In this document: positions 1 through 64,000 of the stretch, piece after piece | How positions within the stretch are numbered: the first letter of the stretch is position 1 | How the letters are laid out: each line of letters starts with the position of its first letter | From: a virus | Taxonomy: Duplodnaviria; Caudoviricetes | Length of the DNA stretch: 64,000 nt | Virus record (IMG/VR): IMGVR_UViG_2061766007_000959 | Strand: one strand, 5' to 3' | The notes under the pieces: model-generated | What the model saw: only the letters and a program-made list of their open reading frames with translations | Databases searched by the model: none | What the model was told of the DNA's origin: nothing | Translations under genes and position numbers: made by a program

Positions 1-1
1 A

Positions 2-163
2 GTGCCGAAAATTGAGGGTTCTGTCATTTTGGCGGAACTTATGTGTGTAAAGTGCGGCAAGCGTTGGACAACTAAGATTCCCCTGAAGGAATCGTTGAGG
101 GACATTCGGTGCGGACTGTGCGGACTGACAGGCTACATTATCAACACGGGGCAATATTTATGA
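2..163 (+). CDS. partial small Zn-ribbon protein (5' truncated)
   Basis: Frame open from the window edge: ...LMCVKCGKRW...IRCGLCGLTGYIINTGQYL*, two CxxC pairs. Its stop overlaps the next ATG (ATGA). Confidence 0.6.
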   Translation: MPKIEGSVILAELMCVKCGKRWTTKIPLKESLRDIRCGLCGLTGYIINTGQYL

Positions 164-495
164 AAGACGCTGACAAACTATTGAAAATAATCGGCACTTT
201 CGGTCTGAACAATCAGAAACGGAAGTTCGCCGAGGAATCGTTCGAGTTTATCGAGGCGGTCACGGAATACGAATGCGATATTCGTTGGGAGGATTACGAC
301 AGGCGCGAGGTCGCTTGCGACAAAGGCGCGATAACCGAGGAATTGGCTGATTGCATGGTGCTGTTGCGGCAGTTCGTTTGCTTTTTCCAAATTCCTGAAG
401 AGGAAGTCGAGAAAATGATTGAGTTCAAGATAAACAGGACATTAGAACGAATGAACAATGGAAAAGAAAAAGATAACACAAAAAGAATGGGATAA
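160..495 (+). CDS. MazG-like NTP pyrophosphohydrolase
   Basis: Q..KFAEE..E..EA ... EELAD...L motifs and C-terminal K..R..ER. ATG at 160 is coupled to the upstream stop. Confidence 0.75.
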   Translation: MKDADKLLKIIGTFGLNNQKRKFAEESFEFIEAVTEYECDIRWEDYDRREVACDKGAITEELADCMVLLRQFVCFFQIPEEEVEKMIEFKINRTLERMNNGKEKDNTKRMG

Positions 496-682
496 ATATC
501 GCGGACATTGGAAAACTATCATAAACCATGTTTTCCGAGCCGAGAACGCGCTCAGTAAAGAATGCAAGGAGAAACTGAATCAGGCGAGGGGTAAGTCGCC
601 TGACGAGGTCAAAAAGGCGTGCGACGAGTACATCGGTGCTGTCGCTGACAAAATATTGGGTTATACATTCGAGGTGGAATGA
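458..682 (+). CDS. hypothetical protein
   Basis: 74-aa ORF overlapping both neighbours. Confidence 0.6.
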   Translation: MEKKKITQKEWDKYRGHWKTIINHVFRAENALSKECKEKLNQARGKSPDEVKKACDEYIGAVADKILGYTFEVE

Positions 683-1239
683 GCGCGAGTAATTCACTAC
701 ATTATCAACTGTGTGTCGAGGGCGCGAAATGGTTGCACCGTCGCAAAAATGATTACAGGAAATGTCCCCAAAAGGAATGTTACGGAAAGGGGTTTTGCCG
801 TGAGTGCCGCAGGTACAACTATGTCGCCGTAGAACTGAACACCTACGGTGCGGAACAGACAGACGTTTGGGGGTGGGACGGGTGTTCGACTGCGGTTATC
901 GAGGTCAAGACATCGCACGCCGATTTCCTGAAAGACGCGAAAAAAGAATGCCGTTCAAAGGAATACGAGGACTTATGGTGCGGCAACGTCCGATGGTATC
1001 TATGTCCTGACGGTGTCATCCAACCCGACGAGTTGCCTGAAAATTGGGGTTTGTTGTATTGGGACGGAAAGGCAATAAGGCACGCCGTCGCGCCGACACG
1101 GGTCAATTGTGTCCACGCAGGCGACCTGTTGATTATTCACAGTATATTGCGCCGTGAGGGATTTCCGCAAAAAATATTCAATTATCGGGAATCCGATTAC
1201 GGTAAGGGAAATATTAAAAAACAAACGTTTAACACTTAA
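679..1239 (+). CDS. PD-(D/E)xK nuclease-like protein (MmcB-like)
   Basis: EQTDVWGW...VIEVKTSHADFLKD.KK and C-terminal ELP.NWGLL motifs. Confidence 0.65.
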   Translation: MSASNSLHYQLCVEGAKWLHRRKNDYRKCPQKECYGKGFCRECRRYNYVAVELNTYGAEQTDVWGWDGCSTAVIEVKTSHADFLKDAKKECRSKEYEDLWCGNVRWYLCPDGVIQPDELPENWGLLYWDGKAIRHAVAPTRVNCVHAGDLLIIHSILRREGFPQKIFNYRESDYGKGNIKKQTFNT

Positions 1240-1251
1240 AAACAAAACAAA

Positions 1252-1731
1252 ATGAAAGCACTTTATTTTTTCTCGGTTGCGGCTATAATCACTTATTTGG
1301 TCGTGACAGTTATGACATTCGGTATTCCGAAATCAATTTCCGACACTCACTACCTTTGGAAAAGCAAGGGGCGTGACTATCTGTTCACATTCGTTATGTG
1401 GGGTGTCGGTATTCCGATTCTGATTTATTGGATTTCAGTGTCGCCTGAAAACCTGCAATTCATACCGTTCCTGAGTATATCAGGTATGTGTTTCGTCGGC
1501 GCGGCGTGCGCGTTCAAAGAGACCCTAACCTCAACGGTGCATTACGCGTCGGCAGGCGTTTGGGCGTTTTTTGCCGTACTGTATTTCGTGCTTGTCCACG
1601 ATTGGGTGGCACTGACGGTCGGCGTCCTGTCATTCATTCTATTGGCGTTGTTTATCGGGCGCAAGCATTTCACCTTTTGGGCTGAGGTCGCCTGTATCCT
1701 GACTATGATTGTCGGTATATACAATTTATAA
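1252..1731 (+). CDS. multi-pass membrane protein
   Basis: About 6 hydrophobic segments; IPKSISDT.Y motif. Confidence 0.7.
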   Translation: MKALYFFSVAAIITYLVVTVMTFGIPKSISDTHYLWKSKGRDYLFTFVMWGVGIPILIYWISVSPENLQFIPFLSISGMCFVGAACAFKETLTSTVHYASAGVWAFFAVLYFVLVHDWVALTVGVLSFILLALFIGRKHFTFWAEVACILTMIVGIYNL

Positions 1732-1760
1732 ACTACCCAAAGTTTCTTTAAGCAGATAGT

Positions 1761-2165
1761 ATGAACAACAACAACAACAAAAACGAGAAACCGTTGAATA
1801 TGTCGATTCCGCTTTCGGCTATGTACAAGTCGCTTGTCAAGCAATACTCGCGCCTGTGCAGGTACGCGGACAGCCTCGAAAGCGAGGTTAAGGAACTGCG
1901 GCGCAAGAACGAGAACATACGCGTCGAAAACAAGTTCCTGAAGGAAAAGATAGCCCGTCGGAAAATCGTTGACGAGTACGGCGGCGACGTGGAACAGATG
2001 CACAAGATAATCGCCGACGGAAAGGCGAAACGCAAGAATATGCAACGGATGATGGAGAATTTCGCCAAGCGTCACAAGGGAAAGGACGTGACGGTCGAGC
2101 AACTGACAGAGTTTTTCAAATCATTAGAGACGGACGATGATACAGAGAATCAGGATAACGGATAA
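1761..2165 (+). CDS. coiled-coil hypothetical protein
   Basis: 134-aa charged helical ORF. Confidence 0.6.
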   Translation: MNNNNNKNEKPLNMSIPLSAMYKSLVKQYSRLCRYADSLESEVKELRRKNENIRVENKFLKEKIARRKIVDEYGGDVEQMHKIIADGKAKRKNMQRMMENFAKRHKGKDVTVEQLTEFFKSLETDDDTENQDNG

Positions 2166-2910
2166 CACCAACACGCCCGTCAACTACGCCTACGTGTTGC
2201 CTGCGTTCGCCAACGGAAAGGAATACACGTTCACCGACCGTGTGAACATAATCGTCGGCGAGAACGGGTGCGGAAAGACGACGCTGTTGAAAATGCTACG
2301 GGCGTATCTGATGGTCTATCAGGACGAGTGCGGCAAGGGAATATACAATTCCGTCCTGCACACCGTTTATAATTGGACGTGTGACGAAATGAACGACGGT
2401 GCTGACGTTTACGCCGACTACCGCCTGAACACCTTTTCGATGTTCGCCGCCGAGGACAGACACCCTGACGTGGCTATGGAATCGTTCGAGCGTTTCGGTC
2501 AGGCTTACGAACTGAGCATAAGTTCAAAGGGTCAGAAGACGACATACGCGCTGTGTTCGCTGTTCGACAAGATTTTCAACAAGGGCGCGAACCTGACGTT
2601 CAACTACGAGGAGGTGTTCAAGGACTGCCCCTTGTATATCGACTACGTGAACAAGCACCGCGTGTTAGATTCCGAGAACACTTGGACTATTCTTATGGAC
2701 GAGCCTGACAACAGCGTTGATATTGAGCGCGTGTCCGAACTGTACAAGATATTCTCCGTACCAAAGGACAACACTCAGGTTATCGCCGTCATACACAACC
2801 CGTTCCTGATTGCCAAACTGTCAAAGGTCAAATCGGTCAATATGATTGAAATGTCAGACGGGTACGTCGAGAAAATCAATAACTTTGTGAGAAAATTCAA
2901 CAAGCTATGA
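2137..2910 (+). CDS. ABC/AAA-family ATPase
   Basis: Walker A GENGCGKTT, signature-like SKGQ, Walker B LMDEPD, H-loop VIHNP. Confidence 0.85.
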   Translation: MIQRIRITDNTNTPVNYAYVLPAFANGKEYTFTDRVNIIVGENGCGKTTLLKMLRAYLMVYQDECGKGIYNSVLHTVYNWTCDEMNDGADVYADYRLNTFSMFAAEDRHPDVAMESFERFGQAYELSISSKGQKTTYALCSLFDKIFNKGANLTFNYEEVFKDCPLYIDYVNKHRVLDSENTWTILMDEPDNSVDIERVSELYKIFSVPKDNTQVIAVIHNPFLIAKLSKVKSVNMIEMSDGYVEKINNFVRKFNKL

Positions 2911-3275
2911 CAACAGAGGATTTCGTGCCGTTCGAGACGGCTGTGCTTATGAGAGAGAAGGGTTTTGACACACCCTGTGACGAGGTTTACGATTCGGACG
3001 GAAACCTGTTCAACATTATGAACAAGCCGCTTGACGACTACGAATACTGTGCGCCAACGTTGGCTGTCGCCCTGAAATGGTTGCGAGAGACGCACGGTCT
3101 GTACGCGGACGTGTTCGTGATAGACTACGCCCCCGAGCCATGGGTGGCGAACATACACAGGTACAACGACGAAATCGAGTTGGTGTCCGTTTACAGGCAC
3201 AACGGCGAGTTTTTCAGGACATACGAGGACGCCGCCAATTTCATAATAAAAGTTTGTTTGGAAAAATTCTTATAA
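2907..3275 (+). CDS. paralogous family protein (…A..L.EKGF…APT…WLR…), copy 1
   Basis: EDFVPFETA.LMREKGF, APTLAVALKWLRE; motifs shared with the ORFs at 3404, 4799 and 12916. Confidence 0.75.
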   Translation: MTTEDFVPFETAVLMREKGFDTPCDEVYDSDGNLFNIMNKPLDDYEYCAPTLAVALKWLRETHGLYADVFVIDYAPEPWVANIHRYNDEIELVSVYRHNGEFFRTYEDAANFIIKVCLEKFL

Positions 3276-3360
3276 TCTCACATTGTTATTTCGATTTTTC
3301 TGTATTTTAGCGAGGTAAACACGTTTTAAAGTTCCGAGAAACGCCGTCCGCTGTTTCTCG

Positions 3361-3403
3361 CCCCGTTCACCCGAACGGGGTTTCTTTCAGGCGGACTTTT
3401 TTT
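3361..3403 (+). terminator. hairpin(s) with U-tract
   Basis: CCCCGTTC...GAACGGGG followed by TTTCTTT, nested inside GTCCGC...GCGGAC followed by a T run. Confidence 0.5.
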
Positions 3404-3784
3404 ATGGAAACAGAACTCAACGACATAAATGTTTACGTCTCGTTCGAGACGGCAAAGAAACTCAAAGAAAAGGGTTTCGACCGTATGCTGTACAGTCATT
3501 ACACAAACGGGGGTCTCCTGATTGTGTCCGACTACAAGGCGTTATGGCTGACACCTGCCCCGACGCTCGGTCAGGCTGTCGAGTGGTTGCGTCAGAGGAA
3601 CGTATGTGTGTCGCTGACTGTCGGTTCTGCCGACGACGGTGACGACGACCGTCAGACTTGGAAAGTCAGGTTCTACGACAGAAACCTGAATATACTCGCG
3701 TCCATGAACGGACTGAATATAACAGACTATAACAAAAGTATCGAGTTGGCTGTGAATTACGCGGCTCGGTTCATATTACCTTAA
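3404..3784 (+). CDS. paralogous family protein, copy 2
   Basis: VSFETAKKLKEKGF...APTLGQAVEWLR. Confidence 0.75.
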   Translation: METELNDINVYVSFETAKKLKEKGFDRMLYSHYTNGGLLIVSDYKALWLTPAPTLGQAVEWLRQRNVCVSLTVGSADDGDDDRQTWKVRFYDRNLNILASMNGLNITDYNKSIELAVNYAARFILP

Positions 3785-3797
3785 AAAAACAGCGCGT

Positions 3798-4037
3798 ATG
3801 TATCCGCAGATAGCTTACATAAGACTGACTGAATGGCAACAGCGAGCGATAAACGCGATAGCGTTCAACAACAACTATATGATTATCGCTCAGGATGTCA
3901 ACGGAAAGGCGTTTTTGGACTTGAACATAAGCGACGAACTACTGCAAGACGGTCTGAAGTCCATGTGTCAGGAGAACCCTCAGTTGTTGGATATGCTCAC
4001 CGACTTGGTGATAGACTTGCACACTGAGAAAAAATGA
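3798..4037 (+). CDS. hypothetical protein
   Basis: 79-aa ORF. Confidence 0.6.
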   Translation: MYPQIAYIRLTEWQQRAINAIAFNNNYMIIAQDVNGKAFLDLNISDELLQDGLKSMCQENPQLLDMLTDLVIDLHTEKK

Positions 4038-4096
4038 CTATATTCGCGTCCGAAAGGATGTTATTGTTAAACAAGGTTTGGGTAAATGCGTTTGAG

Positions 4097-4134
4097 AGCG
4101 GAATCGTGAAAAATTCCGCTTTTTTTATATATTT
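4097..4134 (+). terminator. intrinsic terminator abutting a TATATTTG promoter
   Basis: AGCGGAAT...ATTCCGCT plus T run, then TATATTTG. Confidence 0.55.
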
Positions 4135-4161
4135 GTCTGTAAACTTTAAAATTGCAAGAGG

Positions 4162-4356
4162 ATGGAAAGATTTAAGAACTATTGGATTGCCTTTTCAGGA
4201 ATGCTATTCGGTTTCCTGTTCGTTATGTGCGCCGTCGGCTCGACCGCTTGGCTTGTGACGGACGGACACTATGTTTTCGCTGTGGCGACCCTCGCGACGT
4301 CCTGTTTCGCCGCCAAACCTGTCAAAGAGTATTTTATCAAAACCGTCGTAATGTGA
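4162..4356 (+). CDS. small membrane protein
   Basis: Two hydrophobic helices. Confidence 0.6.
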   Translation: MERFKNYWIAFSGMLFGFLFVMCAVGSTAWLVTDGHYVFAVATLATSCFAAKPVKEYFIKTVVM

Positions 4357-4473
4357 AAACGTTGGTTGTTATCGCCGCTGTCCTGACGGTTCTTGTCAGG
4401 CGTCCGCTCAGGTGGCTTAAAGACGGATTCTACAAGTACAACTATTAGAGTTGTACTTTTTTTTGATTTTTTT

Positions 4474-4553
4474 TATAACAAGGTATTGTTATATTAAAAA
4501 GTTTTGTATATTTGCGATACCGTTTCAATAGTGGGGCGGAGAACTTTAAAACA
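4474..4553 (+). promoter_or_regulatory. conserved early-promoter module, copy 1 (palindrome + -7 box + leader hairpin + ACTTTAA)
   Basis: TATAACAA-N4-TTGTTATA; TATATTTG at 4507; hairpin CCGTTTCA-ATAG-TGGGGCGG; GAACTTTAAAACA. Confidence 0.8.
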
Positions 4554-4562
4554 ACAACAGCA

Positions 4563-4802
4563 ATGGATGATTCAAGATTGGTTTATCGAAGGATAACACG
4601 ACGGGAGGCTAAAATAATGTGTCTTGATGCGTTGTCCGCACAAGCGGATTCAATAATAGACGCTGGTTTTACCGACGAAAACGGCAAGCCTATCAATCTC
4701 GACAATAGAAGTATAATGTATTTAAACGAGGAGATTGATAAATTATGTTATGAATTAGAAAAACGGGCAAAAAAACTTAAACTAAAACAACAACAACTAT
4801 GA
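4563..4802 (+). CDS. hypothetical protein
   Basis: First ATG after the promoter module. Confidence 0.6.
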   Translation: MDDSRLVYRRITRREAKIMCLDALSAQADSIIDAGFTDENGKPINLDNRSIMYLNEEIDKLCYELEKRAKKLKLKQQQL

Positions 4803-5332
4803 CTTTAAGAGACGATTTTGTGTCGGTACGCATCGCCGACCTACTGAAAGAGAACGGTTTTGACGAATGGTGTGACACTTATTATATCAACGGTCATTTC
4901 AACTACGGCACGCCTATCAGGAACTCGCACCTGACGAACGGTGTCATTTCCGCGCCGACAATGTCGTTCGCCCTGAAATGGCTACGCGAGAAATACAGTG
5001 TGTTCGTTTCCGTGATACGTGTGGACGGCGCGTACAACGTTGACGTCTGTGACGAGAACGGAAAGAGTTACTGCGACGGCGAGAATCCGCCCGTGCGTTT
5101 CGAGACGTACTACGACGCTGTCGAATCGACGCTGTTCGACATTCTCGCCGACCTGCACATTTGGGTCAGGGACGGTTACGCAAAGAAATCAGAGAGCGAT
5201 AGCCTTATGTGCGCGTCCGACGAGTTTTTCGCCAAGCACATCGAAGAGTGCTACGACAACAGTCCGATAGCGTACCTCGCGGCTATGGAAATGGCTGTGC
5301 ATTTGAGAAAGGAAATACCTGACTTGGATTGA
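4799..5332 (+). CDS. paralogous family protein, copy 3 (C-terminally extended)
   Basis: DDFVSVRIADLLKENGF...APTMSFALKWLRE. Confidence 0.75.
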   Translation: MTLRDDFVSVRIADLLKENGFDEWCDTYYINGHFNYGTPIRNSHLTNGVISAPTMSFALKWLREKYSVFVSVIRVDGAYNVDVCDENGKSYCDGENPPVRFETYYDAVESTLFDILADLHIWVRDGYAKKSESDSLMCASDEFFAKHIEECYDNSPIAYLAAMEMAVHLRKEIPDLD

Positions 5333-5458
5333 ACAGGAAAGCGAATAAATGCTTATGTTTGCGATTAAAATGACAGAAAGGGAACAGGGGTTGCCGTAAA
5401 CAGCCCCGATTCCCCCCTGTTATGAAAAAGATTTCACTAACAACAAAAGTACAAAACA

Positions 5459-5833
5459 ATGACAACAAAGAAAAAAACTGACGGCAGAATCAAAAGCACC
5501 GTCAAAAAAGCGAAAGAGAACTTAGAGGGAACTAACCCGACGATAACGGCAGGCTTTTGCCAACCCGAGTACGTAAACTCCGAGAAGACAACAGACAGGA
5601 TGACGATAACCGACACGGACACCCCCGAGCCTCAGACATACAAGTTTTTTTGGGGCGACAGGGACGACGACAAACTCGACCTTGCAAAGGACATTCTGAT
5701 TCGTCTGATTGATTTCAACCTCGAACAACTGTCGCGCAAAGATGTTGATAAAGTGTTGATATATGACAACCCTGCGGAATACGCCGCCGAGGTTGTGAAC
5801 GAACTGTACGAGAAAGTGGATGATGGTAAGTAA
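5459..5833 (+). CDS. hypothetical protein
   Basis: 124-aa ORF downstream of a TATGTTTG promoter-like box. Confidence 0.6.
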   Translation: MTTKKKTDGRIKSTVKKAKENLEGTNPTITAGFCQPEYVNSEKTTDRMTITDTDTPEPQTYKFFWGDRDDDKLDLAKDILIRLIDFNLEQLSRKDVDKVLIYDNPAEYAAEVVNELYEKVDDGK

Positions 5834-6320
5834 TTATTGGGTCATACCTGCGATAAACCGCGACTATCAGGCGACGGTGATTGACGACGTGATAGCGCAC
5901 ATAGAAACGATAACGAAGACGCCTCTGACAACAAAGGGTCGTTATCGCACCTTGTGTGAGGGTCGCCAACTCGCCGCGTACATTATGCGCGTCAAGTTCG
6001 GTATGTCGTTACAGTCAATAGGCGACCGTTTGGGAATAGACCATTCGACTGTCGTGTACGCGATAAAGACGATTTCGGCGTTCATAAAGATGGACAAAAT
6101 GTTCGTCAGCCGTTGGAAAGACATTATAGAATACGCGGAAATCGAGAGCATAAAGGTCGAGACGGAGGAATCCAACAGCAAAGACCTTCCGACCGTGTGC
6201 GGCGAATGCTCGGCGTATCAGATACGTTCGAGAATGTGCGCCCTGAGGTTTATCAACGTGTATGACAGGAAACCGATAGTCAAGGACTGTATGGGTCTGC
6301 CTATCAGGAAAAGGACTTGA
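5820..6320 (+). CDS. DnaA C-terminal (domain IV)-like HTH protein with Cys-rich tail
   Basis: RQLAAYI.R....MSLQSIG..LGIDHSTVVYA matches the Bac_DnaA_C pattern; C-terminal CGEC...C...C. Confidence 0.75.
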   Translation: MMVSNYWVIPAINRDYQATVIDDVIAHIETITKTPLTTKGRYRTLCEGRQLAAYIMRVKFGMSLQSIGDRLGIDHSTVVYAIKTISAFIKMDKMFVSRWKDIIEYAEIESIKVETEESNSKDLPTVCGECSAYQIRSRMCALRFINVYDRKPIVKDCMGLPIRKRT

Positions 6321-6323
6321 AAT

Positions 6324-6584
6324 ATGTTGCTTTTAAAGACGCTCATAAAACAACAGATGAAGACGCTGAAAATGTCTTACGCCGACATAGCGATAAAGAC
6401 GGGTATTCAGTGTTCCGTCGTCAGGGACTTGGTTGAGAATATGCAGAACCACAGCGGCGTTATGAATCTTGAAAAGATTATGACGGTTCTCGACCTGTTC
6501 AGGTTCGACAACGGGGCTGTTGACAAGGCTGTCAGGAAGGAACTTAAAAAAAAGGAAATGACAAAAGACGACTATATCTATTGA
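6324..6584 (+). CDS. XRE-like HTH protein
   Basis: MSYADIAIKTGI..SVV...NLEKIM.VL pattern. Confidence 0.55.
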   Translation: MLLLKTLIKQQMKTLKMSYADIAIKTGIQCSVVRDLVENMQNHSGVMNLEKIMTVLDLFRFDNGAVDKAVRKELKKKEMTKDDYIY

Positions 6585-6588
6585 GAAT

Positions 6589-6744
6589 ATGAAAAAGACA
6601 CTTACAATCAAGGATTCCGACTTTAAGAAAGTCAAGGAACTCACAGACAGCGGTTGGACTGTCGAAAGCACAGTCCGCGTATCCGATTCAAAGACGCAGT
6701 ACACACTGACTAAACCTGACGTTGACAAGAAAATCAAAGGATAA
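6589..6744 (+). CDS. 51-aa protein with three x-D-S motifs (absent from ORF track)
   Basis: MKKTLTIKDSDFKKVKELTDSGWTVESTVRVSDSKTQYTLTKPDVDKKIKG*; fills the gap between adjacent genes. Confidence 0.6.
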   Translation: MKKTLTIKDSDFKKVKELTDSGWTVESTVRVSDSKTQYTLTKPDVDKKIKG

Positions 6745-6748
6745 AGTT

Positions 6749-7048
6749 ATGGGAAAGAAAAAAGTCAGAGAGCCGATATACTCGATACGGGTTTACTGTA
6801 AGAAGTGCGGCAAGTTGGTAATGGAGAGCGTGCGCCTGACGCACAAGCAACTGTTGGTGAATTGGGACGACGCGGTGTTCAAGGCGTGCGGAATATACTG
6901 TACGGACTGCAAGACCAAGCCGCCCGTCATAAACGACCTGAGAATTATGAACTACGCGCTCAACAAAGAGTTAGAGCCTCACTATGTGTTGCCGAAACCT
7001 GATTACAACATGGTCGAGGACGCCAAACATAAACTCGGAATAGCGTAA
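6749..7048 (+). CDS. Zn-ribbon protein
   Basis: CKKC and CTDC pairs. Confidence 0.6.
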   Translation: MGKKKVREPIYSIRVYCKKCGKLVMESVRLTHKQLLVNWDDAVFKACGIYCTDCKTKPPVINDLRIMNYALNKELEPHYVLPKPDYNMVEDAKHKLGIA

Positions 7049-7052
7049 GGTT

Positions 7053-7943
7053 ATGTTCTTTGAGAGCGCGATTTTCTACATGGGCAACAAGTACAAGTTG
7101 CTCAAATATATCATTCCCCTGTTCCCGACGGAATGCGCGACGTTCTACGACCTGTTCGGGGGTAGCGGCGTCGTGTCCATGAACTACAAGGCGGACAGAA
7201 AGGTTTACAACGAGTTCAACGGGAACATCGTCGCGTTACAGGAAATGATAAAACGCGAGGACATAGAACAGTTGGACAAAATGTACAGGAAAATCGTCGG
7301 CGAGTACGGTCTGAGGCAGAAGTCGAGCGGCGACCCGAAAAGGAACGAACAGGGTTTCCTGAGGCTCAGGGACGAGTACAACAAGTCACAGGACAGGGAC
7401 GTCCGTATTCTGTTCCTGTTGTGCTGTTATTCCATGAACAACATAATCAGGTTCAATTCCGACAACGAGTTCAACAGCAGTAACGGGAATCAGAGTTACA
7501 ACAAAATCATTAAAAACCGCCTGTTGGCTCACCACAGGCTGTTTCAGGACGTTGAAATTTGGAACAGGGACGTGTTCGACATAGATTTCTCACAGATAAC
7601 GGAAGGCGATTTTGTTTACCTCGACCCACCGTACCTGAACACGACAGCCGTTTATAACGAGAAACGTGCGTTCGGCAATTGGGACAGGGAATGTGACCTG
7701 AGGCTGTTCGGGCTGATAGACGGTCTGAACGAGCGGAACGTCAGGTTCGGTATGTCAAACGTGTTCGCGTGTCGGGGAAAGGAGAACACGCACCTGATTG
7801 AATGGTGCGCCGACAGAGGGTATCAGGTTCACCACCTCGACAGGGTCAAATACTATCCGTTCTCACGGGGTTCGTCGGGGAACGACGAGGTTTACATAAC
7901 AAACATAAAAACCAAAGTCGCTGAACAACTAACACTTTTTTAA
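7053..7943 (+). CDS. Dam/D12-class N6-adenine DNA methyltransferase
   Basis: YMGNKYKL, DLFGGSG (motif I), YLDPPY (motif IV); ends in QLTLF. Confidence 0.9.
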   Translation: MFFESAIFYMGNKYKLLKYIIPLFPTECATFYDLFGGSGVVSMNYKADRKVYNEFNGNIVALQEMIKREDIEQLDKMYRKIVGEYGLRQKSSGDPKRNEQGFLRLRDEYNKSQDRDVRILFLLCCYSMNNIIRFNSDNEFNSSNGNQSYNKIIKNRLLAHHRLFQDVEIWNRDVFDIDFSQITEGDFVYLDPPYLNTTAVYNEKRAFGNWDRECDLRLFGLIDGLNERNVRFGMSNVFACRGKENTHLIEWCADRGYQVHHLDRVKYYPFSRGSSGNDEVYITNIKTKVAEQLTLF

Positions 7944-7944
7944 T

Positions 7945-8622
7945 ATGCCAATATCAGAAGTTTACAACACAGATTGTATTGAGTATATGAGGGGTTTGCC
8001 TGACAAGGTGTTCGACCTTGCCGTGGCAGACCCCCCTTGACCATACGGAATCAAGCGAGACGGTCAGGAAAGGTCAATATGCAGGAATCCGAAACACAAC
8101 CGAAAGTATTTCGAGGCTAAGGGTTGGGACACGAAAACGCCCGACAAGGTCTTTTTCGACGAACTGTTCCGCGTCAGCAGGAATCAGATAATTTGGGGCG
8201 CGAACTATTTTCCCGAACACCTGACGCACTCTATGGGTTGGATTTTTTGGGACAAAGGTCAGCACGGTCTGTCCATGTCCGACGGGGAACTTGCGTACAC
8301 CTCGTTTCAACGGGCGTTGCGCGTCGTCACTATGAACAGAAGTGAACTCGCGAAAGAGGGTACTATCCATCCTTGCCAAAAGCCGATTCTATTGTACAGT
8401 TGGGTGTTGGACAACTACGCCAAGACAGGCGACAAGATATTCGACCCCATGATGGGGGCGCAGGGCAGTCGCATAGCCGCGTACAAGAAAGGTTTTGACT
8501 ATTACGGGTGTGAACTTGACAAGGAATATTACGACAAGGGTTGCGAGCGTTTCGAGCAGGAATGCCTCGGAATATACAGGCGTCCCGACGGTTCTGTCGT
8601 GCAACAGGCAAGTTTGTTTTGA
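7945..8622 (+). CDS. beta-class N6A/N4C DNA methyltransferase interrupted by an in-frame TGA inside DPPY (recoded or pseudogene)
   Basis: DCIEYMRGLPDKVFDLAVADPP*PYG...HPCQKP...FDPMMG in one frame; single TGA at 8038-8040; ends in QASLF. Confidence 0.8.
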
Positions 8623-8656
8623 CAGTTTGTAAAAATACTGTATATTTGCTGTCACT

Positions 8657-9244
8657 ATGAGTAATGATAAAGTTACAGCATCGGAACAGTTTAAGAGCCG
8701 TATTTGGCTCGAATACCCCGTACCGAGGGAGTTTTCGGTTTGGGGCGGTGACTTGGTACACACCCTGCCGTTAGAAGACCTTGACGCGCTGATTGAAATG
8801 TGTGTCGAGGACGTTGCGACAGACATTGTGATTCGTGAACACAAGCAGGCGACGGGTCTCGCGACGCCGATGCCTGCGGACACGGTGACAGTCCTGTACG
8901 CTAACCTCGACTTTCCGTATCAGGGCAACAGGCAGGTCAAGGCGTCATACGACCATTCGCTCAAACAGGCGTTTCTCAGGTCGTTCCCTGCCGTTATCGT
9001 CTATCAGAGGAAAATGCACGTCGAGGACATAGACAGGTTGCAGGGCGACAGGCTGATTTATTTCAGGTACTATGTAATGAACAAGATGGCGACGTTGGAA
9101 CTGTCATACCTCAAAACTATGAGTATGAACGTTGACAACGGCAATATCGACTTGGAGACGCTAAAAGAGTTCGCCAACAAGACCGAGGTGAAAGTCAAGG
9201 ACTTGCGCGAGAGCATACTTATTTACGCGGTAAGCAACGGATAA
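8657..9244 (+). CDS. putative head-tail adaptor/neck protein
   Basis: Size and helical C-terminus resemble adaptor proteins; has its own TATATTTG promoter at 8641. Function is inferred. Confidence 0.35.
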   Translation: MSNDKVTASEQFKSRIWLEYPVPREFSVWGGDLVHTLPLEDLDALIEMCVEDVATDIVIREHKQATGLATPMPADTVTVLYANLDFPYQGNRQVKASYDHSLKQAFLRSFPAVIVYQRKMHVEDIDRLQGDRLIYFRYYVMNKMATLELSYLKTMSMNVDNGNIDLETLKEFANKTEVKVKDLRESILIYAVSNG

Positions 9245-9262
9245 ACTTAAAACTATAAGACT

Positions 9263-10801
9263 ATGAATTTTAAGAATTTAATGGGCGTAAAGACCGCAAG
9301 ACGGTCAAGCCTGAATAAAGTTAGGGACAGCCGTCGTATCAGTGACGGTCTAAGCACAGAGGAATATACTGAACTGAAAAAACAATTCGGTTCGTTCGTT
9401 GCTCAGAACAGACGTGATATTAAGAAAGTGTCTTTGGGCGACCGTGATATTGACGGTACACGTACATTTTTTGAGTTTAACACATATTATGTGGACAACG
9501 AGTTGTCTAATCAGACTATTGAGGAAATCAAAGACTATTACGAGAACGTCGCGTCAACATACGGTGAGTATCTGAATTACCGTAACACAAAGATACAGGA
9601 AATGTCTTACAGTGAAGAGGATGAGGTGCTGAATGATTTGATAGTTGAATTTTCAGAATACTTACAGGGTCGGTATGACGACAACACCTTGCGTGATTTT
9701 CTTTTACAAGCCGTTGTTTACGGTGGTACAGAGGGTATCGATGCGTTTGAAAAGAAACTTTTTGCCGCGCTCGGTGTTCAGAATAGCGAGGAAATAGAAG
9801 ACTATTTCGCTACCAATCCGAAAAACGTACAGTCTAAGTTTGAAATAGGTGATTCTGTCGAATACCAACAGAACAGTCATACTATTATCGCTGAAATAAC
9901 CGACAAAGAGTTTGGTTGGGAAGGTTGGGTTTATGCGATAGAAGGTGTTGACGAGAGCGGTGACTATTGGAAAGTTGAGTTGATGAGCGGCGGTGTTTCT
10001 GAGAAAAAACTAAAACCGCAGATTCCTGTTTCCGATTCCCGTAAGGTCAAAGACGGTTTAGAGTATAATTATATCTATGAGTTGGACGATATGATTAACG
10101 AAAAACCTATTGACGAGGTTATTAAAATGTTGGGTGATGATTGGACGCTGTCGAGGGATTTCACAGATGATAGTGTTATTGGTAAGCCGTGGCAGACTTG
10201 GTATTACGAGTTTGTTAGCGGTGACACAAAACAGGACGGTGACGAAGAATACTTAATATTGGGTACTATGAACAAAGGTGGCAGGGTATTTTATGTGAGT
10301 ACAAACTGTAATCAACCGCGTTTTGTAAGACCTCACAGACTTTCCGACAGTCGTCGTGTGAAAGATTCTTTGGGCGAGGACGAATACGAGGAATACCTGA
10401 ACGAACTCGGTGAGGGTCTTGACGAGGACGAGTTTATTATGGGTGGTGAATCGCGTCTCGGTATGCCTTACGGTACAGCAATGCGTCAGTACGACCCGAT
10501 AGCGTTCAACGTGGGTTACGACGAGTGGGTGCGCGAGAACGAAGACGATGACGACGAGTACAAGTTGGAACAGATTGCCGACCTTCTCGAAGAGGGCTAT
10601 CGTTCAGGCTATGACCCACAATGGGACTTAGACGTTACTGTTGACGGTCAGGATATTTCCGAGTTCAACGATGACGACAAAGACCTGATTTATCAGGACA
10701 TCGCATACGTTGTGAAAGACGGTTACGACAACTATCAGGGAATCGAGACCGAACTGTCTGACGGTTCTATCGTCTATGTTGATTTCACTCTGAATTATTG
10801 A
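9263..10801 (+). CDS. acidic multidomain polyprotein with repeated DSRRVKD-like linkers
   Basis: VRDSRRISD, VSDSRKVKD and LSDSRRVKD separate D/E/Y-rich modules. Confidence 0.75.
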   Translation: MNFKNLMGVKTARRSSLNKVRDSRRISDGLSTEEYTELKKQFGSFVAQNRRDIKKVSLGDRDIDGTRTFFEFNTYYVDNELSNQTIEEIKDYYENVASTYGEYLNYRNTKIQEMSYSEEDEVLNDLIVEFSEYLQGRYDDNTLRDFLLQAVVYGGTEGIDAFEKKLFAALGVQNSEEIEDYFATNPKNVQSKFEIGDSVEYQQNSHTIIAEITDKEFGWEGWVYAIEGVDESGDYWKVELMSGGVSEKKLKPQIPVSDSRKVKDGLEYNYIYELDDMINEKPIDEVIKMLGDDWTLSRDFTDDSVIGKPWQTWYYEFVSGDTKQDGDEEYLILGTMNKGGRVFYVSTNCNQPRFVRPHRLSDSRRVKDSLGEDEYEEYLNELGEGLDEDEFIMGGESRLGMPYGTAMRQYDPIAFNVGYDEWVRENEDDDDEYKLEQIADLLEEGYRSGYDPQWDLDVTVDGQDISEFNDDDKDLIYQDIAYVVKDGYDNYQGIETELSDGSIVYVDFTLNY

Positions 10802-10827
10802 TTTTAATTCCCAATTCAATAGAAAGG

Positions 10828-10859
10828 CACGGGGGACAGAATGTTTCCCGTGTTTTTTT
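10828..10859 (+). terminator. intrinsic terminator
   Basis: CACGGGGGACA-GAA-TGTTTCCCGTG plus T7. Confidence 0.75.
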
Positions 10860-10907
10860 GTTTGTCTGTAACAAATACTGTATTATATTTGCAAAAAAAT
10901 AACAATA

Positions 10908-11384
10908 ATGTCAGAACAAACAGCGAACATATTGGCGAAAAAAATCGCCGAGGGTACGGCGAACCGCGAGGAGCGCGGACTGTCCCTGAAAATGATAAAC
11001 ACCCAACTCGCCATCGAGTACGTCACGGGTCTCGACGACGTCAAGGCGTTTGTAGAGCGTCTGAAAGAGTTGAGAAAGAAAATGTCAGACAAGTTTATCG
11101 AGAAGGTCGAGAAACAGATGGACGCCGAGGAAATCGAGCCTGAGGTTATGTTCCAATACCTGACGACAATAAGCAACAAGGAACTGCAATTGGTGTCCGA
11201 GTACAGGAAACTGTTACAGGGCAACCGACAACTGTTCGACGAGGACACAATGTCAGAAGAGGACAGGGTCATTCTGCGCCTGTTGAGGTCGTTCAGTTCG
11301 ACAGACCAAAAACGGGACTTTTTCAAGATTGTCGCCGAGTATATGCAGGACAAGGGCGCGGTTGACGCTGATATTGTAGAATAA
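10908..11384 (+). CDS. helical protein, possibly terminase small subunit-like
   Basis: All-helical 158 aa ending in VDADIVE; weak inference only. Confidence 0.3.
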   Translation: MSEQTANILAKKIAEGTANREERGLSLKMINTQLAIEYVTGLDDVKAFVERLKELRKKMSDKFIEKVEKQMDAEEIEPEVMFQYLTTISNKELQLVSEYRKLLQGNRQLFDEDTMSEEDRVILRLLRSFSSTDQKRDFFKIVAEYMQDKGAVDADIVE

Positions 11385-11441
11385 ATATTTTTATTGTATA
11401 TTTGCGGAAAATAAAACAGTTTAACTTAAATATACAAGACT

Positions 11442-12026
11442 ATGAGAAACAGAATGACAAGACGCGTGAAAGACGCTTTTGACGAGGACGAAGAGCCTAA
11501 CCAACTGATAGACGTTGAGGTTACGTTTTGTTGGGACGACTATTTGTTTCAAGAAAACTATGAAGAGGACAGAGAAGAGTACGGACTGCCTGAGGAAATA
11601 GACAGTGAGTTGGTGACGGAAATAGCAATGGACATAGACCGCGAGTTGTGTCGGGTTATATCCGACTATTTTGGTAAGCATTATTGTTCATATCACAGTG
11701 GCAGTAACGGTTATGGTGGCGATTTGACTTGCTTTGACACAAGTGTTGAGGAATCTGTACTGTTTGACAAATTGAGCAGTTACGACATTCCGTTCTCGGA
11801 CGCTGAAATCAGGAACGACGATATTTACTTGCATTTGGACAACAGCAACAGCGGCGTTTACGGAATGTTTGGTAGCGCAATAGACGATTTTATCGACAGA
11901 AAATACACTGACGACGTGAGCAGAAGAATCGCGATAGACATTATGGAAATCAACGAAATGGGTGCTGACCTGTATATCACAAACCCGTCTGAACGTATTA
12001 TTCAGTTGGTTCAAGAAAATATTTGA
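11442..12026 (+). CDS. highly acidic protein with basic RRVKD leader
   Basis: MRNRMTRRVKD followed by a D/E-rich body. Confidence 0.7.
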   Translation: MRNRMTRRVKDAFDEDEEPNQLIDVEVTFCWDDYLFQENYEEDREEYGLPEEIDSELVTEIAMDIDRELCRVISDYFGKHYCSYHSGSNGYGGDLTCFDTSVEESVLFDKLSSYDIPFSDAEIRNDDIYLHLDNSNSGVYGMFGSAIDDFIDRKYTDDVSRRIAIDIMEINEMGADLYITNPSERIIQLVQENI

Positions 12027-12049
12027 TAACAACGTACATACGAATCAGT

Positions 12050-12083
12050 AAAACACGAACCTTAAAAAAGTTCGTGTTTTTTT
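12050..12083 (+). terminator. AAACACGAA/TTCGTGTTT terminator, copy 1
   Basis: Perfect stem plus T run. Confidence 0.7.
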
Positions 12084-12160
12084 ATAACAACCTGTTGTTA
12101 TATTAAAATTATTTATATATTTGCGTCACCGTTTCAATAGTGGGGCGGATAACTTTAACA
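12083..12160 (+). promoter_or_regulatory. conserved early-promoter module, copy 2
   Basis: TATAACAA-CCTG-TTGTTATA; TATATTTG at 12116; same hairpin as copy 1; TAACTTTAACA. Confidence 0.8.
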
Positions 12161-12170
12161 ACAACAGAGT

Positions 12171-12515
12171 ATGGATAAGGAATTTGAGAACGAGTTGTCG
12201 GAATATTTGGAAAATCTGACAATCGAGAACTTGTACGAGAAGACCGTCAGGGTCAAGGAACTGAAAGACGCTTACGAATCCGCCAAGGACGAACTTGACG
12301 CGTTCCGCGCGTTCTACTTACAGAAAATGCGCAACGAGAACCTAACGAAACAGGAGAACGACGACATTTCGGTCTTAATCAAGGAATCGTACGAATCAAG
12401 TGTCGTTGACACCGAGAAACTGAAAGCCGACGGTCTGTACGAGGCTTATTCAAAGAAAAAGACAGTTGACGCCTCGCTCGTCGTCAAAATCAAATCAAAG
12501 AAAATCAAAGGTTGA
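12171..12515 (+). CDS. coiled-coil phage protein
   Basis: Coiled coil plus DTEKLKADGLYEAY motif. Confidence 0.6.
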   Translation: MDKEFENELSEYLENLTIENLYEKTVRVKELKDAYESAKDELDAFRAFYLQKMRNENLTKQENDDISVLIKESYESSVVDTEKLKADGLYEAYSKKKTVDASLVVKIKSKKIKG

Positions 12516-12535
12516 ACTTTAAAACAATAACAACA

Positions 12536-12919
12536 ATGGAAATCAAATTGTCAAGACTGAGTATCGGTTTCCTTTCGGAAATCAAGGTTGTCAGCCGTAA
12601 CGAGTTTGAAATTACGGGTGATATTAGTATGAGAATGAAATACCCCGAACAGCGTGCTATCGCCCCCGAGTTCGCCGACATCGACAGGTTGCGCGTGATT
12701 TACAACCACGACGGCTTGCTCGAAGACATATACGGCGGTCAGGGCGAGCCTGACAGACAGCGTCTGTTCTTTGAGGTCGAGAGGTACGTCAACAGTTCGT
12801 TCGGCGGCGAAAGGTCGTTCGAGTGTTCCGAGGACTACTGCGAGGATTTTGAGGACGTCCGCCTGACCGACGACAACGCGATTGAGGTTTACGCGGAGAA
12901 CATAACACTGCCGATATGA
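12536..12919 (+). CDS. hypothetical protein
   Basis: ORF coupled to the next gene. Confidence 0.6.
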   Translation: MEIKLSRLSIGFLSEIKVVSRNEFEITGDISMRMKYPEQRAIAPEFADIDRLRVIYNHDGLLEDIYGGQGEPDRQRLFFEVERYVNSSFGGERSFECSEDYCEDFEDVRLTDDNAIEVYAENITLPI

Positions 12920-13302
12920 TTGAGGACTACGTACCGTACATAGCGGCTCAGACGCTGAAACAGGTCGGATTCAACGAGCCTACCAAGGCTGTGTTTATGA
13001 ACGGTCAGTGTATGCTGTTGGACAGTTACAGCTACAACTCTCTGTTCGGGACGAGCGACACCTGTTCCGCGCCGACAATGCAGATGGCTTTCAAATGGCT
13101 GAGGGACGAGCGTTACACGCACGTCGAAATAACAGCCGACGGAAACGGGTTCTCGTACACAATCAAGCACTATTCGATTGAGAAGGGGTGGGTCGAGCGC
13201 AAGGGTCAGGACAGAAAGACGTTTCCGACCTACGAGGACGCCGCGTGCGAGGGGCTTATTACAGGACTTAAATATTTATACTATTATGGGAAAGAAAATT
13301 GA
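12916..13302 (+). CDS. paralogous family protein, copy 4
   Basis: EDYVPYIAAQTLKQVGF...APTMQMAFKWLRD...TYEDAA. Confidence 0.75.
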   Translation: MIEDYVPYIAAQTLKQVGFNEPTKAVFMNGQCMLLDSYSYNSLFGTSDTCSAPTMQMAFKWLRDERYTHVEITADGNGFSYTIKHYSIEKGWVERKGQDRKTFPTYEDAACEGLITGLKYLYYYGKEN

Positions 13303-13729
13303 GAAAAAGGTCACGGATGACCTGAAGAGAATCGGCAACACGATTGACGACCTGTGTGACAAACTCGAAATACAGAGAGAGTTGGAACGCCGCGAAATAT
13401 ACAAGCGCGCGGCGACGAACCTGTTGCTGTTCAGGCTGAACACGTCGAGTTGTTCGGTCATAGAGTGTATGAATTGGGCTATCGAGCAAGCCAAGGCGTT
13501 CTCCGAGAAAGTTATGGAACACGCCTCGGACAGGGTGAAACCCGTCGAAATGTCGGACGAGGAAATCATAAGGGAGTTCCACGACCGCAAACTGATAGAC
13601 GACGCGCTGACCGACAACGACGTCGTCAAAGAGGTGTATGACCGAGGATTGGTCGCCGACATCCTGTTCACGAACGAGGACTTGGTCGAGACCTACGGTT
13701 GGGTCAGAAAATCAGAGACAGAGTTTTAA
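13286..13729 (+). CDS. hypothetical protein
   Basis: ORF with ATG at 13286; short internal repeat (SDEEIIREFHDR / TDNDVVKEVYDR). Confidence 0.6.
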   Translation: MGKKIEKKVTDDLKRIGNTIDDLCDKLEIQRELERREIYKRAATNLLLFRLNTSSCSVIECMNWAIEQAKAFSEKVMEHASDRVKPVEMSDEEIIREFHDRKLIDDALTDNDVVKEVYDRGLVADILFTNEDLVETYGWVRKSETEF

Positions 13730-13764
13730 ACAAATTATAAACAATTTTAAAAAAAACAACAACT

Positions 13765-14895
13765 ATGAAATTAGATTTGAAAACATTTCTGCCTAAGTTA
13801 GCATTAGCAAAGAAAGTGATAAACCCGAAACCCGTCATCACGGTTCAGGGGTGTTTCCTGTTGCGTTCCAAGGACGGTATGCTGTATGTGAACGCGTCCG
13901 ACACCGAGAACACTGTTTCGGTCGGCGTTAAGCCGTTGGAATATTCGGAAATGAATATCTGCGTCAACGCGAACGATTTTTACAGCGCGTTACTGAACCT
14001 CAGGGGCGAGGAAATAGAACTGACGCTCAACCCCGAGAAAAAACTTGTGCGTTGCGCCTACAAGAGCGGTTTTTTCCAACTGCCCTACACGGACGACGAA
14101 AATTCAAGCGCGGTGCTTGAAATACAGCCGAGCGACTATGTTATCGACAAGGACATAGACGACACGTTCACCCTGTCAGAGGCTATAATGAAAGCCGAAA
14201 TAGCGGCGTCAGAGGACAACCTGAAACCTATCCTGTGCGGTGTGCATTTCGATTTCAGGCAGGACGGAATGGTCGTTGTCGCCTGTGATTCGAGAAAACT
14301 GTCGAAATACAAGACCAACATAACGTTCGACATGGACAGAAAGGGTTTCGTAATGCCAAAGAAAGGCGCGAACATACTCACCTCTCTGATGTCGGAATAC
14401 GAGAGTGACACGGTCAATATGAAGGCAAGCGACAACCGCGTCCTGTTCACGGGCGAGGCTTACACGCTTTCGGTCGTCCTGACAGAGGGCGTTTTCCCCT
14501 CGTACGACGCGCTGATTCCTACGGACAACGTGTTCTGCGCGACCGTCAAGAGAAACGCAATGCTGAACGCCGTACAGCGCGTAGCACCTATGGAGAGCGA
14601 CAAGGACGAAATGCTTTTAATCAACTTTGACAAGAACGCCATGATAATCGAGGCAGAAGACGTGTTCCTGAAAAAGAAAGCCAAAGAGAAAGTGTCCTGC
14701 CTGTACGACGGCGAGCCTATGAGAATCGGTATGAAGTCAGACAACGTGATAACGCTGTTGCAGGCGTTGGACAGCGACGACGTCGAGGTTCATTTCAAAA
14801 CACCGAACACAGCCATTGTCATTCTGCCGCTGTCAGAAATGAAAGAGCGTCTGTTGACACTCTGTATGCCTATGATTATATCATACAACAAATAA
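13765..14895 (+). CDS. dnaN: DNA polymerase III beta sliding clamp
   Basis: 376 aa; ASDTE, PILCGVHF, ACDSRKL, EGVFPSY, LCMPM motifs. Confidence 0.9.
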   Translation: MKLDLKTFLPKLALAKKVINPKPVITVQGCFLLRSKDGMLYVNASDTENTVSVGVKPLEYSEMNICVNANDFYSALLNLRGEEIELTLNPEKKLVRCAYKSGFFQLPYTDDENSSAVLEIQPSDYVIDKDIDDTFTLSEAIMKAEIAASEDNLKPILCGVHFDFRQDGMVVVACDSRKLSKYKTNITFDMDRKGFVMPKKGANILTSLMSEYESDTVNMKASDNRVLFTGEAYTLSVVLTEGVFPSYDALIPTDNVFCATVKRNAMLNAVQRVAPMESDKDEMLLINFDKNAMIIEAEDVFLKKKAKEKVSCLYDGEPMRIGMKSDNVITLLQALDSDDVEVHFKTPNTAIVILPLSEMKERLLTLCMPMIISYNK

Positions 14896-14907
14896 AGGAC
14901 TGCGGTT

Positions 14908-15246
14908 ATGGTAAAACTGAAATACAAGGGTCTCAGGACGTTCAAGGGCGTCCCGTGCGGAATAGGCGCGTTACAGCGTTTCTACGGAATAAGCCGATAC
15001 CAATACAAACTGTATCTGAGCGGCGGTCTGAAAGGCGTGTTCTCGGACGACAAGCACAACCGTATAGAAAGGGCTGTCGAGTTGGAGAACCTGCGAGAGG
15101 ATTCGCTCAAACAGTTGGCGTTGCAGGCTAACAGTCAGAGCGGAAAGGTTGACGGCGACTTTATGAAAAAAGTCGAGGAAACCGCGATGATGCCGCTTAC
15201 ACTCACCCAACTGTATATGTTCCTGACCTTGGAAAAGGACGAGTGA
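14908..15246 (+). CDS. hypothetical protein
   Basis: 112-aa ORF. Confidence 0.6.
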   Translation: MVKLKYKGLRTFKGVPCGIGALQRFYGISRYQYKLYLSGGLKGVFSDDKHNRIERAVELENLREDSLKQLALQANSQSGKVDGDFMKKVEETAMMPLTLTQLYMFLTLEKDE

Positions 15247-15263
15247 AAAATTTTTCAGGGAAC

Positions 15264-15333
15264 GCTTGCAATATTAAAATTATTTATATATTTGCAGTGC
15301 CGCCGCGATATTGCGACGGGGGACTTTAAAACA
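15264..15333 (+). promoter_or_regulatory. conserved early-promoter module, copy 3 (degenerate palindrome)
   Basis: ATATTAAAATTATTTATATATTTGC; hairpin CCGCCGCG-ATAT-TGCGACGG; GGACTTTAAAACA. Confidence 0.7.
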
Positions 15334-15340
15334 TACAGAT

Positions 15341-15799
15341 ATGAGAACAGAGGATTTGTTAGCGGCTCACAACAAGGATTTCGCCACTATGTCAGGTGTT
15401 GAGAAACAGTATCACGCTTACGGTTACGTCGAGGGTGTGAACAAACCCGAGAGAATCAACGAGGCTAAGTTAAAGGAACAACTCACAGACCGAATATCCG
15501 AAATATCGGAAATATTCGAGGCTGACGACATAGCGGCGACGGTTTACGGTAACGCTATCCGTTTCGGCTTGGACTTTGAGGGCTACAAGGTCAAATTTGT
15601 GGGCGGAATTGTAAGTTACAGGGACAAGACCCGAATCGGTAGCGGCTCGTACACATATTTGTTTGACGTTGAGGGCAAAGCCGAGGTTTACGACGGCGAC
15701 AAACTGATACACACGTACCAATACGCCGAAAAGGATTTCGAGGCTGAGTTCATATACGACGAAATGTCTTATTTCGGTTGCAAGGAAACGGATTTCTAA
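15341..15799 (+). CDS. hypothetical protein
   Basis: First ATG after the promoter module. Confidence 0.65.
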   Translation: MRTEDLLAAHNKDFATMSGVEKQYHAYGYVEGVNKPERINEAKLKEQLTDRISEISEIFEADDIAATVYGNAIRFGLDFEGYKVKFVGGIVSYRDKTRIGSGSYTYLFDVEGKAEVYDGDKLIHTYQYAEKDFEAEFIYDEMSYFGCKETDF

Positions 15800-15818
15800 C
15801 CATTTAAAATATACAGCT

Positions 15819-15971
15819 ATGGACATACGCAAGGTGAACGAGATAAACGGTGTCAGTATCTTTATGGATATGTACACGCACAAGTATTTCTATTGGGAAA
15901 ACGGCAAGAAACGCACGTCGTATTATTGCGCGAACCTGATTAACCGATTAAAGAAAAAGAAACAGCTATGA
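15819..15971 (+). CDS. small hypothetical protein (50 aa)
   Basis: MDIRKVNEINGVSIFMD...; ATGA overlap with the next gene. Confidence 0.5.
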   Translation: MDIRKVNEINGVSIFMDMYTHKYFYWENGKKRTSYYCANLINRLKKKKQL

Positions 15972-16159
15972 ATCTGAATGACGCAATAGCCGCAGTTGAC
16001 ACTATCATAAGCGGCAAGAGGACAAACAAACCGTTCGATTGGTGGGAGAGAGCGGAGCAGGTGCTACGCGAATCAGGGGATATATTTCGTGCAGAGATAG
16101 CGCACGACGCCGCGATACGGGCTTACAGATTTGAGGAATGGCAGGCAGATTTAGCATAG
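15968..16159 (+). CDS. hypothetical protein
   Basis: 63-aa ORF. Confidence 0.55.
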   Translation: MNLNDAIAAVDTIISGKRTNKPFDWWERAEQVLRESGDIFRAEIAHDAAIRAYRFEEWQADLA

Positions 16160-16323
16160 ACGGTTACAAGAAGACGCTGTTGGACACCTTGGTTCGCAAG
16201 ATGGAACGGGCGACAGTCGGGACTTTTCAGCCCCTGTTGGACGAGTTCGTCGCCCTGACAGGGGACAGCGACCCCAAGGCTTTCGAGCGGTATGTCGAAC
16301 GTGAGAAACGCAAAAAAGACTGA
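16138..16323 (+). CDS. hypothetical protein
   Basis: 61-aa ORF. Confidence 0.55.
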   Translation: MAGRFSIDGYKKTLLDTLVRKMERATVGTFQPLLDEFVALTGDSDPKAFERYVEREKRKKD

Positions 16324-16557
16324 CGCTGTTTGTCCGTATCTGATTTTTTTGTTTATTTGCAACACTAACTACCAAAATAGTGGGTTGTTATGATTAAACG
16401 AATCAACAGGGTCGCGAGCAGTATCGTCAAGGTGATAACGAAACCATTGCTCACTATGGCGTTGCTGAGGTTTATGTTCAGTCTGCCGCTGAATATGCTC
16501 GCGTGAACATATTTCCGACATTTTTCCGTGGATTGCGCGGACTTTTGGTTCTTGGTT

Positions 16558-16592
16558 CAGGGGACGGCACGTGTTGTCGTCCCTGTTTTTTT
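16558..16592 (+). terminator. intrinsic terminator
   Basis: CAGGG(G)ACGGCA...TGTCGTCCCTG plus T7. Confidence 0.7.
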
Positions 16593-16601
16593 GTAAAAAA
16601 A

Positions 16602-16674
16602 TGTAACAAACGCTTGTTATATTGAAATTATTTGTATATTCGCGGTGTCAATATTGGCACAGGACTTTAAAACG
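16602..16674 (+). promoter_or_regulatory. conserved early-promoter module, copy 4
   Basis: TGTAACAA-ACGC-TTGTTATA; TATATTCG; hairpin GTGTCA-ATAT-TGGCAC; GGACTTTAAAAC. Confidence 0.7.
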
Positions 16675-16681
16675 TACTATT

Positions 16682-16861
16682 ATGAGAAAGTATTTTTATT
16701 TGGGAATCTGCGTTGTCTTGGCGGCTATCGCGGTATCAATCGCTGTTTACGGAATATGTGTTCCTGACAAACTGTATATGCTGTTAGAGGCGTTCCTTTA
16801 CATTGCGCTGTCTTACATATTCTATAACGAGTACAAGGAGGACAAAGAGGATGGCGTTTAA
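16682..16861 (+). CDS. small membrane protein
   Basis: Two hydrophobic helices. Confidence 0.6.
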   Translation: MRKYFYLGICVVLAAIAVSIAVYGICVPDKLYMLLEAFLYIALSYIFYNEYKEDKEDGV

Positions 16862-18392
16862 TCAGGTTTATCTGAAAGACGGGTTCGCGCTGTTCGACAA
16901 CCAAAAGGCGAACATAAAACGGTTGGTGACAATGCGCCGAGCGTTGCTCACCGACCGCGTCGGCTCGGGCAAGTCCCTGTCAACCCTGTATTCGTTCTGT
17001 TACCTGAAGGAAAAGGGGTTAGCCGACAGAATGATTGTGTTCACGCCGCTCAACGCGTACACGAAAAGGGTTTGGAAAAAGGACATAGACAAGTTCACGA
17101 AACTGTCCTGCACCGATTTCGATTCGGTCAAGGCTGAGACGGTCAGCGTCCCCGAACTGTTGGAAAGGTACGACGTGATATACTGCAAGCACACGCATTG
17201 CAAACAGGACTACGAACTGTTGCGCGTCCTATGCTCAGACCCCAAGACGCTCGTCGTCGTTGACGAGGTACACGCGTTCAAGAACCCGTCGTCACAATTG
17301 ACGATGGCTTTGAAACACGTAATTGAAAACACACAGTTGTTTTGGGGAATCACGGGTACGACCCTGTCACGTTCGTTGGAGGACACGTACAATATCATAA
17401 ACCTGATTAAACCGTGGCACTTGGGCGGATTCGTACATTTCCGCGACACGTACTGCAAGACCGTCGAAAAGGTTATCGGACGCAATCCTGACAAATCGTT
17501 GAAAAAAGCGATTGAAATAATCGGAATCAAGAACCCCGACGCGTTCAGGGAAAAGATTTACCCTGTCGTCATAACGGGTGAATCGTTCCTGACGGTGAAT
17601 TTCCACTATGTCGATTACGAACTGTCGGAACAGGAATCAATCATTTACAGTAAAATCGCGAACGGAATAACGCTCGACGGTGACAGTGACGAGGATTGGT
17701 TGCAGACGGTGTTGGGCGAGGAGAAAGTTTATGCGCCTGAGGTGCGTCACATAAAGGACGTGAACGCGCACTCGTCACGGTTCATATACTTGCAGAGTGC
17801 GGCGGACGGGGTGTTGACCGAGAGCGGCACGCAGGACGGGTACGGCGGCGTCAAAATGGACAGGCTTATGAGCCTGATACGGGAAATTGTCGGAAAACGA
17901 CAGTCGGTGATAGTGTATTTCGACTACTTGTGTTCGTTGGAATCGGCTGAGAGACGCCTGAGCGAACTGAACTTGGACGTGACATTCCTGAAGTCAACGG
18001 GGTCTGACGTCATAAAGGACGGCGTCGTGACCGAGGACGGCGCGAGGGAGAGACCGTATGTCATATTCGGGACACGGGCGTCGAGTGAATCGGTGTCGTA
18101 CTATTTTTTCAACAACGTCGTATTCTTTCACGTCCCGACAGTGCCTCACATATTCGTTCAGTTAGTTGGCAGGATAACAAGGAAAAACACCCTGTACCCT
18201 GACGACCTGAACTGTTACATATTCAGGTCTGACAACATCGACCTGTACAAAATGATTATGGTGTCGTCGAAATGCGCTCAGATGGAAATCACACAGGGCG
18301 AGGAAATGAACGTTCCGCCCGACTACAAGAACGTCATAAACGAAAAACAGACGTTGGATATGGTGCGGAAAATTTTGTTGTGGCGACGGTGA
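16851..18392 (+). CDS. SNF2-like (SF2) helicase
   Basis: DRVGSGKS (Walker A), VVDEVH (DExH), ITGT, QLVGRITR. Confidence 0.85.
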   Translation: MAFNQVYLKDGFALFDNQKANIKRLVTMRRALLTDRVGSGKSLSTLYSFCYLKEKGLADRMIVFTPLNAYTKRVWKKDIDKFTKLSCTDFDSVKAETVSVPELLERYDVIYCKHTHCKQDYELLRVLCSDPKTLVVVDEVHAFKNPSSQLTMALKHVIENTQLFWGITGTTLSRSLEDTYNIINLIKPWHLGGFVHFRDTYCKTVEKVIGRNPDKSLKKAIEIIGIKNPDAFREKIYPVVITGESFLTVNFHYVDYELSEQESIIYSKIANGITLDGDSDEDWLQTVLGEEKVYAPEVRHIKDVNAHSSRFIYLQSAADGVLTESGTQDGYGGVKMDRLMSLIREIVGKRQSVIVYFDYLCSLESAERRLSELNLDVTFLKSTGSDVIKDGVVTEDGARERPYVIFGTRASSESVSYYFFNNVVFFHVPTVPHIFVQLVGRITRKNTLYPDDLNCYIFRSDNIDLYKMIMVSSKCAQMEITQGEEMNVPPDYKNVINEKQTLDMVRKILLWRR

Positions 18393-18398
18393 ACAAAC

Positions 18399-18432
18399 AA
18401 ACACGAACCGTAACCCGATTCGTGTTTTTTTT
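18399..18432 (+). terminator. AAACACGAA/TTCGTGTTT terminator, copy 2
   Basis: Same stem as at 12050 and 37495. Confidence 0.7.
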
Positions 18433-18486
18433 GTTTCGTCCCGTAACGAAAATATTGTATATTTGCGGTAATAAACACAGTGTGTT

Positions 18487-19128
18487 ATGATTGATTTTAT
18501 AAAGAACAAACTAACGTTGATTGCCGCGATAATATTCGCCGCGATGGTGCTTTGCATAGGCTATCTGTCAGTAAAGAACAAGCACCTGAAGTTCGACTAC
18601 GACCTCGCCCTGAACAACTACAAGGCGTACGAGCAAATGTACACAGCCAAACTCGATTCCGTCAACGGAAAGAACTACGAGTTGAAAATGACGAAGGAAA
18701 TGCTCGAACGCAGTCAGGACACGATTATCAGAGACCTGAACGAACTGAGGAAAAACCTCAAAATAAAGGACAAGCAACTCAAACAGTTGCAGTATCTGTC
18801 AACAGTCACCAAGATACACGATTCGGTATATTTCACGGACACCCTGTTCCGTCACGACATAAACCTCGACACCGTCATTTCCGACGATTGGCACACGCTC
18901 AACATACGCCTGTCGTACCCGTCAACGATAAAGGTTGACAGCAGGTTCAGGAACGAACTGTCAGTGATAGTGTCAACAGAGAAACAGACAATAAACCCAC
19001 CGTCAAAGATATTTTTCATTCGTTGGTTTCAGAAAAAACAGGAACTCGTCAAGATTGACGTTATTGACAAGAACCCGTACGCTGAGGTCACGGAACAAAG
19101 ATTCGTTGAGGTGGTTAAAGAGAAATGA
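18487..19128 (+). CDS. spanin-like lysis protein (N-terminal TM plus coiled coil)
   Basis: Single N-terminal TM and coiled coil, FF.RWFQKK motif, directly upstream of holin and endolysin. Confidence 0.55.
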   Translation: MIDFIKNKLTLIAAIIFAAMVLCIGYLSVKNKHLKFDYDLALNNYKAYEQMYTAKLDSVNGKNYELKMTKEMLERSQDTIIRDLNELRKNLKIKDKQLKQLQYLSTVTKIHDSVYFTDTLFRHDINLDTVISDDWHTLNIRLSYPSTIKVDSRFRNELSVIVSTEKQTINPPSKIFFIRWFQKKQELVKIDVIDKNPYAEVTEQRFVEVVKEK

Positions 19129-19679
19129 CTATGCACGGTAACGCGGTATATGATTGGATAATGAAAGCTGTGTTCGGCTTGATTGGCGCGTTCATAGCTT
19201 GGGTCGAGCCGATGCAGGAGGTTATGTACGTCGTGTTCGCCGCGATGGTTGTTGACACGATTACAGCCTACCAACTGAACAGGCGCGTCGCCCAAAAGTA
19301 CAAGGGTATGTCTCACGGCAAGTTACAGTCGAAACGGTTGCTCAACCTGTTCAGGACGCTGATTTCCGTCCTGACCGTCATATTGCTGTCGTACGCTATC
19401 GACACGTACTGTTTCCCGATATTGGACTTGAACCTCGCGTACATAATCGCGTTCGCGTTCTGTATGATACAACTCGTTTCCGTGTTGGAGAACATATCAA
19501 GTTGCAACAACGCGAAATGGGCTAAACTGTTACAAAAGATTCTGATTGACAAGACGTCCCGACACCTCGACTACAATGTCGGCGACTATATCAAGGAAAT
19601 AGCCGAGGAAAAGGCGAGCGAAATAAAGAACAGCAAGAAGACAACAACTAAAAAAACAAACAAGAATGGACAGAAATAA
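19125..19679 (+). CDS. holin
   Basis: 3-4 TM helices, D.ITA and SVLEN motifs, basic tail, overlaps the endolysin start. Confidence 0.8.
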   Translation: MTMHGNAVYDWIMKAVFGLIGAFIAWVEPMQEVMYVVFAAMVVDTITAYQLNRRVAQKYKGMSHGKLQSKRLLNLFRTLISVLTVILLSYAIDTYCFPILDLNLAYIIAFAFCMIQLVSVLENISSCNNAKWAKLLQKILIDKTSRHLDYNVGDYIKEIAEEKASEIKNSKKTTTKKTNKNGQK

Positions 19680-21174
19680 GGTTATATCGGAAATCAGAAA
19701 GTATTTCAAAATACAGGAATTTGTTGACGAACCTACATTTAAAAAGTGGGGCGACAACGCTTGGAATTTCCTCGACACGGAACTGTTAGAGACGGTACTT
19801 GTCCTGCGTCGGGACATTTTGAAAGTGCCTATGGTTATCAACGATTGGTGTTTCGGCGGCAAGAATCAGAACAGAGGCTTGCGTAGCAACCTCAGCTACT
19901 TGGTGAAAGAAAAGACTGACAAGGGTGTTTTGTATTTGTCACAGCATTGTTTTGATGACAAGACTTTAATTTTGACGGATAGGGGTTGGTTGGGTATAAA
20001 TGATATTTTAGAAAAAGATAAAGTTTTTTCTTATAATATAGAAAATGAGGTAATAGAATTAAAACCTATTGATTCTATAATTAAACAAGAATATCAAGGC
20101 AAAATGGTTAAAATAAAGAATATGAATGCGGATATTCTTGTTACAGATGAACACAGAATGATTGTTAGATGTAACAATAAAAAATATAAAAGAAAAACAA
20201 ACAAAACCCTTACAGAAAAGGGTAAAAGTTATTTTGATTCATTAAAAACAAATAATGATATTTGGCATATTGAATTAGCAAAAGATATTGTGGGAAAAAG
20301 ACGAGATTTGCTGTGTGCCGCTAATGTCCAAAAATATAAAGAATGTGACTTGAAAATTTGGAAATTAGCATTTGCTACGATAGCAGATGGGTATTTTCAA
20401 TATAAAAATAATTCAATATCAATAGGGTTTAGATTTAAAAAACAAAGAAAATGTGAGCAACTTGAAAAACTATTAAATGAAATAGGTAGTCCAATAACAA
20501 AAACATTAGACAAAAATAATGTTTGGAATTATTATATAAGAAAAGAATATGCAGAAAAAATACACGCCATTATAGGTGAAAATAAAGATATTCCCGTTGA
20601 TGTTTTATTATTAGGTGGTGATACATTAAAAGAACTTGTTTATTATTATGCACAATATGATGGTTGTTTCTCTAAAAGAAAAAATGATAAACATTTCTCA
20701 ATATCATCGTCAAAGAAAAATAATGCTGATATGTTACAAACAATGTGTGCGTTAAGCGGAATGAGAAGTCAAATAAACACAATAGAACCACACGTTTACA
20801 ATATCAAAGATAAAACAGGAAATGCAAAACAATCTTACAATATAACAGTTAATCCCCAAATCAATAAAACGAGAATAAACGAGGATAAAACATCTATTAT
20901 TGACTACAAGGGTAATGTTTGGTGTGTAAATAATAGTAATACAACACTTATAACAAAAAGAAATGGTTTGATTTCTATTCAAGGAAACTGTTTCGGCAAG
21001 GCTGTTGACATTGTGTCGTCCAAAATGACAGCGGAACAAATGAGAAAACTGATATACGCGAACCAAGCGAAGTTACCGCACCCCGTGAGGGTCGAATCAG
21101 ACGTCACTTGGTTGCACATAGACACTATGGTTATGCTCAACCAACGTGTCAAGGTTTACGAATTTAAAGGCTAA
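19666..21174 (+). CDS. peptidase M15 endolysin precursor containing an intein
   Basis: Splicing restores SQH-CFGKAVD (SxHxxGxAxD) and the C-terminal WLHID motif; 155 aa after splicing. Confidence 0.9.
   Translation: MDRNKVISEIRKYFKIQEFVDEPTFKKWGDNAWNFLDTELLETVLVLRRDILKVPMVINDWCFGGKNQNRGLRSNLSYLVKEKTDKGVLYLSQHCFDDKTLILTDRGWLGINDILEKDKVFSYNIENEVIELKPIDSIIKQEYQGKMVKIKNMNADILVTDEHRMIVRCNNKKYKRKTNKTLTEKGKSYFDSLKTNNDIWHIELAKDIVGKRRDLLCAANVQKYKECDLKIWKLAFATIADGYFQYKNNSISIGFRFKKQRKCEQLEKLLNEIGSPITKTLDKNNVWNYYIRKEYAEKIHAIIGENKDIPVDVLLLGGDTLKELVYYYAQYDGCFSKRKNDKHFSISSSKKNNADMLQTMCALSGMRSQINTIEPHVYNIKDKTGNAKQSYNITVNPQINKTRINEDKTSIIDYKGNVWCVNNSNTTLITKRNGLISIQGNCFGKAVDIVSSKMTAEQMRKLIYANQAKLPHPVRVESDVTWLHIDTMVMLNQRVKVYEFKG
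19948..20988 (+). mobile_element. intein (347 aa) with LAGLIDADG homing endonuclease
   Basis: Starts CFDDKTLILTDRGW; block B VTDEHRM; ATIADG and AQYDG LAGLIDADG-like motifs; VWCV; ends QGN before Cys+1; strongly AT-rich compared with the flanks. Confidence 0.92.
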
Positions 21175-21178
21175 CGTT

Positions 21179-21544
21179 ATGATACTATCAAAGGACAGTG
21201 ATTTGGAATTACAGGTTCAGCCCATAGACTTTGAGGGTATGCTGATTGACGTTACGCGCAATTGGCTGACGGTCGAGGTTAAGGTCGGCAGGACGCTGTT
21301 TACGGCGGAATCAGAGAAACCGAACGAGGAAGACCCTGAATCACCCATATTCGAGAATTGCTATATCGACGACCATAACCTTATATGCGTCATTCCGTCA
21401 GGAACGTTGGATTTCGGTACGGTGTATATCCGTTGCTGTGTACACGAACCCAACGAGCATTTCGCCGACGGTTACAAGGACGTTTGGACGGCGTGGCAAC
21501 CGATAGACCTTGCTATAACAACTGAAAAAGGTATAAATCAATGA
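21179..21544 (+). CDS. putative structural protein (BppU N-terminal-like adaptor)
   Basis: Beta-rich 121 aa heading the fibre cluster. Confidence 0.45.
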   Translation: MILSKDSDLELQVQPIDFEGMLIDVTRNWLTVEVKVGRTLFTAESEKPNEEDPESPIFENCYIDDHNLICVIPSGTLDFGTVYIRCCVHEPNEHFADGYKDVWTAWQPIDLAITTEKGINQ

Positions 21545-22584
21545 GTTACGTCAACGACAACGAGAAAACTATAACACCGCGCCTGAAAGTCAAGGTGCTG
21601 AGTACGAACAACCGTTTGGGTGTTCTCGTTCCCATGCCTAACGCTAAGACGGCGGCTGTGCTGTATGTCGAGCAGGACTTGAACAAGGACGAGCAGTCGG
21701 TCGCCCGTAACAATATCGGTATCACCGACGAAATGTACGCCGCGATGTCGGGTGAGATAGTGAACGAGGATTTTCAGGTTATGGGCGTGAACGTCGGCAG
21801 TTTCAACGACGGACATTGGGTTCGGGCGAAAAAGCCTGACGGTACGCCGCACACGACTTGGGAAGTGCTTAGGGAAATGCTGACAAAGGTTATAGACGTA
21901 ATCGCCAACAAACCGACAACCGTCCTGAACTCGACGTCGTCCGTGACTAAATTGGAATTGGGTTCGACCCTGACGCAGACGCTTTCGGTCACATACACGG
22001 ACGGTTATTTCAGCGGACAGAGCGGTTACACGTACAGTCAGGACGCAGGCTGTGAGCGCGGCACGACTATATACAAGCGCGGCAACGAAATAATAACAGC
22101 TACTGACACGTACACGTTCACCTCGACAGGAAACGTCGTGTTCAAGGCGGAAACCGATTATGAGGCGTCAACGGTCATTCCTGTCAAGAATGACGGAACG
22201 GAATCAGAGGTTCGCATAAACGAGGGTACGGCGACGGCGACGCGCACGATAAACGTTGACAAGAAACTGTTTTACGGCAACGTGTCGAGCAAGATTACGG
22301 ACAACGCGTCAGTCAGGGCGTTGAACAATTGGGAATGGAGCAGGGGTATGACAGTCACGCTGTCGAACGTTGGTAGCGGTTTCGTGCTTGTTATGCCGAG
22401 CGGACGCGTCCTGAAGACGGCTGTCACGGGCAACAACCAATACTTAAAGAACGACACTCTGAACGAGTTTGAGGAATACAAGATAACGATGTCGTACGCC
22501 AACGAATCGACGGAACAGTACAACGCGTTCCTGTTCGTGCCTGCGACACCGATGGACACTAACGTAACAATAACGATACAGTAA
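21541..22584 (+). CDS. tail fibre/appendage protein
   Basis: EQ..ARNNIG fibre motif; VG.....G...EVLREML module; Thr-rich. Confidence 0.65.
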   Translation: MSYVNDNEKTITPRLKVKVLSTNNRLGVLVPMPNAKTAAVLYVEQDLNKDEQSVARNNIGITDEMYAAMSGEIVNEDFQVMGVNVGSFNDGHWVRAKKPDGTPHTTWEVLREMLTKVIDVIANKPTTVLNSTSSVTKLELGSTLTQTLSVTYTDGYFSGQSGYTYSQDAGCERGTTIYKRGNEIITATDTYTFTSTGNVVFKAETDYEASTVIPVKNDGTESEVRINEGTATATRTINVDKKLFYGNVSSKITDNASVRALNNWEWSRGMTVTLSNVGSGFVLVMPSGRVLKTAVTGNNQYLKNDTLNEFEEYKITMSYANESTEQYNAFLFVPATPMDTNVTITIQ

Positions 22585-24368
22585 TGGCGAACAGTTTTGA
22601 TTTATCGGTAAACGTCAGGAACGCCAACCCGTCGGCGAACATAGATTTCTATTACGGCACGTACGAATCGAAAGAGGCGGCGTGCGCGGCTGTGCCGTCG
22701 GCTGTCCGTATGATAGGCAAGACGGTCGGAATAATCGAGAACGGCTCGGTTGTCGAGTATTGGTGGAAGTCAGGTATAGCCGACGAGGACTTGGTGCTGA
22801 AATTAGGGTACAGCGAGGTCATAGACGGTTACACGGGCGAGTTCACGCATCTTGGCGAAACCGATTTCGTCAAGATTCCGAAAGACGTTCACCAAATGGG
22901 CGATTACCCCGTCGTTCAGTGCTACCTGAACGGACGCGCCGTCCTGTGCAACGTTGACAACGACCTCGGCGACCTGACCGTGTCGTGGGGTTCTGTCGGA
23001 CAGATAACCGACAACGACGTCCTGACCGTGTATATCGGTGAATCAGAGCGCAGATTCGTGTACGAGACGGGCTTGGTGAACGAGTTTACCGTGCCTAAGT
23101 CCTTTCACGAGTGCGGTGACAACCCGTTCGTTCAGTGTTGGCTCGACGGGAAACTGACCCTGTTCGGGTTGGAGAACGAGGGCGGCGATATAACGGTATC
23201 GTGGGACGAGGACATAACGATACAGGACGAACTCTACGTGACGTTCAGTTCCGACGTCTATGTCGGCACTTTCACCAATCCTGAGGTCGGGGGCAGTTAC
23301 ACGATACCCAAGGCTACGCACGGGCGCGAGAAACCTATCGTCGAGTGTTGGCTTGACGGCAAACTCGCGCTGTTCGACATTCAGAACAGCAACGGCGACC
23401 TGACCGTGACTTGGATGCCCGATAATGGCGTCAGTGCGTTGTCGCCGCTTGTCGTCCTTGTGACAGAGCAGAAAGCCAAGTCGGTGTCGCACGACATAAA
23501 GGACTTGGTTGTCATAGGCGAGAGACGGGCAGGTGACGGCGGAATAACCCCGACGGTTGACGTCGGCGGAATCAGCAAGGGCGTGTTCATAGAAAAGGAC
23601 AGGCTGTTGAACAAGTTACTGCGTGATATGCTGACACCGACACAGTACCCGACGATAACACAGCCTGCGGCTACAATCGAGACGTCGGCGACGGACGCTC
23701 AGAGGCTGTTGAAGGTCGGAAGTTCGATTCAGACCTCGATTTGGACAAACTACTCACAGGGTGACATAACGCTCGACGGCACTGTTCAGGGACACACGGC
23801 AGGGTCGGCGACAAAATACGTGTTCACGGACGGCGTGACCGAGACGGACAACGGTACGGACAATTCTATAACCCCCGTGATACAGAGGGACGCAGAGTGC
23901 ATTGTGACATACACGGGCGAGGTGACGTTCGAGGACGGAGACCAACCTTATGACAATGAGGGTCACAAATACGGTGACAGATTGTCAGGCGCGACGATAA
24001 ACACGTCGAACGGGGTGTCGTTCGAGTTTGTTTACCCGATTTACGCAAACACGAATATCGAACACCTGAGCGACACATACGAACAGCCGCTTGTCAGCAA
24101 GTCAAGGGGGTATGTCGAAATCACATTCCCGTTACAGCACGGCGGAACGGTTGACCGTTACACGTTTGAAATTCCGTCGTCGATGAATGTTACGGAAATC
24201 AAATATTTTAATACATTTGCAATACGGTACGAACCCGAAAACCGATTGAACGATTTTAAAGTTGTAAACACGGATAAAAACGGCGTACCATATAAACGTT
24301 ACACATACAAGAACAATACGTATATGGAACAAAACACATTCAAAATAATTTGGGAAAACAACATTTAA
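22584..24368 (+). CDS. mosaic fibre/appendage protein with three internal repeats
   Basis: N-terminal YYG...EYWWK module; 3x P.V[QE]C[WY]L.G...GD.TV.W; VGGI module. Confidence 0.65.
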   Translation: MANSFDLSVNVRNANPSANIDFYYGTYESKEAACAAVPSAVRMIGKTVGIIENGSVVEYWWKSGIADEDLVLKLGYSEVIDGYTGEFTHLGETDFVKIPKDVHQMGDYPVVQCYLNGRAVLCNVDNDLGDLTVSWGSVGQITDNDVLTVYIGESERRFVYETGLVNEFTVPKSFHECGDNPFVQCWLDGKLTLFGLENEGGDITVSWDEDITIQDELYVTFSSDVYVGTFTNPEVGGSYTIPKATHGREKPIVECWLDGKLALFDIQNSNGDLTVTWMPDNGVSALSPLVVLVTEQKAKSVSHDIKDLVVIGERRAGDGGITPTVDVGGISKGVFIEKDRLLNKLLRDMLTPTQYPTITQPAATIETSATDAQRLLKVGSSIQTSIWTNYSQGDITLDGTVQGHTAGSATKYVFTDGVTETDNGTDNSITPVIQRDAECIVTYTGEVTFEDGDQPYDNEGHKYGDRLSGATINTSNGVSFEFVYPIYANTNIEHLSDTYEQPLVSKSRGYVEITFPLQHGGTVDRYTFEIPSSMNVTEIKYFNTFAIRYEPENRLNDFKVVNTDKNGVPYKRYTYKNNTYMEQNTFKIIWENNI

Positions 24369-24380
24369 AACACATAAATT

Positions 24381-26363
24381 ATGTCGGCAGAAGATAGGAA
24401 ATACACAGTCGGTGCGGTTACGTTCAACAATATGTTTCAGGTTGGTATGGGCGCACCAATTGACAACCGAACCGTCGTTAGACGCAAGGCGCATTTGGTA
24501 AGCGGTATCGGCGAAAACAAATATTACGGTTTGACCGTTTACGTGACGGGCGAATATGATTCGGAATTGGACGACGATTTCCCTGCACCGCAAACGGACG
24601 AAAACGGTATCGTCGAATCGGAAGTCGGTTTTTATTATTACAAAGGCGACGTTGACGGCGAGAACAAAGCCGCAAGTTGGGTTAAAATGTTGACAATCGC
24701 CGACGGCGGTTCGGGCGGTTCGGGCGGCACAACCATTCCCGTTGACGTTCTACCCGTTGACGAGCCGAACGGTGTCGCGCCGTTGGACGAGAACGGTCTT
24801 GTCCCGTCGGGAAACCTGCCGTCGTATGTTGACGACGTGATTGAGGGTTACGGTCGAATGGAAGGCACAGACCCGAACAAATACATTGTGTTTTACAAAA
24901 AACAGGTCATCGACGGTTATTTGTACAACGGGGCGTTTTATTCGGATTCCGCGCACACGACCGAAATAACCCCGTCCGCCGAAAAATATTATTATGACAA
25001 AACGGGTTCGGCGTTGTATTATTACGATTTTGAAAACACCGAATACGTAGCGTTCTACGAATACGAGGTCATCGACGGTTATTATTACAACGGGGCGTTT
25101 TATTCGGACGCGGAACACACGACCGAAATCACGCCTGCCGCGAACAAATATTACCGCAGTTTGGCAAATTCCCTCGTGTATTATTACGATACGGAAAACG
25201 CCGAATACAAATTGGTTGCGGACGAGGACGCGCCGTTTATCGTCGGCGGAAAATCGAAAATATACGTTGACCTTTTGACCGACAAAACATACCGTTGGGG
25301 CGGTTCGGTTTATACCGAAATATCGAATACACAGGTATCAAAGTCGTTCACAACGAACATCGCCGTCGGCGGTATCGCGACAGGTACGACAATCGATTCG
25401 ACGATGAGCCTTGAAGACGTTTTGAAAAAAATTCTTGTGAATGTTTACCAACCGTACAGAACGGCGGACGCAAGCGCGTCAATCGCGAAACAATCGGGTG
25501 ACGGTATGGTTATCGAAATCGGTAGCAAGTCGAAATCGTACACGTTCAAAACAACGGGCAAACGTGAATACGTCAAACGTAGCAACGGTACAACCGACGA
25601 AACATTGGGTTCATACGCAGGTGCGATTTCAAAACATTCGTTGTATCATTCGGGCAACAGTGACACCAAATTAAAGGACATAACAACAACCGACACCGAC
25701 AGAACGTTCACGGTTACTATCAGTTCAAACGGCGTGTTCCAAATCGACGAAACCGACATACAGGTCGGCGGTGTCAATTTGACAACCTCGTCGGAACAAA
25801 TCGTCAAATTCAAAGGCGGTGTCACATTCGACGGCGGCGAACATTACAACGATAGTTCGGGCGTGCCGTCATCGACCCTCGCGGCGTTCGTCGGACAGGA
25901 GAAAAAATCGGGTACACAGAACGTTGAGGTCGTTTGCCCCGTTTACGCCAATACGAACAGCGCGGCGTTAAGCACAACCGTTTCACAAGGCGCGAAGTCG
26001 AAATCGGTGTTAAGCAGTACGACCGATTTTTCGACAAAGACACCCGAACAATCAACGAATATCGGTTTGAATATTTCGTTCCCGAGCCATTCAAGCGCGA
26101 CCCCGTACACATTCGAGATTCCGAACGGTTGGACGTTGCGGTCGGTATGGTGGTGGGACACAGGTTTCAACGTTTGGCGTTGTCATTACAACGGAACAAC
26201 GGTCAACGATTGGGCGTTGAAAGCGTACACGAACGGAAACAACGAAACCGTTTATTATCACGATAAAGAGGTGAACGGTGTTCACGTTGATTACAAGACA
26301 TATTATTACACGTCACCCGATAATATCGGCAACCGTATTTACAAAGTGCTTATATCGCAATAA
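24381..26363 (+). CDS. tail fibre protein
   Basis: GAPIDNR N-terminus; NGVAPLDENGLVPS..LPSYVDDVIE fibre motif; 2x Tyr-rich repeat; VGGI module. Confidence 0.75.
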   Translation: MSAEDRKYTVGAVTFNNMFQVGMGAPIDNRTVVRRKAHLVSGIGENKYYGLTVYVTGEYDSELDDDFPAPQTDENGIVESEVGFYYYKGDVDGENKAASWVKMLTIADGGSGGSGGTTIPVDVLPVDEPNGVAPLDENGLVPSGNLPSYVDDVIEGYGRMEGTDPNKYIVFYKKQVIDGYLYNGAFYSDSAHTTEITPSAEKYYYDKTGSALYYYDFENTEYVAFYEYEVIDGYYYNGAFYSDAEHTTEITPAANKYYRSLANSLVYYYDTENAEYKLVADEDAPFIVGGKSKIYVDLLTDKTYRWGGSVYTEISNTQVSKSFTTNIAVGGIATGTTIDSTMSLEDVLKKILVNVYQPYRTADASASIAKQSGDGMVIEIGSKSKSYTFKTTGKREYVKRSNGTTDETLGSYAGAISKHSLYHSGNSDTKLKDITTTDTDRTFTVTISSNGVFQIDETDIQVGGVNLTTSSEQIVKFKGGVTFDGGEHYNDSSGVPSSTLAAFVGQEKKSGTQNVEVVCPVYANTNSAALSTTVSQGAKSKSVLSSTTDFSTKTPEQSTNIGLNISFPSHSSATPYTFEIPNGWTLRSVWWWDTGFNVWRCHYNGTTVNDWALKAYTNGNNETVYYHDKEVNGVHVDYKTYYYTSPDNIGNRIYKVLISQ

Positions 26364-26632
26364 TGGGCAAGGAATACACAGTCGGCGCGGTCAATTTCCC
26401 GAATATGTTTAATGTCGATATGGGTGCGCCCCTCGACAACAGGGACGTTGTGCATACATACGCCGACCTTGAAACCGCAATAGGCGAAAGCAAATATGTC
26501 GGTGAGTTGGTTTATGTGACGACCGATTCGACGGTGAATAACGTGACGTACCCGAAAGGCTATTACACGTACAACGGGACGGCGTGGGTTCAATTCAAAT
26601 CGGCTGTTCCGCAAGTGTTGAGGTTCGTATGA
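26363..26632 (+). CDS. stand-alone copy of the fibre N-terminal module
   Basis: YTVGAV.F.NMF.V.MGAP.DNR shared with the ORF at 24381. Confidence 0.7.
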   Translation: MGKEYTVGAVNFPNMFNVDMGAPLDNRDVVHTYADLETAIGESKYVGELVYVTTDSTVNNVTYPKGYYTYNGTAWVQFKSAVPQVLRFV

Positions 26633-27321
26633 TACACAAGGGGGCGAATCGGTATAAGGTCGTGGTCGGGAACGGTGAATTTTCGTTACCGCCCGAATAC
26701 CAACGTGTTGAGTATATCGAGGGTACGGGTACACAATGGATTGACACGGGGTTGATATTAAAAGAAAGCACGGTTTTCGATGTTAGATTTTATGAAGTTA
26801 ATATTCCCGAAAACCCTGTCCCGACAAACAGAACACATATTATGGGATTACACGATTCGCCGATTAGATACAGAATACGACGGATTGAATCTGATAATTT
26901 TTATTTTTTATACGGCAATTCCACGTCATTTTATTGGAGTCTTGGTCTTGGTGGAATGAAAAATAAATTACTTGATTTTCATTATTCTATCAATAAATTT
27001 ACACTTTCTGTTGTTGGGGGCAATACGTATGAAAAGATACCCGAATCGTCATACACTTTTGCACAATCAAACAAAACAATATCATTATTTTGGAATGAAA
27101 ATATTGGCGACCAATATTTTGAAGGTCGTTTTTATTTTTTCACCGCGAAAGAAAACGACACCCCCGTCCGTAATATGATTCCGTGTTACCGACATTCGGA
27201 CGGTGTGGCAGGAATGTACGATACGGTGAACGATGTGTTTTACACGAATCAAGGTACGGGGTCGTTCGTCGTCGGGAATAATGTTTACGGCGGAACATTC
27301 ACCGTACCGAAAACGGTTTGA
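26629..27321 (+). CDS. ConA/LamG-like carbohydrate-binding virion protein
   Basis: LP.EYQ.VEYIE.TGTQWIDTG ... PCYR.SDG..GMYD.V...FY.N.GTG.F. Confidence 0.65.
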   Translation: MIHKGANRYKVVVGNGEFSLPPEYQRVEYIEGTGTQWIDTGLILKESTVFDVRFYEVNIPENPVPTNRTHIMGLHDSPIRYRIRRIESDNFYFLYGNSTSFYWSLGLGGMKNKLLDFHYSINKFTLSVVGGNTYEKIPESSYTFAQSNKTISLFWNENIGDQYFEGRFYFFTAKENDTPVRNMIPCYRHSDGVAGMYDTVNDVFYTNQGTGSFVVGNNVYGGTFTVPKTV

Positions 27322-27372
27322 CCTATACGGAATTTTTATTTATTTTGCATATTATAAAAACACGAACCGACA

Positions 27373-28269
27373 ATGGGTGATTTAAAAAACGTAATATATA
27401 TCAGTCAGGCGGATTACGACACGCTGTACAGCACGGGTACGGTCACGATTGACGGTGTGACCCTGACATACGACGAGGACAATGTTTACCTTGTCCCCGA
27501 CGACAGTTCGGGCGGCGGCACGTTGGGTGAGGCTGTCGAGGCGGTAATCACCGTCGGCGGTATCACGTCGGGAACAACCCTGTCCGCCGACACGACGTTT
27601 CACGATTTTGTTGATAAGTTGTTGAATCCGTTTCAAAACCCGACAATCACGTTTTCGATTTCACCGTCGGGCAAACGCGAGGTCGGCAACCTTGTTTCGT
27701 CCGTCACCCTTACCGCCGTCGTCACGAAGAAAACGGCGGACATCGCGAACGTCAAGTTTTACACGGGTTCGACGTTGCTCGACACCGTTACAAGCGGCGT
27801 AGCGTCAGGCGGAACATTCACGTACACATACACGCCGCAAACCGCTATTTCGTCCGCGACATCGTTCAAGGCGACGACAACCGACGCGGCGACACCGACC
27901 GCGCATACGGTCGAAAGCAACACGGCGAGCATTTCGTTCGGCAATTACGTGTATATCCAACCGAAAACAACGTCAAACCAATCAGCACCGTCAACATCGT
28001 CGGATATTCATAACATAACGAAAAAGGAATGGTACGCGTCGTCGGTAAGCATAACATCGACGCAACTGCAATACGGTGTTTGGGTTTGTTGCCCGTCGGG
28101 TTACGTTCCGCACATAAAGACATCGACGAACGACAATTTGAATTTCACGTCAACAGACGTCACATACACGTATGACGATTCGACGACGGCGACATACAAA
28201 GTTTGGTATTCACCGTCGGCGGTGTCATCAACGGCGACATACGATAAAATAACATTCACAACGACATAA
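27373..28269 (+). CDS. Ser/Thr-rich fibre/appendage protein
   Basis: VGGI.SGT...L.PFQNP module; very Thr-rich. Confidence 0.65.
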   Translation: MGDLKNVIYISQADYDTLYSTGTVTIDGVTLTYDEDNVYLVPDDSSGGGTLGEAVEAVITVGGITSGTTLSADTTFHDFVDKLLNPFQNPTITFSISPSGKREVGNLVSSVTLTAVVTKKTADIANVKFYTGSTLLDTVTSGVASGGTFTYTYTPQTAISSATSFKATTTDAATPTAHTVESNTASISFGNYVYIQPKTTSNQSAPSTSSDIHNITKKEWYASSVSITSTQLQYGVWVCCPSGYVPHIKTSTNDNLNFTSTDVTYTYDDSTTATYKVWYSPSAVSSTATYDKITFTTT

Positions 28270-28273
28270 GGAT

Positions 28274-29494
28274 ATGAGTTACGATATTACACAAGCGGTC
28301 AAAATAACGAACGCGTCCCCGAACGTCGATTGGTATTACGGGGGCGACGACGGTGTTTGGGCAAGCCTCGCGGCGGCGAAAACGGGTGTCCCGTCGGTTG
28401 TCCGAATGATAGGCAAAACGGTGTTGGTGAACGTTGCCGCGTCGGGTGAAACGCCCGTTTACAAAGAATATTGGTGGAAGGACGGTATAACAGACAACGA
28501 CTTGGTTGAAAAATCAGGTGGCGGTTCGGTGACGAGTGTCAAGGTTGGCACGACGACATACACGCCGACAAGCGGTGTTATATCGTTGCCTGCGTATTTA
28601 CCGTTGTCGTCAACGGGCAGTACGGTATGGAGTACAAGTTCGGACACACCCGTATATTTTGGCGGAAACAGCTCAACCGAGACATATATCGGTTTCAAAA
28701 AAGACACGGGTCAAACAATGGGTTATATCGGTGTCAAAGAAGTGAGCGGCACGGCGCACCCGTATTTTTACGACGGGACGAGCAAGGAAATGGCGTTGAA
28801 ATCGGACATACCGACAACATTGCCTGCGTCGGACGTGTCTTCGTGGGCGAAGGCGTCAACAAAACCGAGTTATACGTTGGACGAGGTTTCGGACGGAACA
28901 ACACGTAAACTTGCGAATTATTTACTATTGTCGGGCGGAACGGTTACGGGGCGAATTGTCAGGGAAGGCGGCGGACAATGGATTCAAGGACGTGCGCAAG
29001 CCGTTATTTTTGGAAACGGAACAAATACGTCGGCATGGAATACGGTATGGTCGCAAAAAACAAAAAACGGCGCGTGGACGGCAGGTTGTTTGGGTAGTGA
29101 AAATGTTTTAAGATTTGTATATGACACCGATACGAATTTTAACGCAGGAACGAACACCGCAACATATACAATATCATTCCCGACGGCAACAGGCACAGTT
29201 GCGTTGACATCGGATTTATCAAGTTATTTACCGTTATCGGGCGGAACAATGACAGGCACACTGTCGGTAAATAATATAAACGCAACGGATTCCAATGGTA
29301 TGCTTGCATACAAGCCGACAAGTTGGACGGGTGTTTCAAGTTCACAATGGGGTGTTGGTGCAATAAATTGCCAAGGCGTTATACGTAGTAACGATTCCGT
29401 TTTAAAACATTATAAAGGTAGTAATACATATAATATTATTGATTCGTCAATGATATACGCGTCGGGTGACACATTATATATCAATACACAATAA
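28274..29494 (+). CDS. tail fibre protein
   Basis: N-terminal module shared with the ORF at 22584; WAKASTKPSYT and YLPLSGGTMTG fibre motifs. Confidence 0.75.
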   Translation: MSYDITQAVKITNASPNVDWYYGGDDGVWASLAAAKTGVPSVVRMIGKTVLVNVAASGETPVYKEYWWKDGITDNDLVEKSGGGSVTSVKVGTTTYTPTSGVISLPAYLPLSSTGSTVWSTSSDTPVYFGGNSSTETYIGFKKDTGQTMGYIGVKEVSGTAHPYFYDGTSKEMALKSDIPTTLPASDVSSWAKASTKPSYTLDEVSDGTTRKLANYLLLSGGTVTGRIVREGGGQWIQGRAQAVIFGNGTNTSAWNTVWSQKTKNGAWTAGCLGSENVLRFVYDTDTNFNAGTNTATYTISFPTATGTVALTSDLSSYLPLSGGTMTGTLSVNNINATDSNGMLAYKPTSWTGVSSSQWGVGAINCQGVIRSNDSVLKHYKGSNTYNIIDSSMIYASGDTLYINTQ

Positions 29495-29509
29495 CGATAC
29501 AATAACAAA

Positions 29510-30178
29510 ATGGCACAATATTGTTATTACAACGGCAACACCCAAATTAAGAAAGTCAATTTCAACGGCAACACATACCGTCGAATATCCGTGTCCCTGT
29601 CGAATATGACAAAATTGTTCATTTTGTCGAGTTGGTACAGCGGAACGTGCAAAAACGGTTTGGTTTATCAAAGGACGTATTCGGAAAGCCAAAGTAAAAT
29701 CGCGGAATCTTACACGTACACGTACAAGATTTATTCGTTGACAATGAAAAGCCCGAATAAAAGTTACACACAAACGGTGTCGTGCGACGCAGACCCTAAA
29801 CTTACGAATTGGCACACATTGCCAAATTATAGCGCGTCAACGACATTCGGTGCGGCGACGGCGCAAACGCGTGAAAGTTACACGGCGTGCGCACGTTATT
29901 ACGGAATGATGCCAGGAATGACCGTGACCGTGCCTGCGCAATACCAATGGAAAAGTTACCTAAAAGCGTCCGAACCGAAATACATCGTAAGTTTCAGTTA
30001 TTCGGCAAGCAACGTGGCGAATGACGCGGCGTTCGCGCCGAACAACTTTGCCAATTGGTACAACGTTGCCAACAATGGCGCGAATTACGTGAACGCCCAA
30101 CCGTCGCAACATTACACGGTGTCACGGCAAGTTTTCGGACACCTTTTGTGGAATTATATTTCAACATACATATATTGA
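29510..30178 (+). CDS. putative receptor-binding/fibre tip protein
   Basis: Tyr/Ser/Thr-rich beta protein following the fibre gene. Confidence 0.5.
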   Translation: MAQYCYYNGNTQIKKVNFNGNTYRRISVSLSNMTKLFILSSWYSGTCKNGLVYQRTYSESQSKIAESYTYTYKIYSLTMKSPNKSYTQTVSCDADPKLTNWHTLPNYSASTTFGAATAQTRESYTACARYYGMMPGMTVTVPAQYQWKSYLKASEPKYIVSFSYSASNVANDAAFAPNNFANWYNVANNGANYVNAQPSQHYTVSRQVFGHLLWNYISTYIY

Positions 30179-30180
30179 TT

Positions 30181-30984
30181 ATGATAGCGATAGCGACAAT
30201 GTGCAAAAAAGAAAACCCATACGTGAACGAATGGGTTGCGTGGCATTTGAACATCGGGTTCGACCGTGTTTACATTTATGACGACAACGACCCCGATTAC
30301 CCGTATGTGGGTGATTGTATCGACGCGGAATATCGGGACAAAGTGTTCGTTGTCCGTTACAACAACGTGTTGGGTGACGTTCTAACCAAACAGGCGTTGA
30401 TGATTAACCAATTCATCGAAACAATGCACGGTGACATCGAATGGTGCGCGTTTATCGACGGGGACGAGTTCATACACATAGACAATTACCCGAGTGTCGG
30501 TGAATGGCTGTCGCACGCGCCTGAGGAATGCGAGTGTGTCGCGCTCAATTGGCACATATACGACGACAACGACATAATCGTGGGTGATGAATCCGCGCCC
30601 GTTCAGGAACGGTTCACGCGTTGCGCCGACGACCGTTTAAGGGCGTTGGGTGTCGATTCGTACCGTTTGGCGAAAAAAATCGTCCGTTTGCACCGTGACA
30701 TCACCGCAGACGATATGTTTTATTTCCGCCGTAACGGTGTTTTTTTGGATATGTACGACAGTCAATTCAACAATTTGGGTGAATGTATGGCGGCGATGTT
30801 GCCCGAAACAACGGTGGGTCAACCGTGTCACATCAACCATTACGTGACGAAATCCGCGTCCGAATGTTTGAAATACAAGGTCGGCGCGTTGTGGGGTGAA
30901 TCGACAATCGAGGATTACTTTTTCAAATTCAACATACGGACACCCGAAAAAGAACAATATTTCGCGGAACACGCGGCGGAATAA
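30181..30984 (+). CDS. glycosyltransferase (GT2/GT92-like)
   Basis: KKENPYVNEWVAWH...GFD...YDD; FIDGDEF (DxD); INHYVTKS. Confidence 0.85.
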   Translation: MIAIATMCKKENPYVNEWVAWHLNIGFDRVYIYDDNDPDYPYVGDCIDAEYRDKVFVVRYNNVLGDVLTKQALMINQFIETMHGDIEWCAFIDGDEFIHIDNYPSVGEWLSHAPEECECVALNWHIYDDNDIIVGDESAPVQERFTRCADDRLRALGVDSYRLAKKIVRLHRDITADDMFYFRRNGVFLDMYDSQFNNLGECMAAMLPETTVGQPCHINHYVTKSASECLKYKVGALWGESTIEDYFFKFNIRTPEKEQYFAEHAAE

Positions 30985-31024
30985 TTCATATATTCGCGAC
31001 AACAACAAACAACAACAAAACAAT

Positions 31025-32233
31025 ATGGTAGTAACAAAAATCATTTCGGCTGTCATACCTGCGTACAGTGATGTCAGCATTGTGAAAAATTCGGTGTTGT
31101 CCCTTGCGACACAATGGATTCCCGACGACACGTTTATGTTGGAAATAATCATCGTTGACGACAACCCGAACGGGGAATATTCGTATTTCACCTCCGAACC
31201 GTTTTTGCGCATTGTGAACAAAAACGTTTGTATCAAAATCATTAAAAACGCGGAAAATTACGGTCAGGGCATTTCGCGGCAAATCGGAATCGACAACGCG
31301 TTGTCAAATTGGTTCGTTCTGTGCGACGAGGACGATATGTACGCCCCGAACGCGATGTACCGTTTTTGGGAAATATTGAACGAACAATATTGCGGCGGCG
31401 AGGACGGGAAACCCGTCGCACTTATCGCCGCGCCCGTGTACGGTTTCGACATAAACAAATCGCGCACGTTGATTCATTCTCACGCGATTTGGGTCAACGG
31501 AAAATTGTTCAACCGACAGTTTCTCCGTGACAACAACATATTTTTCCCGACGGGGGAAAGTTCGCACCGCGCCGAAGATTACCCGTTCATCGAATCGTTG
31601 AATTACGCGATAAACAACAACCCGAATTTCAAACGTATCGATTTTGACGATGACGCGGACACGTTTTATTATTGGATTCCGAACCGTAAATCACGTTCCC
31701 GTTCCGAACAATATTACACGGCGTTGTTGACACCGTTCACGACGACATCGGCACTTGCGTTGTACCAATACAAAAAATGGTACAACGAATATTACAATCT
31801 TACGTCTTCCGACAAGGACGAGGAAATGAAATACGAAATCCTTAACATAACCGCATACACATTCCATTCATACACGCGTTGGTTGTACGATATGGCGAAC
31901 GGTTGGAAGGACGACCCGAAATGCGTCGAAAAGGATTGGGAACGGTTGAAAAACAATTTACGGGATATGCGCAAAGAGTTGCGCATATATTGGAACGAAA
32001 TTTGCCCGTCCGACATTCACGACATAATGTACGGAATCAAACACAATTCCGACATACAATTCGTCGAACCGTTCATTTGTTCGTTCAACGAATGGGTCAC
32101 GAAGGGTCACAAAACCGACAAAATGTCTTTCGACGAAATCCGCGAATATTGTTCGGGGTTGAAATTCGATGAGGCGAAACACGAAATAAACACGTCATAC
32201 GTCAAGGCGTGGGTCAAACGGCACAATATATGA
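31025..32233 (+). CDS. GT2 glycosyltransferase
   Basis: ISAVIPAY, EIIIVDD, N.GQG.SRQ.G, LCDEDD, AEDY motifs. Confidence 0.88.
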   Translation: MVVTKIISAVIPAYSDVSIVKNSVLSLATQWIPDDTFMLEIIIVDDNPNGEYSYFTSEPFLRIVNKNVCIKIIKNAENYGQGISRQIGIDNALSNWFVLCDEDDMYAPNAMYRFWEILNEQYCGGEDGKPVALIAAPVYGFDINKSRTLIHSHAIWVNGKLFNRQFLRDNNIFFPTGESSHRAEDYPFIESLNYAINNNPNFKRIDFDDDADTFYYWIPNRKSRSRSEQYYTALLTPFTTTSALALYQYKKWYNEYYNLTSSDKDEEMKYEILNITAYTFHSYTRWLYDMANGWKDDPKCVEKDWERLKNNLRDMRKELRIYWNEICPSDIHDIMYGIKHNSDIQFVEPFICSFNEWVTKGHKTDKMSFDEIREYCSGLKFDEAKHEINTSYVKAWVKRHNI

Positions 32234-32520
32234 CGGAATCCGTTTTGAAATTCATCGGTCGATTCGGTGATTGCGATTGGCTTACAGGCAACTGTTACTA
32301 TTTCGCCGTCATACTGAGGGACAGGTTCGGCGGTGTCATTTGTTACGACACGTCCTGCGGTCATTTCGTGACGCGCATAGACGACATATATTATGATTAC
32401 AGCGGCGTTTACAATCCTGACAGACCTGACGCGGTAGTCGAATGGTCTCGGCTCAAAGCGCACGACCCCTTGCAGTACGGGCGCGTCTTACGGGACTGTG
32501 TCGAGAACAACACTATTTGA
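32230..32520 (+). CDS. small papain/transglutaminase-fold-like protein
   Basis: GNCYYFA..L, GHF and YYD.SG give a putative Cys-His-Asp triad. Confidence 0.5.
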   Translation: MTESVLKFIGRFGDCDWLTGNCYYFAVILRDRFGGVICYDTSCGHFVTRIDDIYYDYSGVYNPDRPDAVVEWSRLKAHDPLQYGRVLRDCVENNTI

Positions 32521-32589
32521 CGCGAATTGTTTTTGTTCGGGGAAAACCGTATATTTGTGTTCTCGAATAACAATTAAAAATTTGACGTT

Positions 32590-34236
32590 ATGAAAGTTTT
32601 AAGCGGATTGGATTTGAACGGTAATCAGATTACCAACGTTGACACTATAATTGACGGAACAGAGAATGATATAGTCAAGATAGGTAGCAACGGGGAACTT
32701 GTTGACAGCGGTGTCAGTGTCAGTGACATAGAACCGAACGTTATCGAAAGCGTCTCGGTGAACGGCACGGCTTTGACCCCGACAAACAAGAACGTTGACA
32801 TAGACCTGTCAGACTACGTCGAGACAACCGACGAGCGCATTATACCGACAGTCACCATGAACCTGTCGTATGATTTTGATATGTCAGAGGGCGTCTCGGG
32901 GAATCACATTTCAAACACCTCGTATTCCTTTCCGAACGACGAAGTGCCGAATGTACAGTTCGCGAAACTCACGCTCAATATGACCTGCAATGTGAAATTG
33001 AACGGAAGTGTCGTTATGACGTCAGAGACGACACAGAATGGTTGGTTCAACAAACACGACATTCTGAACACTGTCTCAGGGGAAGAAGAGACTATGAACG
33101 TCATACACATAACAGCACCGTTCTTTTACGGTGAGGCGGTTGTCGAGTGCGAGGCTATAATCGCATACCAAACTCTGATTATATTTGAGCCTAATTATTG
33201 GGTGAATGACGCGGTACAGGCAGGGTTGGCGGATTTCGCGGAACAACTGCCGCCTGTCGCAAAGTCGAACGACTACGACGACCTCGACAACAAGCCCGAC
33301 CTGTCAGGTTACGCCGAGACAGCGAACCTGTCGGCTGTCGCAACCTCGGGTGATTATGACGACCTGAGCAACAAGCCCGACCTGTCAGGTTACGCCGAGA
33401 CAGCGAACTTGGCTACTGTCGCAACCTCGGGTGACTACGATGACCTTTTGAATAGACCTGACTTGGCGTCAGTGGCGACCTCGGGTGATTACGGTGATTT
33501 ATCAAACACCCCCGACCTTTCTGAATTTATTTCCCAAACGGATATATACGGTTTGGGTATCGCGTTCCTCAGCGGCTTGGCGTCAGTAGCAACATCAGGC
33601 AGTTACGACGATTTGTCCGATACCCCCAACCTTTCCGAATTTATTTCCGAAACGGATATATACGGTATGGGTATCGCGTTCCTCAGCAACTTGGCGTCAG
33701 TAGCGACCTCGGGTGATTACGGTGATTTATCAAACACCCCCGACCTTTCTGAATACGTAATGTCGTCCGACCTCGCGTCAGTAGCGACCTCGGGTGACTA
33801 CGAGGATTTGTCGAACACACCCGAATTGGCAACGGTCGCAACATCGGGAAATTACGAGGATTTGTCGGACACCCCCGACCTTTCCGATTTTGTGTTGTCG
33901 GAAAATTTGGCGGCTGTCGCAACGTCGGGAAGTTACAACGACCTTGAAGACCGCCCAAATTTGACAGGGTTCGGGGCTTTCTTTTCACTGAACATACTAA
34001 ACGAGGACAGCACTGATTCGTTCACCTTTGACGCGACATATATCAGTTCTGACGCCATACCGATAGTTCAGATAGTTTACGAGAACAAAATTGTGACAGA
34101 CGGAATAGAAGTCTCGTTCGACCCGTCAACAGGTTCTATTACAGTGCAATGGGACGATACCAAGTACGACGTCAATTCCAACACGCCGCTGACTGTTTCC
34201 GTTGTCGGCGCACCGACAGAACGAGAGGATTCGTAA
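32590..34236 (+). CDS. repeat-rich fibre protein
   Basis: NVIESVSVNG motif; 8x VATSGxYxDL. Confidence 0.75.
   Translation: MKVLSGLDLNGNQITNVDTIIDGTENDIVKIGSNGELVDSGVSVSDIEPNVIESVSVNGTALTPTNKNVDIDLSDYVETTDERIIPTVTMNLSYDFDMSEGVSGNHISNTSYSFPNDEVPNVQFAKLTLNMTCNVKLNGSVVMTSETTQNGWFNKHDILNTVSGEEETMNVIHITAPFFYGEAVVECEAIIAYQTLIIFEPNYWVNDAVQAGLADFAEQLPPVAKSNDYDDLDNKPDLSGYAETANLSAVATSGDYDDLSNKPDLSGYAETANLATVATSGDYDDLLNRPDLASVATSGDYGDLSNTPDLSEFISQTDIYGLGIAFLSGLASVATSGSYDDLSDTPNLSEFISETDIYGMGIAFLSNLASVATSGDYGDLSNTPDLSEYVMSSDLASVATSGDYEDLSNTPELATVATSGNYEDLSDTPDLSDFVLSENLAAVATSGSYNDLEDRPNLTGFGAFFSLNILNEDSTDSFTFDATYISSDAIPIVQIVYENKIVTDGIEVSFDPSTGSITVQWDDTKYDVNSNTPLTVSVVGAPTEREDS
33250..33960 (+). repeat. 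tandem L.xVATSGxYxDLxxxP repeats with nested 81-nt and 120-nt DNA duplications
   Basis: 8 ATSG units plus 1 degenerate unit; near-identical DNA at about 33288/33369 and 33462/33582. Confidence 0.85.
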
Positions 34237-35048
34237 TGAGCATTGCTGTCTGCGCTTTGGCTAAATGGGAGAACCCGTACATAGACGAATGGGTCAGGTA
34301 TCATATTGACCTCGGATTTGACCGTGTCTTTCTGTACGATAACAACGACCCTGACGACCCGTATGTTGGCGACTGCATCGACGAGGGTTATCGGAACAGG
34401 GTCGAAATAATAGACCGTCGGGGCGTGAATATGCGCACAAGACAGCAGGTCGCCTATAACGATTGGATTTCACAGCATTGGAACGACTTTGATTTTTGCG
34501 CTTTTATCGACATAGACGAGTTCATAGTGACCCCTAACGGAATACGGGGGCTTGTGTCGGGAATGCCTGAGAACCGTGACTTTATGATTCTGAATTGGCA
34601 GATGTACGGTGACGACGAGACCATTGTCGGCGACGAGACGAAACCCGTGCGAGAGCGTTTCACGGTGAAACAGGGCGGCAGGAACAACGAATGGAACAAA
34701 TCTGTCAAGACAATCGTCAGGTGCGGCGGAAAACCCGTGAGAGCGTTGAACGCGCACGGATTCGTTTACGCTGACGGAGAAACGGCGTTATATTGTGACT
34801 GCAACGGCGAGGACGTCGGTTTGAAACTGAACAACAAGTTCTCGACCCGACCGTTTGAAAATCACGAATCGTACATAGCGCATTACGCGACAAAGTCACT
34901 GTCGGAATACCTGAAGTACAAAGTCAGGCGCATAGGCGTCGTTTGGAACAGTGATTCCATGAAAATACGGTATTATTTCAGACTGAACAAAAGGACGCCC
35001 GAAAAATTGGAATATATTGAGCGTTGGAAAGAAACAGGTGTGATTTGA
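34236..35048 (+). CDS. glycosyltransferase (GT2/GT92-like), paralogue of the ORF at 30181
   Basis: KWENPYIDEWVRYH, FIDIDEF, AHYATKS, RTPEK. Confidence 0.85.
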   Translation: MSIAVCALAKWENPYIDEWVRYHIDLGFDRVFLYDNNDPDDPYVGDCIDEGYRNRVEIIDRRGVNMRTRQQVAYNDWISQHWNDFDFCAFIDIDEFIVTPNGIRGLVSGMPENRDFMILNWQMYGDDETIVGDETKPVRERFTVKQGGRNNEWNKSVKTIVRCGGKPVRALNAHGFVYADGETALYCDCNGEDVGLKLNNKFSTRPFENHESYIAHYATKSLSEYLKYKVRRIGVVWNSDSMKIRYYFRLNKRTPEKLEYIERWKETGVI

Positions 35049-35093
35049 ATTGAAAATGTTGTATATTTGTGAGTAATTTTAAACTTTATAATT

Positions 35094-35492
35094 ATGGCTA
35101 AGAATTTGAATTATAAGAAAGCGAGAGCGATAAAAGATTCGCAAAAACGCGTTGAGGATATGCGCTCGGGTGGTTCAGGCTCGCTACGGTCGTCAATATT
35201 CAACCGTCAGGACGAGGCGTTGACAAAAGAGGCGATTTCCGAATTTAAAGATTCGTTTTGGTCTAACGGCGGCAAGTGCGACGTTATCGGCGGCAACTTG
35301 TCAGGCTCGAACGGCAAGAAACACGTTTGTTGCGCGTATTTGCAGATTCCTGACAAAGTGCCTATGGGCGGCGGTGTTGACGCGCTGTTGGCTAAGGTTG
35401 ACTATGACAAGAACAAAAAAATATTCAAGGCTTATTACCGTCCGAAAAACGGCAAATGGGGACAGTCTAAAAACGTTGACGAAGAGGTTTAG
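35094..35492 (+). CDS. protein with basic IKDS..RVED leader
   Basis: MAKNLNYKKARAIKDSQKRVED; own TATATTTG promoter at 35062. Confidence 0.65.
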   Translation: MAKNLNYKKARAIKDSQKRVEDMRSGGSGSLRSSIFNRQDEALTKEAISEFKDSFWSNGGKCDVIGGNLSGSNGKKHVCCAYLQIPDKVPMGGGVDALLAKVDYDKNKKIFKAYYRPKNGKWGQSKNVDEEV

Positions 35493-35495
35493 TAT

Positions 35496-35840
35496 ATGCG
35501 CGGAATAAACGACACCGATTGGGATTTTGAGACCCTGATACAGGAACACGGCATCGACTATCTTGAAGACGTGCGTCATATCAGGATTGTCGCAATGGAC
35601 GACGCGTACGACCTGTTGCCTGAGGACTACGAGTACAACGTTCGCTATATCGCTCAAAAGATATATTACGGCGGACATTGGGACGGCAGGAACAACAGGA
35701 TAGAAAACGGTTTCGCTTATTGGGCTGACTATGTTATCGACGACCGCGAGGGTTTCATACGCAGTATGATAAACGAGAGTGAGTTTTACGATTGGTGTGT
35801 CGATTGGGGTTATGTTGACAACGGCGAGGAGGACGAATAA
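35496..35840 (+). CDS. small highly acidic, aromatic-rich protein
   Basis: 114 aa, D/E/Y/W-rich. Confidence 0.65.
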   Translation: MRGINDTDWDFETLIQEHGIDYLEDVRHIRIVAMDDAYDLLPEDYEYNVRYIAQKIYYGGHWDGRNNRIENGFAYWADYVIDDREGFIRSMINESEFYDWCVDWGYVDNGEEDE

Positions 35841-35966
35841 TATGAAACTGAATCCTACAAACAAGAGCCTGACGGCTACCTGTACGACGGCAAAGAAAAT
35901 CAGCAAGTCGCTGACGGACTATCACCGTACGGGAAAGACAAAGAACGAACGCAATTTAAAAAAACA

Positions 35967-36815
35967 GTGAGACACGATTACAGGCGAGCGGTATTATCGA
36001 GAATGGCTGTCGGTATGGCTGACATTCAACTGTCGCACAACGCGCTCGCGACAGAGGTGATACTGATATACAACGACCTGAGTATTGACCACTATCAGGA
36101 CAGCCGTATCGCTGAAATCGACCGTATAAAGAAACTCGCGATATTCCGCAAGTCAGAGGAACTGACATTCGTCCCTGACGATTCGGACGAACTGTTGGAC
36201 GACAAGGAATCGGCTATACCTTACGAGGTGCTGACGACGAACACGGGTCTGCCGCGCCTGCCGAGACGTGACGATATGCTGTTGAGCGAGGGCAACCTGT
36301 ACACGGTACATCACGTCAAACCTATGAACCGAGACATAGACGGTCTGATTCAACTGATAGTGTACCCTGAGAGGACAACGTTTATAGACCCGTTGAACAT
36401 ATACAAACTGACGTTATTGGACGCGGACACATTGTTGCCTATTCCCGACCTTGCGGAATACGAGAGGGGCGACGAACCTGAACCGACGCCTGAACCTGAA
36501 CCGACGCCTGAGCCTGACGAGCCGACTGACGGTGACGAGCCTGACGGGGGTGACGTTGAGCCTGAACCTGAACCTGAACCCGAACCCGAGCCACAGCCCG
36601 AACCTGAGCCGACACCGATACCGCCTGTCGTGTACAAGGACATTGTGCTTGACATTGTATGGGGCGGAAACCCGACGGAATACTCGTTCGACAACGAGAC
36701 GTGGAAACCGTTTCAGTCGAGAATCAGGTTCAACCTATCGGAAAAAGAGGCTCACAGAGTGCTGTATATCAGGGGCGGAATGGAAATTATTTCACAAATT
36801 GTATTTTTTGACTAA
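35967..36815 (+). CDS. putative neck/head-closure protein with Pro-Glu linker (start uncertain)
   Basis: LPRRDD.L...Y.V..V pattern, position upstream of the tail genes, PE repeat. Confidence 0.5.
   Translation: MRHDYRRAVLSRMAVGMADIQLSHNALATEVILIYNDLSIDHYQDSRIAEIDRIKKLAIFRKSEELTFVPDDSDELLDDKESAIPYEVLTTNTGLPRLPRRDDMLLSEGNLYTVHHVKPMNRDIDGLIQLIVYPERTTFIDPLNIYKLTLLDADTLLPIPDLAEYERGDEPEPTPEPEPTPEPDEPTDGDEPDGGDVEPEPEPEPEPEPQPEPEPTPIPPVVYKDIVLDIVWGGNPTEYSFDNETWKPFQSRIRFNLSEKEAHRVLYIRGGMEIISQIVFFD
36471..36625 (+). repeat. Pro-Glu low-complexity repeat
   Basis: EPEPTPEPEPTPEPDEP...EPEPEPEPEPEPQPEPEP. Confidence 0.9.
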
Positions 36816-36897
36816 AAAAGTGTATCAATATTAAAATTATTTATATATTTGCAGAGTGATAAACGAATGAATGTTTAACAATTTAAAACTAAATGAT

Positions 36898-37152
36898 ATG
36901 AATATCAAGGGTTTAATGAACAAACGGGTGTCGGATAGCAATTACGATTTCACCGACACGGAAATTAAAAAAGTAATCTCAGGGGTTTACAAAATCGAAC
37001 GTCAGCCGAACGGTATTATCGTATATACCGAAAACGCGTTCACAAGCCTGACTAAATTAAATGCGCTGAAAGGCATATTCGGTGTTTCGGATATTGAAGT
37101 TGACTTTCGTTACGACCGTACACACGGGTTGATTTACACGTTGATAAAATAA
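36898..37152 (+). CDS. small protein with MNIKGLMNKRVSD leader
   Basis: Leader resembles those at 9263 and 39940; promoter TATATTTG at about 36844. Confidence 0.65.
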   Translation: MNIKGLMNKRVSDSNYDFTDTEIKKVISGVYKIERQPNGIIVYTENAFTSLTKLNALKGIFGVSDIEVDFRYDRTHGLIYTLIK

Positions 37153-37179
37153 TATTAACGGTTTAAAACTATTGCGATT

Positions 37180-37473
37180 ATGAGGGACGTACGGAACGCG
37201 AAATTGCGCCGCATATTGAATGCCGATGGTATCAAGGATGTGGTTTTGAATTTTTCCGAAGGGTTTGTGTCGGTATGGTCGGAAGACGATTTTACCAACG
37301 ACATATTGTTCCGTGCGGACAATTCGATTGAAACCCGATTGTTCAAGGATTACACGGTCGAAGAATGGGCGGATATGATTCGTGAAATATACGACGAGGG
37401 GTTGGAAAATTACGAGGAAAGTCAACAAAGAATACAGCGGAGTGTTATCCGAATGGGTGGAAACACATACTGA
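37180..37473 (+). CDS. small acidic protein
   Basis: Basic N-terminus (...RRILNADGIKD), acidic body. Confidence 0.6.
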   Translation: MRDVRNAKLRRILNADGIKDVVLNFSEGFVSVWSEDDFTNDILFRADNSIETRLFKDYTVEEWADMIREIYDEGLENYEESQQRIQRSVIRMGGNTY

Positions 37474-37494
37474 TAACAACGGTTGTCAAACAAC

Positions 37495-37538
37495 AAAAAC
37501 ACGAATCAACAAACGGTTCGTGTTTTTTTATATATTTG
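37495..37538 (+). terminator. AAACACGAA/TTCGTGTTT terminator, copy 3, fused to a TATATTTG promoter
   Basis: Stem plus T run followed directly by the -7 box. Confidence 0.7.
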
Positions 37539-37554
37539 CGAAAACAAAACGAGT

Positions 37555-38172
37555 ATGATATACGAGTACGAGGCAGGAATATTGAACGTCATAAACGCGA
37601 TTTTCCCGAACATTAAAATCGCGACATACGCGACCGACGACAACATATTTGAAATGATGCGCGAGGTCACTAAGTTCCCTGCGTTCTTTTACCAACGGGA
37701 ATCGGCGGAATGGTCGAACAACAAACAGTTACAGATAACCGACGGTGTCGAGAGGTCGTCCTTTGTCAGATACGAGCAGAAGTACAAGGGAAAGTTGCTC
37801 GTCGAGAATCAGGGGCAGGCTATAACAATGGCGAGCAAGCTAAGGTTCGGGATAGCGCGTCACCCGTATATCACGGTTCATTTCCCGACAAAGGACGAGC
37901 AGGACGAGGTTGACGTTCAGTTCAGGCTCACGTACGTCGGAATAGGCGAGGACAGGTCTCAGGCTGACCCTAAGGGCGCGTTGCGTTGGGTTGATTTCGG
38001 TTGGCAGAGCCAACTGTTTATGTCAGAGTACACAGACGACATAGGCGACGCCCTCGTCAAGAGAATCAACATTTGGGTCAATCCAAAGAACATAACAGAG
38101 GCTCAGATATACAACGAGGAGGGTGTCTTTATGACGATACCGTTGCCGACTGTTGAACCTCTGAACCCGTAA
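37555..38172 (+). CDS. putative tail terminator/sheath stabiliser
   Basis: Immediately upstream of the sheath gene; FPAFFY.R motif. Confidence 0.5.
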   Translation: MIYEYEAGILNVINAIFPNIKIATYATDDNIFEMMREVTKFPAFFYQRESAEWSNNKQLQITDGVERSSFVRYEQKYKGKLLVENQGQAITMASKLRFGIARHPYITVHFPTKDEQDEVDVQFRLTYVGIGEDRSQADPKGALRWVDFGWQSQLFMSEYTDDIGDALVKRINIWVNPKNITEAQIYNEEGVFMTIPLPTVEPLNP

Positions 38173-38238
38173 AGATTTTTGTTGTTTGATTGAAAAACAT
38201 TATCTTTGTGAAAGTAAAAAATTAAAATTGATTATACA

Positions 38239-39921
38239 ATGGCACAATCAGTATTAGACTTGATAGACGTTAAGTTTCAGGATGCCACAGGGCATACCTC
38301 AGTTTCCTCGACCGACATAATCGGTATGGTGATGCCTTTCTATTGGGGCGAATCGGACAAGGTCTCTGTTTACGGCAGAACGACATTCTACGAAATGTTC
38401 CCCGAATCGTTGCCGATAGGTGTCAAGAGTATCGAGAATACCGACCTGTACTCGGGCTACGCTCAGATAAAGGCGGCGTTCGCCCACGGCGCAGGCGAGG
38501 TTGAAATATACCGCCCGTCGAACGGTTGGAAATATCAGAACCTGACCATCAGCAAGACAGGCGGCGTTGTCGGTGACAGCGGTTCGCTAATCGCGGCTGA
38601 CACCAAGTACGACGAGACAAAGGCTGTGACCGTCGCCCTGAAATACGCAGGTTTCATTCCTCAGTCGCTCGCGTACGGATACGAGAACGTGAAAATCGGT
38701 GTGTCCCTGTCGAACTCGACCGACTATACGGACGGTGCTTTGATAAAGATAAACGTGTACGGCGTCGCCGCCGACAGCACTGAAACCCTGTTGGAGACAT
38801 TCGAGGGCGCGGCGAGCGCGACAGCCAAAATAGGCGGCGAATCAATCTACCTTGAAGACGTCGTGAACGGCAACAGTATGTTTATCGACGTGCGTGCGAC
38901 GGACAATGTCGTCATTCAGGCGGCGATAGCCGAGACTGAGTTTGCCTGCAAGACATACGACGAATCAGGCGTGTTCACACCTGCAACCTCAGGTCAGAAC
39001 CCGACACCTGCCTCGTTCACATCTGCGTTCAAGTTGGGAATCGACAACGGCTACGCCATGTTCAACGACTATGAATCGAGCGTATGCACGCTTATTATAA
39101 ACCCGTTCGTGACTAAGAGCGCGAAACAGAGCAACACCGAACTTGTAACCGAGTATGACGCGTATCTGAAAAACATAGCCGAGTACAGAAAGAACTGTTT
39201 GGCTGTCGTCGGATACCCGACAGACAACAACTCGGTTTACAGCAAGGAGAACATACAGACCTATTTCAACGCTCACGGCTCGAAGGGCAGTAAGTTCTGT
39301 ATCGCCGTTCAGGGTCAGGAATACCTGAGCGTGTTCGGTCAGCGTTTCACCCTGAACTGTGTCGGCGGCTATTGCGGCGCGATGGTGAACATAGCGAAAG
39401 AGGCTCACCTGAACCAAATCGCGTCGGGCTACGTTTACGGCAACTACGGCGGCTCGTTGAAGAAGTCGCTGTTGTCAGGCGCGGTGATAGACCTTATGGA
39501 AGAGGGAATCAACAGCGTGTACACGTCGAAACGCGGTAATCTTATTTGGGGTACTCGGACGCGCTACGGACGTCAGTCGTCATATTTCGGAAAAATAAAC
39601 GTAATGCGTGTTACAACCATGCTGTTGAAAAACATATTCCCGATAGCTATCGAGACACTGCACACGGACGCCGCCTCGAACCCTATCACACGGGCGTCGC
39701 TGAGTACAATGCTGAACAGCATTATCGACACGTATATCGCGAACCAAGACCTGCACGCCGACAGTTACGCCGATTGTAGCGATAGTATAAACACCGACTA
39801 CCTGACAAAGGGCGGCACAGTCCTGAACATTATACTGATGTTGCACTTTATCGGTTTGGTTGAGCGTGTAAGTATCAAGATTATCGCGACAGACACCTCT
39901 GTTACGGCTGAGTTTGTTTAA
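38239..39921 (+). CDS. tail sheath protein
   Basis: N-terminal F.WG; AEYRKNCLAV; GINSV...LIWGTRT...KINVMR sheath C-terminal motifs. Confidence 0.88.
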   Translation: MAQSVLDLIDVKFQDATGHTSVSSTDIIGMVMPFYWGESDKVSVYGRTTFYEMFPESLPIGVKSIENTDLYSGYAQIKAAFAHGAGEVEIYRPSNGWKYQNLTISKTGGVVGDSGSLIAADTKYDETKAVTVALKYAGFIPQSLAYGYENVKIGVSLSNSTDYTDGALIKINVYGVAADSTETLLETFEGAASATAKIGGESIYLEDVVNGNSMFIDVRATDNVVIQAAIAETEFACKTYDESGVFTPATSGQNPTPASFTSAFKLGIDNGYAMFNDYESSVCTLIINPFVTKSAKQSNTELVTEYDAYLKNIAEYRKNCLAVVGYPTDNNSVYSKENIQTYFNAHGSKGSKFCIAVQGQEYLSVFGQRFTLNCVGGYCGAMVNIAKEAHLNQIASGYVYGNYGGSLKKSLLSGAVIDLMEEGINSVYTSKRGNLIWGTRTRYGRQSSYFGKINVMRVTTMLLKNIFPIAIETLHTDAASNPITRASLSTMLNSIIDTYIANQDLHADSYADCSDSINTDYLTKGGTVLNIILMLHFIGLVERVSIKIIATDTSVTAEFV

Positions 39922-39939
39922 CGGTTCGGTAAGGCTGAT

Positions 39940-40137
39940 ATGAATTTCAAGAAAGCTATGAGACGGAAAATAAAAGACGAATGGGCGGTCGCGCCGTCCT
40001 CGTCTTTGGTTAAGAGGCTCGTCAGAGGGTTGGACGAATCAACTAACATAATCGAGCGGTATTTCCCGAAAAATCAGACAGAGAGGGAGTTTGTCAGCGC
40101 ACTGAAAGATATGGTTGAATATTTTAACAAATACTAA
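39940..40137 (+). CDS. small protein with MNFKKAMRRKIKD leader, inserted between sheath and tube
   Basis: 65-aa ORF carrying the shared leader. Confidence 0.6.
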   Translation: MNFKKAMRRKIKDEWAVAPSSSLVKRLVRGLDESTNIIERYFPKNQTEREFVSALKDMVEYFNKY

Positions 40138-40149
40138 ATAATTTAGGCT

Positions 40150-40689
40150 ATGAGTAGAAAGATAAACACATTCGCGAGTTTCATTACACAGCCGCTGAAC
40201 GTCTATAATTTCCAAATACGTATCACCTCGCCGACAGACAAGGTTGACGAATCGGTGCTTATGGTTGTGGAATCGACCAAGTTCCCGTCAGAGAAATTAC
40301 GTGAAATGGTGCTGAACTATCAGGGTGAGAAAATATCGTACCCTGCCAAGCCTGAGAACGGCGGAACGTGGACTATCACGATTCCTGAGGGTGACAAGGC
40401 TCAGGTGCGCAAGGAACTCGACCGTTTGAAAAACAAACAGTACGACCAAAAGTCGGGTGTTATGTCACCGTCCTTTTGGTACGATATTGAGGTGTTCCAC
40501 CGCGACTTGCAGGACAACATTGTGTTCTCAATCGTGTTACACGGCTGTTGGATGATGGGTCGCAACGAACACGAGGTCAAGACGGACAACGTGACAGACA
40601 GCGTCAAGTGGAGTTACGATTTCAAGTACCAATGGATTGAGGACAAGGTAAACGACAACGAGGGTTCGCCCAACCCGTTCGGTGAGTAA
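40150..40689 (+). CDS. tail tube protein (T4 gp19-like)
   Basis: Follows the sheath; P......NY.G..I.YP, WTIT, L.GCW, F.Y.W pattern. Confidence 0.8.
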   Translation: MSRKINTFASFITQPLNVYNFQIRITSPTDKVDESVLMVVESTKFPSEKLREMVLNYQGEKISYPAKPENGGTWTITIPEGDKAQVRKELDRLKNKQYDQKSGVMSPSFWYDIEVFHRDLQDNIVFSIVLHGCWMMGRNEHEVKTDNVTDSVKWSYDFKYQWIEDKVNDNEGSPNPFGE

Positions 40690-40700
40690 TACTATGAGTT

Positions 40701-41372
40701 ATGTCGAGAAAACTGACAGCATTCCGTGTCGCGAACATAACGCCGCAGACTACGTGCAACTACGCCGTGCTGATTCCGTCGGTATGGCGTTCGTTGCTTG
40801 CTGTTGAGAGTGCGTCGATGCCGTTCAAAAAGACGGCGGCGGCGTCTATATACATACGGGGAATAGAATACAAGATTCCCGTCAAACAAATGGGACAGGG
40901 TACTTGGACTTGCACAATGGTCGAAAACCTGTTTATGGGGTCTCTGTATCAGAGCCTGAATCAGTATTACAGAAGTGCAGGCGGTGACATATCGGAGTAT
41001 TCGTCGTTCTCGACTTTCAGCCTGAACAACATATACATATTCATTACGGATGCCCTGACAGGCACTGCGCCCGTCGCCGCGTGCGTCCTGAAGGACTGTT
41101 ACCTGACAGACGTGAGCGAAATATCTTTGAACGCGAGCGGTGCGACAGACGTTATGAAAGTGAAACTCACATTCCAATACAACGACATTCTCGACCCGAT
41201 AAAAATGGCTAACAACCTGACGGGGCAGAAGTTCACCCTGAATGACGGTGGCAAGAAAAGCATTCAGGCTATTGAGGCAGGTGTCGCAGGAATCACAGCG
41301 GCGGCTTGGGGTGTCAATTGGGTTGTGAACAAAGGCGTTGACAAAATCGAGGAACTATTAAAGGGTGAGTGA
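40701..41372 (+). CDS. tube-fold protein (tail tube initiator-like)
   Basis: Similar pattern to the tube protein (WTCT, LKDCY, LTFQY). Confidence 0.6.
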   Translation: MSRKLTAFRVANITPQTTCNYAVLIPSVWRSLLAVESASMPFKKTAAASIYIRGIEYKIPVKQMGQGTWTCTMVENLFMGSLYQSLNQYYRSAGGDISEYSSFSTFSLNNIYIFITDALTGTAPVAACVLKDCYLTDVSEISLNASGATDVMKVKLTFQYNDILDPIKMANNLTGQKFTLNDGGKKSIQAIEAGVAGITAAAWGVNWVVNKGVDKIEELLKGE

Positions 41373-42025
41373 TGAGCCAAGACAATCTGTTTCGGAATAT
41401 TGACGACCTGAAAAAGTATATCAAGTCGTTCACGACAAGGATAGTAAGCGACGATTATCTTTCCCCGTCCTTGCAGTCTGACTACACGATAGCTATATAC
41501 AGGAATTTCGACGACTACAAGAACAAGATAAACCCTGCCGTGTACGAGCCTGTGCTGATTCACAGCCTGTCCCTGCCCCTGTCGAACGGTGTTTCTATGA
41601 CTATGGACAAGTTGGGTCTGCAAGCGGCTGATTTCAGCGCGACGAACAAAATGTCATTCGAGTTCATAGCCGTACCGTACAGCCATAAGACGGGGGCGAA
41701 CCTGACGGCTCAGGAGACGACATACACGTCGTTGGTGCATTTTTACTACGCACAGCGTTTCACGGACAAGGGGACGCTGAAAATAAAGAGAGAGGGCGAC
41801 GCGTTGCCGACTGTGTTCGTGATAAACCTGAAGACGAACAATATAGTGTACGTGTTAAAGAACTGTGTTTTCTCGTACCCGAAGTTTCAGACGTCACCGA
41901 GTTCAAACAGTATAGCCGTGTACAGGACAGAGGTGACGTTCTCCTCGTACAGAGAGTTCTTGCAGGACAACATAAACGATTACAACATTTCCCAAACGAT
42001 GGCGAGGGACGTATCCAAATACTAA
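41369..42025 (+). CDS. third tube-fold/baseplate protein
   Basis: Y.LKNC.F and V.F.Y pattern; operon position. Confidence 0.5.
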   Translation: MMSQDNLFRNIDDLKKYIKSFTTRIVSDDYLSPSLQSDYTIAIYRNFDDYKNKINPAVYEPVLIHSLSLPLSNGVSMTMDKLGLQAADFSATNKMSFEFIAVPYSHKTGANLTAQETTYTSLVHFYYAQRFTDKGTLKIKREGDALPTVFVINLKTNNIVYVLKNCVFSYPKFQTSPSSNSIAVYRTEVTFSSYREFLQDNINDYNISQTMARDVSKY

Positions 42026-42043
42026 CAACAAAACAATACAACT

Positions 42044-42835
42044 ATGAAAGTGATTTTACCGAGCAACGGTCTGTTAGGCACAAAATGGCTTGATTTGAGA
42101 GAGCCTAAGTTCTGCGACCTGAGAAAGACGATAACCGCGACAAGTGACGAGTATCTGTTCAAGTACGAGTTCGTCAGCGGACTGTGCGAGTTCGACCCTA
42201 AGAAAATAACTATGGACGACGTTCAGTACCTGTATGAAATAGCGGCGTCGGCAATATCGTTCAACACACTGAAGTTCAAGGTCAGGTGCAGTGAGTGTGA
42301 CACGGAAATCAGCAGTGAGTTCTCGTTCGCGGACGACGACATACCCGTCAAGACGTTGCACAAGGATTCAAGGAAATGCAAGAAAAAGGTCGGTGACGAG
42401 GAATACGTCTTTCATATTCTGTCGGCTCAGGACGGCGTTGACATACATACGTACGGCTTGGACGACGACGAACAGGACAGAATGGTCGAAGAGGCGACCG
42501 TGTGCAAGGTGTTAGGGTACGACATAACAGACGAGAATATCGAAAAGGTGAGGGCGTTGCCTGTCGCTATATATGTCGCCTGTTTCCTGTTTGTGAAAGC
42601 GAACAGGCACGGAATGGTCATAACAAAGGCTGTGAAATGTCCTAAATGCAAGACAGAGGCGCGTGTGCGCTTGGAATTGGATTCGTCGTGGGTCAAGATA
42701 GACCTGCCGACGTTCGTCGCACAGTACGCCCAAATAAGGGACTGTGTCGATTTCAAGTCGTTCCTTGATTTCACCATTCCTGAGTTTAAGAATTTTATTG
42801 ATTATCTGAACGCGGAGGCAAAGAAAGATGAGTGA
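42044..42835 (+). CDS. baseplate hub/tail assembly chaperone (T4 gp26-like)
   Basis: N-terminal LPS.G; two CxxC motifs; upstream of the tape measure. Confidence 0.65.
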   Translation: MKVILPSNGLLGTKWLDLREPKFCDLRKTITATSDEYLFKYEFVSGLCEFDPKKITMDDVQYLYEIAASAISFNTLKFKVRCSECDTEISSEFSFADDDIPVKTLHKDSRKCKKKVGDEEYVFHILSAQDGVDIHTYGLDDDEQDRMVEEATVCKVLGYDITDENIEKVRALPVAIYVACFLFVKANRHGMVITKAVKCPKCKTEARVRLELDSSWVKIDLPTFVAQYAQIRDCVDFKSFLDFTIPEFKNFIDYLNAEAKKDE

Positions 42836-44291
42836 GGGTAGCGGAAAATTGGCTGAGACACTTGCGTCGTCGATTGTTGACAAGATGACCGAACTCGCTA
42901 ACAAGGGGCGAGTAGAGGGTGATTGGGTTAAAAATTCGGACAATATGTTCGGCACTATGTTCGATGTGTTACAGGCTGTTGCCGAGAACTCGTATAACGC
43001 CCGTATGCTGAGTGATTCGACTGACGCGACGTTAAACGCCAAACAGATTGAAGACCGTGCGAGTTTCAAGGAACTGAACGATTTTATCAAAGAAGAGGTT
43101 GTCGAACGTCTCAAACATATTGAGGCGCAACGAAAGGACACGAAAGGCAATAATGAACCCTCGAAGTCAGATTTGGGTATCAGCACCGAATCAGGTGACA
43201 CGGACGAGACAGAGGGTGAGGACGTCAGGGGCAAGCACACGATACAGCGTTCAATAAGCCGTTTGGAAAAAGGTCAGAACAAAATAATAAAATCGGTTGA
43301 GAACCTGCAAAAGGACAACCGTCACATAAAGACCAACATGGACGATTCCGAAAGGCGGTCGCGCAAGCATTTAATCAAAATGGAACGGTCTATCAAGCAC
43401 ACTATCAAATCACGGATGGGCAAGCTATGGTCTATGTTCAAAAAGACGCTTATTATCGGTCTGTTGCTGTTCTTTCCCCCGATATTAAAAAGGGCGTTCG
43501 GTAAGTTAGCTGACTTGCTTTCACCTGTAACAGAATGGTTTAAGATAAATTTTCCGTCACTTTACGAGTATATCAAGGATTTGTCAAGATACGTTGGTAG
43601 CATAGCGTCCGATTTCAAGTTCCTTGTTGACAAAATCAAGTTCGCTTTGGATTGGATAGACGAACACGAAACAGGCGTCAAAGTGGGTGCAGGTGCGGCG
43701 TCGGGGGCGTTGGCAGGTGCGGCTATCGGTAGTGTAATCCCAGGGGTCGGTACGGCTGTCGGGGCGGCTATTGGCGCAGGTGTCGGCGCGATTGGGGGCG
43801 GAATAGACGCAAAAATGTCACAGAGTGAGAAAGAATACGAGAAAGAGACAGCCGAGCGTCAGGAGGTTATGGCAAAATACGACGTCGATAGAATGATAAA
43901 GAACGGTGAGTTGGACGGGTCGGACGAGGCGGCGGTTGAGGCGGCGACGGCGGAAAGGTTAAATGAAATACAGGAATACGAGAAAACCGTTCCAACCACA
44001 AACTTGGATATGAGTGTCAGGAAAGACGGAGAGGGTTTTGGTTCTATGTTCAAGCGAAAATGGAGAGAAATGTTCAGGGACACGGGGTCAGCCACGACCC
44101 CTAAGGTGTCAACGACAGCACCGACCCCAACCGAGACGGCGGCTGACGCTTTGGAAGGTAGCCTTAACGGTCAGACGGAAGTCGAGCCTAACGACGACGA
44201 GGCAAAGGCTTTGAGCGCGGCGTATCAGATAATAAACGAAACCAATATAAACAACCTGTATGTGAAACAATCGGCAACTCTGTGGGGGTGA
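42828..44291 (+). CDS. tape-measure-like protein
   Basis: Helical, with a hydrophobic segment and glycine zipper GAAIGSVIPGVGTAVGAAIG. Confidence 0.65.
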   Translation: MSEGSGKLAETLASSIVDKMTELANKGRVEGDWVKNSDNMFGTMFDVLQAVAENSYNARMLSDSTDATLNAKQIEDRASFKELNDFIKEEVVERLKHIEAQRKDTKGNNEPSKSDLGISTESGDTDETEGEDVRGKHTIQRSISRLEKGQNKIIKSVENLQKDNRHIKTNMDDSERRSRKHLIKMERSIKHTIKSRMGKLWSMFKKTLIIGLLLFFPPILKRAFGKLADLLSPVTEWFKINFPSLYEYIKDLSRYVGSIASDFKFLVDKIKFALDWIDEHETGVKVGAGAASGALAGAAIGSVIPGVGTAVGAAIGAGVGAIGGGIDAKMSQSEKEYEKETAERQEVMAKYDVDRMIKNGELDGSDEAAVEAATAERLNEIQEYEKTVPTTNLDMSVRKDGEGFGSMFKRKWREMFRDTGSATTPKVSTTAPTPTETAADALEGSLNGQTEVEPNDDEAKALSAAYQIINETNINNLYVKQSATLWG

Positions 44292-44298
44292 GTAGGGA

Positions 44299-45642
44299 AT
44301 GAGCAAACTGTTGCTGAGGATATTACTGAGGTTCGCGAGGAAATTCGCTGTCAAGCAACTTGAAAAGTTCTTGGTTGAATACGCCAAGGGCAGGTTCGAC
44401 TATCTACTTGACAGCCCTGTTCCGCCCGAAATGGGTGATTTCCCTGAAATAACCCTGCCGATAAAAAAGGACAACGGTGAGGAGACCAACGGCGAACACC
44501 TCGATAAAGTTGTCAGAGAGGCGGCTGTCGGAATCAGCGGCGGTGTTTTTCTGTTGACACAGTTCGCTGAGAATGTTTCCGATTCCGAGACACGCACGGC
44601 AAGTCGGGACTTGGATTCAGCGAAAGAGGATTGGAACGACGATATATTGCCCGTATTGGTATCGGCAGGCATTGGCGTCGCGTCCGTTATGAGTGATATT
44701 GACGTGTCAGAAATCAAACTGTCAAACCTTGACTTAGAGCCGATACCGACATACAACCCTCTGTTTCCTGACGAGAGAGAGAGCATTAGGAGAGAATATG
44801 ACGAGAAAGGGAAAAAGAAAACCCAAACAGGGGGCGTGCCGTCAGGCTCGGGAAACTTTAAGGGTGTCAGAGATTGGTTGACAGCCACGCCGCAACCGAG
44901 CGTAGAGGCGTCAAAGTTCCAAATAATCAAGCGCAACGGCGAGACGTACATAACCCGTTACGGTCAGGAACGCCGTATCAGGCAGGCTCGCCTGAACGAA
45001 TCATTCGACAGTCTGTTAGAAGGTTACACGTACGACAGCAAGCGTCAGGCGATAGGTGCGACGGGCGCGTTCTTTGGCAGTGACAGCGGTGTTATGCGCA
45101 AGATAAACAAGATAATACTGCACTGTACGGCTGACCCTGAGGGCAGAGACCACACGCTCGAATATTACAACAGTTTGCACTTGCAGAGGGACAACGGCAC
45201 TTGGACGGGTATCGGCTATCATTTTATCATACACCCTGACGGCACTGTCGAAACGGCTCGTCCCGTGAATATGATAGGTTCGCACTGCAAGGGACAGAAC
45301 TCGTACTCAATAGGTATCGCTTATATCGGCGGCGAGAACAAAAAGGGGAAAGCGAAAGACACCCGAACGAAAGCGCAGAAAAAGCAAATGTGGCGGTTGG
45401 TGCTGTATCTTTTAGAGCGTTTCCCGTCAGCGACCGTACACGGTCATCACGAATACGACCCTAAGCCCTGCCCCTGTTTCGACGTTCAGAAGGAATGGAA
45501 AAAGTTGAGGGCAAACAATTTCAACTTGGACGACAGCGGTGTCGTCGGCGACTTGGCTTATTCGTTCTCGACGTCACAGAGTATCGAGAACGTACACAGT
45601 CAGATAATCGAAATGCAAGAGCCTGAGAGTAACGAGGCTTGA
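44299..45642 (+). CDS. tail-associated N-acetylmuramoyl-L-alanine amidase (Amidase_2, T7-lysozyme-like C-terminal domain)
   Basis: IILHCTA, GIGYHF, GSHCKG.N, SIGI.YIGG, GHHE, KPCP. Confidence 0.88.
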   Translation: MSKLLLRILLRFARKFAVKQLEKFLVEYAKGRFDYLLDSPVPPEMGDFPEITLPIKKDNGEETNGEHLDKVVREAAVGISGGVFLLTQFAENVSDSETRTASRDLDSAKEDWNDDILPVLVSAGIGVASVMSDIDVSEIKLSNLDLEPIPTYNPLFPDERESIRREYDEKGKKKTQTGGVPSGSGNFKGVRDWLTATPQPSVEASKFQIIKRNGETYITRYGQERRIRQARLNESFDSLLEGYTYDSKRQAIGATGAFFGSDSGVMRKINKIILHCTADPEGRDHTLEYYNSLHLQRDNGTWTGIGYHFIIHPDGTVETARPVNMIGSHCKGQNSYSIGIAYIGGENKKGKAKDTRTKAQKKQMWRLVLYLLERFPSATVHGHHEYDPKPCPCFDVQKEWKKLRANNFNLDDSGVVGDLAYSFSTSQSIENVHSQIIEMQEPESNEA

Positions 45643-45755
45643 CATAATTTACTGATAATACTTTTTGCAGGTAAAGCATAATTTCGTATTTTCGCAGAAA
45701 GTTGTCGGCGTGACACGGCGGCACAAGATTATGTCATAATGAATATTGATAATCA

Positions 45756-46769
45756 ATGGCGAGCAAGGGTTTTAATATAGACGAAATCAGGGAACTCAAC
45801 AAACTGAAAATCTACGCTATCAAGAACGGCGGCGAATCGGAATTTGTTATGGGCGCGTACCTGACGACGGCACTTGGCGATTTCAAGGCAGACATAACGG
45901 TTGACAGCCTGACAAGGCAAATGGGTGAGACTGTGAAAGGTTTGGGTGTCGTAGGCAGTCTGATGAAATCGACGGCTGTATCATTCATAAAGGAAAAGTT
46001 GAGCGGTTCGTGGGGGAATCTTTTAGGCACGGGTATCGAACTGACTAATGACATAAACTACAATTTCAACTATCGTTTCAACGGAATCAGTGAGTTCAGT
46101 CACACGTTCAGTTGCGAGTTGGTTGTGAAAGACGATTTCACAAAGGACGTTATAAATCCGCTTTGGAAACTGATTGAGTACGTTCTGCCTGACGAGACGT
46201 CACAGTTCTCGGAAACGGAAACATACAAAAGCATAGAAGACAAGACAAAGTACGGTGCTGACCTGTTACAAGACTTTATAAATAACAAAAACACAAGCAA
46301 CCCGTTCATAGAACAGGACATATTGGACAAGTTTTTCAAGTATGTCAGGACTGTCGGCGGTGAAATAGGCGACATGGTCGGCGGTATTTCGTTCATAAAG
46401 AAACCGAAACAGTTGCAGGGCGGAATGTCCCACACCCGAATAACAATAGGCGACTACATACAGATTGACAATGTTGTTATAGACAGTGTCAGTTTCAACA
46501 TACCGTACCTGTTATACGACGGCGGTCTGTTCGACAAGGTGCAGATAAATATCGGTGTCAAGGGAAACCGCAAAATGACACTGAACACGTACGAATGGGT
46601 GAGACGCCTGACGACCTACGCCAAGGACGAACTCGACAAAATGAAACTGACACCGTTACAGCCTGTGCCGTTGAACCAAGAGTTCAGCGCACCGCAACTT
46701 GTCAGACCCAACACCCCGAACGCAACGGGTGTTGACACTATTGCTAACAATTCAGGTGACTTAACTTAA
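45756..46769 (+). CDS. baseplate/tube-cap-like structural protein
   Basis: Operon position; IG.YI.IDNVVI.SVSF pattern. Confidence 0.5.
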   Translation: MASKGFNIDEIRELNKLKIYAIKNGGESEFVMGAYLTTALGDFKADITVDSLTRQMGETVKGLGVVGSLMKSTAVSFIKEKLSGSWGNLLGTGIELTNDINYNFNYRFNGISEFSHTFSCELVVKDDFTKDVINPLWKLIEYVLPDETSQFSETETYKSIEDKTKYGADLLQDFINNKNTSNPFIEQDILDKFFKYVRTVGGEIGDMVGGISFIKKPKQLQGGMSHTRITIGDYIQIDNVVIDSVSFNIPYLLYDGGLFDKVQINIGVKGNRKMTLNTYEWVRRLTTYAKDELDKMKLTPLQPVPLNQEFSAPQLVRPNTPNATGVDTIANNSGDLT

Positions 46770-46774
46770 AGACT

Positions 46775-47011
46775 ATGACAGTAAAAGAGGCGGCGGCGTT
46801 ATATCCTGTGTACGAATACACGACCTCGGTCGGGGACAACCTGACGCGTATCGTGCGCCTGTTGTACAACGGCGATTCGGACAAGGCGACAGCCGCGATA
46901 AAGGAACTGAACCTGAGGTACGATTGGGCGTACCTTGAAGGCGGCGTGACAATCAAGTATTTTCCCGAGGACGTATTATTGAAAGTAGATGTGGTTTACA
47001 GTCAAAGATAA
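46775..47011 (+). CDS. LysM/gpX-like baseplate protein
   Basis: YTT..GDNL.RI...LY...I.ELN. Confidence 0.7.
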   Translation: MTVKEAAALYPVYEYTTSVGDNLTRIVRLLYNGDSDKATAAIKELNLRYDWAYLEGGVTIKYFPEDVLLKVDVVYSQR

Positions 47012-47891
47012 AGCGATTCCGATAGCCGACTTGGTTCTGACGGACAACCTCGCGACGTATCACAACACGATTTCGTTCACGACGGTAACTAAAATCTATG
47101 CGTCCGAGGGTGTCATAGAAACGGACTTTTCAAAGAAGTTCGAGGTCTGTATCACAAGTCAGACGAGAATGCAGGGTGACAAAATGAAAGTTGACTGCGT
47201 CACTAAAAAGGTTCACGACGCGTTCAACTCGACGACGGCAGGGTACACGGGCAGGACGACCGTTGACGGGCTGTTCGCCAAACTCGGGTTCAATTACAGT
47301 TCCAACTTTCAATCGAACAACACGTATTTCTCGATTCCTCAGGGAATGGTGACGTCCCTGTTCGACAACCTGACAAAGTACGCGTCGTTCGCCAACGGCG
47401 GCGGTGCGCATTTCTACATGGCTTACGACGGGACTGTACACGGGTTCGACTACAAACTGATAAAGGAAAAGTACAAGGCGGCTATACTCGACTGTTCCAT
47501 TCTGTCGGAACAGATTAGGACGGATTGGTGCGACTATACGCCGTCAGAGTTCGACATATTCTATTGGGACAACAACAACAAGTTCAAGACGGAGACCCTG
47601 ACATTGGAAAAGGGGTTCGGGAAAGCCGTCGTACACATAAACGACACGACGGGCGTGTGGCGAGACGCCGCCAAACAGGAACTGACGAACACGTTTTACA
47701 ACAAATGGTTTTCGGGACACACGATTACCGTCAGCACTACGTTGGGAATATTCCCCCCGTTGGGAACTTTGGTGAGGTTCAGGGAATCGCCTATGACGTA
47801 TATCGTGAAAGCCGTATCTAACGCATACAACGAGTTACAGGAAGTTCCTACGACGACAGTAATTCTTATTTCAGAACCAACATTTGTTTAA
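46989..47891 (+). CDS. baseplate hub protein
   Basis: Between the LysM-like and spike genes. Confidence 0.55.
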   Translation: MWFTVKDKAIPIADLVLTDNLATYHNTISFTTVTKIYASEGVIETDFSKKFEVCITSQTRMQGDKMKVDCVTKKVHDAFNSTTAGYTGRTTVDGLFAKLGFNYSSNFQSNNTYFSIPQGMVTSLFDNLTKYASFANGGGAHFYMAYDGTVHGFDYKLIKEKYKAAILDCSILSEQIRTDWCDYTPSEFDIFYWDNNNKFKTETLTLEKGFGKAVVHINDTTGVWRDAAKQELTNTFYNKWFSGHTITVSTTLGIFPPLGTLVRFRESPMTYIVKAVSNAYNELQEVPTTTVILISEPTFV

Positions 47892-47894
47892 GCT

Positions 47895-48323
47895 ATGGCA
47901 AAGATAATCAAGGCAATATGCACGACAGCGTCAGCGGACGACAAGATGGGACGGGTGCGCCTGAAATCAGACGGCGTTTGGAATCAGGACACCGAACTCG
48001 TACAGTCCCTGAACGGTTGCACCCTGAGCAAGGGCGACGTGGTGTTTGTGTCAGTCGAGGACGGTTATTACAACCCTTTGATACTCGGCAAGGCTGACCG
48101 AAACGAAATTGTGCTAAATTTGTTGGTTGAAAGGATAAACAGTTTAGAGGACAAGTTGAACGAGGCGGTCAACAAACAGAACGAGGTTATAATGAAACTC
48201 GCGGCGTCGGCGTCGGCGGCAGGTTTCGTATGGAGCGGCGCGGCGACATTCGCGGCTGTGCAACCCTTACAGACGATACCGACAAAGACACAGTTGAGAG
48301 ACATACAGGATAATTACAAATAA
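47895..48323 (+). CDS. baseplate spike (gpV/gp5 OB-fold)-like protein
   Basis: D.KMGRVRL, GD.VFV..EDG...NPLILG. Confidence 0.7.
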   Translation: MAKIIKAICTTASADDKMGRVRLKSDGVWNQDTELVQSLNGCTLSKGDVVFVSVEDGYYNPLILGKADRNEIVLNLLVERINSLEDKLNEAVNKQNEVIMKLAASASAAGFVWSGAATFAAVQPLQTIPTKTQLRDIQDNYK

Positions 48324-48333
48324 TTGATAAACA

Positions 48334-48636
48334 ATGGATTTACCGATAGTTTTGAAAGGAGATTCGACATTCGTTACGGGTGTCTTGGAACTGAAACAGG
48401 ACTTGTACCTGTTGCTGAAAGAGCCGATTAGGACTTGGTATCAGTCGGCTCGGACAGGCTCGTACATACCGTTGCACTCGGCTGACGTCGTCGAACTGCG
48501 CAACGCTGTCAAGGACACGCTCGCACAACTGAAGGGGGTTGAAATAAAATCTGTCGAGGTTGTCGAAACAAATGTTATATTGCGCATAAATTACAACGGT
48601 CGGGAATTAGAGGAGTTATTTGAGTTGAACAACTAA
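48334..48636 (+). CDS. baseplate wedge gp25/gpW-like protein
   Basis: 100 aa between the spike and large wedge genes. Confidence 0.6.
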   Translation: MDLPIVLKGDSTFVTGVLELKQDLYLLLKEPIRTWYQSARTGSYIPLHSADVVELRNAVKDTLAQLKGVEIKSVEVVETNVILRINYNGRELEELFELNN

Positions 48637-48650
48637 AAACACATAATACA

Positions 48651-51600
48651 ATGCGTGCTAAATCAGAAATAATCAGGGAACTTTCGGCGTCGCTCACAAG
48701 CGACATTTGGAAAAAGCTACAAACGTCGCTGTTAGGCAGGGAACTGCTCGCGTTGGGCGGTGAAATCATATCGGAATCGGAGAACGTCAAGGACACACTA
48801 TTGTTCCAACTCAACCCCGAGACAGCCAACAAGTACGGTCTGTATCTGCTGTCGCAGATGAACGAAATACCGATTACCAACGTCAAGCCGAACACGGTCG
48901 AGGTTCTTATGAAAAACGATTCCAAGTCGTACGCGCCGTACACTCTGTCGTACAACGTCGGCAACGCGTCGTTTGTGAACATCGAGTACACAATGCACGA
49001 CAAGACGGCGAACTTTGTCTGCGGAACGCACAAATACTATTACAGGAACGGCGCGTCCCTGAACAACAACGACGGCGAGGAGACTTACTTTTTCGACGGT
49101 GAGTATTCTTACAGCGGAATAAAACTCGGCAACGCCTATCCTGATTCTATAACGATAACGGACAAGGACGGTTTGGAAATACAGCGTTACTCGCCTGAGG
49201 TTGCGCTGTCCGACAACATCGACCTTATGTACAAGGTCGTAACGGGTCTCGACGGCGTGATATACGTTCGTTTCATTTGCGCCGAGGACGTTGAATCACC
49301 GTCCGTGTTCAACATCGATTGGCTTGACCACAGCGTCAAGGACGTTGACATCGAGGACAGGGACGTCAAGGACAACGGAACTGTCGTCGGCACTGTCGAA
49401 TATCATTCCAAGGGCAGTACGGACGACCTGACCTATATGCGCAGTCAGTTAAAGAAAGGTATGGCTGTGTCAAGCGGTCTGAACACCCCTGTAATGATTG
49501 AACAGTATGTGAACGGCTTTCCGTTCGTTATTGATTCCAAGTGCAAGGTTGACACGAAAGAGGGCGGACTGTGCGTGTATGTGAAACCTGCGTCGATTTC
49601 CGATTTGAGTACCTATTTGGATTTCTCGGAAATAGCCGCGCACATTGCGTTCAACACGATACTGTTCCCGAAAATCAAGGTGCGCACGGGTGACATCCTG
49701 AAGTTCGATATAGAAATAAGCGGCGTCACGAGCGAACTGTACAAGAACGAAATAAGAACCCTGATACAGGACGAGTTCGCCGAGGAGAAAATGAAATTCG
49801 ACACCAATGTAAACATTTCAAATATCCTGAACCTTATATATATGAAATACAATATCTTACCTGAAATTTCTATGTCACTGACAGAGAAGTTCTCGAACGG
49901 TGAGGTGTTGTCGGGAATACCTATTTCAGGCACGTTGCAGGGTTTTGACGCGGACAACAACATATCGGTTTGGGAAGACAAGAACATAATGTACGGAACA
50001 AGTCAGGACACCTGTGTACCGTTCGGAATCTTGGACGTCGCAGGCGCGTCAGGCACTATGTTCATTCTGAAACAAAGCCCGAGAGACGAGAACGCCGACG
50101 ACGACGCGGATATGATATACAAACTCGAACAGACAGACCATAACGGTACGCTTGTGTTTACGCCTATGACAGAGGAGGTCGGCGGCGTCACCCAAAAGAT
50201 TGAGACCGATTCCCTTTACAGAAGTAGGGAGACGAGCAACATAACCGACAAGAAAAGCCGATTCTATCTGTACGACGCGTCAACGGATACAATCAAGTCG
50301 TTCGACGAGGACTTGAAAAACCTTATAAACAGGACGGAGAACCCGTCCATTCTGAACACCGCTTGGCACTCGGCGACACAGGATTTCAAGAACCTGTACG
50401 ATATGGACGTCATTTCGACGAACGACAGTGCGGTGTTCAATTTCAGGTTCACGTCAAAGGGTGTTCAGGGAACGAAAATATCAGGCGGCACGTCGTCGGA
50501 ATCGGACGAGTTCTATACCCTGACCTATTGGAATGACAAGAACTTGGACAATTTCGCTTATTTCAGGGACGGCAACAAGAAATATCAGATGGCGATAGCG
50601 GCTGACACGTCACTGTCGCTTATGAACATAAACACGAACGGATGGAACTACTATGACACCCTCGACGGAAACGACGAGAAAGTCAAGGGTTTCTCGGTCG
50701 GTCTGTGCGGCAAGGACGATTACGGTGCTGACGTTGACATAAATTCGAGCGCGTTCATATACGAAAATCAGTTCTATTATATTTCGGGGCTGAACAGCGA
50801 TTTCGTCTCGATACACAACAACAAGACGGGAAATGATTTCGGCGTCCAACTGTCGTCTGTAATCAGGGGTCTGATTGTCGTTGACGACCGTCTGTATGTC
50901 GTTCAGAAAAACAACGTCACGATAGTTGACGGTTTCAGCGGAATCAAACAGCACTCGTACATATACAACATTTACCTGAATGTGAACAGGCAGATGGAAA
51001 TCACGGAAATAACAAAGGGTTTCAACGACTACATTCTGATAAAGTCAGTGAACGAGAACGGCGAGGACGCCTACTATGTAGCCACGGGCTTTGAGTTCCT
51101 GTCGGAGACCAAACTCGGGTTCAAGAACCTGAAAGAGGTGTTCACCGACGTTGAGGACAAGGCTGATTTCAGAATCGGAAGTTGCAACGGCGAGTATGCG
51201 ACACTGTACAAAGAGGTGAACAATTCGAGCCAAAACGGGTTCGTGTTCTGCTGTTGCAACCTGACTACGGGCGAATCAAAGGTTTACAACAAAATCGCGA
51301 CACTCACAGAGGAAACGGAAATCACCAACCTGACCGACGACCTCGTGTTCAGTGAGAAAATAATACAGCCGTTCGTTGAAAAGTACGCCAAGAAAGAGGC
51401 AGGCGACCTGTACGGCGACGAGGTGTCGAACTACGAGAACGAGACCCTGTCGTCGAACGGAACGTTCTACTATCACATAAACAACAAGACGTACACGCAC
51501 AGGGTGAACGACAACGGAGCGGTTATGGCTGTCTATGACATTGTTTGGGACAATAACGAGGTGAACAAACAGGTCGGTGACATTATACTGTATATGTCGT

Positions 51601-51794
51601 CGAGGGGCAGTCTAATCAAATACAAGGAGACCGCTGTCAGAATGAACACTAAAATCGGCGTTTACGACAAAATAAGCAACACGCTCAAACTTGACATAGT
51701 GAACAACGTAAGCACTGTCAAATACAAGAGCATAAACGTTCACAAGTCAGACAAGACATATATGGTTTTGAACGACATAAGATTCATAGACTGA
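48651..51794 (+). CDS. large baseplate wedge protein (gpJ/gp6-like with extension)
   Basis: Position after gp25-like gene; 1047 aa. Confidence 0.6.
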   Translation: MRAKSEIIRELSASLTSDIWKKLQTSLLGRELLALGGEIISESENVKDTLLFQLNPETANKYGLYLLSQMNEIPITNVKPNTVEVLMKNDSKSYAPYTLSYNVGNASFVNIEYTMHDKTANFVCGTHKYYYRNGASLNNNDGEETYFFDGEYSYSGIKLGNAYPDSITITDKDGLEIQRYSPEVALSDNIDLMYKVVTGLDGVIYVRFICAEDVESPSVFNIDWLDHSVKDVDIEDRDVKDNGTVVGTVEYHSKGSTDDLTYMRSQLKKGMAVSSGLNTPVMIEQYVNGFPFVIDSKCKVDTKEGGLCVYVKPASISDLSTYLDFSEIAAHIAFNTILFPKIKVRTGDILKFDIEISGVTSELYKNEIRTLIQDEFAEEKMKFDTNVNISNILNLIYMKYNILPEISMSLTEKFSNGEVLSGIPISGTLQGFDADNNISVWEDKNIMYGTSQDTCVPFGILDVAGASGTMFILKQSPRDENADDDADMIYKLEQTDHNGTLVFTPMTEEVGGVTQKIETDSLYRSRETSNITDKKSRFYLYDASTDTIKSFDEDLKNLINRTENPSILNTAWHSATQDFKNLYDMDVISTNDSAVFNFRFTSKGVQGTKISGGTSSESDEFYTLTYWNDKNLDNFAYFRDGNKKYQMAIAADTSLSLMNINTNGWNYYDTLDGNDEKVKGFSVGLCGKDDYGADVDINSSAFIYENQFYYISGLNSDFVSIHNNKTGNDFGVQLSSVIRGLIVVDDRLYVVQKNNVTIVDGFSGIKQHSYIYNIYLNVNRQMEITEITKGFNDYILIKSVNENGEDAYYVATGFEFLSETKLGFKNLKEVFTDVEDKADFRIGSCNGEYATLYKEVNNSSQNGFVFCCCNLTTGESKVYNKIATLTEETEITNLTDDLVFSEKIIQPFVEKYAKKEAGDLYGDEVSNYENETLSSNGTFYYHINNKTYTHRVNDNGAVMAVYDIVWDNNEVNKQVGDIILYMSSRGSLIKYKETAVRMNTKIGVYDKISNTLKLDIVNNVSTVKYKSINVHKSDKTYMVLNDIRFID

Positions 51795-51795
51795 T

Positions 51796-54183
51796 ATGAA
51801 AACGACACTCAACTACAATACGATTGAGACCCTGCAAGTGCAACAGGGTTGGAAAGAATACTTGGACAGTATCGTCGCACAGAGCGAGCGCGTCTTTGAC
51901 GACAACCTTGTTTCCGAGTATGACGAATCGGACGGTCAGGGAATTGTCAGGCGTATGGAGAAGACGGACGCCGTCTCGCCGAAATACGCTGTGCTGAATT
52001 TCAGGAAAGACCTTATACCCCTAATCAGGAAAGAGAACATTTCCCTCAGGGCTTTGCTGAGACTGCTGTCGATTTACGGTTGCAGGATAAAGGCTGATTT
52101 CGACGGTGTCGTTCTGCCGCACACATTCAAGATTCAGGGCAATTTCGACAGCGTCGGCGTTCGGGGCTATCACACTCAGAACAGGACGTACGACCATGAC
52201 GCCGCCCGTACGACGCCGCAGAACGTTCAAGAGGACGCGGACTGTTTCATTCCGAATATGTCGAACAACGCGTTCGAAGAGGACACGACGTTCAAGTACA
52301 TATACAACATATTCGGCTACAATCAGAAAAACCCCATGCTGTCCTACTCGTACGTTTACAGGTTCGAGAAATACTACCCTGTCAAGATTATGAAACTGAA
52401 CGAAGACTATCACGAACTGATAGACCCTGAGGGTAGCGGCGAGGATACGAGGATTTGGGTTGACGACCCGACGGACGAGGGCAAGTATTACGTCAGGGAA
52501 TCGGACGTTATAAAGGTAGCCGAGACAACGTCAGGCGACAGGGAACACTCGACCGATATTGAGTTTATCGACGGTGACGTCCCAATATACGAGTGGGTAG
52601 AGGACATAGAAAATGAAAAGGGAATCATAGCGAGAATGACCTTGGTCGAGTATGACTACGGGGACAAGATGTTCAAACTGAAAGACAACATTCAGCCGTC
52701 CGACATTTTGGACTGCATTTCCGACCCCGTGTTCATAGTGATAAACGACCACGACAAGATAGACCTTCAGAAATCGTTTTACGCCGTCGTTGTGAGCGGC
52801 GAGACACAGACGTTCCCGATAATAAGGTACAACGCCGAGGCTAACTTGGAAAGCGTTGAAGACCCTGTTGACGATGACAAGAGCGAGTACGACCTGTCAT
52901 ACGTGATAGCGAACTCTGATTTCAGTTTCGTACACAGAAACACGTTCAGAAAGAAAACGGACGCCGAACATCCTGACGATTACGAGGTGTTCAGTGTCAC
53001 CTTAAAGACAGAGGGTTACACGAGCCTGACTGTGAATTACAACGTGTACACGATAGACGGCGAGGACGGCGAGTTCATTATCGGTGACATTATCTACGAC
53101 AAGATAGAACCGTTGGCTATGCACGTCAGGGAGAAACAGTTGTTCGCTGAGGACAGCTATATCAAGGCTCAGCCCCTGTTCGTGTACAGGACGCTCGGTG
53201 AGAGGATACCAAAGACCGAATGTTCCGAGACAGCCAATTTCGACAACGAGAGGGGCGGCGCGGACAAACTGAACTACGAAATAAAGTTCGACGACTTTCA
53301 GAACGACAGCATAGCGAACGGGGTTTACATAGAAAAGAAATCGACAATTATATCGAACGACCCGACCTCGACAGCCGACTTGGTAGCCAAGGACGTGTTC
53401 TATTCGAGAAAATACACGGTTTACGAGGTTTACAAGCGCGTCATTTCAAAAAAGACCGTTGTAAAGACATTCACCCGTGAGACAAGTTGGTACGACTATT
53501 TCGACCTGTCGTTGGTTGACACGTACGAGCGCGGCGAGTTCCTTGGCAACTATTACGCTGTTGAGGACTTGTCAAAGAAAACCCTGAACAGACCCGTGAC
53601 CCTGTTCTCACAGTCGGGTCTGATTAAAGGCAGTGTGTCGGGCGAGTACGATTCCGACCTGAACGTTATTGAAATAAGGGACGGCAAGAGCAACGATTAC
53701 GAACTTGTGCCGCTGAGGAAAGAGGCTGAAATAGAAACAATGTATTTCAACCATTTCGTGAAAGTTTACCCGATTGTTGACGAGGAGACGGACGACGTCG
53801 TAAGCACGCACAAACTGTACTGTGACAACCTCGAACTCGTCGAGTACGCCAACTGTGTCCCGTATATCGTTTCGTACGACAGGAAAGGCACAGAGGACAG
53901 GGACTGCTCTGTTTTCGGTCGCATACTGTCGTACAACAAGCGCACGCACCTGATTACGGTGAACAACCCGATTTGGTTCGCCAACTCGAAAGACCCGAAA
54001 TACGTTGTGGTCGCGTATCAGAATATGTCGCCGTTTATGCGTCCGAACCGCCTGACGGTAATCGCGCCTGACGGGGGTGTCAAGGGCGTCGTCAGTCCGA
54101 TGCTCGACAATTTCAGGAACGCGGCTTGTTACGATATTGAACTTTACACAAAAGAGGAATACGAATCATTAGACAACAACTAA
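51796..54183 (+). CDS. baseplate/tail structural protein
   Basis: 795 aa, continues the baseplate operon. Confidence 0.5.
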   Translation: MKTTLNYNTIETLQVQQGWKEYLDSIVAQSERVFDDNLVSEYDESDGQGIVRRMEKTDAVSPKYAVLNFRKDLIPLIRKENISLRALLRLLSIYGCRIKADFDGVVLPHTFKIQGNFDSVGVRGYHTQNRTYDHDAARTTPQNVQEDADCFIPNMSNNAFEEDTTFKYIYNIFGYNQKNPMLSYSYVYRFEKYYPVKIMKLNEDYHELIDPEGSGEDTRIWVDDPTDEGKYYVRESDVIKVAETTSGDREHSTDIEFIDGDVPIYEWVEDIENEKGIIARMTLVEYDYGDKMFKLKDNIQPSDILDCISDPVFIVINDHDKIDLQKSFYAVVVSGETQTFPIIRYNAEANLESVEDPVDDDKSEYDLSYVIANSDFSFVHRNTFRKKTDAEHPDDYEVFSVTLKTEGYTSLTVNYNVYTIDGEDGEFIIGDIIYDKIEPLAMHVREKQLFAEDSYIKAQPLFVYRTLGERIPKTECSETANFDNERGGADKLNYEIKFDDFQNDSIANGVYIEKKSTIISNDPTSTADLVAKDVFYSRKYTVYEVYKRVISKKTVVKTFTRETSWYDYFDLSLVDTYERGEFLGNYYAVEDLSKKTLNRPVTLFSQSGLIKGSVSGEYDSDLNVIEIRDGKSNDYELVPLRKEAEIETMYFNHFVKVYPIVDEETDDVVSTHKLYCDNLELVEYANCVPYIVSYDRKGTEDRDCSVFGRILSYNKRTHLITVNNPIWFANSKDPKYVVVAYQNMSPFMRPNRLTVIAPDGGVKGVVSPMLDNFRNAACYDIELYTKEEYESLDNN

Positions 54184-54194
54184 AAAGAATCATT

Positions 54195-54695
54195 ATGGCT
54201 ATCAACAGAAACGAGGCGAAAGAGACGTTAGAGGCGAGCATGGTCGATGTAGAGAAACGCTACGCCGATTTCATACTTGAAATAGACACGAAAATAAGGC
54301 TCGCGTCAGGCTACGAGGTTCTGCCTTACTTTTTCGGCAGTACCGACAGCGCGTCACACGACGCGTACTTTGACGATGAGACCAAGTTGGGTATATACGT
54401 GAGAAACCTGAACAGCCTCACGGAACTGAAAAGCCCTAAGAAAAAATGCTCGTTTATATGCGCGGACGGCACGGCTACCAAGTACAAGGGTACGTTCGCT
54501 TACCCGAAAGAATGGGGCGACTTAGAGAGCGTTTGGGATTTCTTAGAGGCTAACCGCCTGACGACAAGCACGCCGTCAACCGACGAATGGAAAAAGTACG
54601 GTGACATAACAGTAAACCTTTTGGGCGAGGACAGGTATTACAGAGTGTACGAATCAGGCGAACTGTCGTCGTCACTTTTCAGCTTTGTTTTTTAA
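54195..54695 (+). CDS. structural protein
   Basis: FAYPKEWGDL.S motif typical of virion appendage proteins. Confidence 0.45.
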   Translation: MAINRNEAKETLEASMVDVEKRYADFILEIDTKIRLASGYEVLPYFFGSTDSASHDAYFDDETKLGIYVRNLNSLTELKSPKKKCSFICADGTATKYKGTFAYPKEWGDLESVWDFLEANRLTTSTPSTDEWKKYGDITVNLLGEDRYYRVYESGELSSSLFSFVF

Positions 54696-54714
54696 ATGAA
54701 TTAAATAACTGATT

Positions 54715-56493
54715 ATGAATTGGAAAAAGTTTTGGCGAACAGGCGCGGCGTTGGTGACAGGCGGCGCGAGTGAAATAGGAAAGTTCACGTATGACGCGGC
54801 GACGGGCGGCTTTGACTACGCGAAAGAGGAATTGAAGAATACCGTCAACGACTTTATTCCTGAAAAGACACAGGAGAAGTTGAGAAAGATTCAGAATTTC
54901 TTTTTGGACGCTTTCGACTATGTGAACTGCCTGAACCCCGTGTTTTTGATAGGGAAACTGACGAATCAGGATTGGCTTATGAACCTTTCCACGGGCGGAC
55001 TGTACTATCTGAAAAACGAACTGAGGGCGTTGAACAACTACGTTTTCGGCACGGACACGGACGAGGAGGCAAACCCGACAGACCACATAATAACCTATAC
55101 CAACACCGAGGCTGTTTTCTCGTTCTTGGACATAGACATACAGGAATACCTTGACGAACACGTGGCGGCTTGGAAAACCTGTCTTCAGATGGTGCGTCAG
55201 TTCCCCGACTTTTACGGGACGACGCAGGCGAAAGCCGACGCCATGACAGAGGACGAGGCGTCCGACCTGTTCTACAAGAAAGAGGGTTGGAAACCGTACT
55301 GTTCAAAGGGTGTCATAGACGACATAGTCGAGCAATGGTACGGCGACGGCGGCACGGGCGAGGGTATTACTTTCCGTTTTGTGAACAAGGGTATAATAAG
55401 GCGTTGCCGATTCCTGAACAACGAGTTCGGTTTCTATACGGACGAGTACAAGAAACTCGTTATGAACATTTGGAAAATAGACGACATGGACTTGATGTCT
55501 GAGACGAACGCCGTCCCAAACTGTTATTTCGTCAGGGACTTTTTCAAAATGGACAGAATGTACTACACGTCCAACGAGAAGGGTATAGTCGTAAGCACCT
55601 CGTCAACGGGCGGAACTCGTGACGAGATAATCCTCGATTACATATATTCCAAGACCTGCCTCGACGTGTACGCCAAATCTATAAAGGAGAACATAAAGTC
55701 AGGTTACTATTACAACGGCGAGTTTTATTATGACGCGGCGCACACGTCGCAAATGTCGGGAAGTAACGGCTCGTATTACAGGGACAAGGACACAAAGGTA
55801 CTGTACATATATGACGGCTCGTCTTACAACACCGTTGACGAATCAAGCCTGAACATATACAACGGGGCTGTTGTGACAGGCTATTATCTGATTCCGTACG
55901 CTTACGATAACGGAACACGCGGCAAGTACCTGAAAATGTACGCGTCGAATTTCAAAGTCCCGAACAGCGGCGCAAGCATATACACAGACCATCCGAGCCT
56001 GCCTTACAAGACAACGACGGAGGCTTACAACATACTGCACTATTTCTTTGAGAGGGAGTCGTACACAAGCGGTATGGATTGGCAAGAGGCGAACCATGTC
56101 AGCGTTGACGCTGAAAACCCGACAAAAGAGGTCAGGGGCAACGATTATGTCGGTATGACATACGAGAACCACAGTTTCCTGACGCTTTCCGAGGTCAGGA
56201 ACTATATCACTCAGTACGCCATTCCGCTCATTCAGTATTACCAATACAAGGGTTACACGGTGACGCCGATATACTCGTCGTCGCACGCCCAACAGTTCAC
56301 CAACACAGACCAACCGTTCCAAAACAATTTCCTGTCAGAGAAACCCGTCACCGATTACAACGAAAGGACGGGACTCCATTTCAAGGGTGACGAGAAAAAG
56401 AACGGCTACTATGACATTATACCGTACAAGTACATAACGGGCTTTGTCATAAGTTGGGGCGACAAGGACACAGAGGTCGCGGAGAGCGAATGA
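54715..56493 (+). CDS. virion-associated protein with a Tyr-rich repeat unit shared with the fibre at 24381
   Basis: GYYYNGEFYYDAAHT...YYRD...LY.YD. Confidence 0.55.
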   Translation: MNWKKFWRTGAALVTGGASEIGKFTYDAATGGFDYAKEELKNTVNDFIPEKTQEKLRKIQNFFLDAFDYVNCLNPVFLIGKLTNQDWLMNLSTGGLYYLKNELRALNNYVFGTDTDEEANPTDHIITYTNTEAVFSFLDIDIQEYLDEHVAAWKTCLQMVRQFPDFYGTTQAKADAMTEDEASDLFYKKEGWKPYCSKGVIDDIVEQWYGDGGTGEGITFRFVNKGIIRRCRFLNNEFGFYTDEYKKLVMNIWKIDDMDLMSETNAVPNCYFVRDFFKMDRMYYTSNEKGIVVSTSSTGGTRDEIILDYIYSKTCLDVYAKSIKENIKSGYYYNGEFYYDAAHTSQMSGSNGSYYRDKDTKVLYIYDGSSYNTVDESSLNIYNGAVVTGYYLIPYAYDNGTRGKYLKMYASNFKVPNSGASIYTDHPSLPYKTTTEAYNILHYFFERESYTSGMDWQEANHVSVDAENPTKEVRGNDYVGMTYENHSFLTLSEVRNYITQYAIPLIQYYQYKGYTVTPIYSSSHAQQFTNTDQPFQNNFLSEKPVTDYNERTGLHFKGDEKKNGYYDIIPYKYITGFVISWGDKDTEVAESE

Positions 56494-56563
56494 TTTTTTT
56501 TGAAAAAATATTGTTGCGCGTAACAAAAACATAATTATATTTGCACTCGTAAAGATTACGACT

Positions 56564-56812
56564 ATGACATTTATGATTGTGTTTTTGATTTTATACGGCT
56601 TGGGCTTAGGGGCGTGCCACCTGTCAGCTATGCTGTTCAGCGGTACGGACGCGAGCCTTGTCAGGAATATCGGCTACGTGCCGATTCTGAACGTTGTAGC
56701 CGCGATACTGATAGTGTTTTTTCTTTTCTACATTGTGAGGGACTATCGCGAGGAAAAAAAGAAACAGGCTGAGGCTGAGAGCAAGGAACAGGTCGGTTCG
56801 TCTAACGGTTAG
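56564..56812 (+). CDS. small membrane protein whose 3' end overlaps tRNA-Glu
   Basis: Two TM helices; TAG stop at 56810-56812 lies within the tRNA D-arm. Confidence 0.6.
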   Translation: MTFMIVFLILYGLGLGACHLSAMLFSGTDASLVRNIGYVPILNVVAAILIVFFLFYIVRDYREEKKKQAEAESKEQVGSSNG

Positions 56813-56862
56813 GACGCAAGGTTTTCAACCTTGAAATATGAGTTCGATTCTCGTACTGACTA
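56791..56862 (+). tRNA. tRNA-Glu(TTC)
   Basis: Acceptor GGTCGGT/ACTGACT; D arm GTC..GAC; anticodon stem CAAGG-TTTTCAA-CCTTG; T arm ATGAG-TTCGATT-CTCGT. Confidence 0.92.
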
Positions 56863-57000
56863 CGATTTAAAAACACACGGCGCGAAGTCGCCTAAATACA
56901 AGGTTCTTTCAGACATACTTTAAACAAATAAGCAAGTATGTATGGCAGTTGTATGGGGGGGCGGTTTACCAATGTCGAAAGCACCGTCCCCTGATTTTTC

Positions 57001-57192
57001 GGTTGTAAAGATTGTGATTCAGAGCCACTTTATTCCCTTACCATATCTATAAGTCAATTGTTACACCTATCACGATAACAGCACCAAGAGAGTTAAACAT
57101 CGCACGGGGAATTTTCTGACTAAAAGTCCTACCTTATTTTCACGCAATGCTCAGTCAGGAACGCAAGGGCGGTGCGACACCGCCCACAACCA
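57001..57192 (+). ncRNA. candidate tRNA-mimic/tmRNA-like ncRNA
   Basis: 5' GGTTGT pairs with 3' ACAACC+A, stacked on GGGCGG-TGCGACA-CCGCCC; long closing helix. Confidence 0.5.
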
Positions 57193-57223
57193 CTTGAAAA
57201 GGAATTTTTTAAAACACAAATAA

Positions 57224-57706
57224 ATGAGTTACCAACTATGTCAGTATCACAAACAGGCAGGTTGCGAGGAATGCAAGTACCTGTTTTACAGCCAATGCAA
57301 GAAATTTTGGCAGATACACGCACGATTCCTGATGAGGAACATTCTGAGGGAGAAGACGGACGCGTTCAAGTACACGCCCGTAAAGAACGCCGAGAAACAC
57401 AAGGTTTTACAGAGCCGCAAGAAAGACGTCGCCAAGTCGGTCGCAATGCAGTTCGCCATCGAAAAGAACGCCGAGGTGATTCCGTACACGACGAACACCG
57501 CACTGAACCTGATTGTGAACGCCGTCGAGGAAGTCAACGCGTCAGTCGCGTTCGTGACGGTGACGACGGCTATCGGCGAGGCTGACAAGATTATAAACCT
57601 GTTGGAGAATTTCACGGACACGACGGTACACAACGGCGGAAAGGTCGTGCTGTTTATCGACCCGTCGTGCAGATACAAATTCAAATACCCGTCAGCCGAT
57701 GAATAG
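57224..57706 (+). CDS. hypothetical protein with Cys-rich N-terminus
   Basis: C..H....CEEC.......C; lies upstream of the helicase. Confidence 0.6.
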   Translation: MSYQLCQYHKQAGCEECKYLFYSQCKKFWQIHARFLMRNILREKTDAFKYTPVKNAEKHKVLQSRKKDVAKSVAMQFAIEKNAEVIPYTTNTALNLIVNAVEEVNASVAFVTVTTAIGEADKIINLLENFTDTTVHNGGKVVLFIDPSCRYKFKYPSADE

Positions 57707-58055
57707 CGAGTTCAAACACCCGATTGGCACTAAGTTATGGTGGGTCGGAATGGAATACGAAAATCCGAATTGGGTTTGGAAAATATGCGAGCGCGAGGTC
57801 ACGGCTGTACGCGAGACGCGGTGGTTCAACGACGAAAACCCGTTACGGCAAATATTTTTGTCAGGTATGTCCTCCTATGAGGGCGAGAATTGGTTTGACG
57901 ACGATTTTCAAATTATAAAAGAGTACGACGGTACGGAATGGTACTGTACGGGCTATATGTGCGACACCGTGTTTGAGACTAAGGACGAGGCTGAGAAATA
58001 CCTGAATTTGGAAATCAAGTACGAAAAGAAAAAGAAAAGCGAAAATGAAGACTAA
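57699..58055 (+). CDS. hypothetical protein
   Basis: IGTKLW and VFETKDEAE motifs common in small phage proteins. Confidence 0.65.
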   Translation: MNSEFKHPIGTKLWWVGMEYENPNWVWKICEREVTAVRETRWFNDENPLRQIFLSGMSSYEGENWFDDDFQIIKEYDGTEWYCTGYMCDTVFETKDEAEKYLNLEIKYEKKKKSENED

Positions 58056-58263
58056 CGAGGAAATGGCGAGGGAAATAGCCGCCAAATTGGGCGGATTCCA
58101 AGAGGCGTATGACGGCGCAATGGCAATGGCGGAAATCAAGGACAAGCAAATAAAAAAGGTTTTACGGGCGTTGTCAAGTGAAACAGGCGACCCACGGCAT
58201 TTTTACGACGAGGACGATTTGTGGAATAAAATGCCATTGGACGGTTCAGTGCCATTTTCGTAA
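58045..58263 (+). CDS. hypothetical protein
   Basis: 72-aa ORF. Confidence 0.55.
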   Translation: MKTNEEMAREIAAKLGGFQEAYDGAMAMAEIKDKQIKKVLRALSSETGDPRHFYDEDDLWNKMPLDGSVPFS

Positions 58264-58264
58264 T

Positions 58265-58456
58265 ATGAAATCGATTTACAACAGCGGATTGAAACAACAT
58301 TGGACTAAAAAGGGCAATGTTATGAAACCCAAAATGTCCTTTGACACGCCCGAGGACGCCAAGCGTTACAGGGACGAAAACGGTATCAGTTTCAGGTACA
58401 AGCCGTACCTGTGCGACGTTTGCAACAAATATCATTTGGGACACAAAAACAAATAA
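58265..58456 (+). CDS. small Zn-finger protein
   Basis: K..F.T.EDA ... Y.C..C.KYHL. Confidence 0.65.
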   Translation: MKSIYNSGLKQHWTKKGNVMKPKMSFDTPEDAKRYRDENGISFRYKPYLCDVCNKYHLGHKNK

Positions 58457-58463
58457 AAATATT

Positions 58464-59795
58464 ATGACAGCAACATTCTTTTACTCGATAGCAGGTCTGA
58501 AACAGTCGAACACGATTGACGACCTGTTGCACAATATGTCAACGATTGAGTACATAAACCAAAAGGACAGGAACGTAGCCGAATACTGCCTGCAATGCGC
58601 GGAACACGGGAACTATCCGTCGGCTGACTATTTCGTGAACATATACGACAAGCCGAAAACCGTCCTGAAGACAGAGGCTGAAATAGTCCTGCATTTCAAA
58701 GAGTTGGTTGACTTTCACGCGAGACAGGCGGTACAGCGCAACGTCACGACGGCAATAAACGAGACGTCAACGTCGGCTGACCTTCTGACGCGCCTGTCAA
58801 AGATAATCACCGACACAGAGAACGCTAACGACAGCGAGTTCAGTTTCGACGACTGCAAGCCCGAACTGTACGGCGACGTTGACAAGCCGCTCGACAGCGG
58901 ACTTATGACGGGAATCGAGGAACTTGACAAGACGACAAACGGTTTCCAACGGGGTACGGTGGCGAGTATCTGCGGTTTCACGGGACACGGAAAGTCAACG
59001 GCGTGCAACAGCGCGGCGTACCAAAATATCGTAAGCGGAAAGAAAGTCCTGATTATATCAATTGAGTTGCCGCCCGACATGGTTTGGAAACAGTTTGAGA
59101 CGCGCTATATGTTCGAGCGAGAACTCGCCGTTGACGTTCACAACATGGAACATCACACGTTGGACGACAGTGTCGGCAAACAGGTTGTATCATACGAGCC
59201 TGATTTTAAGCGCGACGTAGTTCCCAATCTGTTGGTGATAGACGAATCGAAAATCACGAAAAAGATAATGACCGATTATCGAAAGATAAACAAACTGTTC
59301 AAGGCGGCTGAGCGCAAACTCGGCGGCTTGGACATGGTGATTGTTGACCACGTCGGTCAGTTGGAACTGTTGTACCCTGAGACGGGAAACATAATTCTGA
59401 AACAACTCACGTCAGCGGCTAAGACGTTCAAGAACGAAAACGGGGAAAAGATTGTCATGGTGTGGGCTGTGCAGTGCAACCGCGAGGGCAACAGGCGCGC
59501 GATACGCCGCGAGGGTCAGTATGACTTGCAGGCGATAGCCGACCTTAACGAGGTCGAGCGTTCGTCGTCATACTGTGTGTTCCTGTACACGTCGGACGCT
59601 ATGAAAATAACACAGGAGACGAAAGTGTCTATGCTTAAAAACCGTCTCGGTGTTCCGATTCCTGTCCCGTTTGTCACGTCGTTCACCCCGTCGGTCGTTA
59701 TGGTCGGCAGAAAATTTGACAGGGCGAATATGAGCGACGTTGATTTCTCGTTTACCGAAATGGGCGGTGAGTACGAGGATATACCGCCGTTCTAA
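58464..59795 (+). CDS. dnaB: DnaB-like replicative helicase
   Basis: TGIEELD...GF, GFTGHGKS (Walker A), SIEL, VIVDH, VQCNR, KNR; acidic C-terminus. Confidence 0.88.
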   Translation: MTATFFYSIAGLKQSNTIDDLLHNMSTIEYINQKDRNVAEYCLQCAEHGNYPSADYFVNIYDKPKTVLKTEAEIVLHFKELVDFHARQAVQRNVTTAINETSTSADLLTRLSKIITDTENANDSEFSFDDCKPELYGDVDKPLDSGLMTGIEELDKTTNGFQRGTVASICGFTGHGKSTACNSAAYQNIVSGKKVLIISIELPPDMVWKQFETRYMFERELAVDVHNMEHHTLDDSVGKQVVSYEPDFKRDVVPNLLVIDESKITKKIMTDYRKINKLFKAAERKLGGLDMVIVDHVGQLELLYPETGNIILKQLTSAAKTFKNENGEKIVMVWAVQCNREGNRRAIRREGQYDLQAIADLNEVERSSSYCVFLYTSDAMKITQETKVSMLKNRLGVPIPVPFVTSFTPSVVMVGRKFDRANMSDVDFSFTEMGGEYEDIPPF

Positions 59796-59860
59796 AAAAG
59801 TTTTTTGAATTATTGTGAAAAAACAATATTTTTGTGATACGTTTTTTAAACAAATACGTA

Positions 59861-62128
59861 ATGAGTAAAGATTTTTTGGCAGGTTTAGTTAAAGTCCGCA
59901 ACGGTGAAAACCGAACAGAGAGTTCGGCACGCGGACTTGAAGTCGTGCGGCAGAAGAGAACAGTGCTTGACGACGCTATTACAAATAACAAAAAGACAGA
60001 GTTGCCGCGTGTAAGCGACAAGTCATATTACAAGCCCTCACGCATTTCGCGCATTTCACAGGTCGAGCGTCCTCAGAAGACGCAGTACATTGTGTTGGAC
60101 AGCAGGGCGATTGATGAAATAGCCGAAATGGGCAACGCTCAGAGACGCAAGTTCCTGTCGCGCCTGTCTGACGGTGAGCGTCGCAAGGTTCTGCGCGCGC
60201 TGAACGCCGTGAGGGTTCGTGACGACTTGGAGAACGGCGAGGTTGAGCGTCGGGATTTGAACCGTCAACTCGAACCTCAGGACTTGTATGTAATCAACGA
60301 CCTGTTGACAAAATACGCCTATTCGAGAAAGGACGACGAGTTGAGAATGCTTGAAAGCTACAAGGACATTCTGAACGACAGCGACCCTCAGGAGGCGGCT
60401 GTGTTGGACATTATCAACAAGGTTATCGACAACGAACTCGATATGACAGCCGACGAAGAGGAACTGAACATACTTTACGATTTCTTAGAGGACAACAAGT
60501 TCGAGACCGAATCTTTACAGACCGCGCTGACAATCGCTTTCGGTGACACTATTGACGAGAACGGCGACGGTGTCGTCGGTGACGAGCCTGAGGGTAACGA
60601 ACTCGGTGACGAGGAACTTGATATTGAGGGTGACGACTTGGGTGGTGACGACCTTGATATTGAGGGTGACGAACTCGGCGGCGAGCCTGAGGACGAGACA
60701 CCCGACCTGAACATAAACCTCGGTGATTCACGGAGACGCCAACCGAGACCGATGAAACGCGTCGCTGACAACAGAAACGGGTCAGAGCGTCCTGAAAGAC
60801 GTATCGAGCGCAAGCGTGTCGAGGACACCGCCGAGGAATCGTTCGAGGACGTCGAGGCTTTGATTATAGACGACGCCTACGACCTTGCCGACGATATGCT
60901 GAACGGTCGCGCTATGAACGTGAGCGATTCTATGAACGAAATAGTAGAGCGTTACACGAAACGTTGCGGCGAGCGTGTCCGCGTGAAAGACTGCATGGAC
61001 AGGGCGTTCGCCCACTCAGTGCAGGAAATATCGCTTGAAAAGTCGGCGCACGTACAGAAAGTGAAGGACGATATTATAGACCAAATAGACGAGCAGTTGG
61101 GTGACGAATCAGGCGAGAGCGGTGACGGCAAGACATTGCTCGAAAGTTTGGGTTCGGCGTTAGAGGCGTTCGCGAACGGTGACACGAGCGAGTTGCAGGC
61201 GTTGGCTGACCTGTCCGTTGACGACATAAACCCTGAAGAGGAATCAATAGACGAGGACTTTGAGGGTAACGAACTCGGTGACGAGGAACTTGATATTGAG
61301 GGTGACGGTTTGGAAACGGACATCGAGACAGAGAGCGGCAAGGGTGACGAACTCGGTGACGAGGACGACGAGGAATCTGAGGACGAGGACGAGGATGAAG
61401 ACGACGAGGACAAAAAGGTTGACAAGATAAAACTGAACCTGCACGATTCAGCCGTTATGTTGGCAAAATGGTTGGTCGCAAAGGACAAACGCGCCAACAA
61501 GATTATCGACGCCCTGAAAGACGAGTTGCCGATACTGAAAAAGTACAATTTCAAAATATCCGATTCAGAGTTGATTGAAGAGGAATTTGAACCTGTCGAG
61601 GTTATCGAGCCTTTGCTGAACCGCGAGGAATTTCACTCAGTGTATCAGACACCGCCGTACGTCGGCGAAATGGCTAAGGAATCGAACCCCGTAGAGTGTC
61701 TGTCCGCGACAGCCGTGAACTACGGCGACCTGTCGCCTGTCATTCAGGTTGAGTGCGAGAACGGAACGGTTCAGAATTGGATTCCGATTATGGGTTCGAG
61801 CGAGAATATCGCGGAACAGTTGAACGTTGAGGGCGCGAATGTTGAAAAGATTATTTCCGACAACTGTGTTCCTGCGGAGGACTACTATTCAGCGGCGGCT
61901 AAGACGAACAACTTGGGTATTATAGACAGTAAGTTCTACAAACGCAAGTTGAGTGACGAGTGTTGGGTCTGCGACGACGTTCCTGAGTTCATAAAGGACG
62001 AGGGTGTCGAGGGCGGCGCGATGTTCGCACAAGAGGGACTGACGACTATGCCGAAAGTCGTACCGTCAGGCTCGGTTCTTATTTACGGAACGAAATACAA
62101 CTATTACAATAAATCTAAAAAACAATAA
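59861..62128 (+). CDS. large acidic prohead core/scaffold-like protein with many [VIL]-x-D sites
   Basis: RVSD, RVRD, RVAD, RVED, RVKD, KVKD, KISD, KLSD and similar; acidic low-complexity tracts. Confidence 0.55.
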   Translation: MSKDFLAGLVKVRNGENRTESSARGLEVVRQKRTVLDDAITNNKKTELPRVSDKSYYKPSRISRISQVERPQKTQYIVLDSRAIDEIAEMGNAQRRKFLSRLSDGERRKVLRALNAVRVRDDLENGEVERRDLNRQLEPQDLYVINDLLTKYAYSRKDDELRMLESYKDILNDSDPQEAAVLDIINKVIDNELDMTADEEELNILYDFLEDNKFETESLQTALTIAFGDTIDENGDGVVGDEPEGNELGDEELDIEGDDLGGDDLDIEGDELGGEPEDETPDLNINLGDSRRRQPRPMKRVADNRNGSERPERRIERKRVEDTAEESFEDVEALIIDDAYDLADDMLNGRAMNVSDSMNEIVERYTKRCGERVRVKDCMDRAFAHSVQEISLEKSAHVQKVKDDIIDQIDEQLGDESGESGDGKTLLESLGSALEAFANGDTSELQALADLSVDDINPEEESIDEDFEGNELGDEELDIEGDGLETDIETESGKGDELGDEDDEESEDEDEDEDDEDKKVDKIKLNLHDSAVMLAKWLVAKDKRANKIIDALKDELPILKKYNFKISDSELIEEEFEPVEVIEPLLNREEFHSVYQTPPYVGEMAKESNPVECLSATAVNYGDLSPVIQVECENGTVQNWIPIMGSSENIAEQLNVEGANVEKIISDNCVPAEDYYSAAAKTNNLGIIDSKFYKRKLSDECWVCDDVPEFIKDEGVEGGAMFAQEGLTTMPKVVPSGSVLIYGTKYNYYNKSKKQ
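60589..61307 (+). repeat. 47-nt direct repeat (60589-60635 and 61261-61307) encoding EGNELGDEELDIEGD
   Basis: Identical DNA at both sites. Confidence 0.85.
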
Positions 62129-62132
62129 GGAT

Positions 62133-62699
62133 ATGAAAACAGTTGAAATTTATTCGTTCGACGAATTGGACGAGGCAACACAGAAAAAAGTTATTCAAAG
62201 ATATTACGGTGACGTTTCTGAGGCTTTGGGTGATTTTATAAATGACGATTTTCTTGGCACGTCAAAGGCAATATGTGAACAGTTGGGACTAAAAACAATT
62301 CGCGGAAGTTACGCACAGTTTGAATTGAGTGACCCATCAGCGTATGAATATGTATATTTAAAAACGGACAACAGGGACGAAGACGGTTACGACATATATA
62401 ATGACGACAGTTACGAATCAGTTGTTGCGTGGTTGAATGACAAAAAACAGGGTTTCAAATACCAAGACGATTTGTATTTCACGGGTGCTTACAGTGACGG
62501 TGCGGTTTGCGATTATATCAACAAGGTTTTGAGCGGCGAAGAGCAACCTCAGGATATTGACGAGTTCCTTTCAAAACTAAGCCGTATCTTTGACCGTGCT
62601 TGGGAGGACGAGTTTACTTACGGTTTTGACGACGACACAATTGCTGAAACAATAATCGCTAACGATTGGGAATTTACAGCAGACGGCAAACGGGTTTAA
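62133..62699 (+). CDS. acidic protein of the YxFDEL...N.WEFT.DG family (mobile-element anti-host-type)
   Basis: YSFDELDEATQKK, FTG.Y.D, IANDWEFTADG. Confidence 0.65.
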   Translation: MKTVEIYSFDELDEATQKKVIQRYYGDVSEALGDFINDDFLGTSKAICEQLGLKTIRGSYAQFELSDPSAYEYVYLKTDNRDEDGYDIYNDDSYESVVAWLNDKKQGFKYQDDLYFTGAYSDGAVCDYINKVLSGEEQPQDIDEFLSKLSRIFDRAWEDEFTYGFDDDTIAETIIANDWEFTADGKRV

Positions 62700-62755
62700 T
62701 AAATAACGCCTTTTATGATTACAAAGGTTTACTAACAATTTAAAACAGTAAAGAT

Positions 62756-62890
62756 ATGAATAAGGAAAAGTTTTTAAAGGAACTGAAAAGAACCCGAAGT
62801 CAGGCGGAATCACTGATGTATTCTCTGCATTATCTGTTAGAGGAAACAGTCTATGACGCAAGAGACTATATTGAAAACTTAGAGTATTAA
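62756..62890 (+). CDS. 44-aa helical peptide (absent from ORF track)
   Basis: MNKEKFLKELKRTRSQAESLMYSLHYLLEETVYDARDYIENLEY*, with a typical AT-rich leader. Confidence 0.5.
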   Translation: MNKEKFLKELKRTRSQAESLMYSLHYLLEETVYDARDYIENLEY

Positions 62891-62933
62891 AACGCCTTTT
62901 CAAATTCATAATAAATATTTTATTTGTGTGGTG

Positions 62934-62966
62934 GTGCGGATTCAGTAATGTTTCCGCACTTTTTTT
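62934..62966 (+). terminator. intrinsic terminator
   Basis: GTGCGGA...TCCGCAC plus T7. Confidence 0.75.
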
Positions 62967-62977
62967 ATACATTTTTT

Positions 62978-63058
62978 TATAACAAAGTATTGTTATATTA
63001 AAATTATTTATATATTTGCAACGTCGGAACGATAGTGTTACCGACGGAACTTTAAACA
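62978..63058 (+). promoter_or_regulatory. conserved early-promoter module, copy 5
   Basis: TATAACAA-AGTA-TTGTTATA; TATATTTG at 63011; hairpin CGTCGG-AAC-GATAGT-GTT-A-CCGACG; GAACTTTAAACA. Confidence 0.8.
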
Positions 63059-63067
63059 ATTATAACT

Positions 63068-63307
63068 ATGGCAAGACGAGTAGAAATAGTAAAAGCGGCT
63101 CATAAGTATTGTGACCCGACAAGTGAACCGCAACCAAGTGCTAATTTAGCATTTATAGTAGGTGCGGAATGGGCTGATGAACATCCTTCGTGGAAACCAA
63201 CAGACGAGCAGTTGAACGCATTGCGTCGTGTTTCTAATGGTTGGAGATATAGTCGGCAACTAAAGGAAGAGTTAGCCGCACTCTATGAACAACTTAAAAA
63301 TCTTTGA
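63068..63307 (+). CDS. hypothetical protein
   Basis: AF..GAEWADEHP and WKP.DEQL.AL...LYEQLK.L motifs. Confidence 0.7.
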   Translation: MARRVEIVKAAHKYCDPTSEPQPSANLAFIVGAEWADEHPSWKPTDEQLNALRRVSNGWRYSRQLKEELAALYEQLKNL

Positions 63308-63310
63308 GTT

Positions 63311-63523
63311 ATGCAATTACAAGTTGGAGATATATTTCAGCAGGCGTGGCGTGGCTGTCAAAGACCGATGTGGTTCAAAGTTCTTTTCATCTGCCGTGAA
63401 AAGAACACGGTTAAAGTTGAGTGCCACAGTATTGAGGGCTATGTCCACATTGAAGAATGGGATGACCTTGATTTAACCGAGTCCGCATTTGAAATTGGCG
63501 AATATAAAATGATTGAATTATGA
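63311..63523 (+). CDS. hypothetical protein
   Basis: 70-aa ORF. Confidence 0.6.
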   Translation: MQLQVGDIFQQAWRGCQRPMWFKVLFICREKNTVKVECHSIEGYVHIEEWDDLDLTESAFEIGEYKMIEL

Positions 63524-63726
63524 AAACACATTTATTAAAAAGAATTATTGATAAAAATGAAATGTGGCTTGATTTATGGCAAAAACATTCATTTGACCTG
63601 CTACCGAAAATAACAATCAATATCATCAATAGAAAATTGAGCGAGTTATATATAGGTTGGTTATTTTGGGAGATAAGATATAATATGTCACAAGAAATTG
63701 GTAATACTTGTTTTAAAAGAAAATAA
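63520..63726 (+). CDS. hypothetical protein
   Basis: 68-aa ORF with ATGA overlap. Confidence 0.5.
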   Translation: MKTHLLKRIIDKNEMWLDLWQKHSFDLLPKITINIINRKLSELYIGWLFWEIRYNMSQEIGNTCFKRK

Positions 63727-63729
63727 GTT

Positions 63730-64000
63730 ATGGAAACACACATAGTAAAGTATAAGTTTTTGCATTGCAACAAGCAAAAAAAAATTATAGAACAGATGTA
63801 TGGCAATGAATTTGACAACTTTGTATGTAATCGTGAAAAATATTTAGCGTTTTTGGACAAGGTTGTTGCTGACAATAGAGTAGAGGAATTAAATAATATT
63901 TTAGGAAATAATGATATGAATTGCAAGTATTACCACAATGGCTATCAAGGAGACAAGGTTGTTTCCGACAATAGAGTAGAAGAATTAAATAATATTTTAA
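63730..64000 (+). CDS. partial protein with an internal 16-aa repeat (3' truncated)
   Basis: DKVV[AS]DNRVEELNNIL occurs twice (63856 and 63952). Confidence 0.55.
   Translation, partial: METHIVKYKFLHCNKQKKIIEQMYGNEFDNFVCNREKYLAFLDKVVADNRVEELNNILGNNDMNCKYYHNGYQGDKVVSDNRVEELNNIL

Follow-up and report, generated by a model that had tools for sequence, protein, structure and literature searches.

A gene for a beta-class DNA methyltransferase (MTase) in the genome of this cattle-rumen phage carries an in-frame TGA within its catalytic motif IV, and comparative evidence lends good support to site-specific recoding of that stop codon. The stop lies between two proline codons (GAC CCC CCT TGA CCA TAC, codons 29-34) that can be read by the same peptidyl-tRNA. 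The best single reading of the locus, to which a probability of roughly 45% is assigned, is a stop-hop in which the ribosome would leave CCU, pass over 6 nt and land on CCA, thereby restoring the family motif DPPY. The cassette CCT-TGA-CCA is found in all alleles of the gene that were compared, on both sides of which the reading frame is under constraint, and also in a second MTase gene of the same genome.

The interrupted methyltransferase gene

The window analysed here is a stretch of 64,000 nucleotides that corresponds to positions 414-64413 on the minus strand of a 142,338-bp IMG/VR record, which has direct terminal repeats and is rated complete. Nearly all genes of the window lie on its plus strand. 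The MTase gene that begins at position 7945 (paralogue 1 in what follows) sits within a replication and DNA-metabolism module, where its neighbours are a DnaA_C-like HTH protein, a D12-class MTase, a sliding clamp and a helicase (Table 1). The TAA of the D12-class MTase ends 1 nt 5' of the ATG at 7945.

The original prediction had described a frame running from this ATG through the TGA and on into an otherwise intact MTase with the motifs HPCQKP and FDPMMG and the C-terminal residues QASLF, and all of these features were confirmed in the sequence. The part behind the TGA is free of stops up to the terminator TGA at 8620-8622. Gene callers split both beta-class MTases of this genome into a 31- or 55-aa ORF and a 129-183-aa ORF, and do so in every assembly; the 31-aa ORF called on many independent contigs is the first part of the MTase. 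Two proteins that had been clustered with the 55-aa ORF (P0131 and P0133, of 529 and 312 aa) were rejected as unrelated and mis-clustered.

Two further features of the neighbourhood were recorded. Directly downstream lie conserved proteins of 195 aa (8657-9244) and 512 aa (9263-10801), for which no Pfam or PHROG match was found. Both MTases of the locus (8602-8622 and 7923-7943) and many of the homologues P0001-P0120 end in ...L(S/T/K)LF or in LF followed by one or two residues, an ending that fits a beta-clamp-binding motif, and the phage encodes its own clamp (13765-14895).

Table 1. Coordinates of the features discussed in the text (positions in the window unless a genome record is named).
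Feature	Position	Strand	Remarks
D12-class (Dam-like) adenine MTase, intact	7053..7943	+	PF02086, E 6.5e-27; phrog_56
MTase part 1	7945..8037	+	31 codons, start Met to A-D-P-P; last codon CCT 8035-8037
Tract identical to paralogue 2, 78 nt	7975..8052	+	Gene conversion footprint
Candidate recoding cassette CCT-TGA-CCA	8035..8043	+	Candidate take-off Pro, UGA then C, candidate landing Pro
In-frame TGA stop	8038..8040	+	Reading of sequence and frame
MTase part 2, P-Y-G-I ... HPCQKP ... FDPMMG ... QQASLF	8041..8622	+	Same frame as part 1
Paralogue 2	G000:C1 about 118255-118950	minus	59% protein identity; outside the window, 62 kb away

Protein family and motif IV

The gene at 7945 encodes a beta-class N6-adenine/N4-cytosine DNA MTase. 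It matches PF01555 (N6_N4_Mtase) with 35.1 bits, against a cut-off of 26.7, and phrog_67, and a Foldseek search with its AF2 model retrieves CcrM (6pbd, E 3e-11) as well as M.BceJIV, MboIIA, RsrI and PvuII. The motifs follow the order of the beta class, with ADPP..PY (codons 28-34) preceding FDPMMGAQG (about codons 166-174). Under standard decoding, motif IV, (D/S)PP(Y/F/W), is split by the TGA and is restored in only two ways, by a hop (DPPY) or by readthrough with tryptophan (DPPW).

Motif IV is nearly invariant in the relatives of this enzyme. Among the best 120 of 7,898 homologues it reads DPPY[G/E] in 111 and DPEY in 7; of the other two, one is the truncated ORF cluster of the window itself and one is a protein whose DPPY lies beyond the 70 residues scanned. 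Neither DPPW nor a pair of extra residues at the motif occurs in any of these 120 proteins, and the homologues carry CCN CCN TAC only, without extra codons. Relative to its family, the gene carries exactly 6 additional nucleotides, one proline codon plus the TGA, and deletion of exactly 6 nt gives back the invariant DPPY-G-I.

A split homologue in Bacteroides phage LoVEphage (OY731444; L001, 1501-2173) was considered as a further instance of the cassette and rejected. It has DPQY in place of DPPY, and a frameshift in a C9 run splits its MTase; this frameshift has nothing to do with the cassette and could stem from homopolymer phase variation or from an error of sequencing.

The stop codon in independent assemblies

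The cassette was found in every related contig that was fetched, from bovine and other ruminant gut assemblies in at least 8 data sets, and it is identical in 11 of 11 alleles (7 of paralogue 1 and 4 of paralogue 2). Four additional sequencing runs, from 4 other studies, yielded contigs that span the site, with no indel and no substitution at the TGA; these are Logan contigs, not raw reads, in which minority variants lacking the 6 nt could be missed.

TGA is an ordinary terminator in this phage, this gene included. Its use as a normal stop elsewhere in the window, which the original prediction had asserted, is borne out by the 23 of 63 non-nested plus-strand ORFs of at least 100 aa that it terminates, 6 of them as TGA-C. 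The MTase gene's own terminal TGA falls at the conserved C-terminus of the family, ...SLF. The whole 142 kb holds no suppressor tRNA, its sole tRNA being a tRNA-Glu, and no other Rfam family was found in the window.

Purifying selection across the stop

If the interrupted frame yields a functional enzyme, its two parts are expected to evolve as one gene. All paralogue-1 alleles carry the cassette, including those of L016 and L020 (96% nucleotide identity) and the more diverged L018 (91%). Nei-Gojobori counts between the window and L018 give Sd 37/136 and Nd 25/536, a pN/pS of 0.17 (binomial p 1.5e-11 against neutrality). For codons 1-31 the ratio is 0.04 (Sd 7, Nd 1; p 1e-4), for codons 33-96, which span the stop to the first in-frame ATG, it is 0.20 (p 2e-3), and for codons 97-225 it is again 0.20 (p 2e-6). 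Cassette-bearing alleles of paralogue 2 (G000, L022, L024/L025, L027) show values of 0.17-0.26, and for the genes as a whole the values lie between 0.07 and 0.26. A further stop or frameshift occurs in 0 of 11 alleles. These comparisons indicate that purifying selection holds both gene parts as a single reading frame.

A separately translated C-terminal fragment was considered as the source of this constraint and rejected. There is no in-frame ATG, GTG or TTG between the stop and codon 97; L018 lacks the ATG at codon 97 and has a GTG of its own at codon 45. With no conserved restart codon, such a fragment cannot account for the constraint on codons 33-96.

The test proposed at the outset was whether a Pro-stop-Pro arrangement is kept in diverged relatives, with constraint downstream. 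Both were found (pN/pS 0.20 downstream of the stop), a result that favours recoding over a unique or decaying pseudogene. The same proposal had named, as evidence against recoding, close relatives with plain DPPY and a copy that is unique or decaying. Relatives with plain DPPY do exist, at amino acid identities of 72% or less, whereas the copy in the window is neither unique nor decaying; no cassette-less relative of paralogue 1 above 72% amino acid identity was found among 5.8 billion proteins.

How long the cassette has resided in these alleles affects the weight of this argument. Between the window and L018, the MTase shows about three times the synonymous divergence of the flanking genes (pS 0.27 against 0.08-0.14, over 7053-9244), which suggests that the MTase is a hot-spot of allele exchange. 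The identity tract around the cassette in this pair measures 41 nt, a length that is not unusual for the two sequences, and the cassette could be younger than the alleles that carry it. Recent entry of the patch into each allele would mean that part of the constraint arose before it, and would weaken the argument from dN/dS. Vertical inheritance of the cassette in paralogue 1 is judged more parsimonious than repeated recent conversion.

A second paralogue and its conversion history

The presence of the same cassette in a second paralogue, together with its history of conversion, is a new observation of this analysis. The two paralogues are the only PF01555 genes of the genome. Paralogue 2 reads the identical GAC CCC CCT TGA CCA TAC and is indistinguishable from paralogue 1 throughout the tract given in Table 1, whereas elsewhere the two genes share about 70% DNA identity. 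An orthologue of paralogue 2 with 92% identity (P0100, locus L023) is uninterrupted and reads ...GAT TTG ACG GTC TGT GAC CCA CCA TAC GGA ATC.... When compared with this orthologue, paralogue 2 carries the 6 nt and a cluster of more than 10 substitutions, each of which agrees with paralogue 1. The cassette thus reached paralogue 2 by short-patch gene conversion, with paralogue 1 as the donor. The 3' edge of the conversion tract lies within about 12 nt of the stop in paralogue 2.

Cassette-bearing forms of paralogue 2 occur in at least three diverged lineages (G000/L022, L024/L025 and L027). A small maximum-likelihood tree places the cassette-less L023 beside L024/L025 (bootstrap 62) and G000 with L027 in the other clade (84). 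Because the cassette-less gene groups with cassette-bearing ones, the patch was probably transferred into paralogue 2 more than once. No 'repaired' paralogue 1, free of the 6 nt, was present among the alleles examined.

Several peculiarities of individual contigs touch on these genes. L023 encodes an extra PF01555 MTase of 265 aa (3889-4686) directly 3' of its uninterrupted paralogue 2, a gene that L024, L025 and G000, which bear the cassette, do not have. In L024, which comes from an African-cattle assembly, paralogue 2 (about 2573-3238) has lost 30 nt in frame, and with them the conserved ...ATDFADCELAWTN... stretch; the deletion may be a first sign of decay in one lineage, or else an assembly artefact. 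The window and its own genome record, G000, differ at exactly 6 nt in 64 kb, all of them at 7959-7974, in the 5' end of the MTase gene and outside the cassette. There G000 resembles paralogue 2, either because the conversion tract was longer or because the assembly took another path through the two-copy repeat of about 100 nt. In contig L007 (1-3757; ERZ1772556 NODE_165), the upstream context of paralogue 2 and its first codons run on into the body of paralogue 1 and its downstream gene, which reflects either a chimeric assembly across the repeat or true recombination.

Proposed passage of the stop by hopping

Under the preferred reading, the gene would specify a working beta-class MTase from an mRNA with a programmed recoding site inside catalytic motif IV. 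Ribosomes would translate up to ...A-D-P-P and stall there, with CCU in the P site paired to peptidyl-tRNA(Pro) and the A site occupied by UGA-C. Termination would follow in most cases and yield a peptide of 31 residues. On a minority of ribosomes, peptidyl-tRNA(Pro) would unpair from CCU, the mRNA would slip by 6 nt, and the tRNA would re-pair with CCA. UAC (Tyr) would be decoded next, and the enzyme would have the family consensus ...ADPPYGI..., with 9 nt specifying one proline. The tryptic peptide of this product would be VFDLAVADPPYGIK.

The local sequence has several properties that are known to favour such an event. In E. coli, few contexts terminate as slowly as a stop that follows Pro-Pro or Asp-Pro, and the D-P-P that precedes this TGA should prolong the pause. 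Slow stops with a P-site tRNA that is able to re-pair are 'shifty', and CCU_UGA is also the pair that closes tnaC of E. coli, a classic RF2-arrest site (PMC3082878). tRNA-Pro(UGG) decodes all four proline codons and is prone to re-pairing (PMC4519876). In E. coli, ribosomes have been reported to hop over stops that were placed between matched codons in synthetic constructs (Weiss 1987, as cited in PMC5009743; bioRxiv 10.1101/2022.08.31.505936). On the other side of the balance, such synthetic hops are inefficient, at about 1%, and passage of the present stop, if by hopping rather than by readthrough, would be of low efficiency. A 2016 review states of natural in-frame stop-hops that 'no occurrences are known', and adds that some supposed readthroughs might really be hops (PMC5009743).

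The matching of the flanking codons can be weighed against chance. By estimate, a random in-frame insert that bears a stop would give a matching flanking codon about once in 16 cases. In a genome-wide survey of same-frame ORF pairs split by one stop, matching flanking codons were found only at the two MTases. The take-off and landing codons show no variation among the 11 alleles, so that codon matching cannot be shown to be selected. The RNA fold of 8000-8110 has a z-score of -1.0, which is not better than shuffles, and no conserved RNA structure was found, the predicted stem partner at 8062-8068 being mutated in L018 and absent in paralogue 2.

Other shifts of frame were tried and rejected. 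A change in the length of the C6 run or transcriptional slippage, like -1 slippage on C_CCC_CCU or +1 slippage at CCU_U, leads to frames without MTase homology, and the earlier statement that altering the C6 run would not restore the motif holds.

Readthrough as the principal alternative

The TGA may instead be read through, whether in a programmed or a leaky manner, by a near-cognate Trp-tRNA or another tRNA acting on UGA-C during the Pro-Pro pause. The product would contain ...ADPPWPYGI..., in which tryptophan fills the aromatic slot of motif IV (DPPW), followed by Pro-Tyr as a two-residue loop insert, and its tryptic peptide would be VFDLAVADPPWPYGIK. Conservation and purifying selection speak for readthrough exactly as they do for the hop. 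The stop context here is UGA followed by C, natural cases of readthrough are far better documented than those of hopping, and HMMER aligns the tryptophan with the tyrosine of CcrM's DPPY. DPPW is, moreover, a functional motif IV in MT-A70-type beta-class MTases (PMC7544214).

The family of this enzyme argues in the other direction, given that the best 120 of its 7,898 homologues offer neither DPPW nor the two-residue insert. AF2 confidence in block 31-40 of the readthrough product is 65, against 85 in the intact control P0001, a weak indication that is silent on activity. A change of TGG to TGA at a tryptophan codon of the gene would have been a simpler route to readthrough, with a wild-type product, and a 6-nt insert with matched codons would be left unexplained. 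Readthrough is on these grounds a serious but doubtful explanation, and both products may be made. Of the two parts of the original prediction, recoding is supported by the comparative constraint, whereas the specific 6-nt hop does not stand alone, since tryptophan readthrough is also compatible with the sequence.

A possible non-functional or selfish patch

It is unlikely, and more so than readthrough, that the insert has no function in expression. It would then be an inactivating or selfish patch of 6 nt that spread recently among alleles and paralogues by short-patch conversion or recombination, either because loss of methylation was favoured or because the site was protected from a nuclease, in genes that look intact because the time elapsed is short. 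Conversion in short tracts from paralogue 1 to paralogue 2 is directly visible, probably at least twice, as such a history would predict, and MTase alleles are mosaics relative to their flanks. The tract of cassette identity shared by the window and L018 is only 41 nt long, and the deletion in paralogue 2 of L024 also counts in favour of this view.

The distribution of the cassette is harder to reconcile with it. The cassette is present in every paralogue-1 allele, although synonymous divergence among these reaches pS 0.27, and the databases yielded no close allele without it; several independent conversions of 41-140 nt, or the fixation of a drive, would be needed to produce this pattern. None of the 11 alleles has acquired an additional stop or frameshift. 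A mere null allele would not be expected to contain an in-frame insert whose flanking codons match and whose omission gives back the consensus, and the genome encodes no HNH or HNH_3 homing endonuclease. Relaxed selection, extra lesions and a sporadic distribution, as would mark a pseudogene, were not observed, with the L024 deletion as the one exception. The pseudogene that had been offered as the alternative to recoding is disfavoured by the low pN/pS, the lack of further lesions and the occurrence of the cassette in all close relatives.

Explanations of other kinds retain very little probability. An assembly or sequencing error, or a code in which TGA is sense (code 4/25, or a phage suppressor tRNA), is effectively refuted: the frame would be open if TGA encoded tryptophan, but the same cassette recurs in independent assemblies of many studies and at two loci of one genome, and the termination of ORFs by TGA and the tRNA and Rfam content described above contradict a change of code.

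Distribution and host

A megablast search of 7000-10000 against phage records gave no match, and a degenerate cassette pattern (TRR at the stop) had 0 matches in JGI metagenome contigs. In IMG/VR the cassette pattern was found only in L022, a near-identical fragment that carries paralogue 2. A search of 185,579 reference genomes returned two chance matches, in high-GC non-MTase DNA, and no prophage or host. All samples that hold the cassette are from ruminant gut. The best phage matches are to Bacteroides, Flavobacterium and Cellulophaga phages, and paralogue 2 is preceded by a promoter of the TTTG ... TAnnTTTG type. A host among the Bacteroidota is probable.

Possible role and significance

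One possible role of the insert is to attenuate the two beta-class MTases or to make their expression conditional, with normal production of the Dam-like enzyme; the low MTase expression of the original prediction is a conjecture of this kind. The second paralogue and the history of conversion raise a further possibility, namely that the insert functions at the level of DNA. It may alter a DNA site, for example to give immunity to a site-specific nuclease, and be tolerated as ribosomes pass it. An immunity patch would explain spread by short-patch gene conversion, and conversion tracts that are one-directional, centred on a break and very short fit this idea.

The fuller account is tentative and carries slightly less assurance than the hop itself. 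In this account, a natural in-frame stop-hop, in which 9 nt specify one proline of DPPY, would have been selected in both beta-class MTases, the patch would spread between paralogues and alleles by biased gene conversion, and the whole would perhaps be a minimal counterpart, free of a nuclease gene, of the bypass and immunity system of T4 gene 60. If a DNA-level immunity patch does operate through recoding here, homing-like gene conversion would be linked to bypass in a far smaller form than in T4 gene 60.

The locus is also of practical interest. Stop-hops were made in the laboratory in 1987, and this site is a small, clean and testable candidate for a natural in-frame case. It is only 9 nt long, and the products of hopping and readthrough differ by two residues within one tryptic peptide. 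Natural controls exist in the cassette-less orthologue (P0100/L023) and in a Gly-Gly analogue (L036, see below). The splitting of ORFs by gene callers hides enzymes of this kind from predictions of methylomes and of anti-restriction functions.

Comparison with known systems

The synthetic E. coli stop-hops (Weiss, Dunn, Atkins & Gesteland 1987), as far as they are described in the secondary literature, resemble the present site, as read here, in that matched codons flank the stop, 9 nt would specify one amino acid, and a slow stop in the A site would set off the hop without help from a long-range RNA signal. Those sites were engineered, whereas this one is natural, lies in a catalytic motif and is conserved in two paralogues and many alleles. 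It also differs in its codons, which are proline codons after a Pro-Pro pause.

Readthrough in phages is exemplified by the Qbeta A1 protein, where a leaky, programmed UGA gives a minority of longer product. A leaky UGA and a conserved downstream frame are common to both cases. Readthrough of the Qbeta type extends a complete protein by an added domain, whereas here the stop splits a catalytic motif, and a readthrough product would deviate from an invariant sequence.

T4 gene 60 shares with this locus an insert in a conserved coding site and horizontal movement by recombination, and there, in association with a mobA homing-endonuclease cassette, the insert protects the site from the nuclease (PMC5009743; bioRxiv 10.1101/2022.08.31.505936; PMC5462505). 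The gap is 50 nt in T4 gene 60 and 6 nt here. In contrast to gene 60, this site has no take-off stem-loop and no evident nascent-peptide signal beyond D-P-P, and no endonuclease gene is adjacent to it or present anywhere in the genome: no PF01844 or PF13392 match was found in the 142 kb, and the neighbouring ORFs are without nuclease motifs. The frame, moreover, is unchanged across the gap, so that readthrough is a live alternative here.

The closest parallels come from other phage MTases. A scan of IMG/VR for A-D-P-P-Y-G-TGA gave 10 matches, 2 of them in genuine MTase genes. L036 (287-345) reads DPPY-GGT-TGA-GGA-TTACKWD, with a 6-nt in-frame stop insert between two glycine codons, and L031 (1056-1100) reads DPPYG-TGA-ATT-AGC-TTACKWD, with a 9-nt insert and a 188-aa HTH-containing ORF just upstream. 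The gene at 7945 belongs with these two, as phage beta-class MTases with a stop in the neighbourhood of the active site. In L036 and L031 the TGA follows DPPYG, whereas here it falls inside the motif, between the second proline and the tyrosine, and the flanking pair is Pro/Pro here as opposed to Gly/Gly in L036. The present case is set apart by the lack of a nuclease gene, by the occurrence of the cassette in two paralogues of one genome and by its conversion from one paralogue to the other.

What the first reader, a model, noticed from the sequence alone, without database searches (positions are those of the whole stretch)
9263..62128. Candidate capsid-targeting 'basic leader + [VIL]-x-D cleavage' system for packaged cargo proteins
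SEEN: unrelated, scattered ORFs share a short basic N-terminal leader ending in [RK][VI]xD. These are 9263 MNFKNLM...KVRDSRRISD, 11442 MRNRMTRRVKD, 35094 MAKNLNYKKARAIKDSQKRVED, 36898 MNIKGLMNKRVSD, 39940 MNFKKAMRRKIKD, and possibly 37180 ...RRILNADGIKD. Their bodies after the Asp are unrelated, and several are very acidic. Some are inserted singly into structural operons: 39940 sits between sheath and tube, and 35094 and 36898 lie near the neck genes. The 59861 protein carries about 15 such sites. KNOWN: T4 internal proteins (IPI/II/III) use a short capsid-targeting sequence that the prohead protease gp21 removes after [ILV]-x-E, and IPI* inhibits the GmrSD restriction enzyme. phiKZ gp175 likewise cuts head proteins after an x-x-E motif. 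INFERENCE: this phage uses an Asp-specific equivalent, a portable tag that loads a swappable set of small effectors (possibly anti-defence) into the head for injection.
Basis: partly seen in the sequence, partly recalled or inferred. Interest (0 to 1): 0.9.

Follow-up and report, generated by a model that had tools for sequence, protein, structure and literature searches.

The report
Asp-cutting head-protease tag on phage cargo
An uncultured 142-kb T4-like phage marks its capsid protein, head protease, scaffold and about a dozen unrelated proteins with one short basic peptide ending in aspartate; this is most likely where its T4-type head protease cuts (T4 cuts after glutamate), so the phage probably loads and processes a fast-changing set of cargo proteins in its head.

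Summary
All quoted leaders exist. The bare [KR][VI]xD motif occurs 112 times against 53.6 expected (z 8.5), whereas the Glu and Asn controls are flat. Flanking positions are biased too (P1' S/G/A, basic P5). A tandem form, DS[KR][KR][VI]xD, occurs 13 times against 0.03 expected.

A T4 gp21-type (S77) prohead protease lies just outside the window, next to a gp23-type capsid gene. The capsid propeptide carries two conserved sites, and the Asp of the second is the only invariant residue in its first 90 columns. The protease's two self-sites align with Glu sites in other S77 proteases. The scaffold-like protein has six sites.

Corrections: 37180 is not a member; 59861 has 11 sites, not 15; N-terminal enrichment alone is weak, because many sites are internal junctions of modular polyproteins.

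Cleavage, capsid targeting and injection are all inferred, and anti-defence function is untested. I rate this a new variant of the T4 capsid-targeting/gp21 system.

The scan reached the same reading earlier from another window of this same genome (e1-5744587). I retested it independently here.

The parts
9263..10801 (+). 512-aa acidic modular cargo polyprotein. It has an N-terminal leader with a tandem site KVRD|SRRISD|G (nt 9317-9346) and two internal junctions: VSDSRKVKD|G (nt 10028-10054) and RLSD|SRRVKD|S (nt 10337-10366).
   Evidence: Homologues match only 10-50% of its length, with modules reassorted and the same junction motif. One homologue carries LPD11.
11442..12026 (+). 194-aa very acidic protein (net -31) with the leader MRNRMTRRVKD|A (site at nt 11463-11474).
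   Evidence: The leader is invariant in orthologues at 72-84% identity.
35094..35492 (+). 132-aa mildly basic protein with the leader MAKNLNYKKARAIKD|SQKRVED|M (strict site at nt 35148-35159).
   Evidence: It shares only the 22-aa leader (55% identity) with the 171-aa protein between terminase and portal outside the window.
36898..37152 (+). 84-aa protein with the leader MNIKGLMNKRVSD|S (site at nt 36925-36936), inserted between two conserved tail-module genes.
   Evidence: It has no counterpart in L008 synteny.
39940..40137 (+). 65-aa protein between sheath and tube with the leader MNFKKAMRRKIKD|E (site at nt 39967-39978).
   Evidence: The gene and its leader are conserved in L024 and L025 and absent in L008.
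59861..62128 (+). 755-aa very acidic protein (net -97) whose first ~95 aa are paralogous to the scaffold-like protein. It has 11 [KR][VIL]xD sites (9 strict) between nt 60008 and 61957. It is a probable core/scaffold-type substrate.
37180..37473 (+). It is not a member: it has no [KR][VIL]xD site and reads GIKD|V.

Best explanation
The phage is a distant T4-like myovirus whose gp21-family (Peptidase S77) prohead protease recognises [KR]-[IV]-x-D|[S/G/A], often written as the tandem form phi-x-D-S-[KR]-[KR]-[IV]-x-D. T4 gp21 instead recognises [IL]-x-E.

Shown by sequence:
- The protease is a gp21 homologue with an intact His/Ser/Asp triad.
- The motif sits at the capsid protein's expected maturation position, at the protease's two self-processing positions, six times in the scaffold-like protein, at the N-terminus of about ten otherwise unrelated proteins, and between the modules of several large proteins.

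Inferred:
- Late in infection these proteins co-assemble into the prohead core, with the basic leader acting like the T4 capsid-targeting sequence.
- The protease activates by self-cleavage, trims the capsid protein, degrades the scaffold-type proteins, removes the leaders and cuts the polyproteins into modules of about 50-240 aa.
- Some modules stay in the head and enter the host with the DNA.

My rough odds: the motif is the protease's cleavage site, about 0.8; the leader also targets proteins to the prohead, about 0.5; the retained modules are injected effectors such as anti-defence proteins, about 0.25.
For: - Peptidase_S77 scores 32.9 bits against a cutoff of 27, directly upstream of the Gp23-type capsid gene.
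- T4 gp21 (5JBL) is the only PDB sequence hit and the top fold match (E 1.4e-9, target TM 0.73).
- H75, S133 and D160 are invariant in the 30-sequence alignment and 99-100% conserved among 147 family members.
- Capsid homologues down to 42% identity keep H[RK][IV]AD|S and [KR][IV]xD|S; D75 is the only invariant residue in the first 90 columns.
- The protease's N-terminal self-site column is Glu in 100 and Asp in 20 of 147 sequences, with L/I/V at P3 and Ser at P1'. The C-terminal site switches in concert.
- All 14 clade members have Tyr44 where 93% of Glu-type enzymes have Arg.
- Enrichment and flank biases.
- The leader and scaffold sites are conserved in relatives.
- Literature: T4 gp21 self-cleaves, removes 65 residues from gp23, degrades gp22/67/68 and clips the internal-protein leaders (PMC9958956). 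T4, phiKZ, 201phi2-1 and SPN3US all cut after Glu (PMC5694885). SPN3US prefers Ser at P1' (PMC10052503).
Against: - There is no proteomic or biochemical evidence; the phage is uncultured.
- The motif's enrichment at N-termini is weak.
- Several chance matches exist, for example 2137, 4799, 51796, and six sites in the DNA-polymerase-like protein, which lack the basic/DS context.
- Most tagged bodies are acidic, unlike the basic T4 internal proteins.
- The sites in 59861 rarely have S/G/A at P1'.
- The tandem form is absent from complete relatives at about 41% capsid identity.
- No cargo body has an assignable function.
Confidence: 0.72

Rival explanations
1. The motif is the protease's site, but the tagged proteins are mostly scaffold/core components. 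They would be chopped up and expelled before DNA packaging, like T4 gp22, gp67 and gp68, rather than kept as cargo and injected.
For: - 59861 shares its N-terminal ~95 aa with the scaffold-like protein.
- The multi-site proteins are strongly acidic, with net charges of -60 to -97.
- Multiple cuts per protein match T4 core degradation (PMC9958956).
Against: - The tagged set turns over quickly and its modules are shuffled, which is unusual for scaffolds.
- A homologue carries LPD11, a domain of predicted injected polyvalent proteins.
- One tagged protein ends in a DNA_pol_B_thumb domain.
- The small single-site proteins (35094, 36898, 39940) resemble internal proteins.
Confidence: 0.18
2. The shared N-termini reflect gene-start constraints or a copied DNA cassette (an A-rich start region without a Shine-Dalgarno sequence, plus a promoter element), not a peptide signal.
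For: - Leader genes share TT[TA]AAA at -16/-17 and AT-rich first codons.
- The N-terminal positional enrichment of the motif is weak.
Against: - The upstream element precedes 47 of 215 ORFs of all functional classes.
- The [KR][IV]xD codons vary synonymously.
- The same motif recurs deep inside ORFs.
- It also occurs at conserved capsid and protease positions.
Confidence: 0.04
3. The motif is a short linear motif for something other than the head protease, such as a host or other Asp-specific protease, or a binding or linker element.
For: - Asp at P1 is unknown for characterised S77 enzymes (PMC5694885).
- The motif is basic and could bind nucleic acid.
Against: - No other head-protease family was found (S78 is absent).
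- The motif occupies exactly the positions that are Glu sites in Glu-type S77 proteases, and the gp23-like maturation position.
Confidence: 0.06

Closest known systems
Phage T4 head maturation: gp21 protease (Peptidase S77), the capsid-targeting sequence MKTYQEFIAE, and internal proteins IPI/II/III
   Same: - The protease is homologous in sequence, fold and catalytic residues, and the capsid and portal genes are gp23- and gp20-type.
- A short shared N-terminal leader on otherwise unrelated proteins ends in the protease motif.
- The capsid propeptide is cut near residue 65-75, the protease has self-cleavage sites, and the scaffold has many sites.
- In distant relatives a leader M.FYEDVID|S resembles MKTYQEFIAE|A (PMC8442874).
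   Different: - P1 is Asp rather than Glu, P4 is basic, and sites are often tandem.
- The leaders are basic, and in this phage they show no sequence homology to the T4 sequence.
- Many substrates are acidic modular polyproteins cut internally, whereas the T4 internal proteins are small, basic and cut once.
- The protease has Tyr where Glu-type enzymes have a conserved Arg.
Giant-phage processing: phiKZ gp175, 201phi2-1, SPN3US gp245
   Same: - Both are S77-related proteases.
- Both show multi-site cleavage of long propeptides and ejection proteins.
- Both prefer Ser at P1' and remove a C-terminal part of the protease by autocleavage (PMC5694885, PMC10052503).
   Different: - Those enzymes cut after Glu in (A/S/G)-x-E.
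- Their substrates are cut in N-terminal propeptides, not at repeated inter-module linkers.
Polyvalent proteins of phages and conjugative elements (Iyer et al. 2017, PMC5512222)
   Same: - Both are large proteins made of reshuffled modules, encoded near virion genes and predicted to be packaged and delivered.
- A homologue of the 9263 protein carries LPD11.
   Different: - Processing there is proposed to occur through embedded metallopeptidase domains.
- Here no such domain was found, and the modules are joined by a defined linker matching the prohead protease's site.

Membership tests
Peptidase S77 (T4 gp21-type prohead protease): the enzyme just outside the window, G000:C1:76253-76948(-) | Matches the family profile above the curated threshold | tested here: met
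   PF03420 scores 32.9 bits against a cutoff of 27. Relatives score 37.6 and 44.5 bits; one scores 22.7, below the cutoff.
Peptidase S77 (T4 gp21-type prohead protease) | Catalytic His and Ser (T4 H85/S140) plus Asp are conserved | tested here: met
   H75, S133 and D160 are invariant in the 30-sequence alignment and 99-100% conserved among 147 homologues. GVSSRGLG aligns to the GVASRGLG of the 5JBL chain, and EHP aligns to its NAP; these correspond to the catalytic-dead mutant H85A/S140A described in PMC12991175.
Peptidase S77 (T4 gp21-type prohead protease) | Assemblin-like fold | tested here: met
   AF2 model with pLDDT 85.5. Foldseek's top three hits are the 5JBL chains (E 1.4e-9, target TM 0.73, rmsd 2.5 A), followed by herpesvirus proteases.
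Peptidase S77 (T4 gp21-type prohead protease) | Cuts after Glu in [IL]-x-E | tested here: not met
   This is a sequence proxy only. Both self-site columns, which are Glu in most family members, are Asp in all 14 clade members apart from one C-terminal exception. The capsid maturation site has an invariant Asp. Biochemical specificity cannot be tested here.
T4 capsid-targeting sequence / internal proteins | A short N-terminal leader shared by otherwise unrelated proteins and ending in the protease motif | tested here: met
T4 capsid-targeting sequence / internal proteins | Sequence homology to MKTYQEFIAE | tested here: not met
   The leaders here read MN[FLIY]KK[LA]M..[KR][IV]xD. Only distant relatives have a look-alike, M.FYEDVID|S.
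T4 capsid-targeting sequence / internal proteins | The leader is sufficient to load a protein into the prohead, and the mature protein stays in the head | not testable with these tools
   This needs fusion-protein packaging experiments and virion proteomics.
Polyvalent proteins (Iyer et al. 2017) | Several recognisable effector or LPD domains in one polypeptide | tested here: inconclusive
   LPD11 occurs in homologue P0126, and DNA_pol_B_thumb in one tagged protein outside the window. The window's own proteins have no Pfam or PHROG domain.
Polyvalent proteins (Iyer et al. 2017) | An embedded autoproteolytic (MPTase-type) domain | tested here: not met
   No peptidase domain was found in any tagged protein.

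The most novel reading that the evidence does not exclude
A whole clade of gp21-family prohead proteases has switched P1 specificity from Glu to Asp, possibly through loss of a conserved Arg (Tyr44 here; His44 in a second, independent lineage). These phages use the new site as a universal linker, so that gene fusions and module shuffling build 'effector polyproteins' that the head protease cuts apart inside the capsid for delivery. The switch could also hide the protease from host immune sensors that use Glu-containing loops as protease tripwires (CBASS, PMC12991175).
Probability: 0.25. Interest if true: 0.82.

Novelty: new variant of a known kind. Interest (0 to 1): 0.62.

Why it matters
Every characterised gp21-family head protease cuts after Glu. 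An Asp-cutting clade would widen the known specificity of this enzyme family. It also offers a concrete candidate determinant, Arg to Tyr or His at one position, which can be tested by mutagenesis.

The tag gives a sequence-only way to list probable head-packaged proteins in uncultured phages. That addresses an open problem, because such cargo is usually made of proteins without known relatives.

The linker-joined, reshuffled polyproteins suggest a simple way for phages to evolve and exchange packaged proteins.

Since a bacterial CBASS sensor detects T4 gp21 through Glu-containing loops, a change of P1 residue could matter for immune evasion. That last point is speculative.

Tried and rejected
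- The 190-aa ORF in the gp21 position after the portal is a low-complexity Pro/Glu-rich protein, not a protease.
- An HK97-type S78 protease is absent.
- The copied-DNA-cassette explanation is rejected by synonymous codon diversity.
- The upstream TT[TA]AAA element is not specific to leader genes: it precedes 47 of 215 ORFs.
- PHROG, Pfam and ESM Atlas searches found nothing for the cargo bodies.
- megablast against cultured phages found no match, and the capsid tblastn found only distant relatives.
- The strict tandem motif is absent from three complete relatives at about 41% capsid identity, so it is subclade-specific.
- The full records of L006-L008, L011 and L013 were not available for whole-genome motif counts.
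- N-terminal positional enrichment of the bare motif is not significant (p = 0.08).
- Literature searches found no described Asp-cutting prohead protease. The library is incomplete, so this is not proof that none exists.
Full report
CONTEXT

The window is the minus strand of G000:C1:414-64413, part of a 142,338-bp phage record with direct terminal repeats. All real genes lie on the window's + strand. The window holds early and replication genes, lysis and fibre genes, and the tail module, including the sheath at 38239-39921 and the tube at 40150-40689. The head module lies just upstream of the window. No cultured phage is close: the capsid protein finds only distant T4-like phages and a 42%-identical fragment from human faeces.

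OBSERVATION

All the quoted leaders exist. More of them lie outside the window:
- MNLKKLMDSKKIKD|S
- MNLKRLMDSKRIKD|G
- MNYKKLTNGFVRSRVKD|SRRISD|T
- MKRVKD|S
- MKNLNFKKLQAVID|TKRIND|M
- MSDFLNGLVEVKNNANRVSD|S

The conserved residues use many different codons, so selection acts on the peptide and not on a copied DNA cassette.

Across the proteome, [KR][VI]xD occurs 112 times against 53.6 +/- 6.8 in shuffles (z 8.5). The controls [KR][VI]xE (z 2.1) and [KR][VI]xN (z -0.4) are flat. Positions outside the search pattern are biased as well: P1' is S/G/A at 39% of sites against 18% background (p = 1e-7), and P5 is K/R at 38% against 12% (p = 8e-13).

Listing every site shows a longer tandem form, phi-x-D-S-[KR]-[KR]-[IV]-x-D, for example VSDSRRVKD. 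Its strict core occurs 13 times against 0.03 expected. At DNA level it hits 14 times on the coding strand and never on the other strand or with the control pattern.

- 37180 has no site.
- 59861 has 11 sites, 9 of them strict, not about 15.
- N-terminal positional enrichment of the bare motif is weak (p = 0.08), because many sites are internal.

THE PROTEASE

The ORF in the T4 gp21 position after the portal is a low-complexity acidic protein, not a protease. A six-frame search instead found Peptidase_S77 (32.9 bits, cutoff 27) directly upstream of the Gp23-type capsid gene and directly downstream of three consecutive leader genes. The HK97-type S78 family is absent.

T4 gp21 (5JBL) is the only PDB sequence hit. 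It is also the top structural match of an AF2 model with pLDDT 85.5 (E 1.4e-9, target TM 0.73, rmsd 2.5 A), followed by herpesvirus assemblins. H75, S133 and D160 are invariant in the 30-sequence alignment and 99-100% conserved among 147 homologues. They correspond to T4 H85/S140 (PMC12991175) and to the His/Ser/Asp triad reported for SPN3US gp245 (PMC5694885).

Capsid: among 120 homologues down to 42% identity, the N-terminal region keeps H[RK][IV]AD|S near residue 30 and [KR][IV]xD|S near residues 58-76, just before the conserved DFGPYVMEVWP. In a 26-sequence alignment the Asp of the second site (D75) is the only invariant residue in the first 90 columns. T4 gp23 loses 65 N-terminal residues (PMC9958956).

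Scaffold: the 259-aa protein after the portal has six sites (p < 0.0005 against its own shuffles). Their positions are kept in relatives L006 and L026. 59861 is its N-terminal paralogue.

Protease self-sites: K[IV]xD|S near residue 16 and again near residue 175 are present in all relatives. The second falls in a low-confidence linker of the model.

THE Glu-TO-Asp SWITCH

A deep search with the protease gave 2,730 relatives. In an alignment of 147 of them, the column of the N-terminal self-site P1 is Glu in 100 and Asp in 20, with L/I/V at P3 in 123 and Ser at P1' in 68. [quoted passage not shown] The C-terminal site switches in concert.

All 14 members of this clade have Tyr at position 44, where 93% of Glu-type enzymes have Arg. 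A second, unrelated group with His44 has Asp at the C-terminal site in 6 of 7 sequences, against 6 of 117 for Arg44 (Fisher p = 1.4e-6, not corrected for phylogeny). Position 44 is therefore a candidate specificity determinant. This is inference only, because I could not inspect the model's coordinates.

The characterised relatives (T4, phiKZ, 201phi2-1, SPN3US) all cut after Glu (PMC5694885). My literature searches found no described Asp-cutting member.

THE TAGGED PROTEINS

The fragments between sites are unrelated to one another and often very acidic. 35094 shares only its 22-residue leader with the 171-aa protein between terminase and portal. That is the pattern of the T4 internal proteins, which share MKTYQEFIAE (PMC8442874).

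Homologues of 9263 match only 10-50% of its length. The same modules are reassorted into proteins of 290-810 aa with the same junction motif. Several junctions read NNKD-MKRVKD, which looks like a fossil start codon plus leader. Two such junctions in this genome keep start-region-like DNA upstream. One homologue carries LPD11, a domain of the polyvalent proteins that Iyer et al. predict to be packaged and injected. Those authors proposed processing by embedded metallopeptidases, and none is found here.

The leader of 11442 is invariant in orthologues. 39940 and its leader are conserved between sheath and tube in two relatives, but the gene is absent from the more distant L008, which also lacks 36898 and 37180. 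A relative with 90% capsid identity has one leader gene upstream of the protease where this phage has three.

More distant relatives have their own leaders: three tandem paralogues starting MFAKVVCKRGVKVVD|S, and a conserved 167-aa protein starting M.FYEDVID|S, which resembles the T4 sequence with Asp in place of Glu. They lack the tandem form.

MECHANISM AND LIMITS

The best-supported reading is that the motif is the cleavage site of an Asp-specific gp21-type protease (about 0.8). It is less certain that the basic leader also targets proteins into the prohead core, as the T4 sequence does (about 0.5). Whether the processed modules are retained and injected, or are scaffold-type material that leaves the head, is open. 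The acidic, many-site proteins (59861, and 9263 in part) fit the second option. The small single-site proteins and the domain-bearing modules fit the first. Anti-defence function is untested, and no cargo body has an informative match. Nothing here demonstrates cleavage.

EARLIER SCAN NOTES

Another window of this same genome had already produced the same reading (e1-5744587), and related notes covered the 9263 polyprotein and fossil starts. I treated these as leads and retested them. They are not independent evidence.

Noticed in passing
whole genome; e.g. window 9233-9262, 35064-35093, 38209-38238: TT[TA]AAA sits 16-17 nt before the ATG of 47 of 215 ORFs of all functional classes, and there is no Shine-Dalgarno sequence. 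It is a general gene-start element (promoter- or ribosome-related), not specific to leader genes.
   Followed up: partly
protease family alignment (own protease at G000:C1:76253-76948, minus strand; proteins P0157, P0171, P0203, P0223, P0228, P0236): A second, unrelated group of S77 protease-scaffold fusions has His instead of the conserved Arg at position 44 and Asp-type C-terminal self-sites (e.g. KISD|S, VVND|S). Asp specificity may therefore have arisen at least twice.
   Followed up: partly
G000:C1:99586-100770 (minus strand), about 36 kb upstream of the window: A 394-aa protein with five sites ends in a DNA_pol_B_thumb domain (1.1e-13) and contains a CxC...H-like segment. It may be a tagged nucleotidyltransferase-like cargo protein.
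   Followed up: no
G000:C1 proteins at rc 42764 (aa 247) and rc 48728 (aa 92); homologues P0123, P0126, P0127: Internal junctions such as NLKHNN-MKRIND and NNKD-MKRVKD look like fossil start codons plus leaders, with start-region-like DNA upstream. This suggests polyproteins built by fusing neighbouring leader genes, or else internal translation starts.
   Followed up: partly
window 22584-24368 vs 28274-29494, and 24381-26363 vs 26363-26632: Pairs of fibre-like genes share their first ~45 residues (MANSFDLSVNVRNANPS... vs MSYDITQAVKITNASPN...; MSAEDRKYTVGAVTFNNMF... vs MGKEYTVGAVNFPNMF...). They are probably shared attachment modules on different receptor-binding proteins.
   Followed up: no
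L026:12823-13998 (minus strand): The relative with 90% capsid identity carries a Cas12f1/TnpB-like gene on the opposite strand just downstream of the capsid gene. This phage has no such gene there.
   Followed up: no
L007:1-1810: The large terminase of a distant relative is 1114 aa long and contains an intein splicing domain.
   Followed up: no
G000:C1:80381-81271 and 79418-80311 (minus strand), upstream of the window: Two tandem 296/297-aa paralogues between the head-fibre-like gene and the leader genes give weak Hint-domain hits at residues ~100-144. Their role is unknown.
   Followed up: no

Follow-up and report, generated by a model that had tools for sequence, protein, structure and literature searches.

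Phage T4 packages a set of internal proteins, diverse defence proteins that have in common a capsid targeting sequence of ~10 residues alone, which is removed by gp21, and that serve as injected anti-restriction factors (PMC3012670, PMC9026906, PMC5694885). A targeting sequence with Asp at the position of the cut is not processed in T4 (PMC9026906). In giant phages, where an S/A-x-E rule applies, many head-internal proteins are likewise cut, often multiply, by a T4-related prohead protease (phiKZ gp175, SPN3US gp245); their paralogues have common N-terminal propeptides, and the C-terminus of the protease is removed by self-processing (PMC5694885, PMC10052503). The prohead-protease cuts mapped by proteomics of SPN3US take off N-terminal propeptides and do not separate modules (PMC10052503). 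The polyvalent proteins described by Iyer, Burroughs, Anand, de Souza and Aravind in 2017 are multi-module proteins with extensive mosaicism that are predicted to travel with the DNA (PMC5512222). A full-text search of the literature yielded no paper combining "prohead protease" with "polyprotein". In polymorphic toxins, a short conserved peptide, such as VENN in CdiA, marks the exchange point of variable modules.

The window analysed here is a stretch of 64,000 nucleotides from the 142,338-bp genome of an uncultured phage, which is represented by a single contig. The large genes of the genome all run in the same direction, with the tail sheath gene at 38239-39921. The present study concerns a multi-module protein of the window whose modules are joined by a repeated nine-residue linker, and we consider it fairly probable, judging from the linkers, the leader and the head genes described below, that it belongs to a family of cargo polyproteins that are addressed to the capsid and cleaved by the T4 rule in an Asp-specific form.

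A multi-module protein and its conserved linkers

The candidate cargo polyprotein is encoded on the forward strand at 9263..10801 (coordinates including the stop codon) and has 512 aa, 22% of which are Asp or Glu. A database protein, P0001, is 100% identical to the ORF but is called from Met7 (MGVKTARR...); the additional N-terminal residues, which match the family leader MN-F/L-K-x-L-M, favour Met1 at 9263 as the true start. The three motifs that the first-pass annotation had reported in the ORF were all confirmed at their nucleotide positions on the forward strand: VRDSRRISD (linker 1, aa 20-28, nt 9320-9346), VSDSRKVKD (linker 2, aa 256-264, nt 10028-10054), which contains V-S-D/S and V-K-D/ as tandem candidate sites (the slash marking the putative cut), and LSDSRRVKD (linker 3, aa 360-368, nt 10340-10366). 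The division into three segments also held, with lengths of 227, 95 and 144 aa in place of the ~235, 105 and 143 aa given before, and the segments are indeed acidic and Tyr-rich, with net charges of -24, -8 and -36. Both motifs quoted earlier from the last segment belong to widespread stand-alone small proteins, and the segment is better described as two modules, 3a and 3b, which are joined without a linker; the net charges by module are -24 (1), -8 (2), -14 (3a) and -22 (3b).

The N-terminal leader (MNFKNLM..., 9263..9346) ends in linker 1, and AlphaFold2 (AF2) gave it a pLDDT of <50 over aa 1-27. Module 1 (aa 29-255, 9347..10027) is an orphan with a low-confidence AF2 model and probably consists of two to three structural units; it includes a weaker site, I-G-D-S, at aa 195-198 (nt 9845-9856). 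Among 1.84 billion representatives, the only homologies to module 1 were in P0002, which matches its final ~24 aa, and in P0020, a database protein of 3294 aa with a weak match to its repeats. P0020 has nine tandem repeats of ~213 aa, each weakly like aa 136-205 of the target (29% identity). Module 2 (aa 265-359, 10055..10339) is a small alpha/beta domain with a predicted core at aa 267-347 (pLDDT 75-91), and it recurs in P0004, P0013 and P0027, each time in other company. Module 3a (aa 369-427, 10367..10543; pLDDT 74-98) belongs to a widespread family; its region at aa 372-427 matches ~70 stand-alone proteins of 55-90 aa with the pattern YEEYLNE...GG..R...YG..LR.YDP.AF.VGY.EW. Module 3b (aa 428-512, 10544..10798; pLDDT 77-95) is a conserved C-terminal cap in most family members and is also found alone; aa 425-512 match a second set of proteins, separate from that of module 3a.

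The database homologues of the target are all built alike, and many of them start with MKRVKD or MKRIKD. They cover only parts of it (10-51% coverage, 38-82% identity), and homology begins at linker 2 in P0004 and at aa 350-362, close to linker 3, in P0002, P0003 and P0005. In an all-against-all comparison of 24 members, 53% of the internal alignment ends lay within 8 aa of a linker, compared with 20±2% (maximum 27%) at random. The outcome that would have refuted the first-pass interpretation, a structure prediction with the linkers inside folded domains, was not seen; the linkers lie in AF2 coil flanking the modules. The whole-protein model, whose alignment rows cover mainly module 3, was confident for that module only, beginning at ~aa 366-372, right after linker 3, and showed aa 1-27 and 242-275 as coil with a pLDDT of <50. 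Module 2 was folded separately with its flanks because a joint MAFFT alignment of all-module fragments misaligned it, and this model had a compact core, with linkers 2 and 3 again in coil (pLDDT <50). These alignments and models lend indirect support to the view that the linkers are joints of a cleavage type, and that the modules between them fold on their own and are shuffled. Expanded joints with an internal Met are present in P0003 (aa 100-114), P0005 (aa 1-20) and the genome paralogue at reverse-complement 48728 (aa 82-97); examples of their sequences are VSDS-KNNKD-MKRVKD in P0003 and VSDSNKKHNT-MRRIRD in a genome paralogue. They resemble gene boundaries fused in recent times, which suggests that single-module genes are still being joined into polyproteins and split off from them.

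The linker motif occurs far more often than expected by chance. DS[KR][KR][VI].D was found 13 times genome-wide, compared with 0.0 times in 200 shuffles of the proteins, and the longer form [VIL]SDS[KR][KR][VI].D seven times, compared with none in the shuffles; in a six-frame scan of the whole genome, the motif was almost confined to real forward-strand ORFs. Its carriers in the genome include at least five multi-module proteins (686, 774, 584, 398 and 512 aa). The 41 full linkers collected from 23 proteins of the target family give the consensus [VI]-S-D-S-R-[RK]-[VI]-K-D (V30/I6/L3 - S28 - D41 - S41 - R40 - R21/K19 - V27/I14 - K29 - D41), in which the first Asp, the following Ser and the second Asp are invariant (41/41) and the basic pair R-[RK] is nearly so. 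The copies differ in their codons, with TCC, TCA, AGT or AGC for Ser, CGT, CGC, CGG or AGA for Arg, and GTT, GTC or GTG for Val; this freedom of the codons points to selection on the peptide and not on the DNA. The shorter pattern [VI].DS is about threefold enriched in the proteome (77 copies versus 27±5 in shuffles), whereas the T4-type pattern [LI].E[AGS] is not (76 versus 72±8). The motif is present also in unlikely cargo, such as DNA polymerase, and 12 of 42 copies lie within the first 25 aa of their proteins (P = 2.7e-3).

Leader, gene context and head genes

The leader MN[LFIY]K.LM...[KR][KR][VI]xD is found on the target and on at least eight other proteins of the genome, and also, in relatives, on scaffold-like and other proteins, its bearers being otherwise unrelated; its terminal [KR][VI]xD core is common to conserved sites of the capsid protein, the scaffold and the protease. 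About eight single-module proteins of the genome start with a related leader, for example, MNLKKLMDSKKIKD, MNLKRLMDSKRIKD and MRNRMTRRVKD, and the last form (MRNRMT-RRVKD) is the N-terminus of a single-module acidic neighbour of the target at 11442..12026 (forward strand). Further leader-bearing proteins are encoded on the same strand of the window: a 132-aa protein of the tail/structural region at 35094..35492 (...KKARAIKDS QKRVED...), a small protein at 36871..37152 (...MNIKGLMNKRVSDS...) and a 65-aa protein just after the tail sheath gene at 39940..40137 (MNFKKAMRRKIKD...). From these sequences, the leader is a candidate capsid-targeting sequence that would also supply the first cut sites. 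The window gene itself lies ~20 kb from the head genes, surrounded by methyltransferase and small acidic genes. Gene neighbourhood as well as the leader suggests a link of the family to head genes: four genome paralogues of the target adjoin terminase/portal or protease genes, the genes just upstream of the protease gene are those for the 398-aa polyprotein and for two small proteins with the leader, and in ~150-kb relatives the target homologues P0003 and P0005 have their genes next to, and upstream of, those for terminase and portal. The scaffold-like protein of such relatives starts with MDLKKLM...NKRVTDS.

The genome contains, outside the window, a T4-type head module consisting of a large terminase, a portal protein, a 259-aa scaffold-like protein, a Peptidase_S77 protein and a Gp23-family capsid protein. 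The S77 protein, of 231 aa, scored 32.9 bits against a cutoff of 27 and matches T4 gp21 (5JBL) with E = 0.003 across GVSSRGLG and EHP; H75, S133 and D160 are invariant in four relatives. The capsid gene directly follows the protease gene, and its product matches Gp23 (5.3e-15) and a T4 gp23 profile (7e-6). The linker core [KR]-[VI]-x-D-S occurs twice in the capsid propeptide, as HRVADS (aa 26-31) and GRVNDS (aa 72-77), and both sites are kept in 120 homologues down to 42% identity; D75, invariant in 48 homologues, is the first invariant column of the capsid alignment. T4 gp23 is cut at AFGSFLTE65/A66, its mature chain being the precursor minus 65 residues, and the present capsid protein reads AFGRVND75/S. 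The correspondence of D75/S76 with E65/A66 is drawn from local context and position, since phmmer, a profile search and hhalign of the capsid N-terminus against T4 gp23 aligned the C-terminal region only. The propeptide also has a semi-conserved [LMA]-x-E-x-G-V, which could be a Glu-type site instead. Near the ends of the protease, D16-S17, D177-S178 and D196-S197 are all invariant, and the scaffold-like protein, in which the motif is densest, has eight copies of the core in its 259 aa. The core motif is thus present where processing of the capsid protein, the scaffold and the protease would be expected, and we take these positions, from their sequences, as putative cut sites.

The same features are found in relatives. 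L011, with 60% capsid identity, has the same protease and capsid sites together with further linker proteins, and L012 and L013 (42-43% identity) retain the capsid and protease sites. A search for related loci with the protease among viral contigs found nothing, and none of 50,697 phage records was matched by the target in tblastn; tblastn of the capsid protein against the phage records found only one unannotated human-faecal fragment.

Several other genes of these phages were observed beside those described above. A very acidic protein of 755 aa (25% Asp+Glu), encoded in the window at 59861-62128, carries five sites of the type [VI]-x-D-S or [KR]-[VI]-x-D-[GA]; its N-terminus, MSKDFLAGLVKV..., resembles that of the scaffold-like protein (MSDFLNGLVEV...), and it is possibly a further component of the head core or the cargo. 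Upstream of the terminase gene, the block of polyprotein genes begins with one for a protein of 394 aa (G000:C1:99586-100770, reverse-complement 41569-42753), in which [VI]-x-D-S occurs six times. In the corresponding block of a relative, a protein (L007:6128-6748) has a weak Pfam match to PBECR3 (phage BECR RNase), and a similar N-terminus was seen in L010; PBECR3 is likewise known in association with polyvalent proteins. In relatives, the head module encodes a DUF3293 protein (L007:18952-19647, L010:17433-18128) that starts with the same leader, MNLKRLINRN...RKVSD. Genes for IS605-type OrfB/TnpB (Cas12f-like) are inserted between the polyprotein and terminase genes (L007:12094-13290) or inside the head module (L012:5710-6900). 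In addition, two adjacent paralogues of 296-297 aa with weak Hint/intein-type Pfam matches lie between the portal and protease genes (G000:C1:79418-81271, reverse-complement 61068-62921), one of them with a short run of masked or unknown residues.

Proposed processing and alternative explanations

If the reading that we favour is correct, the short basic N-terminal leader would direct the protein to the core of the growing prohead, in the way that the internal proteins of T4 are directed by their capsid targeting sequence, and the gp21-like S77 serine protease would cut inside the prohead after Asp in [VI]-x-D/S, an Asp version of the L/I-x-E/ rule of T4. Each linker, [VI]-S-D/S-R-[RK]-[VI]-K-D/x, would offer one canonical site and a second possible one; V-S-D/S fits the capsid and protease sites at P3-P1', and R-V-K-D fits them at P4-P1. 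If only the first Asp were cut, the released module would start with S-R-R-V-K-D, which is close to the M-K-R-V-K-D of stand-alone proteins. Cutting at the linkers would release the acidic modules as separate small proteins, which might remain with the DNA and presumably be injected, and because the joint is a portable peptide, modules could be gained, lost, fused or swapped there. As gp21 of T4 rejects Asp, such a model requires that P1 specificity has changed in this clade. The steps from targeting and cleavage, with its choice of Asp, to head retention, injection and any anti-defence role are ones that we infer from the sequences. The claim of the first-pass annotation that the polyprotein is processed in the head gains indirect support from the linkers, the sites, the leader and the context; the part of it that concerned the identity of the effectors gains none. 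A wider scenario is put forward only tentatively: in a gut/rumen T4-type clade, the S77 protease may have been retuned from Glu to Asp, so that one portable nine-residue peptide would serve both as load tag and as cut joint, and dozens of small, unrelated and quickly exchanged effector modules would be packaged as polyproteins, separated in the head and injected along with the DNA as first-strike anti-defence factors.

Other explanations of the linkers must be weighed against this one. The modules might be beads on a string that is never cleaved, the linker being a flexible spacer or a short motif for binding to the scaffold core, the portal or DNA, and the protein acting or being packaged whole, as has been supposed for many polyvalent proteins. 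Such a role would suit the predicted disorder of the linkers in AF2 models and their basic nature within acidic proteins, and the polyvalent proteins N4 vRNAP, ArdC and TraC1 do travel unprocessed (PMC5512222). It is, however, an unlikely account of why [KR][VI]xD-S, with Asp invariant, also stands at the expected junction of propeptide and mature chain in the capsid protein, or of why it stands at the two ends of the protease, since processing at such capsid and protease sites is the known function in T4-type heads (PMC5694885). Nor does it readily explain why the motif is most closely spaced in the scaffold-like protein, whose degradation is required. It might instead be supposed that the linkers are cut by some other protease of the host or phage, for example, a basic-specific enzyme that recognises the dibasic R-R/K core, or that they are cut only after injection. 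The near invariance of R-[RK] in the linkers and the position of the window gene outside the head module would be understandable in that case. We regard it as improbable, because the capsid and protease sites have one basic residue or none in place of the pair, [VI]-x-D-S being what is common to all, because the polyproteins tested lack a peptidase domain, and because the leader and gene neighbourhood tie the family to head genes.

The history of the joints allows still other interpretations. The internal linkers could be scars of fusion, that is, relics of the leaders and tails of old genes, with the first leader alone being functional. The expanded joints with internal Met do resemble fused gene boundaries, and many members start with MKRVKD; relics should decay, yet 41 of 41 linkers keep D-S...D despite freely diverged codons, which makes it doubtful in the extreme that the linkers are scars and nothing else. 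A history of fusion and a present function as cut sites are, in any case, compatible. That the repeated 27 nt would be an element of DNA or RNA, such as a recombination hotspot or a regulatory signal, with the peptide being incidental, is barely credible. Module exchange does occur at the linker sequence, but a repeat or recombination signal at the DNA level was ruled out, as the Ser, Arg and Val codons differ between copies.

Relation to known cargo systems and significance

Like T4 with its IPI, IPII, IPIII and Alt, the phage encodes a gp21-like protease (MEROPS S77) and a gp23-like capsid protein; as in the T4 internal proteins, a short leader is common to otherwise unrelated, fast-evolving small proteins and ends in the hydrophobic-x-acid motif that marks the cut of the capsid propeptide. 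Unlike T4, the putative P1 residue is Asp (in 41/41 linkers and at the invariant capsid site) and not Glu, as read here from sequence alone, and the motif is also internal, as a tandem basic linker joining several modules in one precursor. In the giant phages, the described cuts take N-terminal propeptides off a single mature protein (PMC10052503); here the sites lie between several modules that fold on their own and are shuffled, and the acidic residue is Asp. Unlike VENN in CdiA, the joint occurs in many copies per protein, is not maintained as DNA and matches a protease site.

The earlier proposal that the protein is a variant of polyvalent proteins finds partial support. P0006, a homologue of the target, contains the LPD11 "large polyvalent protein-associated" domain (E = 1.9e-29), which was defined from polyvalent proteins of phages and plasmids (PMC5512222), and homologues adjoin the terminase and portal genes; the window gene itself lies ~20 kb from them. 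The window protein has no recognised effector, LPD or peptidase domain, and its modules are small (60-150 aa). Peptidase domains were found in none of the polyproteins tested; in place of the built-in zincin-like peptidase of polyvalent proteins, we propose release by the prohead protease through a dedicated linker code. Searches of Pfam, PHROGs and NCBIfam gave no match for the target and nothing above threshold for its neighbours; Foldseek against the PDB with the full-length model, which is confident for module 3 only, gave no match with E ≤ 0.001; a wide VIA-align search with the same model reached a best Z of 4.4, without an assignment; and the ESM Atlas, searched by features and by structure, provided no usable lead. 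The suggestion that the modules are DNA-mimic or anti-restriction effectors found no support, as sequence, profile, fold and language-model searches led to no assignment and acidity is the one property that fits; acidic composition alone is insufficient to define a DNA-mimic family such as Ocr or ArdA.

Even if the linkers are not cut, these proteins constitute a well-defined mosaic family whose joint is unusually conserved. Cutting of the linkers in the head would show that the P1 residue of S77 prohead proteases can change from Glu to Asp, the residue rejected by the T4 enzyme, and cargo could then be recognised in metagenomes by a simple rule, namely, that the cut motif of the capsid propeptide itself is repeated between modules. 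The modules would then make up a focused list of candidates for early-acting anti-defence factors, and the leader together with the linker would be a ready-made tool for loading foreign proteins into phage heads and releasing them there. Cutting in the head would also represent a general route by which a phage delivers many small proteins with its DNA from a single precursor.
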